Shown here: positions 1-43,558 of the stretch, in pieces
Layout: each line of letters opens with the position of its first letter
Numbering within the stretch: position 1 is the stretch's first letter
NCBI GenBank assembly: GCA_964395025.1
Contig: CAYMZP010000003.1
Location: 1-43,558, forward strand
Length of the DNA: 43,558 nt
Direction of reading: 5' to 3'
Origin: an uncultured Candidatus Saccharibacteria bacterium
GTDB taxonomy: Bacteria > Patescibacteriota > Minisyncoccia > Phycocordibacterales > Phycocordibacteraceae
The notes under the pieces: model-generated
Database searches by the model: none
Told to the model about the DNA's origin: nothing
What the model saw: only the letters and a program-made list of their open reading frames with translations
Made by a program: the position numbers and the translations under genes

Positions 1-275
1 ACAAACGCGAGACCGCATCCTGCAATTAGGAGAAACGCTGAATATCCTGTTGCGAGCGTGCGTGCACTTCCCGTAAATACATACCGACGAGAAATGAGAA
101 AGTTGCAAGACACCGCAATAAGGAATGCCACCCCCGCAGCCACCACATGGTGGATGTGAAGGACGTCAATGAAAATAAAGAGGAGGAGGAGGTCAAAAAG
201 AAAGGTGGAGACGCCAACACCCGCATACTTAGTGAACCGTTTTGCGCCCCGTACATCAATGTGTGGTGTGTTCAT
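1..275 (-). CDS. GtrA-family membrane protein (N-terminal part; gene runs off the left edge)
   Basis: Absent from the ORF track because no stop lies in the window. The minus-strand ATG at 275 opens a stop-free frame to position 1: MNTPHIDVRGAKRFTKYAGVGVSTFLFDLLLLFIFIDVLHIHHVVAAGVAFLIAVSCNFLISRRYVFTGSARTL... This matches the GtrA-like pattern (KF..VG, TM helices, NF.isR.yVF). An ATGA start/stop overlap links it to the upstream holA-like gene. Confidence 0.7.
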   Translation of the reverse strand, partial: MNTPHIDVRGAKRFTKYAGVGVSTFLFDLLLLFIFIDVLHIHHVVAAGVAFLIAVSCNFLISRRYVFTGSARTLATGYSAFLLIAGCGLAF

Positions 276-907
276 GAAAGAGTGAGTGCGAAGCGCTCAA
301 GTGCCTCTTTAAGGGGAAGTTTTCCTGTTCTTGAGGAAGAAAGGAGTTCAATAAGTTCACGTGAAAGAATCCTACCTCGCATACTTCCCTTCTGCATAAG
401 TTCTCGTGCTTTCCAATGTAAGAGACCGTGCAACATTTCAGGAGCATCGCCGGCGCGAAATGCTTTCGTGAGTTCAGTCCAAAGTAGGACACTCTTCCCT
501 GAAGAGAGTGCGTTAGTGAGTCCGGCATTAAACCCTTTTGCAGTCTTTTCACTTTTCTGAAGTGAAAACGTTTTCACTGCCTTGGCTTCTATTTTTTTAG
601 CGTGTGCAGAGTGGATACTAGGAGCAAGAATGGCAATGGGGTTTGGAGACTCGGCAAGCATTTCAAGGTGAGAAAACAATGTTTCTCCCGTGTCTTTTTT
701 TGCAAAGGGGTCATCTATAAGTGCGAGTGTTTTACTAAAAAAGAGTCCTTGCGTTCCTGCAATTGAAATCAAATTTGCATCACGTATTTCGTCTACCCCA
801 AGACGCACATAGCTTGCGTCTGGTGCCTTAAGGCGCGTAGCGGAAACCCACGCAAATGCTTTAGCGCGAATCTTCTCGGTGTCCGAGCCGTAAAAAAAGT
901 AAATCAC
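272..907 (-). CDS. holA: DNA polymerase III delta subunit-like protein (short form)
   Basis: ORF track 272..922. The N-terminus IYFFYGSDTEKIRAKAF..., then LFFSKTLALIDDPF, and the helical C-terminal half resemble HolA domains I-II. I prefer the GTG at 907 because TACAAT lies 6 nt upstream; the GTG at 922 is the alternative. About 211 aa, shorter than typical HolA. Confidence 0.6.
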   Translation of the reverse strand: MIYFFYGSDTEKIRAKAFAWVSATRLKAPDASYVRLGVDEIRDANLISIAGTQGLFFSKTLALIDDPFAKKDTGETLFSHLEMLAESPNPIAILAPSIHSAHAKKIEAKAVKTFSLQKSEKTAKGFNAGLTNALSSGKSVLLWTELTKAFRAGDAPEMLHGLLHWKARELMQKGSMRGRILSRELIELLSSSRTGKLPLKEALERFALTLS

Positions 908-920
908 TCCCCTATTGTAC

Positions 921-957
921 ACAAACAGGGCGCACTACATAGAAAAGTAGCGCGCCC
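921..957 (-). terminator. Hairpin downstream of the small membrane-protein pair
   Basis: gggcgcactac (928-938) pairs with gtagcgcgccc (947-957): 11 bp with 1 mismatch. On the minus strand it is followed by tgtttgt. Only a partial T tract. Confidence 0.4.
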
Positions 958-979
958 CGAATTTGTTCGCTCCCCTCTT

Positions 980-1135
980 TTAGAAGAGCGGGCCCATGCA
1001 GAGGGCCAGACCGACGAAGAGGATGAGCGCGCCGACTGCAAGCCTCACGGCAAGCAGGCCGGCGACGGTCCCCATGCTGTTCTCGACGTCTTTTTCGGCG
1101 ATGACGACGGAGTCCGTCATAAAATCGTCGTTCAT
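980..1135 (-). CDS. Small membrane protein (51 aa)
   Basis: Internal Met of ORF 980..1219: MNDDFMTDSVVIAEKDVENSMGTVAGLLAVRLAVGALILFVGLALCMGPLF. An acidic head is followed by one TM helix. The start overlaps the stop of the upstream micro-ORF in an ATGA. Confidence 0.5.
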   Translation of the reverse strand: MNDDFMTDSVVIAEKDVENSMGTVAGLLAVRLAVGALILFVGLALCMGPLF

Positions 1136-1287
1136 TGGCTTTCTCCACCAAAAATTGCAGGAATCAGCACAAACCAGAACGTATACCCGAAGACAATTAG
1201 GATGAGGAGAAGTACCCAAGGTGGATATTTCTCTTCCCCGTCGTCGTCCGGGTCTTCTGGTGGCTTATCCCAAGGTCCTATGTTCAT
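1132..1287 (-). CDS. Small membrane protein (51 aa)
   Basis: Below the ORF-track size cutoff, hand translated: MNIGPWDKPPEDPDDDGEEKYPPWVLLLILIVFGYTFWFVLIPAIFGGESQ. AAGGAG lies upstream of the ATG at 1287. An acidic head is followed by one TM helix. ATGA coupling to the next ORF. Confidence 0.5.
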   Translation of the reverse strand: MNIGPWDKPPEDPDDDGEEKYPPWVLLLILIVFGYTFWFVLIPAIFGGESQ

Positions 1288-1341
1288 GGCCAAGTCTCCT
1301 TAGCCCGAAGCGCCTGCTTCGTACAAGCATTTTCACACGTT

Positions 1342-3720
1342 TTAGAAACTTTGCAAGTCTGCCCAATTCTCCCCCACTTTTGCTTCAGTCAAAATAGGTA
1401 CATGGTTTCGCTCCTCTTCTCCCACTACCGATTCCATAATTTCTTTAATCTTTGGCGCTAGTTCCTTCAAATGTTCCGTGCGCACTTCGTATACAAGCTC
1501 GTCATGTATCTGTAGGAGTAGGTATGCGTCTTCTGCGCGCCCTTCTTTTTTCAACAGCGCATCAATACGTACCATGGCGAGCTTTATGATGTCTGCCTGT
1601 GTGCCCTGTATGGGTGCATTGATGGCGGTGCGCTCTGCCTGCGCACGCACATACGGAAGTGGTGACTTCATTTCGGGGAACTGACGACGACGTCCATAGA
1701 GTGTTTCCGTGAAGCCGTTTTTACGTGCAAAGCCCTTTGTTTCCTCCAAGTATTCTGCCAAGCGCTTAAAGGTACGGAAGTAGTCGTCCATAAACTGATG
1801 CGCTTCGGCAATAGAGGTCCCAAGTTGAGCTTTAAGTGCATTTACACCCATGCCATAGAGAATGCCGAAGTTTATGATTTTTGCGCGACGACGCATTTCT
1901 GCATCAACGTTTTCTGGAGCAACCGCAAACACGCGCGCTGCTACCTCGCGATGCACATCTCTCCCACTCTTAAAGATGTTACAGAGCACTTCGTCTCCTG
2001 AAAGAAATGCCGCGATGCGTAGTTCAATCTGCGAGTAGTCAAGCGCGAGAAGCGTAAACCCGTTGCTTGCGGTAAACGCACGACGTATGGCACGTCCACG
2101 CTCGGTGCGTATAGGAATGTTTTGAAGGTTGGGGTCCTGACTTGCCATACGGCCGGTGGTCGTACCCATTTGCAAGAACGTTGCGTGAAGTCGTGAGTCG
2201 CTATCTAGGAGTGGTGGAATGGCATCCAAGTAGGTACCGAGTAGTTTTTGTATTTGACGATATTCCAAAATATCACTCACGATTGGATGTGCGTCTTTAA
2301 TTTTCTCAAGTTCACTTTCTTTTGTAGAGCGCTGTCCCCCCGCAGTCTTTTTTGCGCTCGGCACCTTAAGACCGAGCGTGTCAAAAAGCACTTCACCAAG
2401 CTGTTTTGGAGAACTCACATTAAACGTCTTCCCCGCCGTTTCGTATATGCGCGCTTCTATGAGAGAGAGTTCTGTGAGGTACGTTTTTGAAAGTGTGCTT
2501 AGTGTGTTTTTATCAACGGTAATTCCTCTCTCCCGCATTGCGTTTGCAATCGCGATAAGCGGACGCTCTATTTCCTCATACACAAAACTGAGGCGTCCTG
2601 TTTTTTGTAGCTTGTTCGTAAGTTCTGTATGCGCCTCATGTATTGTTTCGGTCTTTGTAAACGCAAGAATGTCTTCCCGTTCGGGATTAGTAAAATCCGA
2701 ATGCAAAAGCCAGAGCATGAGGCGTGCTTCTTCAAGTTCTTTTGGGTCTACGTTTTCTGTAGAGACCTCTTCAGTTTCTTCTTCGTCTCCTCCACCGAAC
2801 ACTGCTGTGGCGCGGTTTCTAAGTGAGCGAAAACCGTATTCGTCAAAGAGTGAAAGTATCGGCGGAAGCTTTGCCGTATCAATAAATACGTTGCGTGGAA
2901 GCGAAAAAGCAATAGGTGCATCAGTACGAATGGTGGCAAGCATTTTTGAAAACCGTGCATCCTCTTCATGCTCTTTGAGGAGCCCAATGATGCGCGGTTT
3001 TATTCCTGCAGAAAGAAATGGTTCTTCGCTCTTTTTCAGCGTCTTATACAAGTTTTCTATGGAACCAAAGGTGGTGATGAGCGTTGTGGCGGTTTTCTCC
3101 CCAATGCCGGGCACACCTTTTATGTTGTCAGACGGGTCTCCGCGAAGCCCTTTGTAGTCAGGGATGAGTTTAGGGCTGAAACCAAAGCGTGCTTCTACTG
3201 CTTTCTCGTCATACAAAATGGTGTCGTTCAGTCCTTTTTTCAGCGTATATACTTTCACGCTCTCACCCTCTATGAGCTGAAGCGTGTCCATGTCGCCAGA
3301 CGCAATAATTACTTCCACACTCTTGTCTTTTACATACATGGACGCGATGGTTCCTAAAATGTCGTCTGCCTCAAATCCTTCTCGCTCATATATAGGAATG
3401 CCAAACGCAGAAAAGACGTCGCGAGAAGTGGTGAGCTGTGCAGAAAGTGCGTCGTCCGTTTTGGTGCGTGTTGCTTTGTAGTCTGCGTATGCTTCGTGAC
3501 GCACGGTCGGTTTTGGGAGGTCGTAACACGCTACAAGATAGTCAGGACGAAGGTCGGTAATGATGCGAAGCAACATTGCCGAAAGGCCGTAGAGCGCACC
3601 GGCAGGAGCCCCCGAGGGGGACGTAAGTTCTGGAAGCGCGTGGTATGCACGATGAATAATGGCGTGTGCATCCAAAAGTACGAGTCGGCGCGCGTCGGCG
3701 GTTTCTGTTTTCTTAGCCAT
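1342..3720 (-). CDS. polA: DNA polymerase I (5-prime nuclease plus polymerase domains; 3-prime-5-prime exonuclease domain apparently missing)
   Basis: ORF 1342..3732; probable ATG at 3720 (MAKKTETADARRLVLLDAHAIIHRAYHAL). 5-prime nuclease motifs: GFEADDILGT, GDMDTLQL, GVPGIGEKTA. Pol A motifs: LLALDYSQIELRI, RRRAKIINFGILYGMG, QIHDELVYE. Confidence 0.95.
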   Translation of the reverse strand: MAKKTETADARRLVLLDAHAIIHRAYHALPELTSPSGAPAGALYGLSAMLLRIITDLRPDYLVACYDLPKPTVRHEAYADYKATRTKTDDALSAQLTTSRDVFSAFGIPIYEREGFEADDILGTIASMYVKDKSVEVIIASGDMDTLQLIEGESVKVYTLKKGLNDTILYDEKAVEARFGFSPKLIPDYKGLRGDPSDNIKGVPGIGEKTATTLITTFGSIENLYKTLKKSEEPFLSAGIKPRIIGLLKEHEEDARFSKMLATIRTDAPIAFSLPRNVFIDTAKLPPILSLFDEYGFRSLRNRATAVFGGGDEEETEEVSTENVDPKELEEARLMLWLLHSDFTNPEREDILAFTKTETIHEAHTELTNKLQKTGRLSFVYEEIERPLIAIANAMRERGITVDKNTLSTLSKTYLTELSLIEARIYETAGKTFNVSSPKQLGEVLFDTLGLKVPSAKKTAGGQRSTKESELEKIKDAHPIVSDILEYRQIQKLLGTYLDAIPPLLDSDSRLHATFLQMGTTTGRMASQDPNLQNIPIRTERGRAIRRAFTASNGFTLLALDYSQIELRIAAFLSGDEVLCNIFKSGRDVHREVAARVFAVAPENVDAEMRRRAKIINFGILYGMGVNALKAQLGTSIAEAHQFMDDYFRTFKRLAEYLEETKGFARKNGFTETLYGRRRQFPEMKSPLPYVRAQAERTAINAPIQGTQADIIKLAMVRIDALLKKEGRAEDAYLLLQIHDELVYEVRTEHLKELAPKIKEIMESVVGEEERNHVPILTEAKVGENWADLQSF

Positions 3721-4159
3721 GGTGTGTTTCAAACGCTATGCGACGCACTCCTTCATTTTCTACAGTAATACTAATTTTTACTGAGGGCACATGAAGCATG
3801 CCCTTCACCTGTTCAGGCCACTCTAAAACTACAAGTGTGTCCGGGTCGCTCATAAGCTCATCAAACCCGAGCGATGCAAGTTCGCTCTCGTCTTTCAAAC
3901 GGTATGCGTCTATGTGCGCAAGACGTTTAAACGGCTGTCCTTTGGGGAGCGCGTATATTTTTTCTAGTACGAATGTTGGGCTCGTGACTTCCACTTCCAC
4001 ACCAAGCGCTTTTGCGAGTGCCTTTGTAAAAGCGGTCTTCCCTGCACCAAGCTCACCAGAAAGGGTTACGAGAGTGGCATAGCGAGATGGCGCGAGCGTT
4101 TTTGCAAAACGTTCCGCTTCTTCTTCAAGTAGAGAAAGTGTCGGGAGAAGTTTTTCCAT
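3713..4159 (-). CDS. tsaE: tRNA threonylcarbamoyladenosine biosynthesis protein TsaE
   Basis: ORF 3713..4210. The internal start MEKLLPTLSLLEEE is preceded by TACAAT+6 nt. P-loop LSGELGAGKTAFTKALAKALG and the SPTF motif are typical of TsaE/YjeE. Its end overlaps the polA start. Confidence 0.85.
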   Translation of the reverse strand: MEKLLPTLSLLEEEAERFAKTLAPSRYATLVTLSGELGAGKTAFTKALAKALGVEVEVTSPTFVLEKIYALPKGQPFKRLAHIDAYRLKDESELASLGFDELMSDPDTLVVLEWPEQVKGMLHVPSVKISITVENEGVRRIAFETHHG

Positions 4160-4180
4160 CCCCCTATTGTACCAATGTAT

Positions 4181-4217
4181 AAAAAAGAAGAGCCCCAAGC
4201 GTGCAAGCACGCTTGGG
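4181..4217 (-). terminator. Intrinsic terminator after the GC-rich gene
   Basis: cccaagcgtgc (4194-4204) pairs with gcacgcttggg (4207-4217). On the minus strand it is followed by a T run (plus-strand aaaaaa at 4181-4186). Confidence 0.7.
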
Positions 4218-4240
4218 AACTCCTTTGTGGACCGTCCCTG

Positions 4241-4798
4241 CTAGCAGGGGAAGGTCCGGCCGGTCCGGCCGTCGCGGCAGATCTGCCCCACAGGGATTGC
4301 GGGGCCGACGGGCTGCGGACGGTAGGTTGCCGAAGGCGGACGACGCGAATCGTCCATCCCTTCGATGCCGTCGATGATCAGCGCGGCGCCCATCAGAACC
4401 TTCGCGAGGTCTGAGGTACCACGCTGGATCGGGGGATACCCGCCACCACCGTAGACCGGTGCCGGAACCGGAACACCGACAGGCCTCCCGAAGGTCAGAC
4501 GATAGCCTTGGTGGGCCGCCGCCTGCTGGCAGGTGTCCCCGTCCGCCGCGTAACCGCGGGCGAAGGGGCAGGTTCCGTACCCACGAGGATCCGGACCACT
4601 GTAGGGATAGTCCCGCAGAGGCGCGATAGTCAGCGCCGTCGGGGGTTGCCCGCCGAAGCCGTACGACGCCAGAGACGGGCCAGCCGACTCCGTGGCCGAG
4701 CAACCGTACCCTTTCGGGCACGAGTCCTGCGAGTCCTGCGCGAACGCAGGGCCGGCGAAGGCGAAGGCGGCAACAATAGAAACAACAAGCGATTTCAT
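4241..4798 (-). CDS. Secreted Gly/Pro/Tyr-rich hypothetical protein, compositionally foreign (high GC)
   Basis: ORF 4241..4867. The internal start MKSLVVSIVAAFAFAGPAFAQ is a signal peptide, with a GAAAGGA Shine-Dalgarno sequence upstream. Third codon positions are mostly G/C, unlike the neighbouring genes. It has its own promoter and terminator. Several other long ORFs overlap it in other frames, as expected for high-GC DNA. Confidence 0.6.
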   Translation of the reverse strand: MKSLVVSIVAAFAFAGPAFAQDSQDSCPKGYGCSATESAGPSLASYGFGGQPPTALTIAPLRDYPYSGPDPRGYGTCPFARGYAADGDTCQQAAAHQGYRLTFGRPVGVPVPAPVYGGGGYPPIQRGTSDLAKVLMGAALIIDGIEGMDDSRRPPSATYRPQPVGPAIPVGQICRDGRTGRTFPC

Positions 4799-4855
4799 CT
4801 GGGGTCCTTTCGTGACCTCTGATATAGGTACGACCACCGTACCTTTCGCTCTTAT

Positions 4856-4884
4856 ATAATACACCATTAAAAGTGCCTTGTCAA
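4856..4884 (-). promoter_or_regulatory. Near-consensus sigma70-type promoter for the GC-rich gene
   Basis: On the minus strand: TTGACA (plus 4879-4884), a 17 nt spacer, then TATTAT (plus 4856-4861). A roughly 55 nt leader follows, containing the hairpin aggtacg/cgtacct. The -35 lies inside the palindrome ccttgtcaagg. Confidence 0.6.
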
Positions 4885-4957
4885 GGTCGCTAACGGCTCG
4901 TACCTAAGCCCTGTTTTGGCGACCTGGTTCTGTACGCAGGTGGTATCATGTGTCCAC

Positions 4958-6643
4958 ATGAGCGACACAGGAGACGGCCACACACACTTTGATACAAAGG
5001 CGGAAGACGAAAAGCTGGCGCTTCTGCGCGAGAAAGAGCAGGAAGACTTGGCAGAAGTGCTCGCCGAAAAGAACGGCCTTCCCTACACCGACCTCACCGT
5101 GGTGCCAGTAGCAATGGACGCGCTTCGTCTTATTACAGAAGCAGATGCACGTGAGGCGCGCGTAATTGCTTTTGAAAAAAACGGAAAGAAAGTGTCTGTG
5201 GCTATTACCAATCCCGATACGCCAGCACTTCTAAAGGTACTGCAAGACTTAGAGAATCAGGGCCTTACCCTCTCTCGCTACTTTGTTTCGGAACGCTCCA
5301 TTGAAAAAGCGCTCACTCGGTACAAAGACCTCTCTCTCGCACAAGTCTCTTCCGCTGGGGTGTTTAGTGTTTCTGCAGATGAGTTTTCCGAGCTTCAGTC
5401 ACAGGTGGCAGACCTCCCTTCCCTTCAAGCACACCTTTCCGAAATGATTTCTGCAAAGAGCGGGCGTATTTCGCGCCTCCTTGAAGAAGTCCTTGCAAGT
5501 GCGTTCTCCATGAAAGCATCTGACATACATATTGAGCCTGAGGAAGAGGCAATCCGTATGCGTTTTCGTATTGACGGACTCCTCGCAGATGCGTTTTCTT
5601 TTGACGCAAAAACATACCGCACACTTTTGTCTCGCATAAAGCTCCTTTCGGGAGTGAAGTTAAATGTTTCAAACCGTGCACAAGACGGCCGTTTCTCTGT
5701 GGCGATTGGTGAAAACGAAGTAGAAATACGTACTTCCATCATTCCCGGAAATTATGGCGAGTCAGTAGTACTTCGTATTCTTGATCCGCGCGGTATTGAG
5801 CGCACGCTTGAAGACTCTGGAGTCAACACAAAACTCCTTGCGCGTCTGCGTGGAGAAATAAAAAAGCCAAACGGCATGCTCCTTACCACCGGTCCCACCG
5901 GAAGCGGTAAAACCACGACACTCTATTCGTTTATGAAAGAGATGTACTCTCCTGACCTAAAAATTGTGACCATTGAAGACCCGATTGAGTATCACTTGGC
6001 TGGTATCGTACAGACACAAACAAACGGCAAGGACTATACCTTTGCTTCTGGTCTTCGCTCTGTGCTTCGCCAAGACCCTGACGTCATCATGGTGGGAGAA
6101 ATACGAGACGCAGAAGTAGCGCAAACCGCAGTACAAGCCGCACTCACTGGACACTTTGTTTTCTCCACGCTCCATACAAATAATGCTGCAGGAACATTCC
6201 CTCGCCTTATTGACCTTGGTATTGACCCGAAACTTTTTGCTTCTGCAGTAACTGTAGCTATGGCTCAACGTTTAGTCCGCACGCTCGATGAAAAAACGAA
6301 AAAGGCGCGCCCTGCAACAGAAGAAGAAAAGAAAATGATGGAAGCGGTACTTTCTACGCTCACCGACAAAAGTTTGCTCCCCGCTTCACTAGATACGGTG
6401 TATGACGCGGTGCCGAACGAAGCAACAGGAGAAACAGGATACAAGGGCCGTACTGGTGTACACGAAGCCATTTTCATGGACGACGAGCTCGGAGAATTTC
6501 TACGAAACAATCCTGCGGAAGGAGATATTGCAAAACATGTACTTCGTCAGGGTTTCCCTACCATGGCACAGGACGCAGTGTTAAAAGTACTGAAAGGAGA
6601 AACGACATTGGAGGAAATTGCACGCGTGGTAGAGCTCCCTTGA
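4958..6643 (+). CDS. pilB: Type IV pilus / type II secretion family ATPase (PilB/GspE)
   Basis: ORF 4916..6643; ATG at 4958 (MSDTGDG). N-terminal GSPII_E-like domain. Walker A GPTGSGKTTT, Asp box, Walker B DPDVIMVGEIRD, His box TGHFVFSTLHTN. No cysteines at all, so the usual tetracysteine motif is absent. Confidence 0.9.
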   Translation: MSDTGDGHTHFDTKAEDEKLALLREKEQEDLAEVLAEKNGLPYTDLTVVPVAMDALRLITEADAREARVIAFEKNGKKVSVAITNPDTPALLKVLQDLENQGLTLSRYFVSERSIEKALTRYKDLSLAQVSSAGVFSVSADEFSELQSQVADLPSLQAHLSEMISAKSGRISRLLEEVLASAFSMKASDIHIEPEEEAIRMRFRIDGLLADAFSFDAKTYRTLLSRIKLLSGVKLNVSNRAQDGRFSVAIGENEVEIRTSIIPGNYGESVVLRILDPRGIERTLEDSGVNTKLLARLRGEIKKPNGMLLTTGPTGSGKTTTLYSFMKEMYSPDLKIVTIEDPIEYHLAGIVQTQTNGKDYTFASGLRSVLRQDPDVIMVGEIRDAEVAQTAVQAALTGHFVFSTLHTNNAAGTFPRLIDLGIDPKLFASAVTVAMAQRLVRTLDEKTKKARPATEEEKKMMEAVLSTLTDKSLLPASLDTVYDAVPNEATGETGYKGRTGVHEAIFMDDELGEFLRNNPAEGDIAKHVLRQGFPTMAQDAVLKVLKGETTLEEIARVVELP

Positions 6644-6650
6644 GACACGT

Positions 6651-6689
6651 AAAACAAAACACGCTCTCATGCAGAGCGTGTTTTGTTTC
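6651..6689. terminator. Bidirectional-looking intrinsic terminator
   Basis: aaacaaaacacgctct / agagcgtgttttgttt is a 16 bp stem with loop catgc. It is flanked by an A run upstream and a T-rich run downstream, so it could terminate either strand. Confidence 0.75.
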
Positions 6690-6693
6690 GCAC

Positions 6694-6960
6694 ACAGAAC
6701 CCTCCAGGCACTCCATTCATAAAATGAATGGTGGACGAAATGCCTGAGGAGAGGACCAGCGCTCCGCAAACGAGTGCGGTACCAGTACCATCCTTGGGAA
6801 GACGCCCTAAGCCGTCAGACCTTGCCTAGAGGGTTCTACGTACGAAATGTTCGCTCGGCATGTTCCCTTGAAAGACCGCTCCGGGGCGCTTGCCCAAGTC
6901 TTAGTCTTCCAAGGGAACATGCCTCACTTTGGGGAGGTAAATAAAAACAGCCCTCCAAAG
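6694..6960. ncRNA. Candidate structured non-coding RNA, class unknown
   Basis: The 350 nt gap has no convincing ORF. A long-range helix pairs 6696-6710 (agaaccctccaggca) with 6823-6837 (tgcctagagggttct), 15 positions with 1 mismatch. It encloses the hairpins ccattcat/atgaatgg, ccgca/tgcgg and ggtac/gtacc. A second domain has a perfect 14 bp stem, 6857-6870 (ggcatgttcccttg) with 6910-6923 (caagggaacatgcc). A third hairpin is ctttgg.gagg/ccctccaaag at 6927-6960. Confidence 0.4.
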
Positions 6961-7036
6961 TACGTTCGGAAGGGCCTTTCCCTTACCTCACCTGCGATAA
7001 ACGCGGTATAATTAGACAGTAGCATATCACTGTTTT

Positions 7037-8017
7037 ATGTCAAGTCCTCCCAAAGACCCCACACTTCGTGATCAGTCACTTGATTCAGCACTCCGCCCTG
7101 CTGTTTGGGAAGAGTATGTCGGGCAAAGTCACGTAAAAGCCAACGTGACGGTGGTGCTTGAGGCTGCGAAAAAGCGCGGAGACATGCCGGAGCACATTCT
7201 TTTCTATGGCCCTCCCGGCGTTGGAAAGACCACGCTCGCTCACCTCGTTGCGACAACCCTTGGCGCTCCACTAAAACAGACGTCTGGTGTCGCGCTTGAG
7301 CGCGCAGGAGACCTCGCCGCAATTCTCACGAACCTTGAGCCGGGCACCGTGCTCTTTATAGATGAAATACATCGCCTTGGTTCAAAGATTGAAGAACTCC
7401 TCTACCCTGCTCTTGAGTCAGGTGCGCTTGATATTGTGCTTGGTAAAGGACCTTCGGCGCGCACCGTACAACTTTCTCTCCCACCGTTCACGCTCATAGG
7501 GGCTACGACACGCATGGCTCAGCTCTCGGGTCCGCTTCGCTCTCGCTTTGGCGGTGGTGTGTACCAGCTTGATTTCTATTCCGACGCCGACCTGCGCAAC
7601 ATCCTTGCACGCTCGGCTCGCGTTCTTCAGCTTTCTGTTCCAAAAGATGTTGTGGAGCGCGTTGCCTCAAGAAGTCGTGCCACACCTCGTATCGGAAATG
7701 CGCTCCTAAAGCGCATCCGTGACTTTGCACAGGTAAACGAAGTGGAAATAACACCTGAGGTGTGTGACGACGCATGCGAACTGTTTGGCATTGACGAACA
7801 GGGGCTCACAAAAGACGATCGGCGCTACCTTGAAACACTTCAGAATGGTTTTAAAGGAGGTCCTGCCGGCATTCGCGCACTTGCTTCCGCACTCCACGAA
7901 GACCCTGACACTGTTGAGAACGTATACGAACCCTACCTACTCCGTCTTGGTCTTATTGAGCGTTCGGCACGCGGTCGCGTACTTACGGAGAAAGGAAAAG
8001 AGTACTTGAACTCATAG
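7037..8017 (+). CDS. ruvB: Holliday junction branch migration ATPase RuvB
   Basis: RP..W.EYVGQ, Walker A GPPGVGKTTLA, Walker B LFIDEIHRL, sensor TLIGATTR, and a C-terminal winged-helix region. Confidence 0.95.
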   Translation: MSSPPKDPTLRDQSLDSALRPAVWEEYVGQSHVKANVTVVLEAAKKRGDMPEHILFYGPPGVGKTTLAHLVATTLGAPLKQTSGVALERAGDLAAILTNLEPGTVLFIDEIHRLGSKIEELLYPALESGALDIVLGKGPSARTVQLSLPPFTLIGATTRMAQLSGPLRSRFGGGVYQLDFYSDADLRNILARSARVLQLSVPKDVVERVASRSRATPRIGNALLKRIRDFAQVNEVEITPEVCDDACELFGIDEQGLTKDDRRYLETLQNGFKGGPAGIRALASALHEDPDTVENVYEPYLLRLGLIERSARGRVLTEKGKEYLNS

Positions 8018-8073
8018 CGAGTAGAGTAAGCGCGCACTCATCTACTGTTACCTGTTTCCTGTACACTATGCTT

Positions 8074-8634
8074 ATGGCTGGTCACTCTAAGTGGGCACAA
8101 ATAAAACGCCAAAAGGCAGTCACTGATGCGGCAAAGAGTCGTGCTTTTTCGCGTTTTGCACGAGAAATTACGCTTGAGTCAAAAAAGGTTGCCGGCAATG
8201 TATCCTCTCCTTCCCTTTCAGCAATCATTACGCGCGCAAAGGCCATGAATATGCCTAAAGACAACATTGACCGCGCAGTTGCTAAAGGCACGAGTGTGGG
8301 AGGTGCAGATCTTGAGCAAGTGTCGTATGAGTTTTATGGGCCAGGCGGAGTCGCAATTATTGCAACTGCGGTAACCGACAGTAAAAACCGCACCACGCAG
8401 GAAATAAAACACCTGCTTTCAAAAAACGGCTACGAGCTTGGCATCCCAGGCTCTGCATCGTGGGCATTTCAAAAATCTTCCGACGGTCGCTATACGGCAA
8501 ATCTGCCTCACATGGAAGTTGCTGGGAGCGATGAAGAAAAACTTGGAGAAATCCTTTCCCAACTGGATGAGTATGACGACGTCCAAGAAGTGTTCACTAA
8601 CGCGCTTGGCTACGAAAACACCTCCGACTCCTAA
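8074..8634 (+). CDS. yebC: YebC/PmpR family DNA-binding regulator (short form)
   Basis: Canonical N-terminus MAGHSKWAQIKRQK and YEFYGPGGVAII...NRT. TACACT lies 6 nt upstream of the ATG at 8074; the track start at 8068 adds ML. About 186 aa against roughly 240 typical. Confidence 0.85.
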   Translation: MAGHSKWAQIKRQKAVTDAAKSRAFSRFAREITLESKKVAGNVSSPSLSAIITRAKAMNMPKDNIDRAVAKGTSVGGADLEQVSYEFYGPGGVAIIATAVTDSKNRTTQEIKHLLSKNGYELGIPGSASWAFQKSSDGRYTANLPHMEVAGSDEEKLGEILSQLDEYDDVQEVFTNALGYENTSDS

Positions 8635-8696
8635 CATGAATCTTTCTTTTTCTTTCATCTTGCCTACTCCCTACTGCTTACTACCTACTTCCTCCT

Positions 8697-9164
8697 ATGC
8701 GTGTACTGGGGATTGATCCGGGTTTTGACCGCCTCGGTCTTGCGGTACTTGAAGGAGACCCTTCGCGCCCTACACATGTCTGGAGTGACTGTGTTACGCC
8801 AGAGAAAGGAACTATGGAAGTGCGTTTAGCGAAAGTGCAAGAAGCAGTGAACAAGGTGCTCCGCACGTACAAACCAGAAGTTCTCGCGCTTGAAACGCTT
8901 TTTTTTAGTACGAATAAACGAACCGCTATGAAAGTGGCGGAAGCGCGTGGCGCAGTGCTTTCTGTCGCAGGTGAAGCGGGTATACCCGTCCGTGAATACT
9001 CGCCGGGAACGATAAAGCTTGCGGTTACAGGAAATGGACGAGCTGATAAAAGTGCCATTGCCCGGATACTCCCTCACCTGTTGTCTCTCCCCTCCAAAAA
9101 ACGTCTTGACGACGAGCTTGATGCTATTGCAGTTGCTGTTTGCGCACTTGCGAGTCGTGGGTAG
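8697..9164 (+). CDS. ruvC: Crossover junction endodeoxyribonuclease RuvC
   Basis: MRVLGIDPGFDRLGLAVLE, ALETLFF (catalytic Glu) and DELDAIAVAVC (C-terminal catalytic Asp) are typical of RuvC. Confidence 0.9.
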   Translation: MRVLGIDPGFDRLGLAVLEGDPSRPTHVWSDCVTPEKGTMEVRLAKVQEAVNKVLRTYKPEVLALETLFFSTNKRTAMKVAEARGAVLSVAGEAGIPVREYSPGTIKLAVTGNGRADKSAIARILPHLLSLPSKKRLDDELDAIAVAVCALASRG

Positions 9165-9254
9165 TGGATATCCCCCATTTGCAAACCGCAAAGGGTTTGC
9201 TACATATACTCCAGTCCGCGTAAGCGGCAAAAAAAATAACCACTTTGTCTTTGC

Positions 9255-9383
9255 ATGAGCGACGACGACATGATGGGCGCGGGCGATGAAATGGCAGAAG
9301 AAGAAATGGATGACACCGAAGGAGACATGGAAGATGACGATGCTCCGTTAGGTGACGAAGAGGAAGAGAGTGAGTCGTGGTAA
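9255..9383 (+). CDS. Possible micro-ORF encoding a 42 aa hyper-acidic peptide
   Basis: Hand translated: MSDDDMMGAGDEMAEEEMDDTEGDMEDDDAPLGDEEEESESW. Followed 17 nt later by a hairpin with a T tract. No clear Shine-Dalgarno sequence. Low-complexity sequence also gives ORFs on the opposite strand. Confidence 0.3.
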   Translation: MSDDDMMGAGDEMAEEEMDDTEGDMEDDDAPLGDEEEESESW

Positions 9384-9400
9384 ACCACACCCCTCTTTGC

Positions 9401-9424
9401 AAAGCGACCTACCAAGGTCGCTTT
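9401..9424 (+). terminator. Intrinsic terminator-like hairpin
   Basis: aaagcgacc / ggtcgcttt is a 9 bp stem with loop taccaa, followed by tcgcatt. Confidence 0.5.
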
Positions 9425-9481
9425 TCGCATTCACACAAGCGAGTATAGGACTTCTTTCGCGAGGTTTGCTACGATACAAAA

Positions 9482-11680
9482 GTGAAACGAAAAAGCGTCA
9501 AAGCGCTCGTTGAGAAAACGCTTCGCCACCCAGGACCTGTCGCTCAGGCAGGCTTTGTTGTTGTGGGTGCAGGACTCTTTCTCCTTGGAGTAAGTATTCT
9601 ATGGGTTGCTCTCACGCCCGTACCAGACCTCAACACGCTCTCCACGAGGAAAATAAGTGAGTCCACGAAAATTCTTGATCGCACTGGCACCACAGTGCTC
9701 CATGACCTCAATCCAGACGTAACGCGCGACATGCGTCCGTATGAGGATATTTCTCCAAACGTTATAAACGCTACGATTGCCGTTGAAGATGACAGCTTCT
9801 ACGACCATGCAGGATTTCGTCCGCTCTCCTTCCTTCGCGCCGTGCTGGTCAACTTGCGTATTATTCCGGGCGTCCTTGGTCAGGGCGGTTCCACCATCAC
9901 TCAACAGGTAGTGAAAAATACCATTCTCACCAATGAAAAAAGTATTGTGCGCAAAGTGCACGAAATTATTCTTGCCGTAAAACTGGAACAAAAATATTCA
10001 AAGCAAGAAATACTTGAGCTCTATTTCAACAATACACCATATGGTGGAACCCTGTATGGAATAGAGGCTGCCTCTCGCGCGTTTTTTGGAAAATCAGCAA
10101 GCGAACTTACGCTACCAGAGGGTGCATACCTCGCCGCGATTCCCCAAGCGCCTACCCGCTACTCTCCGTACGGAAACAACCGCGAACTTCTTGATGCTCG
10201 CAAAGACTACGCGCTTGACCGTATGGCTTCACTCGGCATGATTACCAAAGAAGAAGCAGCTGCCGCAAAAGCAACCGTAGTGACGTTTGCACCGCAACGC
10301 GAAAATTCTATTATTGCTCCCCACTTCGTTTTCTACATTCAACAGTACCTAGAAGAAACATACGGGCCGTCGGCACTTACGGATGGCCTGGTCGTTACCA
10401 CAACACTTGATGTAGACCTCCAACGCGAAGCCGAGGCAATCGTAAAACCGTACGCAATCGAAAACGAAACGCGCGTTGGTGCGGAAAACGCAGCATTGCT
10501 TGCACTTGACCCTAAGACGGGACACATCCTTACCATGATTGGCTCGCGCGACTACTTTGACGAGAACATAGACGGAAACTACAACATCGTCCTTGCTAAA
10601 CGTCAGCCAGGATCTTCTTTCAAGCCGTTTGTGTACGCAACAGCACTTCTTAAGGGATACACCACGCAGACAGCAATTTTTGACCTTCCAACGCAGTTTT
10701 CAACGGCATGTAGACCAGAAGATATCGATAAGCACGAATACCCGTGCTATGCGCCAGGAAACTACGACGATAAGTTTCGCGGGCCAATGACCTTCACCAC
10801 CGCGCTTGCACAATCTATAAACATTCCTGCCGTTAAAACGATGTACCTTGCAGGCATTGAAAATGTCATAGACCTCGCGACCCGCATGGGTATTACTACA
10901 CTTGGGGACGCAAAAAACTATGGTCTCTCTCTTGCGCTTGGTGCAGGCGAAGTGCGTCTCCTTGATCTTGTCTCTGCATATGGTGTTTTTGCAGCAGACG
11001 GTGTTCGCCACGAACCGACTGGCATTTTAAAGGTTGAAGACGCCAAGGGTCGTGTGCTTGAAGAATACGAGTCTAAGCCGGTAGAGGTGCTTGATGCCGG
11101 TGTTGCACGAGACATCTCTTGGATGCTCTCAAACAATGAGGCGCGTTTCCCTGAGTACTCTGCAGTGAATCCCTTTGCAATCCCTGGTCATGACGTGGCA
11201 GCAAAAACTGGTACCACAAACGAATACCGCGATGCGTGGACAGTGGGCTACACTCCACAGATTGTCGTCGGCGTATGGGCAGGAAACAACGACAACCGTC
11301 CTATGCAAAAACGGGTTGCGGGATTCATCGTCTCCCCCATGTGGCGTCAGTTTATGGATGTTGCTATGGAACACTATGGCAACGAATACTTTGCTGAGCC
11401 TCGTCCGATTCCAGACAACGCCCCCCTCCCTCTTCGAGGAATTTATAGTTCAGGAGATGAAACGGAAGCACATGAAATACTGCATTTTATAAACAAGGAC
11501 GCCCCCCTTTCTTTTGGTAACTCAAGGGGCGATGCTCAGTATCCTTATTGGGAATATGCTATTTCGGCTTGGGTTGGAGTGGCTGAAAACATGTCAGGGG
11601 AACAAACAGGAGAAATTGAAGAGACTGCAGCAGAACGCCGTGCTCGCCTACGCCGCGAACGCCTAGAAAACGACAATTAG
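9482..11680 (+). CDS. Class A penicillin-binding protein (transglycosylase/transpeptidase, PBP1A family)
   Basis: N-terminal TM. GT51 motifs: EDDSFYDHAGF, GGSTITQQ, RKV.E. Transpeptidase motifs: SSFKP (SxxK) and KTGTT. GTG start with TACGAT 6 nt upstream. Confidence 0.9.
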   Translation: MKRKSVKALVEKTLRHPGPVAQAGFVVVGAGLFLLGVSILWVALTPVPDLNTLSTRKISESTKILDRTGTTVLHDLNPDVTRDMRPYEDISPNVINATIAVEDDSFYDHAGFRPLSFLRAVLVNLRIIPGVLGQGGSTITQQVVKNTILTNEKSIVRKVHEIILAVKLEQKYSKQEILELYFNNTPYGGTLYGIEAASRAFFGKSASELTLPEGAYLAAIPQAPTRYSPYGNNRELLDARKDYALDRMASLGMITKEEAAAAKATVVTFAPQRENSIIAPHFVFYIQQYLEETYGPSALTDGLVVTTTLDVDLQREAEAIVKPYAIENETRVGAENAALLALDPKTGHILTMIGSRDYFDENIDGNYNIVLAKRQPGSSFKPFVYATALLKGYTTQTAIFDLPTQFSTACRPEDIDKHEYPCYAPGNYDDKFRGPMTFTTALAQSINIPAVKTMYLAGIENVIDLATRMGITTLGDAKNYGLSLALGAGEVRLLDLVSAYGVFAADGVRHEPTGILKVEDAKGRVLEEYESKPVEVLDAGVARDISWMLSNNEARFPEYSAVNPFAIPGHDVAAKTGTTNEYRDAWTVGYTPQIVVGVWAGNNDNRPMQKRVAGFIVSPMWRQFMDVAMEHYGNEYFAEPRPIPDNAPLPLRGIYSSGDETEAHEILHFINKDAPLSFGNSRGDAQYPYWEYAISAWVGVAENMSGEQTGEIEETAAERRARLRRERLENDN

Positions 11681-11683
11681 GAA

Positions 11684-12784
11684 TTACTGATTCATCGGCA
11701 TCACGAGATATAAGAACGAGGTGTCACCCACCCCTTTAAGGACAAGTGGTCGACCAATTCCTGCAGTAGAAACCGTCATGCTTTCACTATGCATAAGTGA
11801 AAGAGGCGCCTGAATGTATCGGTGGTTAAAAGAGAGCTCTAGAGAACCCCCAGTAAGACGCGCAGGAATGCTTTCTGAAGCTTCCCCTATATCATTGTTA
11901 CGTGCTGAAAACACCAACGAACTCTCTTTCCCATCAAACCCAAGACGTATCTTTTGAAATGAGTCAGAGAAAACAGCGGTACGTTTTAGTGCAGATTCAA
12001 AATCTTTCCTAAGAATGGTCGCTTCTGCAGAAAATGTTTTTGGAATAATTTGTGTGTAGTCAGGATATTGAAGTGCCACTAGTCGTGTTGTAACCGTACC
12101 GAGGTTCCACGAAAATGACGCGAGATGTTCTCCAAAAACAATAGTGAGTTCTGAATCAGGTATGGTCTGCACAATATCAAGAGCATTTTTTGCAGGAATA
12201 AGAACAGAAAAAGGAATAATACCTTTTTCTACCGGTACCTTCTTTTCCGCAAGACGAAAAGAGTCTGTAGCAACTGCTTTAACTGTATTATTCTCTGCCG
12301 AAAGGAAAACACTCGCGAGTTCCGGACGAACTGTTGAAGGAGAAGCACAGGAAGCAACGGTACTGATAAGACTCTTAAAAAGGGTCCCTGGAAGTATTAT
12401 TTTTGTTTTCTCGTCTTCCGGACTTGGGAGTGCAGGAAAATCATCATAGGAGAGTGTTTTGACTGTTCCTCGTGCTTTTCCAGAAGAAAAAATAACAACA
12501 TCTTCTTTCTGCTCGAGTGTAAGCAATCCTTCTGAAGAAAAAGAATTGGTTATTTCCCTTAAAACATTTGCTGGAAGTGCCACAGAACCCTCTTTTTTAA
12601 TTGTTCCTGGAATACGAAGTTGTATTCCTGTTTCTAGGTTTGTTGCTTGAAGAGTAATGTTTCTGTCAGCAACAGTGAGGGCTATTCCTGAAAGAGAAGG
12701 GAGTGTTCCTGCTCTACGTTCTGCAAAACGAGAAACAATCCCCACTGCAGAACTAAACTCTTTTTTTTCTAAAGTGATAAACAT
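11684..12784 (-). CDS. dnaN: DNA polymerase III beta sliding clamp
   Basis: 366 aa with a three-domain clamp-like pattern, a C-terminal MPMNQ-type ending, and a position directly downstream of dnaA. Confidence 0.9.
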   Translation of the reverse strand: MFITLEKKEFSSAVGIVSRFAERRAGTLPSLSGIALTVADRNITLQATNLETGIQLRIPGTIKKEGSVALPANVLREITNSFSSEGLLTLEQKEDVVIFSSGKARGTVKTLSYDDFPALPSPEDEKTKIILPGTLFKSLISTVASCASPSTVRPELASVFLSAENNTVKAVATDSFRLAEKKVPVEKGIIPFSVLIPAKNALDIVQTIPDSELTIVFGEHLASFSWNLGTVTTRLVALQYPDYTQIIPKTFSAEATILRKDFESALKRTAVFSDSFQKIRLGFDGKESSLVFSARNNDIGEASESIPARLTGGSLELSFNHRYIQAPLSLMHSESMTVSTAGIGRPLVLKGVGDTSFLYLVMPMNQ

Positions 12785-12832
12785 AATTATTAGGACTTAT
12801 TAGTGCTGTTGATATGGGGATTTTGTATAGCG

Positions 12833-12848
12833 CCTTGTATATACAAGG
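12833..12848. repeat. Perfect 16 bp palindrome ccttgtatatacaagg with a plus-strand T run
   Basis: Lies in the dnaA-dnaN spacer, preceded by gcg and followed by tttttt. Related to the palindromes at 4876-4886 and 43179-43214. Confidence 0.6.
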
Positions 12849-12990
12849 TTTTTTCATTGGAGGTAGAAAATGAAGCTGGGGAAAACAAGGAAAAGAAAAA
12901 CGAGATTTTGGGGAGAAGGTAGGAGGAGAAGAAAGAACTCAACATGCTCTTGTTAGTATTCCCCAGTATTGTCAGCGTCTTTTCCATACC

Positions 12991-12999
12991 TTATACACA
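12991..12999 (+). promoter_or_regulatory. DnaA-box-like 9-mer TTATACACA
   Basis: Fits TTATNCACA. Lies just after the dnaA stop, in the dnaA-dnaN spacer. Confidence 0.4.
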
Positions 13000-13000
13000 A

Positions 13001-14347
13001 CTATACTAACAACCCCCGAATGTCTTGAATCTCTTTTGCAAGATCAACATCATCCACCACCTCTCGCTTCACTTTTTCGCAAGAATGAATAACGGTGGTG
13101 TGGTCACGCCCGCCCAGCTTACTACCGATAGTCGGATAGGACACACTAAAGTCTTCTCGCAGGATATACATAATCACCTGACGAGGGCGTACCACTTCCC
13201 TACGGCGGGTTTTTTCATATATGGAGTCCTCATCTATTCCATAAAACTCTGCCACCTTAGATACCACATGCTTCACAGAAACTGACTTTGTTGGTCGCGA
13301 GAAAGAACGAAGTGATTGACGCACTTCAGCCAAATCTGGTGCCCCTCCCTTTACTTGTGCATGACAGACGATGGAATTTATAACTCCTTCAAGTTCGCGT
13401 ATAGAACCGCCCACAGATGTCGCCACATGCTCTATTACATCATCGCTCAGGAGCACGCCGTGGAGCGCTGCTTTTTTACGCACAATAGCGATGCGGGACT
13501 CTGTATCAGGTTCACCAATATCTACCGTCATGCCACTCGCAAGACGTCCGCGTACACGGTCGGCAATGTCCGGTATTGCCTGTGGGGGTCTATCAGACGA
13601 GAAAATGATTTGTTTGTTGTTGTCGTGGAGCGCGTTAAACAGATGGAAAAGCTCTTCCTGCGTTTTCTCTTTTTTCGCAAGGAACTGAATGTCATCCATA
13701 ATAAGGAGGTCGTACTGGCGGTACTTTTCCTTAAAACGGTTACCGTTACCTTGCTGAATTGAGTCAGTGTACTCAACAGCGAACTTCTCCGAAGTGAGGT
13801 AATAGACCTTCCGCGTCGGGTAGAGCTTTTTAAACTGGTTGCCTATTGCTTGAATAAGGTGTGTCTTCCCTCGCCCTGTTTCTCCGTAGATAAAGAGCGG
13901 ATTGTACGTAATGCCAGGACGTTCTATTGCTGCTTTTGCAGCCGCGTACGCAAGTTCATTAAAAGAACCTATAACAAAGGTTTCAAAGGTATATCGCGGA
14001 TTGAGATTATCGCTTTTGTTTATGTAGAACTCATCAAGGGGTAGTTCAGTATTTGGCCGTTCTCGCTTCTCGGTCTTAGGTTTTCGCCCAGCGTCTTTAA
14101 CAATAAGATACTCGATGTTTCTAAACTCGTATGAGACGTCTCGTATTATCTTGAGGAGGAGCGTATGGAACTTCTTTAAGTACCAGTCTCGAAAAAACTG
14201 ACTTGGAACGCCCACATACACAATCCCCTCTTCAATTTTTACGATGGCGCTTTCGCGGAACCACGTATTAAAGTTGGCGGGAGAGATAGAAAGTTCCACT
14301 TGAGCGAGCACGTGTTCCCAAAGCTCATGAGGATCTTGTTTATTCAT
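13001..14347 (-). CDS. dnaA: Chromosomal replication initiator DnaA
   Basis: ORF 13001..14398; start at MNKQDPHELWEHVLAQVELSISPANFNTWF. Walker A GETGRGKTHL, Walker B LLIMDDIQF, sensor and box VII motifs. C-terminal DNA-binding motif GGRDHTTVIHSCEKV. Confidence 0.95.
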   Translation of the reverse strand: MNKQDPHELWEHVLAQVELSISPANFNTWFRESAIVKIEEGIVYVGVPSQFFRDWYLKKFHTLLLKIIRDVSYEFRNIEYLIVKDAGRKPKTEKRERPNTELPLDEFYINKSDNLNPRYTFETFVIGSFNELAYAAAKAAIERPGITYNPLFIYGETGRGKTHLIQAIGNQFKKLYPTRKVYYLTSEKFAVEYTDSIQQGNGNRFKEKYRQYDLLIMDDIQFLAKKEKTQEELFHLFNALHDNNKQIIFSSDRPPQAIPDIADRVRGRLASGMTVDIGEPDTESRIAIVRKKAALHGVLLSDDVIEHVATSVGGSIRELEGVINSIVCHAQVKGGAPDLAEVRQSLRSFSRPTKSVSVKHVVSKVAEFYGIDEDSIYEKTRRREVVRPRQVIMYILREDFSVSYPTIGSKLGGRDHTTVIHSCEKVKREVVDDVDLAKEIQDIRGLLV

Positions 14348-14482
14348 TGTCCGGTAGTATACCTGAAGCAGATAGGGGTGCGCGAGCCGTATTGACAAAG
14401 CACCAAGAGATACTATCCATGAAGTTATACAGTGTTCATGCGGTCACTTCCTTGTCCCCTGGCAAATGACCTGTTACTATCC

Positions 14483-14491
14483 TGTGGATAA
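14483..14491 (+). promoter_or_regulatory. Perfect DnaA box TGTGGATAA
   Basis: Exact consensus (reverse of TTATCCACA) in the dnaA-rpmH divergent spacer. Weaker relatives lie nearby (ttatacagt, actatccat). Confidence 0.55.
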
Positions 14492-14509
14492 GACCTAACT
14501 AACGAAAGC

Positions 14510-14653
14510 ATGCCTAAGCGTACCTATCAGCCAAAGAAACGTAAACGCGCAAAGACCCACGGCTTTAAAACCCGTACAAAAACCGCTTCTGGGAAGAAAT
14601 TGCTCGCACGCCGTCGTCAAAAAGGCCGTAAGCGCCTCTCTGTTTCGGGCTAA
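14510..14653 (+). CDS. rpmH: 50S ribosomal protein L34
   Basis: Below the ORF-track cutoff, hand translated: [47 protein letters not shown]. This is a canonical L34 sequence, and the rpmH-rnpA-yidC synteny supports it. Confidence 0.95.
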
Positions 14654-14665
14654 TCAAGCGGACAC

Positions 14666-14980
14666 ATGCTTCCGCGACGCCTCCGTCTCTCTCGCGCCAC
14701 GTTCCCTCGTGCGCAAGGCGGTATGCGCGCAGTATCCCCCTCTTTCTCTGCAACATACAGTCCCGCAAGAACTGGAGGCTGTGCCGTGGTTGTTTCTAAG
14801 GCGGTCGCAAAAAGAGCCGTGGCGCGACACCTATTGAAGCGTCGGATGCTTTCAGTGATGCGTCCGTGGTGTAGAAGTGAGCATACGCTGGTAGTGTATG
14901 CCCGGAGTGGTGCGACATCCCTCCCCTTTCATAGGCTTCAGGTAGAATTGAGAGAATTACTTACTCGGCTCGTTCGCTAA
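14666..14980 (+). CDS. rnpA: Ribonuclease P protein component
   Basis: Basic 104 aa protein with VVVSKAVAKRAVARHLLKRRM (the RNR-type motif region). Located between rpmH and yidC. Confidence 0.85.
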   Translation: MLPRRLRLSRATFPRAQGGMRAVSPSFSATYSPARTGGCAVVVSKAVAKRAVARHLLKRRMLSVMRPWCRSEHTLVVYARSGATSLPFHRLQVELRELLTRLVR

Positions 14981-14989
14981 CACTTTTCT

Positions 14990-15706
14990 ATGTTTATAGA
15001 CTACATATACCTTCCTATCTATAACCTCCTTACCTTTTTCGTGGATACGATTCCAGGAGGCGACCTCGGGCTTGCCGTGATAGCGGTAACGCTTGCGGTG
15101 CGGTTTGTCTTCCTGCCCATCTCCCTTTCTGCAGCACGTACACAAGCCGCGATGAAAGAAATTCAGCCTCAATTGACCGATATACGAGAAAAATATAAAA
15201 CCGACCCCCAGGCACAAGCAAAAGCAATGTTTGCGCTCTACAAGGAACACAAGGTGAAGCCGTTCTCAAGCATGCTCATGATGGTGCTTCAGATTCCTGT
15301 GCTCTTCGGACTCTTCTTTGTAACTCAGGATGTTGCGCGCTACGGCATTGATGCCTTGCTTCTCTATCCCTTTATTCCAGCACCAGAAACACTCTCCGTT
15401 CTTTTCTTTGGCATCCTTCCTGTCGCAGCTTCCTCAATAGTGCTCGCTCTTCTTGCAGGGGGAACGCAGTTCCTCTATGCACGACAAGCAGTTCCTATTC
15501 CCGAAAAGAAAGCGGGCGCAGGCATGCAAGAAGAGTTTGGTCGTGCCATGGCTATACAGGTGCGCTACCTATTCCCCGTTCTTATTGCGTTTTTTGCACT
15601 TGCATCAGGCGCAGTGGCCCTCTATTTCACCGCAACCAATATTTTTATGTTGGTGCAAGATATTGCTGTTAAAAGGACTAAAGCAAAAGTGGTTGCCACC
15701 GCCTAA
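14990..15706 (+). CDS. yidC: Membrane protein insertase YidC (short, Oxa1-like form)
   Basis: GLAVIAVTLAVRFVFLPIS...Q..M.EIQP......KYK.D.Q......M.LYKEHKVKPF....LMMVLQIPVLFGLF is the typical 60 kDa_IMP core. Five predicted TM segments. Confidence 0.9.
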   Translation: MFIDYIYLPIYNLLTFFVDTIPGGDLGLAVIAVTLAVRFVFLPISLSAARTQAAMKEIQPQLTDIREKYKTDPQAQAKAMFALYKEHKVKPFSSMLMMVLQIPVLFGLFFVTQDVARYGIDALLLYPFIPAPETLSVLFFGILPVAASSIVLALLAGGTQFLYARQAVPIPEKKAGAGMQEEFGRAMAIQVRYLFPVLIAFFALASGAVALYFTATNIFMLVQDIAVKRTKAKVVATA

Positions 15707-15714
15707 ATCTTCTA

Positions 15715-16911
15715 TCAAAGGTCGTAGAGCCAGAGAGACCCGTCTCGTTTGTTAGTAAATACCAGCACTCCACTTTCTTCGTCTATGGAAAGTGAAACGG
15801 CATCAATATCTGTTTCTGCAACTAAGAGCGGGTCCACGATGAGTGAAGCCACGCGCGATGTCAGGTCTATTTTCCAGAGACGGTCAGAGAATGATACTTG
15901 TCCTTGGTACCAGTCGTCAGGGAGTGTTCCAGAAAATGCACGAGGGACAGCACAGTAGATTGCCTCTTCGTTTACCGCGAAGACACACTTTTCCGAGAGT
16001 GTTGCGACAGGAAGTGTCACCGCCTCTCCCCCGCTTCGGGCAAAAAGAGTAAGCGTGAATGCCGTACCGGAGAGCGATGAGTAGAGCATACGACTCCCAG
16101 AAGGGCTTGAAAGCACAGAAAGCCCGCGTAGTGGTCCGATGAGTCGCGTAAGGGCATCTCCCTCAAGATAAAAGCCGTATCCAAGCGTACTTGCCGAAGC
16201 TTTAGTGGTTGCTACGTAAGAAGTGCCTGCTTGTTGCAAACGTAGTGACGTGAGAAGTGTAGAAAAACGTGTTTTTGCGCTTCCACCAAGAAGGGTTGCT
16301 TCCGTACCCAGCGTGCCGGTGGTTGAGGGACGTACGGTAAGGACTGTTGTAGAGCTCACAATTACATCTGAAAGTCCCGTTTCAAGCACATATCCATCAG
16401 TGCCGTCTGCAGGCAGTGCGTATGTTTCTATACGCTCCCCTGCTCCGTCGTTTGCAATGTAGCGAAGGAACGCACGCGAACCGTCTTTTGCCCACACTGC
16501 TTCGTAAATACTAGGAAGTGTGCGGTTTGTAAGACGCTCAAGCACGCGAGCGCGCACGAGGTAGCGGTACAGGTTTCCAGTTGCGCGGTCTACAAACCGA
16601 ATCTCTGTGTCAGTTTCAAGCGGGAGAGAAGAGCTTGCCGTATTTTCAATCTCAATACTGCGTGCGAGTATCCCCTGCGCCACCGGACCATCGGCAATTT
16701 TGAGAAGACGAGGTGCCACTTCTTCACCAACATTTTCTACAGGCACCCCCACGTCTGGAGGTATGTACGGCTCCGCGTCTCCACCTATACCAAAAGAACT
16801 ACCGCCATTATCCGTGCTTGACCCTAACGTTTGGCGAAGTGCAAACCAAATTGCTACACCAATTCCGGCGAAGATTGCGATAACGAAGATGATAGTGAGG
16901 ATGCGTCGCAT
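15715..16911 (-). CDS. Membrane-anchored extracytoplasmic beta-rich hypothetical protein (last gene of the T4SS-like operon)
   Basis: ORF 15715..16962. The start MRRILTIIFVIAIFAGIGVAIWFAL (TM anchor) lies 1 nt after the upstream stop. The rest is Ser/Thr/Gly-rich beta-strand-like sequence ending DGSLWLYDL. No family recognised. Confidence 0.6.
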   Translation of the reverse strand: MRRILTIIFVIAIFAGIGVAIWFALRQTLGSSTDNGGSSFGIGGDAEPYIPPDVGVPVENVGEEVAPRLLKIADGPVAQGILARSIEIENTASSSLPLETDTEIRFVDRATGNLYRYLVRARVLERLTNRTLPSIYEAVWAKDGSRAFLRYIANDGAGERIETYALPADGTDGYVLETGLSDVIVSSTTVLTVRPSTTGTLGTEATLLGGSAKTRFSTLLTSLRLQQAGTSYVATTKASASTLGYGFYLEGDALTRLIGPLRGLSVLSSPSGSRMLYSSLSGTAFTLTLFARSGGEAVTLPVATLSEKCVFAVNEEAIYCAVPRAFSGTLPDDWYQGQVSFSDRLWKIDLTSRVASLIVDPLLVAETDIDAVSLSIDEESGVLVFTNKRDGSLWLYDL

Positions 16912-16912
16912 G

Positions 16913-18142
16913 TTAGTTTTGTTCAACGCGCTGTGCACATACAGGTCCGCCAACCACCCCAAGCGTTATCGTTTCTCCGTTAGAGTAGTCAGCAACAGCA
17001 TCTATACAAGAACCGCTACCATCATCAAATGGGAGCAAAAGCCCCGCTTTTATTTTTTGCCCAATTTTTCCAGTAGAGTTGTATGCTGTTTCGCACATTT
17101 CCTCTGATGAGAAGAATTCGCTCATATCTTCTGTTGCGCCGAGCACACAGACTGTTCTTGCCATGGGAATAGATCCTTGAAAACCGCCGTACCGCTGAAA
17201 AGCAACCTGTAAACCTCCGCCCTCCATGTTTCCATCATCCAAATGCCATTTTGATTCTATAGAGCTACAACTACAGTAGTGGGTACCTGCTGGTCCCACA
17301 GAAACAACTTCGCAGCTCGAGCCCGAGAGATATGCATCCGCAAAACGTCCACAACATTGCTCATACCCATTCGCAAGCCGGTCACCTGCTTTCCAAGTAA
17401 TAACTGCGGAATCTACACCGCCCGTGGTACCTAGTTCTGGAAACGAATCGCAAGTGAGGTTTGAAAGAGGATTTGAGTCAGGGTCTGGTGTTTGAGTGAT
17501 GCCAGAACCATAGTTATCTCCAATGCGAAGGGAAAGAATGTCGGGGTTGATAATGCCAAATACGAGAGCTGGAGAGAGCACTAACAGAAGCCCAAGCACG
17601 GAAACAAGCATCAAATGACGTGCTTCGCGCTTCTCAACAACACCTGTATTCATTACGGCATACAGAATTCCGGCACGCACAAACTGAAGTACAGCGATAA
17701 CGGCTGCCGCCCCTACCGCAAGAACGTAGAGATAGTTAAAGAATCCAGAAAGACCATCTTCTGCGTTTATATTCTCAATCGCTGGAATGCTCGTAAGCGG
17801 TACAAACTCACTTCCCGTTGGGGTAGTAGCGTTTCCCGCTGGTGCGGTTGAGTTTTGGGGGAGCGTCGTCGGAGAAGGATTTTCTGTAGGCGTAGTTTCT
17901 TCCTCGTTTGAAGTGGGAGCACCACTTACTGTACATGTTTCTTGAAGAACACCTCCTGCCGAAACAGTTCTACATGAAGCGGTTCTACCATCAGCATGTG
18001 TACAGTTTCTTCCAAGACCCATGCCGGCATCTTGGCAGGTCCATCCATTTGTTGGAGTTACCTGTTCCGGAGGAATAGTCGTTTGTGCACTGACGGGAGT
18101 CATCAGCACAAGGAAGAGGAAAATAGAAAAAAGGTATTTCAT
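16913..18142 (-). CDS. Secreted Cys-rich protein containing a VirB2/T4SS-pilin-like hydrophobic hairpin
   Basis: ORF 16913..18226; start at the signal peptide MKYLFSIFLFLVLMTPVSAQ. The centre is FVPLTSIPAI...LSGFFNYLYVLAVGAAAVIAVLQFVRAGILYAV....REARHLMLVSVLGLLLVLSPALVFGIINP. This matches the two-helix pilin pattern seen in CPR/Gram-positive T4SS pilins (from memory Pfam T4SS_pilin PF18895). It is flanked by an N-terminal Cys-rich module, a Thr/Pro linker and a roughly 200 aa C-terminal Cys-rich domain. Confidence 0.65.
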   Translation of the reverse strand: MKYLFSIFLFLVLMTPVSAQTTIPPEQVTPTNGWTCQDAGMGLGRNCTHADGRTASCRTVSAGGVLQETCTVSGAPTSNEEETTPTENPSPTTLPQNSTAPAGNATTPTGSEFVPLTSIPAIENINAEDGLSGFFNYLYVLAVGAAAVIAVLQFVRAGILYAVMNTGVVEKREARHLMLVSVLGLLLVLSPALVFGIINPDILSLRIGDNYGSGITQTPDPDSNPLSNLTCDSFPELGTTGGVDSAVITWKAGDRLANGYEQCCGRFADAYLSGSSCEVVSVGPAGTHYCSCSSIESKWHLDDGNMEGGGLQVAFQRYGGFQGSIPMARTVCVLGATEDMSEFFSSEEMCETAYNSTGKIGQKIKAGLLLPFDDGSGSCIDAVADYSNGETITLGVVGGPVCAQRVEQN

Positions 18143-18143
18143 A

Positions 18144-19109
18144 TCAGAATCCAAATAAGCTACGGCGCTCAGTTCCGAATAAAAGAGTGAAGGCCGCTTC
18201 CGCTTGCTCGTTCGCATACGCGCCAACTGCTTCTATGGAAGCCCGCCCTCCCCCACTTACGGCGCGTACCGTGAGTGCATTTGTTGCACCTGCGGAGTCT
18301 CCATTTAGGTTCCAAGAAAAAGTGGGGCGGGAAGCAAAATGAAACCCTTCCACACGATACGTTTCTTCGTCACCGAGAAGGGTGCGAGTTCCAGAGAGTG
18401 CGTGTGCAAAGTTCACTCCAAGTAGTGGGTCGTTTTCATACACCAACACCTCCGGACTTGCCGCTGCAATAGTGACACTTGCGCGCGCAGAATGCGCACC
18501 ATCTACGGTACTTACTAGTACGGACACTTGTGCGTCACGGTAGCGCGGGGCGGCGGTCGCCGTAAGCACAGAACGACCAATACCAGACTCCGCCGAGAGG
18601 GTTTTGTCCCCTATCTGCCACGTGTAGGAAAGTTGCTCGGCTGGTATACGAGTGTTTGGTGCGGTGCGAATGTCTGGAATTGCAATAACACGAAGGCGCC
18701 CTTCTGGGGCAACGAGTGCAGCACCTTCGTACCAGAGAGGGGTTACAGACATAGGTTCCACCACAAGCGCAACATCCGTTGGCGTAATGGTCATTTCTTT
18801 TTCGTATGTTTCACCTCCTGAAACGGCGGTCATTCGTATTACGGTACTTGAGCCCGATGCGCCGAGCGTTGTTTGAATGGGCGCGCCACCGCTCCCCTCG
18901 TACAGTACGGTGCCATTTACTGAAACAGTGATGGTGCTTGCTGCTAAGTTAAGAAGGTTACTTTTTGGAGTAATGATAATCGTGTCATATGGACGAGGGG
19001 AGGCAGGTTGTATGGTGAATGAAATAGGTTCCACGTCTCTAAATTGTGCGTGTGCAGGCATTGCAAAAAAAATGCCAAACACTATGAGAAAAAGAGCCGT
19101 GCCTTGCAT
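18144..19109 (-). CDS. Secreted all-beta hypothetical protein (Ig-like repeats suspected)
   Basis: ORF 18144..19322; start at the signal peptide MQGTALFLIVFGIFFAMPAHAQ, with TATACT 6 nt upstream. Repetitive beta-strand-like segments of about 100 aa. Confidence 0.6.
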   Translation of the reverse strand: MQGTALFLIVFGIFFAMPAHAQFRDVEPISFTIQPASPRPYDTIIITPKSNLLNLAASTITVSVNGTVLYEGSGGAPIQTTLGASGSSTVIRMTAVSGGETYEKEMTITPTDVALVVEPMSVTPLWYEGAALVAPEGRLRVIAIPDIRTAPNTRIPAEQLSYTWQIGDKTLSAESGIGRSVLTATAAPRYRDAQVSVLVSTVDGAHSARASVTIAAASPEVLVYENDPLLGVNFAHALSGTRTLLGDEETYRVEGFHFASRPTFSWNLNGDSAGATNALTVRAVSGGGRASIEAVGAYANEQAEAAFTLLFGTERRSLFGF

Positions 19110-19158
19110 GACTCTAGTATACCGTGCAGAGTCAAAGTAGTTTGTATGGAGTGGGTAT

Positions 19159-19899
19159 TTATCCGTGCCACGGAGTTTCACTACGCGCACTTGGTGTCGA
19201 CTCCGCTTTTGGTATGGGAAGTGTTGTTGGATACGCTTGAGTCGGAAGTTTCTTTTTTGGGATAACGAGCGTATTTGGTGCCGGTCCCGCCTCTCCCCTT
19301 CCTTGGGCAACCTCTTCTTCATATATAGAGTCCTCTCTTTCAGAAAGAGCTGCTACCTGTAGCGCTTGTTCCTGTTCTCTCTGTCTAGAAATAAATTGTG
19401 CATCAAGCGCTTGTGCTCCCCGTTTTGCTTCTGCTTGTTTTTTGTATGCGCGCTCCGCGTCCTCAATACGTGAACTGAGGAATAGACGAATGGTAAACGC
19501 ACTAAGCATGGGTAGCGTTGAAAGGAATGGAACTGCCTCCACCACAAAACTACCTACAAGCATGCTCCCGTTTGCTACGGCTTTTTTGCCCGAAAGGACT
19601 TGTATACCAGAGGCAAAAAACACAGGCAGAATGATGGCAAAAGCAAAAAGCGTTGTCATAAAAGGAACAAAAAGCGCAATCATTGTTCCAATAATCGGAA
19701 TTGCATTAAAGAAAAGAAATACAGCTTGCAGTGCATCTGCTATGCCGGCTACCACCATAAGTAGCGCAAACATGCCGTTGCCCATACGGACAGGCCACCG
19801 CGGGAAAAGGATGGTTCCAAACGTGTTGTTCGTAGCACCTGACAAGCTTGTCGTTTGAGGTGGTGCGCTTCTACTCATTGGTCGCGCAGAGTCGCTCAT
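19159..19899 (-). CDS. Polytopic membrane protein (about 4 TM) with a charged C-terminal tail, hypothetical
   Basis: Hydrophobic segments MFALLMVVAGIADALQAVFLFF, IIGTMIALFVPFMTTLFAFAIILPVFFA, MLVGSFVVEAVPFL and LPMLSAFTIRLFL, followed by a coiled-coil-like tail. The start is 3 nt after the VirB4 stop. Confidence 0.7.
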   Translation of the reverse strand: MSDSARPMSRSAPPQTTSLSGATNNTFGTILFPRWPVRMGNGMFALLMVVAGIADALQAVFLFFNAIPIIGTMIALFVPFMTTLFAFAIILPVFFASGIQVLSGKKAVANGSMLVGSFVVEAVPFLSTLPMLSAFTIRLFLSSRIEDAERAYKKQAEAKRGAQALDAQFISRQREQEQALQVAALSEREDSIYEEEVAQGRGEAGPAPNTLVIPKKKLPTQAYPTTLPIPKAESTPSARSETPWHG

Positions 19900-19902
19900 A
19901 CG

Positions 19903-21750
19903 CTACCCTTCTTTCTCCATCGCAAGACGCTGTTTTTCTCTCTTGATTGCCATAAGTTGAGACGGGTCGGAGGTAATAATCTGGTCTTCAGTATAGGATG
20001 CAACGATTTTTATAGCGACATGCTTGAGGCCTGCAAAGAAAAGACCCTCCCCCACTCCTGACTCAAGCAAGAGGTATTTTTCTTCGTCCGTCAGACTAAA
20101 CACTTCCTTGAGCACATCTATCGTAGTTGGCGATTGCTTCAAGAGAAGTTGGATAGACGAGTTCGTGAGAATTGGTTTTCCGTACGGGGAGCGCAAGAAG
20201 TCTTCCACGTCTTGCGTAATGGTAGAAACACCCAAGTAGTACTTACGTCCGCGCTTGGCGAGGCTGTAGAGGAAAGAGGCAGTATCTTCCGACTTCATCA
20301 TCCACCATGCTTCGTCAATAATAAGCAGGCGCTTCTTCATGTTCTTGCGCACCGCATTCCAGATGAAGTGCGTCACGATATACATGGCAACCGGTTTCAG
20401 GTCGTCTTCCATATCGCGCACCGAAAAGACAATGAACTGTTTGTTGATGTCTACATTTGTGGGCTGGTTGATAAAGCCAGACCACGTTCCCTTCGTGTAT
20501 TTGCTGAGGCGTTGCACCAGAGAAGCAGAACCTTCCATACCGGAAAGTACATTCTCAAAGTCGGAAAGGAGCGGTGGTTCCATGCCGGTAAAGTCTGCAT
20601 CACCCGTGATGTCTTTTAGGGCATAGGTTTCTGTAACTGCGCGGTCTATGATGGCATCCTCTTCAGGAGTGAGTCCGCCAAGCATAATGCGGAAGAGTCC
20701 CACCAAGTTGATGATGTTGTTGCGTAAAATATCTGTCGGTTCCTCGTCTTCTTTCACTGCGGGAAGGTCAAACGGATTGATGTGGTGTTCGGAAGAAAGA
20801 GAAATATTAAAGAGGCGCCCCCCTGTTGCTTGTGCTAGGTATTCGTATTCGCGTTCGGGGTCAATCACAATCACTTCCGTGTCAAACATAAGAGAGCGCA
20901 GAATTTCCAGTTTGATTGCGTACGACTTTCCGGAACCGGACTTTGCAAACACTACGGAGTTGTAGTTTTCAAGCGAAAAGCGGTCAAAGAGAATAAGAGA
21001 TGCGTTGTGTCGGTTGATACCAAAGAGAATTCCTCGGTCGCTTGTGAGGTCAAAAGACACAAATGGGAAGATAGAAGAAAGCGGTGAAGAATTCATTTTT
21101 GAGTTCACCGCAAGTTCATCAAGTGCGAGAGGAAGTGTAGAGCGGAAGCCCTGTTCCTGCTGGTAAAGTGCCGGTTTGGTATAGATAAGACGCGAGTCTA
21201 GAATCCCGCGAATATCCCCCTCTATCTTGTCTAACTCTTCTTTAGTGGAACCGTAGATAGTGATGTAGAGCCCGACGTCAAACAGTCGTTCCTGTGCTTG
21301 CTGAAGTTGGTCACGAAGGTCCTCAAGGTCGCGGTAGGCAGTATCAAGCATCGGGTCACGCACAAGACCCTTCTCCTCTCGCTCCATAATCTGGCTTTGC
21401 ACCTCTGCGACCTTGCGTTGGAAATTGCGAAGTGCAATACCGGTATCTATCGGGTGTATGAAAATACCAACATCAAAGACGCGGGGCATGTTCACGATAG
21501 GGCTAAACCAACTTTCTGAGAGGTAGCGTGGGTAGGAGATGGTGTAGAACGTGCGCGCAAGCTTCTCACCAAGCTCAAGGTCGCGCGAGTTTACCTTGAG
21601 CGCAGGAGGCGCAATGGTGTCCGCGAGTGAAAGTGTTGCTTCCGCATATATTTCCTGAGGAAGTGGTGCAGATGGCGTGGAAGGCGCAGGAGGAACAACA
21701 CCTTTTGCAGTGGTATCTCTCTTCTGTTTTAGGAAATCAAGTAGAGCCAT
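19903..21750 (-). CDS. virB4: VirB4/TrbE/PrgJ-family type IV secretion ATPase
   Basis: Walker A VFAKSGSGKSYAIK, Walker B KKRLLIIDEAWWMM, and the motif GRKYYLGVSTITQDVEDF. The N-terminal region DTIAPPALKV...RTFYTISYPRYL is typical of Gram-positive-type VirB4. Confidence 0.9.
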   Translation of the reverse strand: MALLDFLKQKRDTTAKGVVPPAPSTPSAPLPQEIYAEATLSLADTIAPPALKVNSRDLELGEKLARTFYTISYPRYLSESWFSPIVNMPRVFDVGIFIHPIDTGIALRNFQRKVAEVQSQIMEREEKGLVRDPMLDTAYRDLEDLRDQLQQAQERLFDVGLYITIYGSTKEELDKIEGDIRGILDSRLIYTKPALYQQEQGFRSTLPLALDELAVNSKMNSSPLSSIFPFVSFDLTSDRGILFGINRHNASLILFDRFSLENYNSVVFAKSGSGKSYAIKLEILRSLMFDTEVIVIDPEREYEYLAQATGGRLFNISLSSEHHINPFDLPAVKEDEEPTDILRNNIINLVGLFRIMLGGLTPEEDAIIDRAVTETYALKDITGDADFTGMEPPLLSDFENVLSGMEGSASLVQRLSKYTKGTWSGFINQPTNVDINKQFIVFSVRDMEDDLKPVAMYIVTHFIWNAVRKNMKKRLLIIDEAWWMMKSEDTASFLYSLAKRGRKYYLGVSTITQDVEDFLRSPYGKPILTNSSIQLLLKQSPTTIDVLKEVFSLTDEEKYLLLESGVGEGLFFAGLKHVAIKIVASYTEDQIITSDPSQLMAIKREKQRLAMEKEG

Positions 21751-21753
21751 ACG

Positions 21754-22386
21754 CTATTTTTGTGTGAGTTTGATAGGTGTCTCAAGTTCTCCCAAGTTGA
21801 ACGAGCGATATAAGAGTTCAATAAGTTCTTCTGTACCAAGTGGTACGGCGCGTATGCCGGTGTTCATGAGACCAGAAGAAACAAGTGCCATACGTTGCTC
21901 AAGCTGAACACGGTATTGGTCAAATGTTTGTGTCATTCCCTGCCCTTGTGGTTGCTTCTTCCCGCCAAAGAGTGGAAGTCCTCCCCCGCCCCCAAGCGGA
22001 GCAGCGTCATACGGGACAACCACGTAGAAGAGCTTCGTCATAATATCTGCTCCCTCAATGAAGTTTCGCACGAATTGTGCGTATTCACGTACCTGCACGC
22101 GCATTAAATCCGTGGTCTGCGCAGCTTCACGCTCCTCAAGAGTTGCAAGGTACGGACGAATATCCATTTTGCGCGAGTGAATGACCACTTCCACAGAGAA
22201 ATCAAGCGTATTGAGGAATGTTTGGAAGCCACCAATAATAGCTTTTTGTTCGTCGGCTGACTTCAGAGCAAAGTTTGTAGAAGAACACATAAGCACGCTT
22301 CGGTAGCCACCGTTTTTGAGGACAATAACGCCATTTCTAACTTCTTTTACGGGCACGAACGATTGTGATGAGCGAGCGTCTTGCAT
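21754..22386 (-). CDS. VirB4 N-terminal-domain-like protein, separated from VirB4 by an in-frame TAG
   Basis: VPVKEVRNGVIVLKNGGYRSVLMCSSTNFALKSADEQKAIIGGFQTFLNTLDFSVEVVIHSRKMD matches the start of Gram-positive conjugative VirB4 ATPases (..dGii....g.y.k.l....iNf.l.s..eq..i...f..flnsl). The junction reads CAA AAA TAG CGT ATG, in the same frame as the ATPase ORF. Confidence 0.6.
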   Translation of the reverse strand: MQDARSSQSFVPVKEVRNGVIVLKNGGYRSVLMCSSTNFALKSADEQKAIIGGFQTFLNTLDFSVEVVIHSRKMDIRPYLATLEEREAAQTTDLMRVQVREYAQFVRNFIEGADIMTKLFYVVVPYDAAPLGGGGGLPLFGGKKQPQGQGMTQTFDQYRVQLEQRMALVSSGLMNTGIRAVPLGTEELIELLYRSFNLGELETPIKLTQK

Positions 22387-22391
22387 ACGTA

Positions 22392-22814
22392 TTAGGTAGG
22401 TTCTTCGCCTTTACCGGTGTCGCGCACATCAAGCGACCACGCAAGCTCTTGTAGTTTTTTCTCTGAGAGCCCCAGTTTTTGTGCGGGAGCTTCCTTTTCA
22501 GGAACCACTTTTACCGCTTCAGGAAGTGTCTCCCCCTTTTCTTTTTTCCATAGGTAGAGGCGTTTGCCGACGTAGTAAGAAAAGCCAGCCTCAAGCATTT
22601 CAGCAAATGGTTTGTTGTTCACCTTGTAGAACGCAAGTGCGAGAGAAAGCGCCACGACAGGAATGGAAAGAAGAATCGCAAACATGAGCGGAATCGTGAA
22701 TATCAAAATAGCTACGAGACCAATACCTCCCGCAACGTAAATGAATTGCTTGAGTGTGAAAGGTCCAAAAATCTTATCTTCCACTTCTATAAACTGCGGA
22801 ACTTGATAATCCAT
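22392..22814 (-). CDS. PrgI/VirB3-like small membrane protein
   Basis: MDYQVPQFIEVEDKIFGPFTLKQFIYVAGGIGLVAILIF followed by a second TM segment. This is the PrgI-family pattern (from memory PF12666). Lies directly upstream of the VirB4 genes. TATACT is 7 nt upstream of the ATG. Confidence 0.7.
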   Translation of the reverse strand: MDYQVPQFIEVEDKIFGPFTLKQFIYVAGGIGLVAILIFTIPLMFAILLSIPVVALSLALAFYKVNNKPFAEMLEAGFSYYVGKRLYLWKKEKGETLPEAVKVVPEKEAPAQKLGLSEKKLQELAWSLDVRDTGKGEEPT

Positions 22815-22884
22815 TGATCAAAGTATAACGCGAAAACGCCCCAAGTAAGTTATTGGAGCGCTTTCTATACGGGGAAATTCGTTT

Positions 22885-23103
22885 TTAGGACTGTTTTTGT
22901 TTCTCTGCCAACTTCTCCAATGCTTCAATATACGCTGCGTCAGCTGCATTTGTTGCTTCAAGATATGCTTTTGCAAGTGAAACGAGCATCTCCCCCTCCT
23001 CTTCAGGAGATAGTGGAGCATCTACAATCTCTTTAATGAGACTACGAGCCTCATCAACCTTTCCTTCGGCAAAGAGTGTCTTTAGTTTTTCAGTGGTGTC
23101 CAT
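22885..23103 (-). CDS. Small acidic helical hypothetical protein (72 aa)
   Basis: MDTTEKLKTLFAEGKVDEARSLIKEIV... has no signal peptide or TM segment. Tightly follows the upstream coiled-coil gene. Confidence 0.55.
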   Translation of the reverse strand: MDTTEKLKTLFAEGKVDEARSLIKEIVDAPLSPEEEGEMLVSLAKAYLEATNAADAAYIEALEKLAEKQKQS

Positions 23104-23114
23104 AGATGATGTTT

Positions 23115-24308
23115 TTATGTACCGGCGTCGTTAAGTTCTTCAAAATACTCCTCAGCATCAGAAGCAAGCGCTTCAAGCATTGCACGCTTCATTAGGGCAC
23201 CCTTCTTTCCTGCACGAACTTCTGCATCAAGCGCTTCCATTCGCTCTTCAAAGACTTCGCGCACAAATTCTTGCGCATCTTCGCGTTCTTTTGAACCAAT
23301 AGGGTTCATCATCACGAACTCTTTAAGGTTTTTAACAAACGAAGAAAAGCGCGTACTCTCCTTGATGTTGTTAATGGCCTTTTTTACGCCCTCGCGAGCA
23401 CGTTTTTCTGCGAGATTGTCTAGTTTATCTGCCACTTCTTCTGGAGCTAAGTCGTCTTCATTTTCTGCTGCCTCAGCAAACTCAGCATATTTTTTATTTA
23501 GTTCACTCATTTTTTCGATGGAGCCAAAGCCACGAGATTTTGCTGTAAGCATTTTTTCCATCTTCTTTTCTACTTTCTCTCGCACCATCTTGGCAATGGT
23601 GGTTTCTTGAAGAAGTCCTTTTGTAATTTCATCCCGAGCTTCTGACTCTTTTGCGCGCTCTTCTTCTAGTTCACTGGTTGCATTGTCAGCCGCCTCCTGA
23701 GCGGTTCGTAACTGCGCTTCAGCCGCAACCTTATCGCGCTGAGCCTTGTTCAAGGCTTCTACATTTGCACGATGGTTTGGGCCGAACAACCTGCTCATTA
23801 TTCCGGCCTTTTTTACCTGCGCCTCGTAGTGCCTTTTTTGTGTTTCAGCGTGGTGTATAGCTAGTTGAAGATCAGGCGCTTTCCCTCTTTCAGTATCAAC
23901 ACGTGATTCCAGTTCACGAATACGTTCGCGCTGAGTACGGAATGTTTCAAGCTGTTCTCCAAGCGCATCTATCGCATCAGGATTTTCTCGCATTTCCTTA
24001 CGCAGGTATGCATGAATAACTTCAGTGCCCTCCTTCCCCAGTTTTATGCCGAGTGATTCTTGAATGTGGTCGGGCCACATTTTCTTCAGTCCAGATTCTA
24101 CGGATTCAGTTTTTTTGAAGAGTTCGTACTCTTCTCGCATAGCATCGTCGCTATAATCAGCACTCGCGCGCTCATCTTCCGAGAGTGATGCAGTCGTCTC
24201 GTCCACGTACTTCTTAAACTTTCTGTCATTTAACCAAGGCCTATCTGCATGTCTTAGTGTCGGGCCTTCGGGAGTGGTCATAGTATGAGAAATTATGTAC
24301 CTATCCAT
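23115..24308 (-). CDS. Soluble charged coiled-coil hypothetical protein (397 aa)
   Basis: Rich in E/K/R/A heptad-like sequence, with no TM segment or signal peptide. A GGAGGGGG Shine-Dalgarno sequence lies about 6 nt upstream of the ATG. Confidence 0.65.
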   Translation of the reverse strand: MDRYIISHTMTTPEGPTLRHADRPWLNDRKFKKYVDETTASLSEDERASADYSDDAMREEYELFKKTESVESGLKKMWPDHIQESLGIKLGKEGTEVIHAYLRKEMRENPDAIDALGEQLETFRTQRERIRELESRVDTERGKAPDLQLAIHHAETQKRHYEAQVKKAGIMSRLFGPNHRANVEALNKAQRDKVAAEAQLRTAQEAADNATSELEEERAKESEARDEITKGLLQETTIAKMVREKVEKKMEKMLTAKSRGFGSIEKMSELNKKYAEFAEAAENEDDLAPEEVADKLDNLAEKRAREGVKKAINNIKESTRFSSFVKNLKEFVMMNPIGSKEREDAQEFVREVFEERMEALDAEVRAGKKGALMKRAMLEALASDAEEYFEELNDAGT

Positions 24309-24344
24309 GATATACCCCCTCCATACAAAGACAAACAGGAAAAA

Positions 24345-25142
24345 CTACTCTATGGGCTCTCGATACGGATCTATGCCGTACTTTTTTAGGTCAGCCTGTA
24401 AGGACGAGGCAGATGGTTCTTGTGCAGTAGGTTTTTGAGTGGTAGTGGGCGGAAGCGGGGGTGACTGAGGGTGGTTTTCCCGCTCTGGCACGGGTACCCT
24501 TTGCTGAGGTGCAGGCGTACCACCGTGTTGCATAGCTTCTATATCTCCCGCCATCGTGCGTGCATGCGGTTCTTCAAGGGGTTTTGTGGGCTGTGCACTG
24601 AAAATAGCTTTTACTTCAGGAACAGGCGTAGGTCGAGTAGGGGGCGCCGGAGCATGTTCTGAAGGTGCATTTGTGGGCAAGTTTGCATGGAAGGTAGCGA
24701 GAGGAGAAGAAGCGGGTGCTGGTACCTGTACCGGTGGTGTAGATGTAGCCACATATGCAGGCGGAGGCGGAGGTGGCGTGCGAGGAGTTTCTGTAGAAAT
24801 GATTACTGGCAAGTCATGTGCAGGCTCCCCTCCCCCCTTTGCAATAAGAGGTTCAAAGACACCATTACGCACTTCTTCAATAATGTCCGGAATAAGAATT
24901 TCCCCCACCCCTGCTTCTGTTGCCAGATTTTGTGGAAGTTCGTTAGGAGAAGACACTCCCAGCAATACCATGAGGATTTCATTTGAGACATCAGTTCGCA
25001 TATCAGGAGTGAAGCCAAACTTCGTGGAAAGTTTTTCAGTGAATGCAGAAAATTCTCCAGACTCTATAAACTCCTGTATGAAAGGAGGAGTATTCTGGAA
25101 TGTTGCGAGAAGCTGGTTCTCTTCTGTGGTGAGTGTGTCCAT
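24345..25142 (-). CDS. Hypothetical protein with a helical N-domain and Pro-rich C-terminal half
   Basis: N-terminus TFQNTPPFIQEFIESGEFSAFTEKLSTKFGF...SNEILMVLLGVSSPNELPQNL, then PPPPPPAYVATSTPPVQVPAPASSP... No signal peptide. Confidence 0.6.
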   Translation of the reverse strand: MDTLTTEENQLLATFQNTPPFIQEFIESGEFSAFTEKLSTKFGFTPDMRTDVSNEILMVLLGVSSPNELPQNLATEAGVGEILIPDIIEEVRNGVFEPLIAKGGGEPAHDLPVIISTETPRTPPPPPPAYVATSTPPVQVPAPASSPLATFHANLPTNAPSEHAPAPPTRPTPVPEVKAIFSAQPTKPLEEPHARTMAGDIEAMQHGGTPAPQQRVPVPERENHPQSPPLPPTTTQKPTAQEPSASSLQADLKKYGIDPYREPIE

Positions 25143-25145
25143 ACG

Positions 25146-27560
25146 TTAGTGAGCAGGTGTGTGACTACCTCCTCCGCCACCGCTAGAGTCTTTTTTCGGC
25201 TCAGGCTCGTGGTGCTCTTCTGCGTGGTCGTCATGCCCACCTTTTTTATGAAGGAGATGCTCAAGTTTGTGCGCCAACTCTTCTTCTTCGGACATTCCTG
25301 CTTTCTTTCTAATGCCTTTAGCCATCGTACGGAAAGCTGTGGCATTAAGTGGAGCTGAGATAGGACCAATTCTTGCTCCTTCAAGCATACGAGCAACTTT
25401 TTCAAAACGTGCAGCCGCTTGATCAAGGGCGTAATCAGATTTAAGCATAGCTGCCCCACTCTTCATCTCGGAAGCCCTATCTTTATTTCGTTGCTTCTCT
25501 CTTTTGTTGAAGTCAGCTTCTAGTGTTGCCCGCTCTGCTTCAGCTGCCTCTTTCTGGGCTTGTGCAGCATCAAGCTGTTTCATTGCAGCGGCAATATTTG
25601 CACGAGTTGCTGCTTCATCTCGTACTCGACCAGTCGAAAGATCAGTCTGCATTTTCTCAATACTTTCAGTAAGTTTGCCAATTTGTGTCGTTGCTTCCGC
25701 CATTTGTGCAGTATTTTTTGCAAGTGCCTCACTTTGTGCAAGATCTTCTGTGGCCGCCTTTCCTCCCTGACCTTTGTATTTCTGAAGAATTTGGTCATCA
25801 GCACTAAGGCGGTTAAGTTGGCGTTCCTTAAGTTTTTCTTTAAGATCTTCTTTCTCTTTTTCAATTTCTGTTGCTCTTGCGGTATGGGTTGCAGCCTGTG
25901 CCTTTAGTTTAGATTCCAAATCGGTTTCCCCGCGCGCGGCTGCATCAGACGCTGCCGTATTGAGGTTAAATGCTTTTGCCTCTTCCAGTTCTTTTGCTTT
26001 TTCAGCGGCAGCAATTTGTTGCTTAAGAGGATTATCGCGCGTATCTCGAGCTTTCTTGACCTCCTCTGCGTCCTTACTTGCACGTTCAGCAATCTTCTTC
26101 AGTTCACCCGGACGACCATCCTTACTAAAGTCTCCAACCTTACCAAGAGATACGCCCGCAACCTTAATGTTGCCCTTAGCTCCACGAATATCAAAGGTGC
26201 GCTTCGCGCCAAGGTCGAGACCTTTTGCTACTAAGTCTCCAGCAAGAGTATTCCCATAACGTGAACGCACCACGGTTGCCATGCGGTTTAAGGGTCTACC
26301 CAGTGTGTAACGACCAGCACGAGCAAAAAGGCCCGCAGTGCTAAATCCGATGGTCTTCCCTGCTGTACTTACTGCCCAGTCAGAGCCAATAATGCCAAAC
26401 TGTTTTGCTGCGAGAAGCGAACCAAAAAGAAAACCAACAGTTAAGAGGTATATCAAAAGACCTCCGAAATCTTTATTTAGAGTTGATTGAAACAGTGCAT
26501 CAAAAATATTCGGCGCTTTTCCATTTACAGAAAGTGCGATTGCTACTCCTTCGGCCACCTTAAGGCTTACAAAAATAAGGAGAAGCAGGGTTGGCGCGAA
26601 GAGTGCGTTGTTTATGAGTGTTTTCCACCATTCATTCGCCACTTTGTTGAGCTGGGGTATGACCATCCCCGCAAAGCCTATCGGCGCGGTGATCATAAGA
26701 AATGCGAGAACGATGGCACGCGAGAGGAGCATCAGGGCACCCATCGCAAAGACTATGGTGGTAACGGTGACAAAGAGTGTGCCGAGTGTTGCCGCTATAA
26801 TGCGCTGAAGTTTCTCGCCGTTTCCGAAAAAAGTCGCAACACTACCAATGGGGTCCACGAGAGAGGAAATGCCGGTGAGGGCCATTACTTTGTTTGTGAT
26901 AGCGCCTGAAGTACAGTCCTCACCCACCGCACCGCACTCGTATGCTTGTTCAAAAATAGTAGAGGCTACCGCGTTTGTAGCATCAATAATTGCTTCTGCA
27001 GCAAAAAGGCTGAAGTTAAGAAGTACGGCAAAAATAACAAGGCGCGGAAGAGTCTTCCCCACACTGTAGTGCCCCACATTCAGTATGGTCTGGATACCAA
27101 TTGCCACAAAGCCAAATACCAACAGGATATTGCCTATATCACGCATCATCGCCCACCCCACGAGAAGTCCAGCCGAATTGCCAAAGTAGACGGCAAACTT
27201 AAAGACAAAAGTGCTGATAGCAAATTCAAATGCGGCCGCCGCAATACTAAGCAGTACGTTGGCAAGAGCCAAGAACACGTATGTGATGACTCCAAGGGGC
27301 ACCAACGCTGTGTCTGCGGCACATTGGCCAGGGTTGGTGATACATCCCCAGGTAGAATCCCAAATGTTTTTATTTTTTCCTTCAGAAAATGAGGAGCCGT
27401 TAGAAGCAGTGGTACTTTCCGCAGGTGTCCCCCCTTCAGGAGGGACAGTTGCTTCCTGTGCATGGGTCGTAGACACCTCACCTCCCAATGGCAGAGACGT
27501 AAAGACAGCACCGAGCACGAGAAGACCAATTCCCAACACCGTCAGACGGAAGCACTGCAT
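25146..27560 (-). CDS. VirB6/TrbL-like polytopic membrane protein with a long C-terminal coiled coil and His-rich tail
   Basis: ORF 25146..27587. I prefer the ATG at 27560 (MQCFRLTVLGIGLLVLGAVFTSL signal-like), 4 nt after the upstream stop. It has about 7-8 TM segments in the first roughly 450 aa, then about 300 aa of A/E/K/Q coiled coil. It ends HKKGGHDDHAEEHHEPEPKKDSSGGGGGSHTPAH. Confidence 0.6.
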   Translation of the reverse strand: MQCFRLTVLGIGLLVLGAVFTSLPLGGEVSTTHAQEATVPPEGGTPAESTTASNGSSFSEGKNKNIWDSTWGCITNPGQCAADTALVPLGVITYVFLALANVLLSIAAAAFEFAISTFVFKFAVYFGNSAGLLVGWAMMRDIGNILLVFGFVAIGIQTILNVGHYSVGKTLPRLVIFAVLLNFSLFAAEAIIDATNAVASTIFEQAYECGAVGEDCTSGAITNKVMALTGISSLVDPIGSVATFFGNGEKLQRIIAATLGTLFVTVTTIVFAMGALMLLSRAIVLAFLMITAPIGFAGMVIPQLNKVANEWWKTLINNALFAPTLLLLIFVSLKVAEGVAIALSVNGKAPNIFDALFQSTLNKDFGGLLIYLLTVGFLFGSLLAAKQFGIIGSDWAVSTAGKTIGFSTAGLFARAGRYTLGRPLNRMATVVRSRYGNTLAGDLVAKGLDLGAKRTFDIRGAKGNIKVAGVSLGKVGDFSKDGRPGELKKIAERASKDAEEVKKARDTRDNPLKQQIAAAEKAKELEEAKAFNLNTAASDAAARGETDLESKLKAQAATHTARATEIEKEKEDLKEKLKERQLNRLSADDQILQKYKGQGGKAATEDLAQSEALAKNTAQMAEATTQIGKLTESIEKMQTDLSTGRVRDEAATRANIAAAMKQLDAAQAQKEAAEAERATLEADFNKREKQRNKDRASEMKSGAAMLKSDYALDQAAARFEKVARMLEGARIGPISAPLNATAFRTMAKGIRKKAGMSEEEELAHKLEHLLHKKGGHDDHAEEHHEPEPKKDSSGGGGGSHTPAH

Positions 27561-27564
27561 AGCT

Positions 27565-29052
27565 TTAAAGGGTGTTAAAAAGTTCATTGATGCGACAAGA
27601 AGCAGCGTACCGCTCCATTTTTGCTACATACGACTCTTCCCCTGTGGAAGTTTGGTCACCACTTGCGTGTTCGCTCGCTTCACGGAACTCAGTAATACTT
27701 GGTACTACACCGCTTGTGCGGAACGTTTCGTACTCAGCGACGATTGCTTCAAAACTCTCGCCTCCCTCTTGAGAGAGTTCTACTCGTTGTTCAAATTCTG
27801 CGTATTTTGAAATGGATAGATTTACCCGTTCAATTTCTGCATCTGCACGGGCAATCAAGTTTTCTGCTTCCCGTCTTCCTGCTTCCGCGTCAGGCATACC
27901 ACGGCAGTCTGCCAAATTATCTCGTGCCGCCACAGCTGCAGTGCGGATTATGGTCCAGTCACGGCGGTACTGTGCAAGCTGAGGTCGTTGACTTTCAAAA
28001 CTTGTGGAGAGCGCGTTTGCCACGGCGGTCGTCGGTGGTTGTGCCTGCGGGCGTTCATAGCGCGCAGCACCGGCAAGTCCCCCACTGTCTCCCCCAAATA
28101 GCGTGTCAGTGAGAAGCTGACCAAAAAATCCAACAATCACTTCGTTCATTTCATCTGCGTTTACTGCAAGGTCTACGCCGACATCAACAGCATACTTATT
28201 TACCGTCTGCGCTACCACAGACCCTGGTGTTTCGATGGCGTATGAAAGACAGTCATCTTGGTCGTGAAGTGCAACACTCGGGTCCTGATTAAAGGCAGTA
28301 GCGTCAGCATAGTTTGTGCAGTCCCCTTTCCACGAAAGGAAGCCTTGGCCCCAATTCAACTGTTGCACATGCTCATTTGCCGCCTGAGACACTGCCTGTG
28401 CGAGCTGGTCTTCCGCAAGGTACTGAGCTCCCAATGGATTGTTTCCAGGACTTTGCCATGCAGCAAGCCAGCCAGAAACACCACACGCGCTAAAGTCTCC
28501 TTGAAGGAACGCTTCGTGGTCAGGACATACTTCGGAAAGAGTGTATTTTGAACGATTTGCATACGCTTGTGGTCCCGTAGCTCGGTAGTAGTTGTCTTGT
28601 ACTGCCTGAGCCACACGGCTACTAAACGGTGTCTGGAGCGCCAAGTTAGTACGTAGTTGATACGTGAAACTATTGGCAATAGTATCCCCCATCCGAAGGA
28701 AACTTCGCTCAAGGTCTGTTTCAAAAGCAGGAGAACCTTGAAAACCATTTGAGGCCCAGTTCGCCATACTTTGCACCATAGTTTGAAGTGCCATATCAAC
28801 GGCAAACTTTGCAAGGCTGTCAAAAACGTACTCTTTTACGACAACCTGATTATCAAGAGCGGTCTGTACTCCCTGTATGCCCCAGTCAGAAATCATTTGA
28901 GCAAATGCTGCGGGGTCAAAGACAATGTCGGCCGCGCCAAGAAACGCATGTGCTCTCTGAGGGATGGCACTAAAAAGAGAAACCGCGAAGAAAACCACAA
29001 ACACACCTGAGGTTATGGAGCGGACAAGAGTTGATAGAGGTGAGCGCTTCAT
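27565..29052 (-). CDS. Secreted hypothetical protein (495 aa)
   Basis: Signal/anchor MKRSPLSTLVRSITSGVFVVFFAVSLFSAIPQRAHA. The mature N-terminus FLGAADIVFDPAAFAQMI is reminiscent of the TrbJ/VirB5 start (V.D.an.aQ). The C-terminus is helical and acidic. Confidence 0.6.
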   Translation of the reverse strand: MKRSPLSTLVRSITSGVFVVFFAVSLFSAIPQRAHAFLGAADIVFDPAAFAQMISDWGIQGVQTALDNQVVVKEYVFDSLAKFAVDMALQTMVQSMANWASNGFQGSPAFETDLERSFLRMGDTIANSFTYQLRTNLALQTPFSSRVAQAVQDNYYRATGPQAYANRSKYTLSEVCPDHEAFLQGDFSACGVSGWLAAWQSPGNNPLGAQYLAEDQLAQAVSQAANEHVQQLNWGQGFLSWKGDCTNYADATAFNQDPSVALHDQDDCLSYAIETPGSVVAQTVNKYAVDVGVDLAVNADEMNEVIVGFFGQLLTDTLFGGDSGGLAGAARYERPQAQPPTTAVANALSTSFESQRPQLAQYRRDWTIIRTAAVAARDNLADCRGMPDAEAGRREAENLIARADAEIERVNLSISKYAEFEQRVELSQEGGESFEAIVAEYETFRTSGVVPSITEFREASEHASGDQTSTGEESYVAKMERYAASCRINELFNTL

Positions 29053-29053
29053 A

Positions 29054-30013
29054 TTAGTTTATGTGCGTATCAAGGGTCTGCCCTAGCTTTGAAAGCGCAT
29101 CAGAATATGCAGACCACGCATCAAGGTACGAAAGAAGACCAAGGAGGCCACGAAGCGGGTCTTCTGGCATGGACGCCATGTCTTCTACTACCGCACCAAC
29201 GCCTGCATATGCGTTTGCGAAATCCAAGTGAGGTCCAGAAACCGTAGAAGGCACAGAGATTTGCATAATGGCCTCTGCGGACTCTGCATACGCTTGCGCA
29301 AGCTCTCTAATGCGTGCCATGGAGTGTTCCGTTTCTATGCCCATTACATATTCACCAAAGTAGTCGTAGACATTCTTTTCGTCGTGGGAAGCACTATGTT
29401 CCGTAAGTACGCGGTCCATGGTCGTGACGTACGTAAACAGTGCGTCCTCTCCTCCCCCTACCACCGTAAGGTCAGAAAGTGTGAAGCGCGCACCTCGCTC
29501 TTCTGCTAGCTCTTTTGAAGCAGACGCTATAAATGCAGTCATGTCTTCAGGGGAAAGAGGCATGCCCTCGTTAAGGCGTAGATAATTTTCTAGGAACTTT
29601 TTTCCAAAACGGTCAGTGAGGGTTTCTGGTCCGGCGTCTATGCCAGGCACTTCTATACTTCGTTCGGGCGTTTCTTCACTCGTAAAAGTAGGGGTCACCT
29701 TGCCGGAAGCCACTGCTTCAGCATCCGTCATGTTCGGGTCTACTGAACGCGGGTTTCTCGGGTCTGTGCCATAGAGTGCTTCTTGCCAATCCGGGAGACC
29801 GTCAGCGTCTGTGTCTTTCATCGCATAGGCACGGAGAATGTCCTCAGTTGAAAGTGCTTGCGCAGTCCGTACAGAAGGACTTGAAAGCCAGAATGCACCA
29901 GCCACCATCACCCCTCCTAAGAGAAGCGCGGCCACAATGCTCTTCGTACGGGTAGAAACGTGCATAGTTCTTAGAAAAATACTAGCACGCAGGTGTCTGG
30001 GCGCAGTGCGCAT
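29054..30013 (-). CDS. Membrane-anchored hypothetical protein with a thrombospondin type 3-like Ca-binding motif
   Basis: TM SIVAALLLGGVMVAGAFWL, then DTDADGLPDWQEALYGTDPRNP (D.D.DGL.D..E...GTDP). The start is ambiguous: ATG 30013 (TATAAA 7 nt upstream) or ATG 29965 (MHVSTRTK). Confidence 0.6.
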   Translation of the reverse strand: MRTAPRHLRASIFLRTMHVSTRTKSIVAALLLGGVMVAGAFWLSSPSVRTAQALSTEDILRAYAMKDTDADGLPDWQEALYGTDPRNPRSVDPNMTDAEAVASGKVTPTFTSEETPERSIEVPGIDAGPETLTDRFGKKFLENYLRLNEGMPLSPEDMTAFIASASKELAEERGARFTLSDLTVVGGGEDALFTYVTTMDRVLTEHSASHDEKNVYDYFGEYVMGIETEHSMARIRELAQAYAESAEAIMQISVPSTVSGPHLDFANAYAGVGAVVEDMASMPEDPLRGLLGLLSYLDAWSAYSDALSKLGQTLDTHIN

Positions 30014-30043
30014 TCCTTTATTTATATGTGCATAGACACTCTT

Positions 30044-30823
30044 TTATGTGAGCATTTTGGTCAGTGTCTTCCATTCAGTGAGCGAAAGGTCCTCTGCGCG
30101 TACTTTTTCGGGAATGCCTGCTTCTTTAAAAGCTTCCATGAGTGTTTTGGCAGGAGCAATATGCGCAAGGTTCTTTGCGAGCTGTTTCCGTTTGTGTGCA
30201 AACCCTGCGTGCGCAATTTCAAAGAAACGCTCTTCTTCTTTGGGAGATGCAAATGCGTGTTGTTGTATGTCAGTAATAGAGAGCACGGCAGAATCTACGT
30301 TTGGAGCAGGGATAAAAGCACCGCGCGGAACGGTGAAGCGGTAGTGGGGTACGCCATACGCATAGACTGAAAGCGAAAGAAGACTGTGTTTTTTGGTGCG
30401 TGCAATCCGTTCCGCAACTTCTTTCTGCACGAGGAATGTAAGTGAGCTTGGTTTGAAAGAGGCGGTGAGAAATTTTCGGAACAGCTCGCCGGTCAAATAG
30501 TATGGAATATTTGCTACGAGCACATACGGCACACCGATACGTTCAGGATTATAGGTACGGATGTCTGCATGCACGAGTTGAAGTTTCCCTGCCTGGATTT
30601 CGTAGTGGAAGGTTTCTTCAAGGTGCGGAATGAGCTCATCGTCTGCCTCAACCGCAATCACGCGTTCGGCACGCGCAAGGAGCGCGCGTGTCAGCATGCC
30701 AGTACCTGGACCCACTTCAAGGACGGTCTTCCCTACTATGTCTGCAACGTCTGCAATTCTCTCTGCAGTTTGTTGGTGCATGAGAAAGTTTTGGCCAAGA
30801 GATTTTTTTGCCTTGGGATGCAT
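30044..30823 (-). CDS. rsmA: 16S rRNA (adenine1518/1519-N6)-dimethyltransferase
   Basis: KKSLGQNFL, the SAM motif VLEVGPGTGMLT, and ANIPYY are classic KsgA/RsmA motifs. Confidence 0.92.
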   Translation of the reverse strand: MHPKAKKSLGQNFLMHQQTAERIADVADIVGKTVLEVGPGTGMLTRALLARAERVIAVEADDELIPHLEETFHYEIQAGKLQLVHADIRTYNPERIGVPYVLVANIPYYLTGELFRKFLTASFKPSSLTFLVQKEVAERIARTKKHSLLSLSVYAYGVPHYRFTVPRGAFIPAPNVDSAVLSITDIQQHAFASPKEEERFFEIAHAGFAHKRKQLAKNLAHIAPAKTLMEAFKEAGIPEKVRAEDLSLTEWKTLTKMLT

Positions 30824-30847
30824 ATAGGGTGAGCGTAACGCCTTTTT

Positions 30848-31528
30848 CTAGAGTCGCAAAGAACCAGCTGTTGTTGGAAATAACACCGAGACCGTGAGAG
30901 TAAATATGAGTGCAATGAGCCAGTGCAAGAGTGCTGCAGGGAGAAATGAGCGTGTTACATATGCAAGCCAAGAGAGTATGAGTGTGGCGTATACAGCGTA
31001 GAACATTTCAAGAAAAGGTTTCCCCGCATGAAGCACGCCAAAGAGTCCAGCAAGAATGGGAAAAGAAATGAAGCCAAAACGCGCGAACAACGAAGACAGG
31101 AGAAAGCCACGAAATAGAAACTCCTCTGCCAAATAGTAAAGCAACGCTACCGGCCCAAGGAAAAGAACGACAGTTAGTGGTGCAATGTCACCAAGCGCGT
31201 AAAAAGATTGAAATTCAGTATTCTGTATGAGAAATAGGAGCGGAACGAGGAGGAGTAGAAACGCAAGAAGAACCCTAAACCCTGTTTTCTTGGTAAACGG
31301 CGGAAGATTATATCCATAGGTAGTGAGCGATTCTTTATATATGACGCGCACTATAAAAGCGGGTACCAGAAAAAAGAAAAGCACAGCGCTTGCAGAGAGC
31401 ATAGAGACACCTGCTATGGTGTCGCGCGGAAAACCAAAAGAAGATGGGAGAGATGCAAGTATCGCGAGGACGAATGTTAGCAAGATAAGTGCAGGTCCCG
31501 TCTTTAATATGCGCGAGAGGAATCTCAT
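30848..31528 (-). CDS. CPBP family intramembrane glutamic endopeptidase (CAAX protease-like)
   Basis: Polytopic, with the motifs AEEFLFRGFL, FGVLH and AALLHWL. Confidence 0.8.
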   Translation of the reverse strand: MRFLSRILKTGPALILLTFVLAILASLPSSFGFPRDTIAGVSMLSASAVLFFFLVPAFIVRVIYKESLTTYGYNLPPFTKKTGFRVLLAFLLLLVPLLFLIQNTEFQSFYALGDIAPLTVVLFLGPVALLYYLAEEFLFRGFLLSSLFARFGFISFPILAGLFGVLHAGKPFLEMFYAVYATLILSWLAYVTRSFLPAALLHWLIALIFTLTVSVLFPTTAGSLRL

Positions 31529-31535
31529 GCAGATA

Positions 31536-33470
31536 TTATGCCTCTATTATGTCCTCTAAAAGACCGCGCGGACGTTCGTACGTAATCAGAGATTCGTCGA
31601 TATCCCGAATAAAGTCCGAGGGCTCTTGCAGGTAGTCAGTACCATAAATACGGCGGATGTGTGCGAGCGTTAGGTAGAGTTTTTTTCGTGCGCGGGTGAC
31701 TGCTACATAGAAAAGACGTCGTTCTTCTTCCTCGTCCCGCTCCTCCTCGTCATGTCCTTCGTGAGGAAACAGTCCTGCTTCAAGGCCGGAAATAAAGACG
31801 TGGTCAAACTCAAGTCCCTTTGCTGCGTGCACTGTCATAAGTGTGACGCCCTCTTTTTGTGATTCTTGCGGGCGGTCCATTTCGTCTTGGTCACCCGCAA
31901 GTGCTACATCCGCAAGAAACGCTGAGATACCATCTCTGCCTGGTGTTTCGTCATGACGGCTTGCGAGCGTAGCAAGTTCTTGCGCGTTCAACAGACGTTC
32001 CTGGTCCTCCTCTGTCCCCTCAGCAAGTGCGTGCTCTATACCGCTTTCAGTAATAACTTGGCGAACGAAAGCCGAAGGAAGTGCGCTTTCAGATGCAGTG
32101 TGGAGCGTATGCACGATGCGTTCAAAAGCTTCCACCTTTGCTTTCTCTGATGGCTTGAGCTCGTCGCGTTTGCCGGCCACCAGTTTTCCTAAGAGCACTT
32201 TTCCAATACCGCGTGTGGGAAATTGTACGGCGCGCATGCGGTCTGCTTCGCGCGACGGGTCAAGCGCAAGGCGTATCCACGCGAGCACATCTTTCACTTC
32301 TTTGCGGTCATAAAAACGGGTGCCAAGCAGGCGGTATGGAATTCCGTCTGAAAGAAACGCGTCTTCAAGTGCGCGTGACTGCACGTTTGTTCTAAACAGC
32401 ACCGCAATTTCTGTTGCCGGCACTCCTTCCTGCATGAGCGAGCGAGCTTTTTGTGCTATCCACCGCGCTTCTCCTTCTGCGGTTTCTGCAATCATGAGAG
32501 AAATGGGTTCCCCTGCCCCATTGTCCGTAACTGAACGTTTCTCTTTTTTGTTTCTGTTTTTTTCAATAATCTGATTTGCCGCATCCACAATAGTTTTTGA
32601 AGAACGGTAGTTGTGTTCAAGAATAATAGTTTTTGCATTCGGATACTGTTCTTCAAACTGGAGAATATTTTCTATGGTTGCGCCTCGCCACGTATAGATA
32701 CACTGGTCCACATCTCCCACGACCATGACATTTTTTTTGAGTCCTGAAAGAAGAGAAACAAGTTGTCCCTGTACTTCGTTTGTGTCTTGGAATTCGTCTA
32801 TATGAATGTATGCAAAACGTTTTTGCACCTGCTCCCTAACATCTGCATGTTCGTTCAAAAGTTTTACGGGAAGTGTAAGGAGGTCATCAAAATCAAGTGC
32901 CTTTTCTTTTTGGAGCGCTTCTTCATACATGCGCCATGCGTCGCTTGTGACACGAGCATGAAACGCACCCCCTGCGTATTTCTCGTGAAAAGCAGAACGG
33001 CTTTGCCCATCGTTTTTTGCTTTACTAATGCGATTCAAAATACTACGAGGCTCAACCTCTTTCGGGTCCACTCCAAGCGATTTCAGTGCTTCTTTTATGG
33101 CGCGAGTGGAGTCGTCTCGGTCAAAGATGGTGAAGTTTCGCGCTATGCCAAGCGGTGCACCATAGTTTTCAAGGAGCTCGCGACCAAGACCATGAAAAGT
33201 AGAAACGAACGGGAGGCTTCCTCGTTTCCAGGAGGTAATTTCCTGCCCGAGTCGTGCGCCGAGTCGTTCGCGCATTTCGCGAGCCGCCTTGTTTGTAAAT
33301 GTCACCGCCAGAATGGACTCTGGCGCTACGCCCTGACGGATGAGGTGGTAGATGCGGGTCGTGAGTACACGCGTTTTCCCAGAACCCGCTCCTGCAAGTA
33401 CGGAAACGGGCCCTTCGGTGGCAAGAACTGCCTCTTTTTGCCTTTCGTTGAGTCCATCAAGGTAATTCAC
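31536..33470 (-). CDS. UvrD/PcrA/Rep family ATP-dependent DNA helicase
   Basis: LNERQKEAV......VLAGAGSGKTRVLT, AVTFTNKAAREM, HIDEFQDTN, VGDVDQCIYTWRGA, TVHAAKGLEFDHVF and LFYVAVTRARKKL. Probable GTG at 33470 (TATATT 6 nt upstream); the track start is TTG 33473. Confidence 0.9.
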   Translation of the reverse strand: MNYLDGLNERQKEAVLATEGPVSVLAGAGSGKTRVLTTRIYHLIRQGVAPESILAVTFTNKAAREMRERLGARLGQEITSWKRGSLPFVSTFHGLGRELLENYGAPLGIARNFTIFDRDDSTRAIKEALKSLGVDPKEVEPRSILNRISKAKNDGQSRSAFHEKYAGGAFHARVTSDAWRMYEEALQKEKALDFDDLLTLPVKLLNEHADVREQVQKRFAYIHIDEFQDTNEVQGQLVSLLSGLKKNVMVVGDVDQCIYTWRGATIENILQFEEQYPNAKTIILEHNYRSSKTIVDAANQIIEKNRNKKEKRSVTDNGAGEPISLMIAETAEGEARWIAQKARSLMQEGVPATEIAVLFRTNVQSRALEDAFLSDGIPYRLLGTRFYDRKEVKDVLAWIRLALDPSREADRMRAVQFPTRGIGKVLLGKLVAGKRDELKPSEKAKVEAFERIVHTLHTASESALPSAFVRQVITESGIEHALAEGTEEDQERLLNAQELATLASRHDETPGRDGISAFLADVALAGDQDEMDRPQESQKEGVTLMTVHAAKGLEFDHVFISGLEAGLFPHEGHDEEERDEEEERRLFYVAVTRARKKLYLTLAHIRRIYGTDYLQEPSDFIRDIDESLITYERPRGLLEDIIEA

Positions 33471-33571
33471 CAATGAAATATACCAGTGAAGACTCTTGTC
33501 CCCATACTTTTGGATAACTTTTAGTCCAGAAATGGTGTTTTTTGACTCTCCACACCCCCTTTTTTACTCCA

Positions 33572-33599
33572 TTGACCGGACTTTTTACCCAGGTATAAT
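33572..33599 (+). promoter_or_regulatory. Sigma70-type promoter upstream of the M23 peptidase gene
   Basis: TTGACC (33572-33577), a 16 nt spacer, then TATAAT (33594-33599). Confidence 0.55.
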
Positions 33600-33881
33600 C
33601 GCCAGGTCGGACGTTTTGGAAGCACTCAAGAAATGGCGTAGGTAAGCCATTTTTGTAAACGGAAGCTCGCACAGAATCACCCTTTCCTTTGTATACTTTC
33701 CTCTAAAAGACCTTCCCGCATCCTAGAATCGGAACGCACCGGGAACGCATATAAGGCTTTTTTCGTCCTTGCGGGCGGAGCTTTTGTATTTGCTCTTGCG
33801 TGGGCACTTCCTCGACAGGCTGAAGCACTTTGGGGGCTTTTTTCTCGCACCGAAGCAGCAGATTTAGAGAGCGAGGTCATT

Positions 33882-34772
33882 TTGCATAATCCATCTAAGG
33901 TAGCGGTGCTCACTGCCCCAGGAAACAGTGCTACTACCAATACCTTTGAAATAGGCGTTTCAGAAGGTGCTCTTGTTCCATCTATTGGACCAGAGGGCAG
34001 TATGCCTGAGAAGCTTGCCGTGGGTGGACCGGTTTCTGACACCATTTCCCTCTATACCGTTCGCGAAGGAGACTCTCTATCCATCATTGCCGACATGCAC
34101 GGCGTTTCCGTAAATACCATAAAGTGGGCAAACGACATTACCGACGTGTCTCTTATACAGCCTGGCGATACCCTCCTCATCCTCCCTGTTTCTGGCGTGC
34201 GCCATGAAGTGAAGAACGGCGGTACCGTTAAAGACGTGGCAGAGCTCTATGACGCAGACGCAGAGGAAATCGCGCTCTATAACGGCCTCTCTCTTGATAC
34301 TCTTCTTAAGAAAGGTGACATCGTCATGGTTCCAGGAGGAAACCTCACTCCTGCTCCGACAAAAGTTGTCACCTCCTCTGGTGCAGTCAAAGCAGTAACT
34401 ACGGCCCTCCCTGCTCTCACTGGATACTTTGAAAGTCCAATGCGCTCAGGACGCGTGACCCAGGGAATCCATGGGCATAACGGTATAGATGTTGGTGCGC
34501 CGTCTGGCACTCCGGTGTATGCATCTGCAGGAGGAACGGTGATTGTGGCAAAAAATAACGGCGGATATAACGGCGGATACGGAAACTACATCGTAATTAG
34601 CCATGACAATGGTACGCAAACGCTCTACGCTCACCTCTCCTCAGTATCAGTCTCCGTAGGTTCTGTGGTAAGTCAGGGCCAGCACATTGGTGGTGTGGGT
34701 AATACCGGCCGTTCAACGGGCTTCCACCTTCACTTTGAAGTTCGTGGTGCGAAAAACCCTCTCGCACAATAG
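33882..34772 (+). CDS. LysM-domain M23 family metallopeptidase (cell-wall endopeptidase)
   Basis: Two LysM-like repeats: YTVREGDSLSIIADMHGVSVNTIKWAN and HEVKNGGTVKDVAELYDADAEEIALYN. M23 motifs: HNGIDVGAPSGTPVYA, GNYIVISH and GRSTGFHLHFEV. The track start is TTG 33882, but the same frame stays open back to 33642 and encodes a signal-anchor-like segment (see findings). Confidence 0.85.
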   Translation: MHNPSKVAVLTAPGNSATTNTFEIGVSEGALVPSIGPEGSMPEKLAVGGPVSDTISLYTVREGDSLSIIADMHGVSVNTIKWANDITDVSLIQPGDTLLILPVSGVRHEVKNGGTVKDVAELYDADAEEIALYNGLSLDTLLKKGDIVMVPGGNLTPAPTKVVTSSGAVKAVTTALPALTGYFESPMRSGRVTQGIHGHNGIDVGAPSGTPVYASAGGTVIVAKNNGGYNGGYGNYIVISHDNGTQTLYAHLSSVSVSVGSVVSQGQHIGGVGNTGRSTGFHLHFEVRGAKNPLAQ

Positions 34773-34818
34773 TCGTTTCTTCATATAGTTTGAATGCCAC
34801 TGCCACCTCTTACCGTGT

Positions 34819-34854
34819 TGCCTTATTTTCTCACGGCCGTGAGAAAATAAGGCA
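34819..34854. terminator. 36 bp perfect palindrome between convergent genes (bidirectional terminator candidate)
   Basis: tgccttattttctcacgg / ccgtgagaaaataaggca, between the M23 stop (34772) and the comM stop (34926). Confidence 0.7.
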
Positions 34855-34925
34855 GAAATGAAAATGCGACCAGAAAGAGATGTGGGGGCTTAGAGAAGCT
34901 CGTGGTCAACTTTTTCCAGAGGTCA

Positions 34926-36479
34926 CTACTCAAATCCAAAGAGTCCGCGAGGACGGTATTGGAGTGCTTCAAGCATGTGAGGTGCTTCTACCGTTTCGCT
35001 TCCTGCAAGGTCGGCAATAGTACGCGCAACACGCATAACACGGTGGAACGCGCGTGGAGAAAGATTCAACTTCTTTGCGGATTCAAGTAGTACGCGCTTC
35101 CCTTCTTCTGAGAAACCTGTATGAGAATCAAGCTCGCGCGAGGTAAGTCGTGCGTTTACACCACTACCTGTGGCCCGTGTATGCATGCGCGTGCGAGCAT
35201 CAATCACTCGCGCTCGTACTTCTTCCGAAGACTCTGCACTCGAGAGACTCGTGAGTGTTTCGTGAGAGACGTGAGGCACTTCTACCCAAAGATCTAGACG
35301 GTCTGCAATCGGGCGAGAAATCTTTCGTGCTTGTTTCAGTGCTTGGCGCACCGCAACTTCTGCATCCGCTGTAAGCGTATCTGCAGGGTTCATAGCAGCA
35401 ACAATCATACAATCTGCAGGAAATGTCATTGTCGCGCGTGCGCGAGAAACAGTTACTACGCGATCTTCAAGTGGTTGGCGAAGCGCTTCAAGTGCGCGCG
35501 CGTCAAATTCTGCAAACTCATCAAGAAAAAGTACACCTTTGTGTGCGAGCGTCACTTCACCCGGACGGGGTACCGCTCCCCCGCCGACCATCGCCGTGTG
35601 TGAAATAGTGTGATGTGGGGCTCGAAATGGCGGGTAGTAAACCGCACCATCGCGAAGTTCTCCTGCGGTCGAGTGAATAGCAGTCACTTCTATCAGTTCA
35701 TCGTTTGAAAGCGGTGGAAGAATTCCTGAGAGTGCGCGTGCAAGCATTGTCTTTCCTGTGCCAGGAGGTCCATACAGTACAAGATTGTGTCTGCCAGCTG
35801 CCGCTATCTCAAGTGCGCGTTTCGCACTCTCCTGCCCTTTGATATCTCGTAAGTCCACGGAAGGAGGACGTACCACGTTTCTTTCCTCTCCGACGTATGG
35901 AGGAAGTACAGTCTCTCCACTCAAGTGATCAACAACTTCTTTTAAAGATGTCGGTGCGAATACAGCTATTCCGTCAGCGAGGGACGCTTCTTTAGCATTC
36001 TCTTTGGGTACAAACACAGTTTTAATTCCTGCTTTCTTCGCCGTGACCACTTGCGCAAGAATGCCTCGTACACTGCGCAACGTACCATCAAGCGCCAGCT
36101 CTCCCGCGTAGAGCGCTTGTTCCTTAGGAAGTTCAATGTCCCCTGTTGCGGAAAGATAACAAAGAGCTAGCGGTAGGTCGTAGTGTGAACCTTCTTTTTT
36201 CAAGTCGGCAGGAGAAAGTGAAAGTACAATACGTTTGTTGCTTGATTTCGGAGATGCAAATCCCGCGTGACGTATCGCAGCGGAGATGCGGTCACGCGCT
36301 TCTTCTACTGCTTTATCTGGGAGACCAACGATAGAGAAAGAATGTAACCCGCGCGTAATATCCGCTTCAATCGTCACGAGTGAAGCATTACTTCCCAGTG
36401 GTTGTGCAGCAAAAAGCGCCGCGTAACCACTCGTTTCTTTTTTGGTTTGCGAAATCTCTCCCACGGGGATACTACGCAA
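34926..36479 (-). CDS. comM: YifB/ComM family Mg-chelatase-like AAA+ ATPase
   Basis: N-terminal Lon-protease-like domain ([31 protein letters not shown]). Walker [14 protein letters not shown], Walker [12 protein letters not shown], and a C-terminal ChlI-type region. The exact start is uncertain (TTG 36479 or GTG 36464). Confidence 0.9.
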
Positions 36480-37137
36480 CTGGTGCTGGTGCCGGAGCTT
36501 CTTCTACCTTCTCTGCTACGGGCTCCGCTGAAGGAGTGTGAGATGCATTACTGAGTGTTCTGTATACATGCACGCTTGCAAGGAGAGAAACGGGAACGGT
36601 CACGAAGAGGCCGAGGAAGAGTGGAATCATACCCACAACATTGAGGACCATAAGAGCAAGACCCAAAATGAGAAGTTTCAAACGGTTTCCACGCGTGAGA
36701 CGGGCACTCTCAAGAAGTGCTTCCTTAACCCACATCTTCTTCTCTATCGTGAGGTAGAGCGCGAAGCTCCATGCAAGGGCAAGAATGATGCCTGGAACAA
36801 TGAGCAAGAAGAATCCAATGATAATAAGGATGCCCATGATGATGGAGGTGACAAGGTAGCGCCAAAATGGTTCTGGTCTCCACATATCGCGAATACTTGC
36901 TGAGCCTGGTGCGTCATGCGCTTTGAGGTAAAACGCGATGATACCTACGCTAAGAAATGTACCTACGACAACTCCAAGAAGTGGTGCAAAGAACGGAGGA
37001 AGCATCGACTGCACCATACCAAGCACAAACTGTACTGCTAGATACGCAAGTGAAACTTTAAGGAAAAGTACCCAGTGTGCTTTGAAGGTGGTCCACCCGA
37101 AGCTCACACTCTCTTTGATAGAAAATCCGTTGGTCAT
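36472..37137 (-). CDS. Polytopic membrane protein, hypothetical
   Basis: 5-6 hydrophobic helices ([40 protein letters not shown], ...). TAACCT lies 7 nt upstream of the ATG. No family assigned. Confidence 0.7.
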
Positions 37138-37172
37138 GGTGAATAGGTTACGTGCCTCCAGTGTAGCAAATA

Positions 37173-37529
37173 CTAGGCCCCTGCCATATGGGTCATGCAG
37201 GTCGTGGCTGCAGGGTCGGCATTGAGGCGGGCTTCTTCTATAGGCTCTCCGGACACAAGGCAGGTACCGTATGTTCCCGCATCAATTCGCGCAAGCGCTG
37301 CAAGCACGCCTTCGTAGCGTGGTTCAAGTTCTGCGAGTATGGCAGCGTTTTCTCCGTACCCTTCCTGAAGGTCAGCAGCGTCGTTTGTGTCTGGCTCCTG
37401 CCCCACTTCCTGAGGAATCGCTTCCCAATCCCGAGGATTGCTTGGGTTTTTGCGAGCTACGGTCGCAAGCTCCATTTCCAACTTTGCTTTCTCTTCCTCT
37501 AGGCGTGCTTTATATGCATGTGTGTCCAT
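37173..37529 (-). CDS. DksA/TraR-like protein with a degenerate zinc finger
   Basis: ORF 37173..37691; start at MDTHAYKARLEEEKAKLE (TACAGT 6 nt upstream). Coiled-coil N-terminal half, then GTYGTCLVSGEPIEEARLNADPAATTCMTH, which aligns to C.xC-17-C..C with Cys2 replaced by Ser and Cys4 by His. Confidence 0.65.
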   Translation of the reverse strand: MDTHAYKARLEEEKAKLEMELATVARKNPSNPRDWEAIPQEVGQEPDTNDAADLQEGYGENAAILAELEPRYEGVLAALARIDAGTYGTCLVSGEPIEEARLNADPAATTCMTHMAGA

Positions 37530-37548
37530 GTCGGCACTGTAGCACACT

Positions 37549-38880
37549 CTAATTTGAGCGAGTAAGAAGGAGTCGGCGGACAAGTTCTGCAAACGAAGCT
37601 TCGTTTCGCGCGATAATAAGCGTCTCTTTATCGTGGTACCCGTATACCAAAATGGCGCGACCCTCTTGGTCACGAAGTACGCGAGCGTCACGTGCTTCTA
37701 TCACAATATCGCGGAATCCTTGTGATGCAGGTGTTCGTACTACGGTTGGTAGGGTAGAGGTTCCTGTTGGTTCTGGTGTGGGAGGGAGAGGCGCGTACCA
37801 CATGGAAAGGTCGGTTGCGATACGTGCTTCCCAAGCGAGCATGCCAGCGAAGGAACGTTCATATGAAGCCGTACGCAGTAAAAAGAACGGCGCTGTTTCT
37901 CCCTGTATACGCATCACGCCGACGGTTGATTCAGGAAGAAGACTGCGAAGCAGTATGTCGGGTGCTGGAAGCGCGAGTGCATCTACTAACTCCCCGCCCG
38001 AGATAGGGACAAAAACGGTGAGACCTTCTGGTGTTGAGCTTGCGCGAGTTTTGTATGCGACCGCGAGTGTGCCTTCTGCAAGCGGAAGTTCTGTAAGTCC
38101 TGCAAGTGCGTCTTGGAGCATACTGCCCTCTCCACTTATTTCACGATATTCTTGCGCACGTACGAGTGACGGCACAGAGACTTCTTCGGGGATTGTTACA
38201 GGAAGTGGGCGCAAAGAAAGTGCCGCAAACAGTACGCCAACCCCAGCAATTACAAACAGCGCACCAAACATAACCGCAAACGGAAAAGGCTTTTTATCTA
38301 CAAAGCGTACCGTGTCTAGACGACCGGCATCTGCTTCTGCAGCGACTACGGAAAAAGTAGAGGCCTGATTTGCGTCTATGTGATCGGAAAAGTCGCTTTT
38401 ATACGTGTGAATGCGGTCAGGCACTGCTGGTGCCTTAGATTTTGCAGGGGGCGGTGTAGGCGGAGTTGCCGGGCGAGGCACTTCTCTTTTTTCTGGAGGG
38501 GGCGGTGCAGGCACTTTTTTCTCTACAGGCTTTATTTCTTCAGGTTTCTCTACCTTGGACACCTCCTCTTTTTTAGGGGCCGTATATTTTGCTGCTTTTG
38601 CTTTGAGTCGTGCGAGTACCTCCTCTTTTGTTTCATCCGTAGAAGGCGCTTTCGGGAATAGGGATGGTGGCTCAGGTTCAGGGAGTGGAGTTTTTTTGGG
38701 TGCTTCTTTTTTCTTTTCTTTCTCCTTCTTTTTCTTTGGTGCTGGAGCTACTGCCATAGGTGGCGGAGTTTTACCAAGACGCGCCATGTCTTTCGCAAAT
38801 GTGCGTATATGCGGTGCCGGATCCTTCGGAGGATCTGCTACGACAGGAGGTGCAGGATTTTTTGCCGGTTCAGTAGCCAC
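37549..38880 (-). CDS. Hypothetical bitopic membrane protein with a Pro/Lys-rich N-terminal half
   Basis: ORF 37549..38907, but its first 9 codons lie inside the upstream terminator hairpin. The GTG at 38880 has TATACT 7 nt upstream. Repeated motif IRTFAKDMA / IHTYKSDFS. TM FPFAVMFGALFVIAGVGVLFAAL, followed by a roughly 240 aa extracytoplasmic domain. Confidence 0.6.
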   Translation of the reverse strand: MATEPAKNPAPPVVADPPKDPAPHIRTFAKDMARLGKTPPPMAVAPAPKKKKEKEKKKEAPKKTPLPEPEPPSLFPKAPSTDETKEEVLARLKAKAAKYTAPKKEEVSKVEKPEEIKPVEKKVPAPPPPEKREVPRPATPPTPPPAKSKAPAVPDRIHTYKSDFSDHIDANQASTFSVVAAEADAGRLDTVRFVDKKPFPFAVMFGALFVIAGVGVLFAALSLRPLPVTIPEEVSVPSLVRAQEYREISGEGSMLQDALAGLTELPLAEGTLAVAYKTRASSTPEGLTVFVPISGGELVDALALPAPDILLRSLLPESTVGVMRIQGETAPFFLLRTASYERSFAGMLAWEARIATDLSMWYAPLPPTPEPTGTSTLPTVVRTPASQGFRDIVIEARDARVLRDQEGRAILVYGYHDKETLIIARNEASFAELVRRLLLTRSN

Positions 38881-38883
38881 TCT

Positions 38884-38926
38884 AAAAAGTATACACGCCA
38901 CGCTCAAAGAGCGTGGCGTGTATACC
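38884..38926 (-). terminator. Strong intrinsic terminator after the NYN gene
   Basis: gtatacacgccacgctc / gagcgtggcgtgtatac is a 17 bp perfect stem with loop aaa. On the minus strand it is followed by ttttta. Confidence 0.8.
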
Positions 38927-38934
38927 TGTGCGTT

Positions 38935-39465
38935 TTACTGTCCGCGTGTACCGAGGCGCGGGGAAATAGTGAAGCGCTTCGGGTCATCACACATGTCAGT
39001 GAAGGCGTGTGCCGCTTCTTTCAGTTTAGAGGAAGAAGATTTTCCAAAAGAAATTACTTCTACCTGACATCCTTCGTTCATATCGAGGTACTCAATGAGG
39101 GGTACGAAGTCACCGTCCCCTGTTGCAAGAATGATGGTGTCTAGTTTTGGTGCAAGCTTTACGGCGTCTATAGCAAGTCCCACATCCCAGTCTGCTTTTT
39201 TGGCGCCATCAGCAAAAACTTGGAGGTCTTTCACTTTCGTCTCAATGCCGATTTTCGTCAGTGCCTCAAAGAAGTTTGTTTCATCTCCGGCTTCAGTCTT
39301 AATGACGTATGCGATAGCGCGCACAAGCACGCGGTCGCCCACGGCTTCCGCTAGAACATTTGCGAAATTGACGCGAGCTTTGTAGAGATGTTTTGCACTG
39401 TGATACAGGTTTTGCGTGTCTATGAAAATGCCCACACGCTGAGCACGATGCTTAATTACAGGCAT
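38935..39465 (-). CDS. NYN domain (LabA/DUF88-like) protein
   Basis: RVGIFIDTQNLYHSAK...ADWDVGLAIDAV......DTIILATGDGDFVPLIEYL is the typical NYN/LabA acidic-residue pattern. Confidence 0.8.
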   Translation of the reverse strand: MPVIKHRAQRVGIFIDTQNLYHSAKHLYKARVNFANVLAEAVGDRVLVRAIAYVIKTEAGDETNFFEALTKIGIETKVKDLQVFADGAKKADWDVGLAIDAVKLAPKLDTIILATGDGDFVPLIEYLDMNEGCQVEVISFGKSSSSKLKEAAHAFTDMCDDPKRFTISPRLGTRGQ

Positions 39466-39592
39466 ATAAAAATTGATTACACGTATTAAAAGCAGGAAGA
39501 AAGCTTCCCTTCTCCAAGCTTACCACTGTCTAACAAAGCGCTACTCTTTCTCCACAAAGGGTGGAAGGGTTGTACGAAAACGAGAGAACCGG

Positions 39593-39859
39593 TTATTTCT
39601 TCAAACCGAGTTTCTTGGTGATTGCGTTGTAGCGACGCTTGTCGTTCTTTTCCAAATAGCGCAGGTGTGCACGGCGGTCAGCCACCATCTGAAGGAGACC
39701 ACGGCGAGAGTGGTTATCTTTGTGGTTTTTCTTGAGGTGCTTGGTCAACTCGTCGATACGGCGAGTGAGCATAGCAACCTGAACATCCGGAGAACCGGTG
39801 TCCGTGTCGTGGCGTGCCGAATCTTTGATTACGGACGTTTTTACGCGCTTTGTTAGCAT
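39593..39859 (-). CDS. rpsO: 30S ribosomal protein S15
   Basis: ORF 39593..39880; start at MLTKRVKTSVIKDSARHDTDTGSPDVQVAMLTRRIDELTKHLKKNHKDNHSRRGLLQMVADRRAHLRYL, a canonical S15 sequence. Confidence 0.93.
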   Translation of the reverse strand: MLTKRVKTSVIKDSARHDTDTGSPDVQVAMLTRRIDELTKHLKKNHKDNHSRRGLLQMVADRRAHLRYLEKNDKRRYNAITKKLGLKK

Positions 39860-39911
39860 GGTTCCCGCATAGTACCACACCTTGCAAAAAAGCGCAAGTG
39901 TTTTGTAGTCA

Positions 39912-39955
39912 AAAGCCCTGCGAGTCCCCTCCGTGGAGGTTTATCGCAGGGCTTT
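39912..39955 (-). terminator. Long hairpin downstream of the small ORF
   Basis: aaagccctgcga / tcgcagggcttt is a 12 bp stem with an inner cctcc/ggagg stem. The T residues are part of the stem rather than a free tail. Confidence 0.4.
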
Positions 39956-39959
39956 GGCT

Positions 39960-40175
39960 TTACACGAAATAGAGCGTTTGTCCGGTCATGTGGTCAAAGA
40001 CCACATACCGATCCACATCGTCTCGTCGCGGACGGCTCGCATTTCGTTCGGCGCAGGCAGTGCCAGCATCAGCATCGCTCGCGAAAAACGTTCCGGGGTA
40101 GGAAGTTTCTCGTACACGGTTGATGAGCAGAAGCTGGAACCTCGCGGGTAGCTCAGCGTTCATTTTCAGCCTCAT
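39960..40175 (-). CDS. Possible small hypothetical protein (71 aa)
   Basis: MRLKMNAELPARFQLLLINRVRETSYPG... A GGGGGAG Shine-Dalgarno sequence lies 5 nt upstream of the ATG at 40175, and a hairpin follows the stop. An equally long ORF exists on the opposite strand, so coding status is uncertain. Confidence 0.35.
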   Translation of the reverse strand: MRLKMNAELPARFQLLLINRVRETSYPGTFFASDADAGTACAERNASRPRRDDVDRYVVFDHMTGQTLYFV

Positions 40176-40204
40176 TACAACTCCCCCGCCTCATCCTAGT
40201 TCTT

Positions 40205-41101
40205 TTAAGGCGTAGGAGCAAGTTTCTTACTATAGAGGGTAAATAGTGCCGTAATGCCCCGTAAGTTTCGCTCCCACTCAATAGCGGTGTGGGAAGAGAG
40301 CTCCACGGTGACCGCAGGTATGCCGATAGAAGCAAGCCATCCTTCTATATCTCCGGTAACTGGGTACGCGGTAAAGCTTGAAACAGCGTTATAGCCTGCT
40401 GCGTTTGCGTACGTACTCATCACAGACAGAGTCTCTGGTAGGATTCCCGCTTCACATTCTGAAGCATAGACTGCGTTTGCTTGGCTATGGAAGAACACAG
40501 AGGCAACGGGTTTTTCTTTGATAAAGAAGTCGCGGAGCGCTTGTGCCTCTGGTTCAGAGAAGGTATTGGTACCCGCAGAGACTTTGTTTCCTCTCCAAGT
40601 AGCCTCCGCCTGCCATTTGCATGCGAAGTTTCTGTTGAGGTCTACACCGTTTGCGTTGAACCTTCCAGAAGAATGGTCTCCTGCCGGCACATCCGTAACA
40701 GTAAACCTCCCCTCTTTTCCTATGACGCGGTATGTACCGTCCGGATTAGCGTCTGGAATCACAACTACAGAGAGGTTAGCGGGAATCCGAGAAGAGTCTT
40801 CTTCTAGGTAGTCCATGAGCTCGTATGCAAGGAGGACACTGTTCCACTCGTATCCGCCATGTATGCCACCCACAAACACGAGTGTTGTATCGCCAGTGCC
40901 GTATGTATGTGCTGTTATAGGTCTTCCCTCTACTGAATTACCAATAACGACACCTGCGGTTTCTTCTTCCAGTTCGGGTGCAGGCAGTTCGGGCGTTTCT
41001 GGAGTTGCTCCACGTAAGAAGAAAACACCAACGCCCACCAAAAGGGCGGTGAGCGCGATGACGAGTCCGACAATCCGTACCAGAGGAGATTTCGGAAACA
41101 T
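40205..41101 (-). CDS. Membrane-anchored M14 family zinc carboxypeptidase-like protein (copy 1)
   Basis: N-terminal TM. GGIHGGYEWNS (HxxE), DANPDG, GRFNANGVDLNRNFACKW and FFHSQ (third Zn ligand region). Confidence 0.8.
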   Translation of the reverse strand: MFPKSPLVRIVGLVIALTALLVGVGVFFLRGATPETPELPAPELEEETAGVVIGNSVEGRPITAHTYGTGDTTLVFVGGIHGGYEWNSVLLAYELMDYLEEDSSRIPANLSVVVIPDANPDGTYRVIGKEGRFTVTDVPAGDHSSGRFNANGVDLNRNFACKWQAEATWRGNKVSAGTNTFSEPEAQALRDFFIKEKPVASVFFHSQANAVYASECEAGILPETLSVMSTYANAAGYNAVSSFTAYPVTGDIEGWLASIGIPAVTVELSSHTAIEWERNLRGITALFTLYSKKLAPTP

Positions 41102-41104
41102 TCT

Positions 41105-42061
41105 TTACGGTTGAGGATTTATATCGCGAGAGACGTAGGTCATTACTGACTCCATGCCACGCTGGTTTTTCGTCCATTCAGGGTCGGTATGGTTGGTGAG
41201 GAGCACACTAATCGCAGGCACTCCGAGAGATGCAACCCAATTGGCCATGTCGCCATTGATTTCGTAATACGCGAACTTGTCGTACGGGGTATATCCTGCT
41301 GCTTTTGCGTACTCGTTTGTCATGTCACGCGTTTGCTTCAAGACCGGCATACCTCCACAGAGAGACCCGAATACTTCCCCTGCAGCGCTGTAGTAGATAA
41401 CAACTGCCTGTGGCTTCACCCGTTCAATGTAGTTTTGAAGCGCAGCACTCTCGGGCTCTGAGAATGGCTCATCGCCTCCTGACACTTGGCGGTTTTGCCA
41501 CATACCCGTTGCACTCCACTCACAAGCGAAGTTGCGGTTGAGGTCTACCCCATTTGCGTTAAAGCGTCCTTCTGAGCGGTTACCAGTCGGGATATCTGCA
41601 CTCGTAAATGTGCCAGTGGTCCCTACCACCTTCTTCAAGCCGTCTGGGTTCATAAGAGGGACCACGGTCACACGCACGTTATCTGGGATGGCGTCAGGAG
41701 AAGCATCGAGCCAGCTCATCATGCTTCGTGCGGTGAGAACGGTGTTTGCAGAGTATCCGCCGTGTATACCGCCAATAACGAGCACTTCGCGCTCTCCTTC
41801 CCCATAGTGGTATGCGGTGATAGCTACACCATCCCTTGAGGTGCCAAGGACGGTGCTACTACCGTCTGCAGGAACGGGAGCAGGAGTTGTTGGCGTACTA
41901 GGAACCTGAGGGTGTGACGTTACGGGAGCCCCGTCTTCTGTCGTTGTCGCCATTTCTTCTGAAACGTCGGTCGGCACAGGTTCCTTTGAAAGGAAGAACC
42001 ACGCTAACAGTGCAACTGCTACTAAGATAATAATGCCGAGTACGAGTTTCATGTGCTTCAT
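41105..42061 (-). CDS. Membrane-anchored M14 family zinc carboxypeptidase-like protein (copy 2)
   Basis: ORF 41105..42178; start at MKHMKLVLGIIILVAVALLAWFFL (TAAACT 6 nt upstream). GGIHGGYSANT, LMNPDG, GRFNANGVDLNRNFACEW and IYYSAAG. A paralogue of the adjacent gene. Confidence 0.8.
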   Translation of the reverse strand: MKHMKLVLGIIILVAVALLAWFFLSKEPVPTDVSEEMATTTEDGAPVTSHPQVPSTPTTPAPVPADGSSTVLGTSRDGVAITAYHYGEGEREVLVIGGIHGGYSANTVLTARSMMSWLDASPDAIPDNVRVTVVPLMNPDGLKKVVGTTGTFTSADIPTGNRSEGRFNANGVDLNRNFACEWSATGMWQNRQVSGGDEPFSEPESAALQNYIERVKPQAVVIYYSAAGEVFGSLCGGMPVLKQTRDMTNEYAKAAGYTPYDKFAYYEINGDMANWVASLGVPAISVLLTNHTDPEWTKNQRGMESVMTYVSRDINPQP

Positions 42062-42252
42062 ATGCTCATAGTTTACCACCAGAGCGTTATCCACCAAATA
42101 TATTGTGCGAAGCGTTGCTAGAATGTGTGGAATGGATCCCGTTAGAAATCGCGGACGCATGACGTACAGGGAGTTCATGGTTTTTTTTATTCAACATACT
42201 CGAGTGGGGTACGGCAGTATTCGTATACTGTCCGCGTCCTATTTCTAACGGG

Positions 42253-43167
42253 ATGGATGCGCAAGCAATGAAACGGCAGTTTCTTGAGTATATTGAGCTT
42301 GAACGTGGTCGCTCAGTGAAGACGATTGAAAATTACGATCGCTACCTTTCCCGCTACCTCTCACAGATGGGTATTAAGACGGTCTCGCAGATTACGGAAG
42401 AAAACATTCGTGAGTTTCGCCAGTGGCTCAACCGTCAGCCCGGAGTAAGTGGTGCCATGAAGCGTCGTACGCAGAACTACTACCTCATTGCACTTCGTGC
42501 GTTTCTGAAATTTCTCCGGAAGCGAGAGATAGAGTGCATTTCTCCAGAACGTATTGAGCTTGCGAAACTTCCAGAGCGCTCACTTGATTTAATCTCCTCT
42601 ACTGAGCTTGAGCGTCTGCTACGTTCAGCAAGTGGTACAGATGAGCGGTCGCTTCGCGACCGCGCCATTTTGGAACTCTTTTTCTCTACCGGTCTTCGCG
42701 TTTCGGAGCTTTGCTCACTTGATAACGACCTAGATCTTTCACGCGATGAGTTTTCTGTACGTGGGAAAGGAGAAAAGGTGCGTGTGGTGTTCCTCTCCCC
42801 TTCTGCTAAAGAGGCGGTGCGTGCGTATTTGAAAGTACGCAAAGATATGGAAGACGCGCTTTTTGTGAGTGCCTCGGCTGTAGGTGCAAAGAAAGGAGAT
42901 AAAAAAACACCAACACGCCTCACTCCACGCGCGGTGGAACTTATGATTAAGACGTATGCCGCTAAGGCTGGTATTACGAAGAAAGTAACTCCTCACGTAC
43001 TTCGTCACTCTTTTGCGACTGACCTTTTAAGTAACGGCGCAGACATTCGTTCCGTGCAGGCACTCCTTGGGCACGCTTCAATCAATACAACTCAAATCTA
43101 TACGCACGTCACGGATGCGCACTTGCGCGAAGTGCACAAAAAATTCCACGGAAAAACAAGAACATAA
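42253..43167 (+). CDS. Tyrosine recombinase, XerC/XerD family
   Basis: N-terminal SAM-like domain (YL...RG.S..TI.NY). Catalytic region RDRAILELFFSTGLRVSEL, HVLRHSFATDLLSNGADIRSVQALLGHASINTTQIYTHV. Confidence 0.9.
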   Translation: MDAQAMKRQFLEYIELERGRSVKTIENYDRYLSRYLSQMGIKTVSQITEENIREFRQWLNRQPGVSGAMKRRTQNYYLIALRAFLKFLRKREIECISPERIELAKLPERSLDLISSTELERLLRSASGTDERSLRDRAILELFFSTGLRVSELCSLDNDLDLSRDEFSVRGKGEKVRVVFLSPSAKEAVRAYLKVRKDMEDALFVSASAVGAKKGDKKTPTRLTPRAVELMIKTYAAKAGITKKVTPHVLRHSFATDLLSNGADIRSVQALLGHASINTTQIYTHVTDAHLREVHKKFHGKTRT

Positions 43168-43178
43168 GGACCGTATAT

Positions 43179-43214
43179 CGTAATGCGCCTTGTGTATACA
43201 CAAGGCGCATTACG
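43179..43214. terminator. 36 bp perfect palindrome immediately after the xer gene
   Basis: cgtaatgcgccttgtgta / tacacaaggcgcattacg. Lies between convergent genes (xer stop 43167, small ORF stop 43241). The core is TGTATACA. Confidence 0.65.
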
Positions 43215-43240
43215 ATGTGGGCTAATTGCGAAACGCTTTA

Positions 43241-43393
43241 CTAGTTCTCTGAGTCGCTACGTGACCCTTCAAGGTTGATTTCTATACCACTTCGTTCTTC
43301 AACGGGAGCAGGCTCTGCGTTGGTGAAATACCACACACCAAATCCTACGAGCAGAACAACAATAATAATTAAAAGCGTGTTTGTTGTATTCAT
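43241..43393 (-). CDS. Small single-TM protein (50 aa)
   Basis: ORF 43241..43429. The internal start MNTTNTLLIIIVVLLVGFGVWYFTNAEPAPVEE... has TACTAT 6 nt upstream. Confidence 0.5.
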   Translation of the reverse strand: MNTTNTLLIIIVVLLVGFGVWYFTNAEPAPVEERSGIEINLEGSRSDSEN

Positions 43394-43558
43394 ATGTAGA
43401 TAGTATCTGCTAAGAATTTTATTATTCAATACTTCGAACAGAGCTGCTAACTATGCATAAGCATTGGCACTAGTTCTGACCATGTATGTGCAAAGTGTAG
43501 ATTAGGTATTTCAGGCGCAAATTGATGACGGTTTTCATCAAGACTTTGAAATTGATAG

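Follow-up and report, generated by a model that had tools for sequence, protein, structure and literature searches.

In free-living bacteria, the O-antigen and capsule 'flexible islands' are hypervariable replacement loci between conserved core genes. The locus described here, a one-gene slot between tsaE and pilB, resembles these islands in its fixed site between conserved anchors, in a content that varies or is empty, in surface or exported products and in an atypical composition. However, it holds one monocistronic gene of about 0.3–0.8 kb and not a multi-gene glycan cluster. Moreover, its promoter/terminator frame is conserved while the body of the open reading frame (ORF) changes, and in the sampled genomes similarity follows relatedness. 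The second comparison concerns native genes of atypical composition, which are miscalled as horizontally transferred by parametric methods (Azad and Lawrence 2011, PMC3089488). Like them, the slot gene is a strong outlier in GC content and codon usage that is probably resident, and composition alone is a poor sign of recent transfer. It differs from them in being extreme (GC3 +0.31, z = 8.8) and in recurring at one locus in genomes of 0.32–0.69 G+C; this recurrence, with a slope of 0.52 in the regression presented below, is more suggestive of a gene-specific force than of stochastic variation. In the literature searched, neither this slot nor GC-rich genes for secreted proteins of CPR bacteria were found described. 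PMC6851277 covers a hypervariable gene of another kind.

The window, that is the whole stretch of DNA analysed, is the complete contig C3 (43,558 bp) of a 695-kb genome in 43 contigs (completeness 97.7 %, contamination 0.8 %). The relatives recovered with its pilB are MAGs of Paceibacteria-type Patescibacteria. The slot and its two anchors are composed of the following features, listed from the right to the left anchor:

4958..6643, plus strand: pilB-type ATPase gene, the anchor to the right, pointing away from the slot gene
4856..4884, minus strand: sigma-70-type promoter, TTGACA (4884-4879), 17-nt spacer, TATTAT (4861-4856), 11/12 consensus positions
4799..4855, minus strand: 5' leader of about 57 nt with a 7-bp hairpin (4844-4826) and a second, weak hairpin across the Shine-Dalgarno (SD) sequence and the start
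4810..4805, minus strand: SD sequence AAAGGA, 6 nt 5' of the ATG, read directly from the sequence
4798..4241, minus strand: coding sequence (CDS) of 185 aa, translation MKSLVV...RTFPC
4736..4798, minus strand: signal peptide, residues 1-21, MKSLVVSIVAAFAFAGPAFA with QD following the cleavage site; n-region MK, hydrophobic core, A-F-A cleavage motif
4241..4735, minus strand: mature protein of 164 aa (by translation) plus stop codon; GC 0.68, GC3 0.75, A3 0.054
4243..4753, no strand assigned: GC-rich block, 0.693 G+C, limited to CDS codons 16-185
4183..4218, minus strand: intrinsic terminator, 11-bp stem (CCCAAGCGTGC/GCACGCTTGGG), loop of 2-4 nt, T-rich tail, 23 nt past the stop codon
3713..4159, minus strand: tsaE, the anchor to the left, sharing its strand with the slot gene

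A preliminary description of this DNA had pointed to a strikingly GC-rich stretch on the basis of two hand counts. The first of them, 46 of 60 G+C for 4261-4320, was reproduced exactly; the second, 27 of 60 for 4141-4200, is one base too high (26 of 60), and in substance the counts hold. The stretch itself is real: the genome has a G+C content of 49 % and the block 4243-4753 one of 69 %. Within the window, 4201-4800 reaches 0.670 compared to 0.40–0.55 in the remaining 600-bp bins, and genome-wide position 4201-4700 of the contig tops all 6,760 windows of 500 bp (0.686 vs a mean of 0.491, sd 0.032). However, the GC-rich sequence sets in only at codon 16, and the first 15 codons of the gene have a G+C content of 0.49.

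The same description had named a 185-aa signal-peptide gene in a native-looking regulatory frame, and both statements hold. The CDS 4798..4241 gives exactly the protein that had been quoted, and the promoter TTGACA-17-TATTAT, the SD sequence and the hairpin with T-run terminator are all found. The promoter is the sole site with 11/12 matches in the 1.3 kb between 3900 and 5200, the mean for the shuffled region being 0.3. Folding of the leader is modest (minimum free energy −17.0 kcal/mol, z = −1.97 vs dinucleotide shuffles), and an Rfam search returned nothing beyond sub-threshold chance matches. Several frames are open in the GC-rich DNA including a second one of 185 aa. Just the frame 4798..4241 combines an SD-preceded start, a canonical signal peptide, which was called by inspection of the translation, and the order GC3 > GC1 > GC2; the alternative frames of the block match no Pfam family.

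GC1, GC2 and GC3 of the CDS are 0.67, 0.61 and 0.75 compared to means of 0.57, 0.44 and 0.47 for the ORFs of the genome. From its own amino acids combined with the native codon usage a G+C content of 0.572 and a GC3 of 0.43 are expected, while 0.679 and 0.745 are observed (z = 8.8). Therefore about 45 % of the excess stems from the content of Gly, Pro, Ala and Arg and the remainder from codon choice, so that the composition of the gene is not explained by its amino acids alone and the foreign-looking, G/C-ending codon usage noticed earlier is borne out. The bias is foremost an avoidance of A at the third position (A3 5.4 % vs 25.6 % genome-wide), with T3 at 20 %. CTG accounts for 75 % of its codon family (8 % in native genes) and TCG for 67 % (12 %), and CCA is absent (0 % vs 33 %). 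GTT makes up 60 % of the Val codons and CGT 50 % of the Arg codons. This usage differs from that of the sampled high-GC congeners, two of which (G002 and G026) have a pilB with a GC3 of 0.87.

The mature protein is mostly of low complexity (Gly 16 %, Pro 13 %, Ala 10 %, Arg 7 %, Tyr 6 %). Instead of the eight cysteines counted previously the translation holds six, at residues 27, 33, 77, 90, 174 and 185, which form the pairs C27/C33, C77/C90 and C174/C185 with C185 as the C-terminal residue. The 185-aa protein has no match in Pfam (E ≤ 10), NCBIfam or the sequences of the PDB, and a look-up of the exact protein yielded no record. A word search of 5.8 billion protein clusters retrieved only the window's own protein, and no real homologue was detected among about 15 billion proteins, in 60 relatives or in 241 million JGI metagenome records, phages and plasmids. 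The search for a donor lineage by protein homology, which had been proposed as a check, thus ended in these collections without a donor. The protein resembles the BA14K-type proteins of alpha-proteobacteria (PF07886) in its small size, its signal peptide, its high content of Tyr, Arg and Gly and its Cys-bounded C-terminal loop. However, it gives no match to PF07886 even at E ≤ 10 and is therefore not a member of that family.

The single strong score came from an exhaustive HMMER search (E = 2.5e-23) and leads to giant CpaC-like secretins with 13–16 BON repeats (P0003-P0006). Residues 56-102 align to the BON repeat unit (L..APLR...PD..G.....ARG.A..G.....AAA). As proof of homology this match was rejected, since one repeat contributes 14 bits and the total of 99 bits arises by counting this one weak match 16 times over. 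When a profile was made from the BON repeats, it scored 9 bits on the slot protein, which is a circular test. The full-length single-sequence AlphaFold model has a mean pLDDT of 58.7 but forms a confident patch over residues 62-102, and it shows strands and one helix in the BON-like segment (pLDDT 80–88). Folded alone, this segment reached a pLDDT of 56.8 and the confident patch was not reproduced, and Foldseek against the PDB found nothing below E = 3. The slot protein is thus similar to the BON domain of secretins (PF04972) in the aligned segment and in the strands and helix of the full-length model, but it differs in scoring just 9–14 bits per repeat unit, in a fold that could not be reproduced and in giving no match to the Pfam BON model. 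None of the other slot proteins carries the resemblance. It is regarded as an unproven lead.

More can be learned from the position of the gene. pilB is present in 41 of 41 genomes of the genus searched and tsaE in 39 of 41 (own genome included in both counts), adjoining pilB in most of them. Wherever a locus contains both genes (69 loci, from genomes of 0.27–0.69 G+C), tsaE and pilB are divergent neighbours. The gap between them measures at least 350 bp in 50 of these loci and less than 150 bp in the other 19. In 43 of the 50 filled gaps, the tsaE strand carries an ORF whose product has a signal peptide or a lipobox. The slot genes of relatives divide into 28 with a lipobox-like motif and 20 with other signal peptides, and their products are usually rich in Tyr, Gly and Pro with paired cysteines. 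Among 48 slot genes, half have a promoter with at least 11/12 matches and 29 % one with 12/12 (shuffles 0.4 % and 0 %), and in 38 of the 48 a hairpin with T-run follows within 110 nt of the stop codon (shuffles 14 %). A 5' GC dip is common to these 48 genes (first 15 codons 0.456 vs 0.591). The window gene fits this class: it is located between tsaE and the divergent pilB, shares its strand with tsaE, and has a signal peptide and its own promoter and terminator.

Most of the slot proteins cannot be aligned with one another. Significant pairs are few and fall between nearest tsaE relatives, and no discordant pair was seen; therefore fast divergence is a better fit than swapping, and the pattern of similarity fits vertical descent with very fast divergence. 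The window protein formed no pair at E < 0.2 with any other slot protein including that of the low-GC congener G020, so that membership in the same family is a matter of position, frame and composition only. The proposed check for presence or absence in relatives had a mixed outcome: counterparts fill the slot in 50 of 69 loci, but it is empty in 19, among them those of G021, G003, G035 and G022, the congeners that come nearest in pilB identity. Given these four empty slots, a gain in the lineage of the window is as parsimonious as repeated loss.

The composition of the slot genes follows that of their surroundings just halfway. In a regression of slot GC3 on flank GC3 (48 slot genes) the slope is 0.52 (r = 0.72) and the line meets y = x at 0.71, compared to a slope of 0.92 (r = 0.93) in the control regression of tsaE against pilB. 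The mean excess of slot GC3 is +0.19 where flank GC3 lies below 0.35, +0.15 between 0.35 and 0.50, +0.08 between 0.50 and 0.65 and −0.04 above 0.65; thus the shift is directional, towards a GC3 of about 0.7, and not a symmetric mixing. The gene of G020 (excess +0.34) and the window gene (+0.31) are the strongest cases, and they have the two largest positive residuals of the trend, of about 2 sd. The G020 slot gene has a GC of 0.67 and a GC3 of 0.79 between flanks of 0.49, and its product has a signal peptide ending in SPAFA, six cysteines and a C-terminal cysteine. Among the nearest relatives by pilB whose slot is occupied, the slot genes keep a GC3 of 0.73–0.85, apart from those of G063 (0.56) and G027 (0.65), while flank GC3 ranges from 0.44 to 0.78. 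The genus spans about 0.48–0.69 G+C and the slot genes of its high-GC congeners 0.63–0.71, as for instance in G025 (GC 0.71, GC3 0.85, signal peptide ending in AAFAQ). The preliminary description had named, as an observation that would refute its import reading, orthologues of the same composition at the same position, meaning a composition driven by amino-acid content only. The first part of this largely applies and speaks against a recent import, since relatives hold counterparts there and G020 is equally GC-rich; the second does not, because amino acids explain only about 45 % of the excess.

A handful of further genes in the genome have a GC3 of 0.72–0.77 and an A3 of about 0.09. One of them, on contig C28, encodes a 237-aa signal-peptide protein ending in Phe, which has true homologues in 7 of 40 congeners (33–42 % identity). 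The homologues in G022 and G020 have a GC3 of 0.78 and 0.85 and an A3 of 0.06 and 0.04, respectively. In three low-GC genomes with flanks of about 0.49–0.51 G+C, proteins of this type that are 36–42 % identical are encoded at a GC3 of 0.74–0.85; therefore a deeply diverged family for which vertical descent is plausible has kept its composition across several low-GC lineages. In the reading favoured below, GC-rich, A3-poor coding is a trait that recurs and persists in the slot genes and in one or more further families of secreted proteins within the genus. purB has the same GC3-rich, A3-poor signature but occurs in only 2 of 40 congeners, where one of the matches is strong and the other weak. 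This gene was probably truly acquired, and the class of GC-rich genes in this genome is therefore heterogeneous.

GroEL, L7/L12 and RpoB have an ordinary GC3, and translational selection is therefore not the cause. The idea that all secreted proteins are GC-rich was likewise rejected, as 69 signal-peptide-like ORFs have a mean GC3 of 0.459 vs 0.471 for the rest. Compared to permutations of synonymous codons, the window CDS folds with z = −2.1 and −1.5 in two runs. The mean z of 14 slot genes with GC3 excess is −2.9, and all 18 slot genes tested gave negative values. Since 12 ordinary genes of the genome have a mean z of −0.5 with an sd of 1.7, the folding of the window gene alone is indistinguishable from that of ordinary genes. 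In absolute terms its mRNA folds at −0.49 kcal/mol per nt vs −0.25 to −0.35 for native genes. The trend of the group favours selection on mRNA structure or stability.

Taken together, we consider it probable that the GC-rich gene is a resident occupant of a conserved but hypervariable slot for secreted proteins, with a coding composition that is maintained locally. Many relatives fill the slot with GC-rich secreted-protein genes, and the odd composition is therefore poor evidence of a recent import. The main rival is an allele replacement within the clade, in which recombination with DNA of a high-GC congener recently inserted or overwrote the coding body and left the native promoter, the first codons and the terminator in place. 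High-GC congeners such as G025 do own slot genes of matching composition, the four closest congeners have an empty slot, the window gene is an outlier of about 2 sd from the GC3 trend, and the compositional boundaries lie inside the signal peptide and just 5' of the terminator. Nevertheless, a similar allele is missing from every sampled genome and metagenome, and the similarity of slot proteins tracks tsaE relatedness without a discordant pair. The GC3 shift is directional, its crossing with y = x lying at 0.71 and not at the mean of the pool, and a T3 of 0.20 together with 60 % GTT for Val and 50 % CGT for Arg is unlike the sampled high-GC congeners. We therefore regard such a replacement as unlikely. 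The recent acquisition from an unrelated high-GC host or neighbour, by which the preliminary description had explained the gene, is distinctly improbable. Its strongly non-native codons (CTG, TCG, CCA) would agree with it, and so would the Gram-negative-like look of the signal peptide (AxA followed by Q) and the patchy GC3-rich genes elsewhere in the genome, e.g. purB. However, relatives hold counterparts and G020 repeats the anomaly in the same slot. About 15 billion proteins gave only the repeat-inflated BON-secretin match, and the 241 million JGI metagenome records, phages and plasmids gave none. Furthermore, the slot borders show no insertion scars, having neither flanking, att-like direct repeats nor a tRNA or mobility genes (integrase/transposase), and the transfer would need an exact swap of codons 16-185 within a native frame of promoter, signal-peptide start and terminator that is common to relatives.

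Two further readings question the gene itself. It could be a non-functional ORF, i.e. a chance open frame or a decaying or de novo sequence in a GC block with another role or none. It is an orphan outside every Pfam and NCBIfam family, the GC-rich DNA opens several long frames including the second of 185 aa, and the AlphaFold model is mostly of low confidence. On the other hand, a single frame has the SD-preceded start, the signal peptide and the order GC3 > GC1 > GC2, this CDS exactly spans the promoter-terminator frame, the alternative frames are without Pfam match, and counterparts with signal peptide occur in 43 of 50 filled slots; little credence can be given to this reading. An assembly or binning chimera, for which nothing speaks except the composition itself, is very unlikely indeed and close to negligible: the block lies in the interior of a 43.5-kb contig without Ns, syntenic native genes lie on both flanks, two precise mis-joins would be required for a block that starts and stops within one coherent gene unit, and the pattern is repeated in a separate genome entry (G020).

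For the resident slot gene the following working is proposed. Transcription would be monocistronic, running from the near-consensus sigma-70 promoter to the gene's own intrinsic terminator. The 185-aa precursor would be exported by the Sec pathway and cleaved after AFA, and the mature protein of 164 aa is probably held by three short-range disulfides which DsbA-like oxidoreductases may introduce. Five DsbA-like genes are present in the genome with a sub-threshold VKOR-like ORF between two of them, and extracytoplasmic disulfides are plausible with this gene set. The consensus-grade promoter suggests an abundant product, and the rapid turnover together with the site beside a pilus motor gene suggests a role at the surface or in host contact. 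The mature protein would thus probably be an abundant extracellular component of the surface or of host contact. Sequence turnover in the slot may be so fast that relatives in the same slot become unrecognisable, and the GC-rich, A3-poor coding would be kept off the genomic mutation pressure by a gene-specific force, one candidate being selection that acts on the stability or folding of the mRNA.

A more general proposal is put forward tentatively, as a possibility that we hold for rather less probable than its opposite: Paceibacteria may keep, beside the gene of the pilus ATPase, a dedicated, very strongly promoted and terminator-insulated one-gene slot whose secreted product diverges beyond recognition while its coding DNA stays at a private composition whatever the G+C of the genome (0.32–0.69), with a GC3 of about 0.73–0.85 and almost no A3 in the subclade of the window. 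If the private composition is true, a gene-specific force would act on synonymous sites, contrary to the rule by which the genomic mutation bias sets synonymous composition. Candidates for this force would then be selection for compactness and long life of the mRNA of a heavily secreted protein, the avoidance of an A-dependent nuclease, or recurrent overwriting. Such slots would also be a systematic source of false calls of horizontal gene transfer in CPR genomes.

For annotation, a sharp GC island with foreign codons in a CPR genome needs a check of synteny before recent horizontal transfer or contamination is called; in the present case many genomes fill this slot, and those of lower GC fill it with GC-enriched genes. 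With respect to molecular evolution, the half-tracking slot GC3 (slope 0.52 vs 0.92) together with a GC-rich homologous family offers a testable case of constraint on synonymous sites. For the biology of CPR bacteria, whose host interactions are almost unknown, the slot marks a probably abundant, fast-evolving exported protein and thereby a candidate factor of the cell surface or of host contact.

The GC-rich signal-peptide gene between the divergent tsaE and pilB genes (window 4798-4241, minus strand) has no counterpart in the four congeners with the highest pilB identity (G021, G003, G035 and G022), where the tsaE-pilB gap measures about 60-100 bp and contains no gene; repeated gain or loss of the gene in this slot has therefore occurred in the genus. 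Four further congeners (G032, G033, G036 and G012) were grouped with those possessing a gene-free gap. Two of the empty gaps are located as follows:
L113 (locus of G021) 1660-1730, gene-free tsaE-pilB gap
L114 (locus of G003) 1655-1715, gene-free tsaE-pilB gap

The 5' leader of the gene comprises a 7-bp hairpin (AGGUACG/CGUACCU) at window 4826-4844, and a second, weak hairpin covers the Shine-Dalgarno sequence and start codon (z = -1.97). GC falls to its minimum in the window at 12001-13200 (0.40-0.42 vs about 0.49). The match of the gene product to the database proteins P0003-P0006 is a repeat-inflated hit. These proteins are giant CpaC-type secretins of 1,427-2,905 aa with an unusual architecture, 13-16 or more tandem BON domains followed by a secretin domain.

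Three other GC-rich signal-peptide protein genes are present in the same genome (G000):
C28:765-1478 (L103), minus strand, 237 aa, cleavage motif SAPATA|QDS, C-terminal end GGSKTF
C26:5620-6291, plus strand, AxA|Q-type cleavage site VPAFA|QEN
C7:9314-9907, minus strand, AxA|Q-type cleavage site AIA|QPT

The C28 gene has a GC of 0.60 and a GC3 of 0.74, the other two have a GC of 0.61-0.62 and a GC3 of 0.70-0.77, and none of the three products matches a Pfam or NCBIfam family. Homologues of the C28 protein occur in 7 of 40 congeners, among them G022 (L104) and G020 (L106), and their GC3 remains 0.78-0.85 in low-GC genomes. By its C-terminal Phe and alternating pattern the protein may resemble outer-membrane beta-barrels, which would be unexpected in a CPR cell.

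For a 0.7-Mb genome the oxidative-folding set is rich: a VKOR-like ORF, flanked by two DsbA-like (PF13462) genes at C8:2579-4580, and three further DsbA-like genes elsewhere.
C8:3698-3931, VKOR-like ORF, sub-threshold (21 bits vs cut-off 27.5)

A GC3-rich, A3-poor signature (GC3 0.72-0.76, A3 about 0.09-0.10) is also displayed by genes for cytoplasmic proteins:
C7:3955-5448, purB
C8:11932-12636, pyrF
C23:1441-2145, Trans_reg_C + DUF1153 gene
C16:1212-1868, cytoplasmic-protein gene

Matches to purB were obtained in only 2 of 40 congeners, with 53% identity in the high-GC G002 and weakly in G036. The gene was probably acquired by genuine horizontal transfer, and the GC-rich gene class of this genome is thus mixed.

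Follow-up and report, generated by a model that had tools for sequence, protein, structure and literature searches.

What is the role of a tightly packed run of thirteen genes that is centred on a VirB4 ATPase and lies beside dnaA, with none of the usual companions of conjugation? We addressed this question in the window, the 43.5 kb contig that was analysed as a whole. With a probability of about 0.72, we consider the locus to be the form that the chromosomal type IV secretion system (T4SS) of Patescibacteria (CPR) takes in Paceibacteria-type bacteria, a putative host-contact pilus or conduit that is non-conjugative. Its most likely function is that of a predicted VirB4-driven pilus or host-interface apparatus.

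Locus organization and chromosomal setting

Thirteen same-strand ORFs (g01 to g13) run on the minus strand from 30013 to 15715, tightly packed as the original prediction had described them. This count includes a 72-aa ORF (22885-23103), without which it is 12. After three starts were moved to the methionine before a signal peptide or transmembrane (TM) anchor, all eight junctions listed earlier were reproduced (29052/29054, 27560/27565, 25142/25146, 22386/22392, 21750/21754, 19899/19903, 18142/18144 and 16911/16913). All 13 translations are intact.

The locus is flanked by ksgA on one side and by yidC-rnpA-rpmH-dnaA-dnaN on the other. The origin-region core (11684..15706) adjoins the 3' end of the operon, with dnaN (11684-12784) and dnaA (13001-14398) on the minus strand and rpmH (14510-14653), rnpA (14666-14980) and yidC (14990-15706) on the plus strand. 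This neighbourhood, already recognised in the original prediction, is confirmed by Pfam matches and, for rpmH, by direct reading of the L34 sequence; its gene order is the same in related loci. At the other end, ksgA (30044..30823, minus strand; rRNA adenine dimethylase, RrnaAD 8.9e-44) shares the strand of g01 and lies 30 nt upstream of it, forming a conserved upstream boundary, with the order uvrD-ksgA-g01 kept in related loci.

Synteny, which had been named as a check, was compared across 80 loci from different Patescibacteria species genomes (Paceibacteria-type), with flanks of +/-10 kb. The order uvrD-ksgA-[g01..g13]-yidC-rnpA-dnaA-dnaN is kept in the related loci that are long enough to show it. 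From this synteny of the entire block among Paceibacteria-type genomes we infer vertical inheritance rather than an integrative conjugative element (ICE). Pfam and NCBIfam searches of ORFs of at least 80 aa in the contig found no VirD4, relaxase, VirB11 or VirB8/9/10, and there are no flanking direct repeats beyond chance, as had been noted from the sequence. The contig has no tRNA, and the composition of the locus matches its flanks, with no GC shift. Synteny including the flanks, together with the lack of relaxase, repeats and GC shift, bears out the idea of a non-conjugative chromosomal VirB4/PrgI/VirB6/VirB2 system. A XerC/D-type recombinase at 42253-43167 (Pfam/NCBIfam) was considered as an ICE integrase and rejected, being of the housekeeping type.

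The absence of a coupling ATPase holds for the 43.5 kb contig, and a VirD4-like gene may lie elsewhere in the genome, so the apparatus could still translocate a substrate, even DNA. Patescibacteria often carry VirD4-like genes far from virB4 (PMC12102498).

A peptidoglycan hydrolase, an M23 peptidase with a LysM domain (33882..34772, plus strand; Peptidase_M23 1.3e-31, LysM 1.6e-16), is encoded 3.9 kb upstream of the operon on the opposite strand. It is possibly a VirB1-like helper encoded near the operon and outside it. The linkage is seen in one related locus, the flanks elsewhere being too short to show it. Candidates of this M23/LysM type associated with virB4 have been reported in Paceibacteria (PMC12102498).

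The VirB4 motor and its membrane partners

The central and C-terminal P-loop domains of a VirB4 ATPase are encoded by g09 (19903..21750, minus strand). The protein matches the CD1110-family VirB4 model NF045971 with an E-value of 1.7e-113 (380 bits, cutoff 325), over profile positions 182-733 out of 752. It also matches Pfam P-loop_TraG (2.5e-26) and AAA_10, and its translation shows both Walker motifs (A, GSGKS; B, LLIIDEAW). The N-terminal VirB4 domain is a protein of its own, g08 (21754..22386, minus strand; NCBIfam), the "TrsD" of the literature, with matches to VirB4_plasma (2.3e-7, profile positions 102-218) and CD1110 VirB4 (1.9e-5, positions 5-118). This split is found in 80/80 loci, where the two genes are separated by 1-12 nt and all three frames occur. 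Next to them, g07 (22392..22814, minus strand) encodes a PrgI/VirB3-like protein with two TM helices that exceeds the gathering score of PF12666 PrgI (E 2e-9, 38.3 bits against 27); it is present in 76/80 loci at a median identity of 50%. The VirB4 and PrgI/VirB3 calls of the original prediction thus have direct HMM support.

Across the 80 species-level genomes, g09 has a median identity of 77%, compared with 56% for DnaA, 50% for KsgA, 50% for UvrD, 41% for YidC and 38% for DnaN in the same genomes. This better conservation of VirB4 points to strong purifying selection. Every relative of g09 at 73-85% identity comes from a metagenome bin of Patescibacteria or of an uncultured bacterium, and the usual labels are Paceibacterota, Kaiserbacteria or Parcubacteria. 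This fits an ultra-small CPR bacterium that has a small genome and is probably episymbiotic; a small-genome, possibly episymbiotic bacterium had been proposed.

An extended, polytopic VirB6/TrbL-like membrane protein is encoded by g03 (25146..27587, minus strand), with about 8-9 TM helices and a long, charged, His-rich coiled-coil tail at the C-terminal. An alternative start for this gene lies at 27560. The protein itself weakly matches the CD3337/EF1877 mobilome membrane protein (1.7e-3, NCBIfam), and among its syntenic orthologues TrbL/VirB6 PF04610 is matched by 6/39 (best 1.9e-7) and TrbL_4 by one (9e-7). The VirB2/TrbC-like pilin hairpin (TM 131-149 and 174-192) is in g12 (16913..18142, minus strand), behind a signal peptide and with Cys-rich ectodomains (14 Cys) on either side. 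No Pfam match was found for g12 itself at E<=0.01; its orthologues match T4SS_pilin PF18895 in 34/39 cases (best 3e-11) and TrbC/VirB2 in 19/39. An HMM of the hairpin, built from orthologue sequences including g12 itself, matches g12 at 5e-29 and no other window ORF. The window's own g03 and g12 stay below HMM thresholds, and support for g03 as VirB6/TrbL and g12 as a VirB2-like pilin, both as predicted, comes entirely through these syntenic orthologues. With 409 aa, g12 is longer than its orthologues (median 268 aa). A VirB2 pilin that polymerises would not normally have such bulky Cys-rich domains around the hairpin, so g12 may belong to the membrane part of the apparatus instead of building a fibre.

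Extracytoplasmic and cytoplasmic partners

Nine partners had been described as unclassifiable, which overstated the case: g08 is TrsD, g11 is Ig-like, g13 is a probable propeller and g02 has a TrbJ-like motif. Signal peptides or TM anchors with extracytoplasmic domains are present in g01, g02, g11, g12 and g13. Together, g02, g12 and g13 contain 22 Cys, against one in the six cytoplasmic proteins g04-g09. The extracytoplasmic proteins have conserved Cys pairs, and adhesion-type folds and insertions too.

The 495-aa product of g02 (27565..29052, minus strand), whose gene is directly upstream of g03, has a Sec signal peptide and conserved Cys. Pfam, NCBIfam and PDB sequence searches gave no match for it, hhalign against TrbJ gave no significant one, and AF2 modelled it poorly (pLDDT 57). 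The motif D[PAVL]xNL[VI]Q[NT] directly follows the signal peptide in 6/47 family members, as against 0/3082 background ORFs; in plasmids it matches TrbJ exclusively (8/8; weak, E about 0.4). The copy in the window is degenerate (DIVFDPAAFAQ). One homologue matches DUF4141 (1.5e-5), and some orthologues have F5/8 type C and Ig-like insertions. On the short N-terminal motif, g02 is a candidate VirB5/TrbJ-like component, as a lead only.

Tandem Ig-like beta-sandwich domains make up the Sec-secreted g11 (18144..19109, minus strand), found in 74-77/80 loci. It has weak Cadherin-like and PKD matches of its own, its orthologues match BiPBP_C (11), Cadherin-like (3), Ig_3 and PKD_6, and its profile matches phage Hoc Ig domains (2.9e-4); from these sequence matches, its fold class is Ig-like. 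The protein encoded by g13 (15715..16911, minus strand; 68/80 loci) has an N-terminal TM anchor and an invariant Cys pair (C309, C320). It is probably a beta-propeller, given orthologue matches to PD40 (two) and DPPIV_N (one) and a profile match to the TolB propeller (E 0.032).

At the start of the operon, g01 (29054..30013, minus strand; alternative start at 29965) encodes an extracytoplasmic all-helical bundle with an N-terminal TM anchor and one Ca-binding TSP3 motif (DTDADGLPDWQE; TSP3_bac E 6e-4). A pooled scan that included 26 g01 family members gave 17 TSP3_bac matches, and the 107 homologues in the protein database are all unnamed or labelled TSP3. The AF2 model (pLDDT 89) is all helices, and its best Foldseek matches in the PDB are four-helix-bundle ligand-binding domains of chemoreceptors (6s1a, E 0.16, prob 0.98). 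A VirB8 assignment for g01 was rejected, as this is not the NTF2/VirB8 fold.

Among the remaining partners, g04 (24345..25142, minus strand) is cytoplasmic, with a conserved N-terminal domain of ~100 aa, kept in 18-28 loci, and a Pro-rich tail (17% Pro). The four-TM protein g10 (19159..19899, minus strand) has a charged C-terminal tail and near-invariant residues D55, P124 and P130; an ORF with 2-6 TM occupies its slot in 52 loci. Neither g04 nor g10 matched a Pfam or NCBIfam family. The acidic, charged coiled-coil g05 (23115..24308, minus strand), which weakly matches TraP of IncI1 (6e-3), is cytoplasmic; tblastn and blastp of the 80 loci gave no match, and its sequence is not conserved among relatives. 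The same 80 loci show no sequence conservation of g06, the small ORF counted above, on the minus strand, a helical TPR-like cytoplasmic protein (TPR_16 1.2e-3, sub-threshold).

Proposed mechanism and alternative functions

The inner-membrane motor and platform would consist of VirB4, split into TrsD (g08) and g09, the PrgI/VirB3 anchor g07 and the VirB6/TrbL channel g03, with VirB4 docking on PrgI and VirB6. Powered by ATP, VirB4 would pull the Sec-inserted VirB2-like pilin out of the membrane, and the pilin would then be polymerised to a short pilus or conduit crossing the thin monoderm wall. Pilus biogenesis is an established role of VirB4 that is independent of the coupling protein (T4CP). 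The neighbouring M23/LysM hydrolase may aid wall crossing, and the tip or base recognising and holding the host cell would be formed by g02, which is possibly VirB5-like, together with the Ig-like, propeller and helical-bundle proteins. Instead of conjugating DNA, such a structure would make contact with the host and allow proteins or small molecules to be exchanged. PMC12857230 has put forward a model of a pilus or conduit.

The platform could instead act in two-step secretion, as in Bordetella Ptl, which exports pertussis toxin without a coupling protein. VirB4 and VirB6, with no pilus function, would then expel Sec-exported proteins onto or into the host, either the operon-encoded g02 and g11 or others from elsewhere, as effectors or toxins. 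The missing T4CP and the several Sec-signal proteins in the operon are compatible with this, and McLean 2020 made the Ptl analogy for Saccharibacteria, but the "secreted array" of that lineage has since been reinterpreted as VirB2-like pilins. Furthermore, the secreted proteins of the operon look structural and hold fixed positions (g11 and g13 at the frequencies given above), their Ig-like, propeller and helical-bundle folds contain no enzymatic or toxin domains, and in a monoderm a second step would have no outer membrane to cross. We regard this reading as unlikely.

Still more doubtful is a ComB- or Ced-like machine, in which the T4SS would work together with the nearby comM, pilB and ruv genes and take up DNA from the host or the environment, either to recombine it or to obtain nucleotides. 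The presence of comM, pilB, ruvB and ruvC in the window suggested it, comF, recG and radA co-localise with ABY1-class loci, and g09 matches the archaeal DNA importer CedB (1.5e-10). That match, however, is far below the CedB cutoff and far weaker than those to conjugative VirB4 families, and Pfam and NCBIfam find no ComB-type VirB7/9/10 core. Within the +/-10 kb flanks of the 80 related loci, pilB occurs in 1/80, ruvC in 3/80 and comM in 0/80, with the genes of the window lying 8-15 kb outside the operon, mostly past the distance searched elsewhere. Competence of S. epibionticum requires T4P and ComEC; according to the summary in PMC12857230, deletion of comEC abolishes competence and leaves the cells viable, whereas they cannot do without the T4SS. 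Of the host-contact, effector-delivery and DNA-uptake functions first proposed, host contact is favoured and ComB-like uptake is the least favoured; comM, pilB and ruvB/C are ordinary housekeeping context rather than an uptake and recombination theme.

An ordinary ICE, or its decaying remnant, by chance near oriC, would account for VirB4, PrgI and VirB6-like proteins closest to Firmicutes ICE/plasmid families (CD1110, PrgI, CD3337/EF1877), but is effectively refuted by a window without relaxase, T4CP, integrase, att repeats or tRNA target, by GC equal to the flanks, by 13/13 intact ORFs, by synteny of the block and both flanks across related species genomes, and by a VirB4 better conserved than DnaA, the reverse of decay or recent insertion.

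Comparison with known systems

The ancestor of the Patescibacteria T4SS is MPF-FATA-class monoderm conjugation machinery, with conjugation lost. Like the monoderm MPF-FATA systems (pCF10 Prg/Pcf, Tn916, pCW3 Tcp, CTn2 CD1110), the window has a VirB4 above the CD1110 equivalog cutoff, PrgI and a CD3337/EF1877-type VirB6 analogue, and no outer-membrane core. It differs in lacking a relaxase, T4CP, VirB8-like PrgL/TcpC and an in-operon PrgK/TcpG hydrolase, in having a VirB2-like pilin and in not being on a mobile element. To our knowledge, Gram-positive conjugation systems have no VirB2-like pilin.

With the P-type (MPF-T) trbE-trbJ-trbL arrangement, the locus shares a secreted protein with a mature N-terminal (V/I)xDPxNLVQN directly before a TrbL/VirB6-like gene, and with the trb and VirB2/VirB5 pilus a TrbC/VirB2-like pilin. 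The similarity to TrbJ spans about 20 residues, g02 is twice as long, and VirB7/9/10/11 are absent from the window.

The T4SS of Southlakia epibionticum ML1 (SEML1_0006-0019; PMC10633639) is likewise beside the origin (low locus-tag numbers), has a PrgI-family protein, a giant TrbL/VirB6-like membrane protein and PF18895 pilins, and is without a recognisable coupling protein or relaxase; a host-interface role was proposed for it. It is essential in Tn-seq, and this homologous cluster, pilins included, is essential for epibiotic growth (PMC10633639). Its pilins, six in number, small and divergent, form an array, whereas in the window one gene encodes the pilin hairpin, together with large Cys-rich ectodomains. 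Its NTF2-like (VirB8-like) protein has no counterpart found in the window (g01, which was tested, is helical), and the Ig-like and propeller partners of the window are a further difference.

The system itself was published before (Quiñonero-Coronel 2025, PMC12102498; Wang 2023, PMC10633639; McLean 2020), and these papers cover the MPF-FATA ancestry, TrsD, PrgI, VirB6 and VirB2-like pilins, as well as the absence of a relaxase and a site close to dnaA, ksgA and rnpA. For Saccharibacteria, a version of the system and its proposed host-interaction roles were described earlier (PMC10633639, PMC7427843), and the architecture, the lack of a relaxase, the VirB2-like pilins and the position by dnaA/dnaN/rnpA/ksgA/rpmH are the subject of PMC12102498. 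There is no essential difference from the Paceibacteria arrangement of that study: an MPF-FATA-type VirB4 with an adjacent TrsD gene; PrgI/VirB3, VirB6 and a VirB2-like pilin near virB4; neither relaxase nor T4CP nearby; a chromosomal site beside dnaA, dnaN, rnpA, rpmH and ksgA; and an M23/LysM hydrolase within 20 CDS. Our analysis adds fold classes for g01, g11 and g13, unassigned there, and the TrbJ/VirB5-like N-terminal motif of g02, a component unreported there for the Patescibacteria clade. The locus is one more example of the non-conjugative, probably host-contact machine known from 2020-2025.

Operon organization and conservation

ORF calling confirmed the thirteen minus-strand ORFs predicted between 30013 and 15715, a number reached when the 72-aa ORF at 22885-23103 is included. 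We refer to them, from 30013 downwards, as g01 to g13. All eight tight junctions named in the original prediction were recovered after start refinement, with gaps of 1-5 nt. Three starts were shifted to the methionine ahead of a signal peptide or transmembrane (TM) anchor (g11 to 19109, g12 to 18142 and g13 to 16911), and g03 has an alternative start at 27560. GC content is 0.45-0.52 within the block, and the same in the rest of the window.

In terms of flanking genes, ksgA lies 30 nt upstream of the operon, with a CAAX protease and uvrD/pcrA further upstream. Downstream, and convergent with the operon, are yidC, rnpA and rpmH (14510-14653, a classic L34 sequence), then dnaA and dnaN. The convergence of yidC and the operon leaves an 8-nt gap (15706-15715). 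If oriC is the dnaA-rpmH intergenic region (14398-14510), the operon, ksgA and uvrD are transcribed towards dnaA, and about 18 kb of genes would face the rightward replication fork head-on; over a window of this length, GC skew does not fix the position of oriC.

One genome per species was scanned for VirB4 relatives and 584 were found, of which the best 80 were compared. These 80 share 73-85% identity with the VirB4 of the window and come from MAGs of Patescibacteria or of uncultured bacteria, most of them bearing the label Paceibacterota, Kaiserbacteria or Parcubacteria. Synteny across Patescibacteria, suggested as a check with the original prediction, holds for both the block and its flanks: the order uvrD-ksgA-g01...g13-yidC-rnpA-dnaA-dnaN recurs in these 80 loci wherever the contig is long enough. 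Median identity in the same genomes, whose loci were picked by VirB4 similarity, is 77% for VirB4, 56% for DnaA, 50% for KsgA and for UvrD, 41% for YidC and 38% for DnaN. Even among loci picked in this way, it is unusual for a secretion ATPase to be more conserved than all five of these proteins, and such conservation is in keeping with an essential role. Because of the conserved order and the VirB4 identity, and despite the VirB4-based choice of loci, we regard this chromosomal system as old, inherited vertically and under strong constraint.

Four of the operon junctions (21750-21756, 19899-19905, 25142-25148 and 22386-22394) have the form stop-(TA)CGT-ATG (TAGCGTATG, TAACGTATG, TAATACGTATG). 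None of these four has a Shine-Dalgarno sequence, and this arrangement suggests that termination-reinitiation coupling may operate there.

Furthermore, an 18-nt inverted repeat with 17/18 complementary positions (TTTGTATGGAGKGGGTAT) occupies two of the few internal intergenic gaps, at 19141-19158 and 24312-24329. One arm covers a Shine-Dalgarno-like region just 5' of g05 and the other begins directly after the g10 stop, and the two flank g05-g10, the PrgI-TrsD-VirB4 module. With no equivalent in the related loci, a conserved invertible segment was rejected; the repeat may reflect long-range RNA pairing, an inversion site or chance. As for signals, promoter-like sites were no commoner than in shuffled sequences, and none of the terminator-like matches lies at a clear operon boundary.

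Motor and membrane platform

All four type IV secretion system (T4SS) hallmarks of the original prediction (VirB4, PrgI/VirB3, VirB6/TrbL and a VirB2-like protein) were upheld, the VirB6-like and VirB2-like ones only by orthology. For the VirB4 protein, g09 (19903-21750), the NCBIfam CD1110-family VirB4 equivalog gives an E-value of 1.7e-113 and 380 bits, against a cutoff of 325, with profile positions 182-733 of 752 covered; in Pfam, P-loop_TraG and AAA_10 match as well. The product of g07 (22392-22814) is a PrgI-family, VirB3-like protein (E 2e-9, exceeding the Pfam gathering score). For g03 (25146-27587), the direct match is weak (NCBIfam CD3337/EF1877 mobilome membrane family, 1.7e-3), and 6/39 of its syntenic orthologues match TrbL/VirB6 (best 1.9e-7), with one matching TrbL_4.

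The ORF at 21754-22386, g08, had been counted among nine unknowns, where it does not belong. VirB4 models align with it over their N-terminal 100-200 residues (2.3e-7 and 1.9e-5), and by these matches it is the split-off N-terminal domain of VirB4, exactly the part missing from g09, which the literature calls TrsD. It lies immediately upstream of VirB4 in 80/80 related loci. At the junction in the window the two genes are in frame (TAG-CGT-ATG), the gaps across the 80 loci are 1-12 nt and fall in every frame, and TGA, TAG and TAA are all in normal use as stops. Since the split is universal, the gaps occur in all frames and all three stops are normal, g08/g09 is a genuine two-gene arrangement, and in-frame readthrough, a pseudogene and an alternative genetic code were rejected.

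Pilin-hairpin protein

The VirB2-like candidate, g12 (16913-18142), has a signal peptide and a two-helix hydrophobic hairpin, and no direct Pfam match. Among its orthologues, 34/39 match T4SS_pilin (PF18895; best 3e-11) and 19/39 match TrbC/VirB2 (PF04956). An HMM of the hairpin built from these orthologues, with g12 itself among its source sequences, finds g12 as the only matching ORF of the window (5e-29).

With 409 aa, where its orthologues have a median of 268 aa, g12 is far from the size of small mature VirB2/TrbC pilins (~70-120 aa), with Cys-rich domains on both sides of the hairpin. Among the internal objections to a simple fibre model, this unusual size is the main one. Of the 14 cysteines of g12, four are in an additional domain at the N-terminus and the rest in a C-terminal one of ~200 aa; the orthologues, though shorter, retain a Cys pattern in their C-terminal extension. 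It is atypical for a VirB2-like hairpin to be fused to globular ectodomains.

A second pilin was considered in g10 (19159-19899) and rejected: it does not match the hairpin HMM, and pilin families match 0/46 of its positional homologues. It is a positionally conserved protein of 2-6 TM helices with no family match. Many of these homologues end in a charged tail closing with two alanines (EAA, RAA, TAA, QAA), for example L004:11833-12270, L008:11827-12282, L012:11822-12205, L043:8295-8798 and L053:4154-4564; the C-terminus of g10 itself differs (PWHG).

Surface and cytoplasmic partners

Among the partners, g02 (27565-29052) precedes the TrbL-like g03 directly. It has no family match in Pfam or NCBIfam and no match in the PDB, where an N-terminal fragment of an orthologue also found nothing. 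The structure model, built on an alignment of 20 sequences only, has a pLDDT of 57, and its Foldseek result is meaningless. The mature chain of several orthologues begins with (V/I)xDPxNLVQN. The strict motif occurs in 6/47 members of the g02 family and in 0/3082 other ORFs (697 kb of protein) of the same loci, and the copy in g02 itself is degenerate (DIVFDPAAFAQ). A tblastn search with one motif-bearing orthologue against 72,556 plasmids gave eight matches, all to the N-terminus of TrbJ and each weak (21 aa, E about 0.4). Aligning g02 with TrbJ in hhalign covered 21 columns, the N-terminal motif, at a probability of 1%.

TrbJ is the P-type VirB5 homologue, and in the trb operon trbJ lies just upstream of trbL with one small ORF between them. 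One g02 homologue matches DUF4141 (1.5e-5), a domain that occurs in a protein whose gene lies between traG (VirB4) and traJ in conjugative transposons of Bacteroides. We take a TrbJ/VirB5-like g02 as a lead and not as an assignment. Some orthologues reach 600-800 aa (for example L044:3159-5492, L046:3159-5558 and L048:3444-5678), and within the g02 set two members, not necessarily the long ones, match Bact_surface_Ig-like and two match F5/8 type C (discoidin, carbohydrate-binding). The long orthologues and these domain matches are consistent with a surface-exposed, lineage-variable role in host binding.

The product of the first gene, g01 (29054-30013), is TM-anchored and carries a TSP3 Ca-binding motif; AlphaFold2 models its ectodomain as an all-helical bundle (pLDDT 89, 105-sequence alignment). 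The best PDB matches in Foldseek are four-helix-bundle sensor domains of chemoreceptors. As the only candidate with a weak SnoaL-like (SnoaL_3) match, g01 had been a lead for a VirB8-like NTF2 protein, which the confident all-helical model and its exclusively four-helix-bundle matches rejected. Neither g01 nor g13 looks like an NTF2-fold protein of the PrgL/TcpC/Orf13 kind, the model of g01 being helical and g13 carrying propeller signals.

Orthologues of g11 (18144-19109) match BiPBP_C (x11), Cadherin-like (x3), Ig_3 and PKD_6. The family profile, run against PDB sequences, finds the Ig domains of phage Hoc (2.9e-4), a hint at fold class. From these matches we read g11 as a secreted protein of Ig-like beta-sandwich domains. 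For g13 (15715-16911), orthologues match PD40 (x2) and DPPIV_N, and the same search gives the TolB propeller (E 0.032), again a hint at fold class; g13 is probably a TM-anchored beta-propeller protein. The family profiles of g01, g02 and g03 returned nothing useful from PDB sequences.

The remaining three, the Pro-rich g04 (24345-25142), the coiled-coil g05 (23115-24308) and the small helical g06 (22885-23103), are all cytoplasmic and poorly or not conserved. The cysteine distribution is consistent with the predicted topology, with 22 in g02, g12 and g13 together and one in total in g04-g09. Of the nine partners described as unclassifiable, four can now be classed: g08 (TrsD), g11 (Ig-like), g13 (probable propeller) and g01 (helical bundle).

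Absence of mobility functions

Pfam and NCBIfam scans covered window ORFs of at least 80 aa, several of which have no family match. None of these ORFs, across 43.5 kb, is a relaxase, VirD4/TcpA, VirB11, VirB8/9/10 or an ICE-type integrase; for the coupling protein this absence applies to the contig, which is the whole record. The combination of relaxase, T4CP and mobile-element context that marks a conjugative MPF-FATA system was not found. With no relaxase, T4CP, att repeats or tRNA in the window and synteny kept across species, the claim of a non-conjugative, chromosomal locus stands.

An M23 peptidase with LysM (33882-34772, plus strand), located on the other strand and four genes from the operon on its upstream side, could plausibly fill the place of a VirB1/PrgK wall hydrolase, which the operon lacks. 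Its linkage could be checked in one related locus only (L006), the other fetched flanks being too short. Tandem M14 zinc-carboxypeptidase paralogues (40205-41101 and 41105-42178, minus strand) and an NYN-domain, RNase-like protein (38935-39465, minus strand) are unrelated to the T4SS.

Proposed mechanism and alternatives

The analysis establishes which parts are present, their topology, that the locus lacks mobility functions and that it is inherited vertically. As for mechanism, VirB4 (TrsD plus g09) would be docked on PrgI and the extended VirB6, pull the Sec-inserted VirB2-like protein out of the membrane and build a short pilus or conduit. Pilin extraction and pilus building are known T4CP-independent activities of VirB4. 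At the base or tip of such a pilus, g01, g02, g11, g13 and the Cys-rich domains of g12 may bind the host. These partners now carry testable assignments: a TrbJ-like motif (g02), Ig-like domains (g11), a probable propeller (g13), a Ca-binding helical bundle (g01) and a hairpin with Cys-rich ectodomains (g12). All five are natural candidates for host-recognition proteins.

Ptl-like two-step secretion ranks below a pilus or conduit and first among the rivals. DNA uptake by ComB-like logic comes after it. The original prediction saw comM and pilB in the same window as fitting such a theme circumstantially; both are essentially unmatched within the fetched flanks of related loci, and in the window they lie mostly beyond such flanks. 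The scans of the window gave no matches to a VirB7/VirB9/VirB10 core, and in S. epibionticum deletion of comEC abolishes competence and keeps viability, whereas the T4SS is essential (PMC12857230). DNA uptake is therefore the least supported part of that prediction. Last comes an ICE remnant: the window holds one recombinase, of XerC/D type, and no ICE boundaries (no tRNA, direct repeats at chance level only, no GC shift).

Returning to the pilus or conduit, a more speculative and rather unlikely version is a hybrid machine. It would join a monoderm-type motor (PrgI-TrsD-VirB4), a diderm-type pilus module (g02 as a true VirB5/TrbJ homologue, TrbL-like g03 and VirB2-like g12) and a host-recognition tip of lineage-specific surface proteins (Ig-like g11, propeller g13, Ca-binding helical-bundle g01 and the Cys-rich pilin ectodomains). 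If true, g02 would be the first adaptor of VirB5 type known from a monoderm T4SS, and the machine would offer a concrete model for how CPR cells plug into hosts.

Comparison with known systems

Few envelope machines are conserved in Patescibacteria, a huge radiation whose members are mostly uncultured, and the T4SS is one of them. Wherever this has been tested, epibiotic growth cannot proceed without it. McLean et al. (2020; PMC7427843) had already pointed to VirB4, VirB6, VirB2 and a role in host interaction. By Tn-seq, Wang et al. (2023; PMC10633639) found the Saccharibacteria counterpart (SEML1_0006-0019), its pilins included, essential for epibiotic growth, and remarked that coupling and relaxase proteins are missing. 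In a 2025 review (PMC12857230) these systems figure as the first essential T4SS, with a pilus conduit offered as speculation. In our literature search, no later work resolved their structure or function.

The survey of Patescibacteria genomes by Quiñonero-Coronel et al. (2025; PMC12102498) detected 2,474 virB4 genes and reported a VirB4 clade that is monophyletic and has its relatives in MPF-FATA. The most abundant associated component was TrsD, and PrgI/VirB3, VirB6 and VirB2-like pilins were close to virB4. Relaxases were almost absent and T4CP homologues mostly distant from virB4. M23/LysM-type VirB1 candidates accompanied virB4 in Paceibacteria, and in Paceibacteria and Microgenomatia the system lay next to dnaA, dnaN, rnpA, ksgA and rpmH.

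What the window adds is incremental: fold classes for some partners, the exclusion of g01 as VirB8, the TrbJ-like motif in g02 and very high VirB4 conservation. The inference of the original prediction is essentially the published hypothesis, largely right and not novel. This is no new kind of system; it shows how strongly the Paceibacteria version is conserved, with VirB4 above DnaA in the 80 compared genomes.

The locus agrees with the published clade point by point. Its VirB4 is predicted to have MPF-FATA affinity (CD1110 family, above cutoff) and comes from a Patescibacteria genome. A TrsD-like gene, g08, is next to virB4; PrgI/VirB3 (g07, directly) and VirB6 (g03, through orthologues and a weak direct match) are near it, as is a VirB2-like pilin gene (g12, through orthologues). 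Within the 43.5-kb contig there is no relaxase or T4CP, and the position is by dnaA, dnaN, rnpA, rpmH and ksgA. The locus is a typical member of the already published Patescibacteria T4SS.
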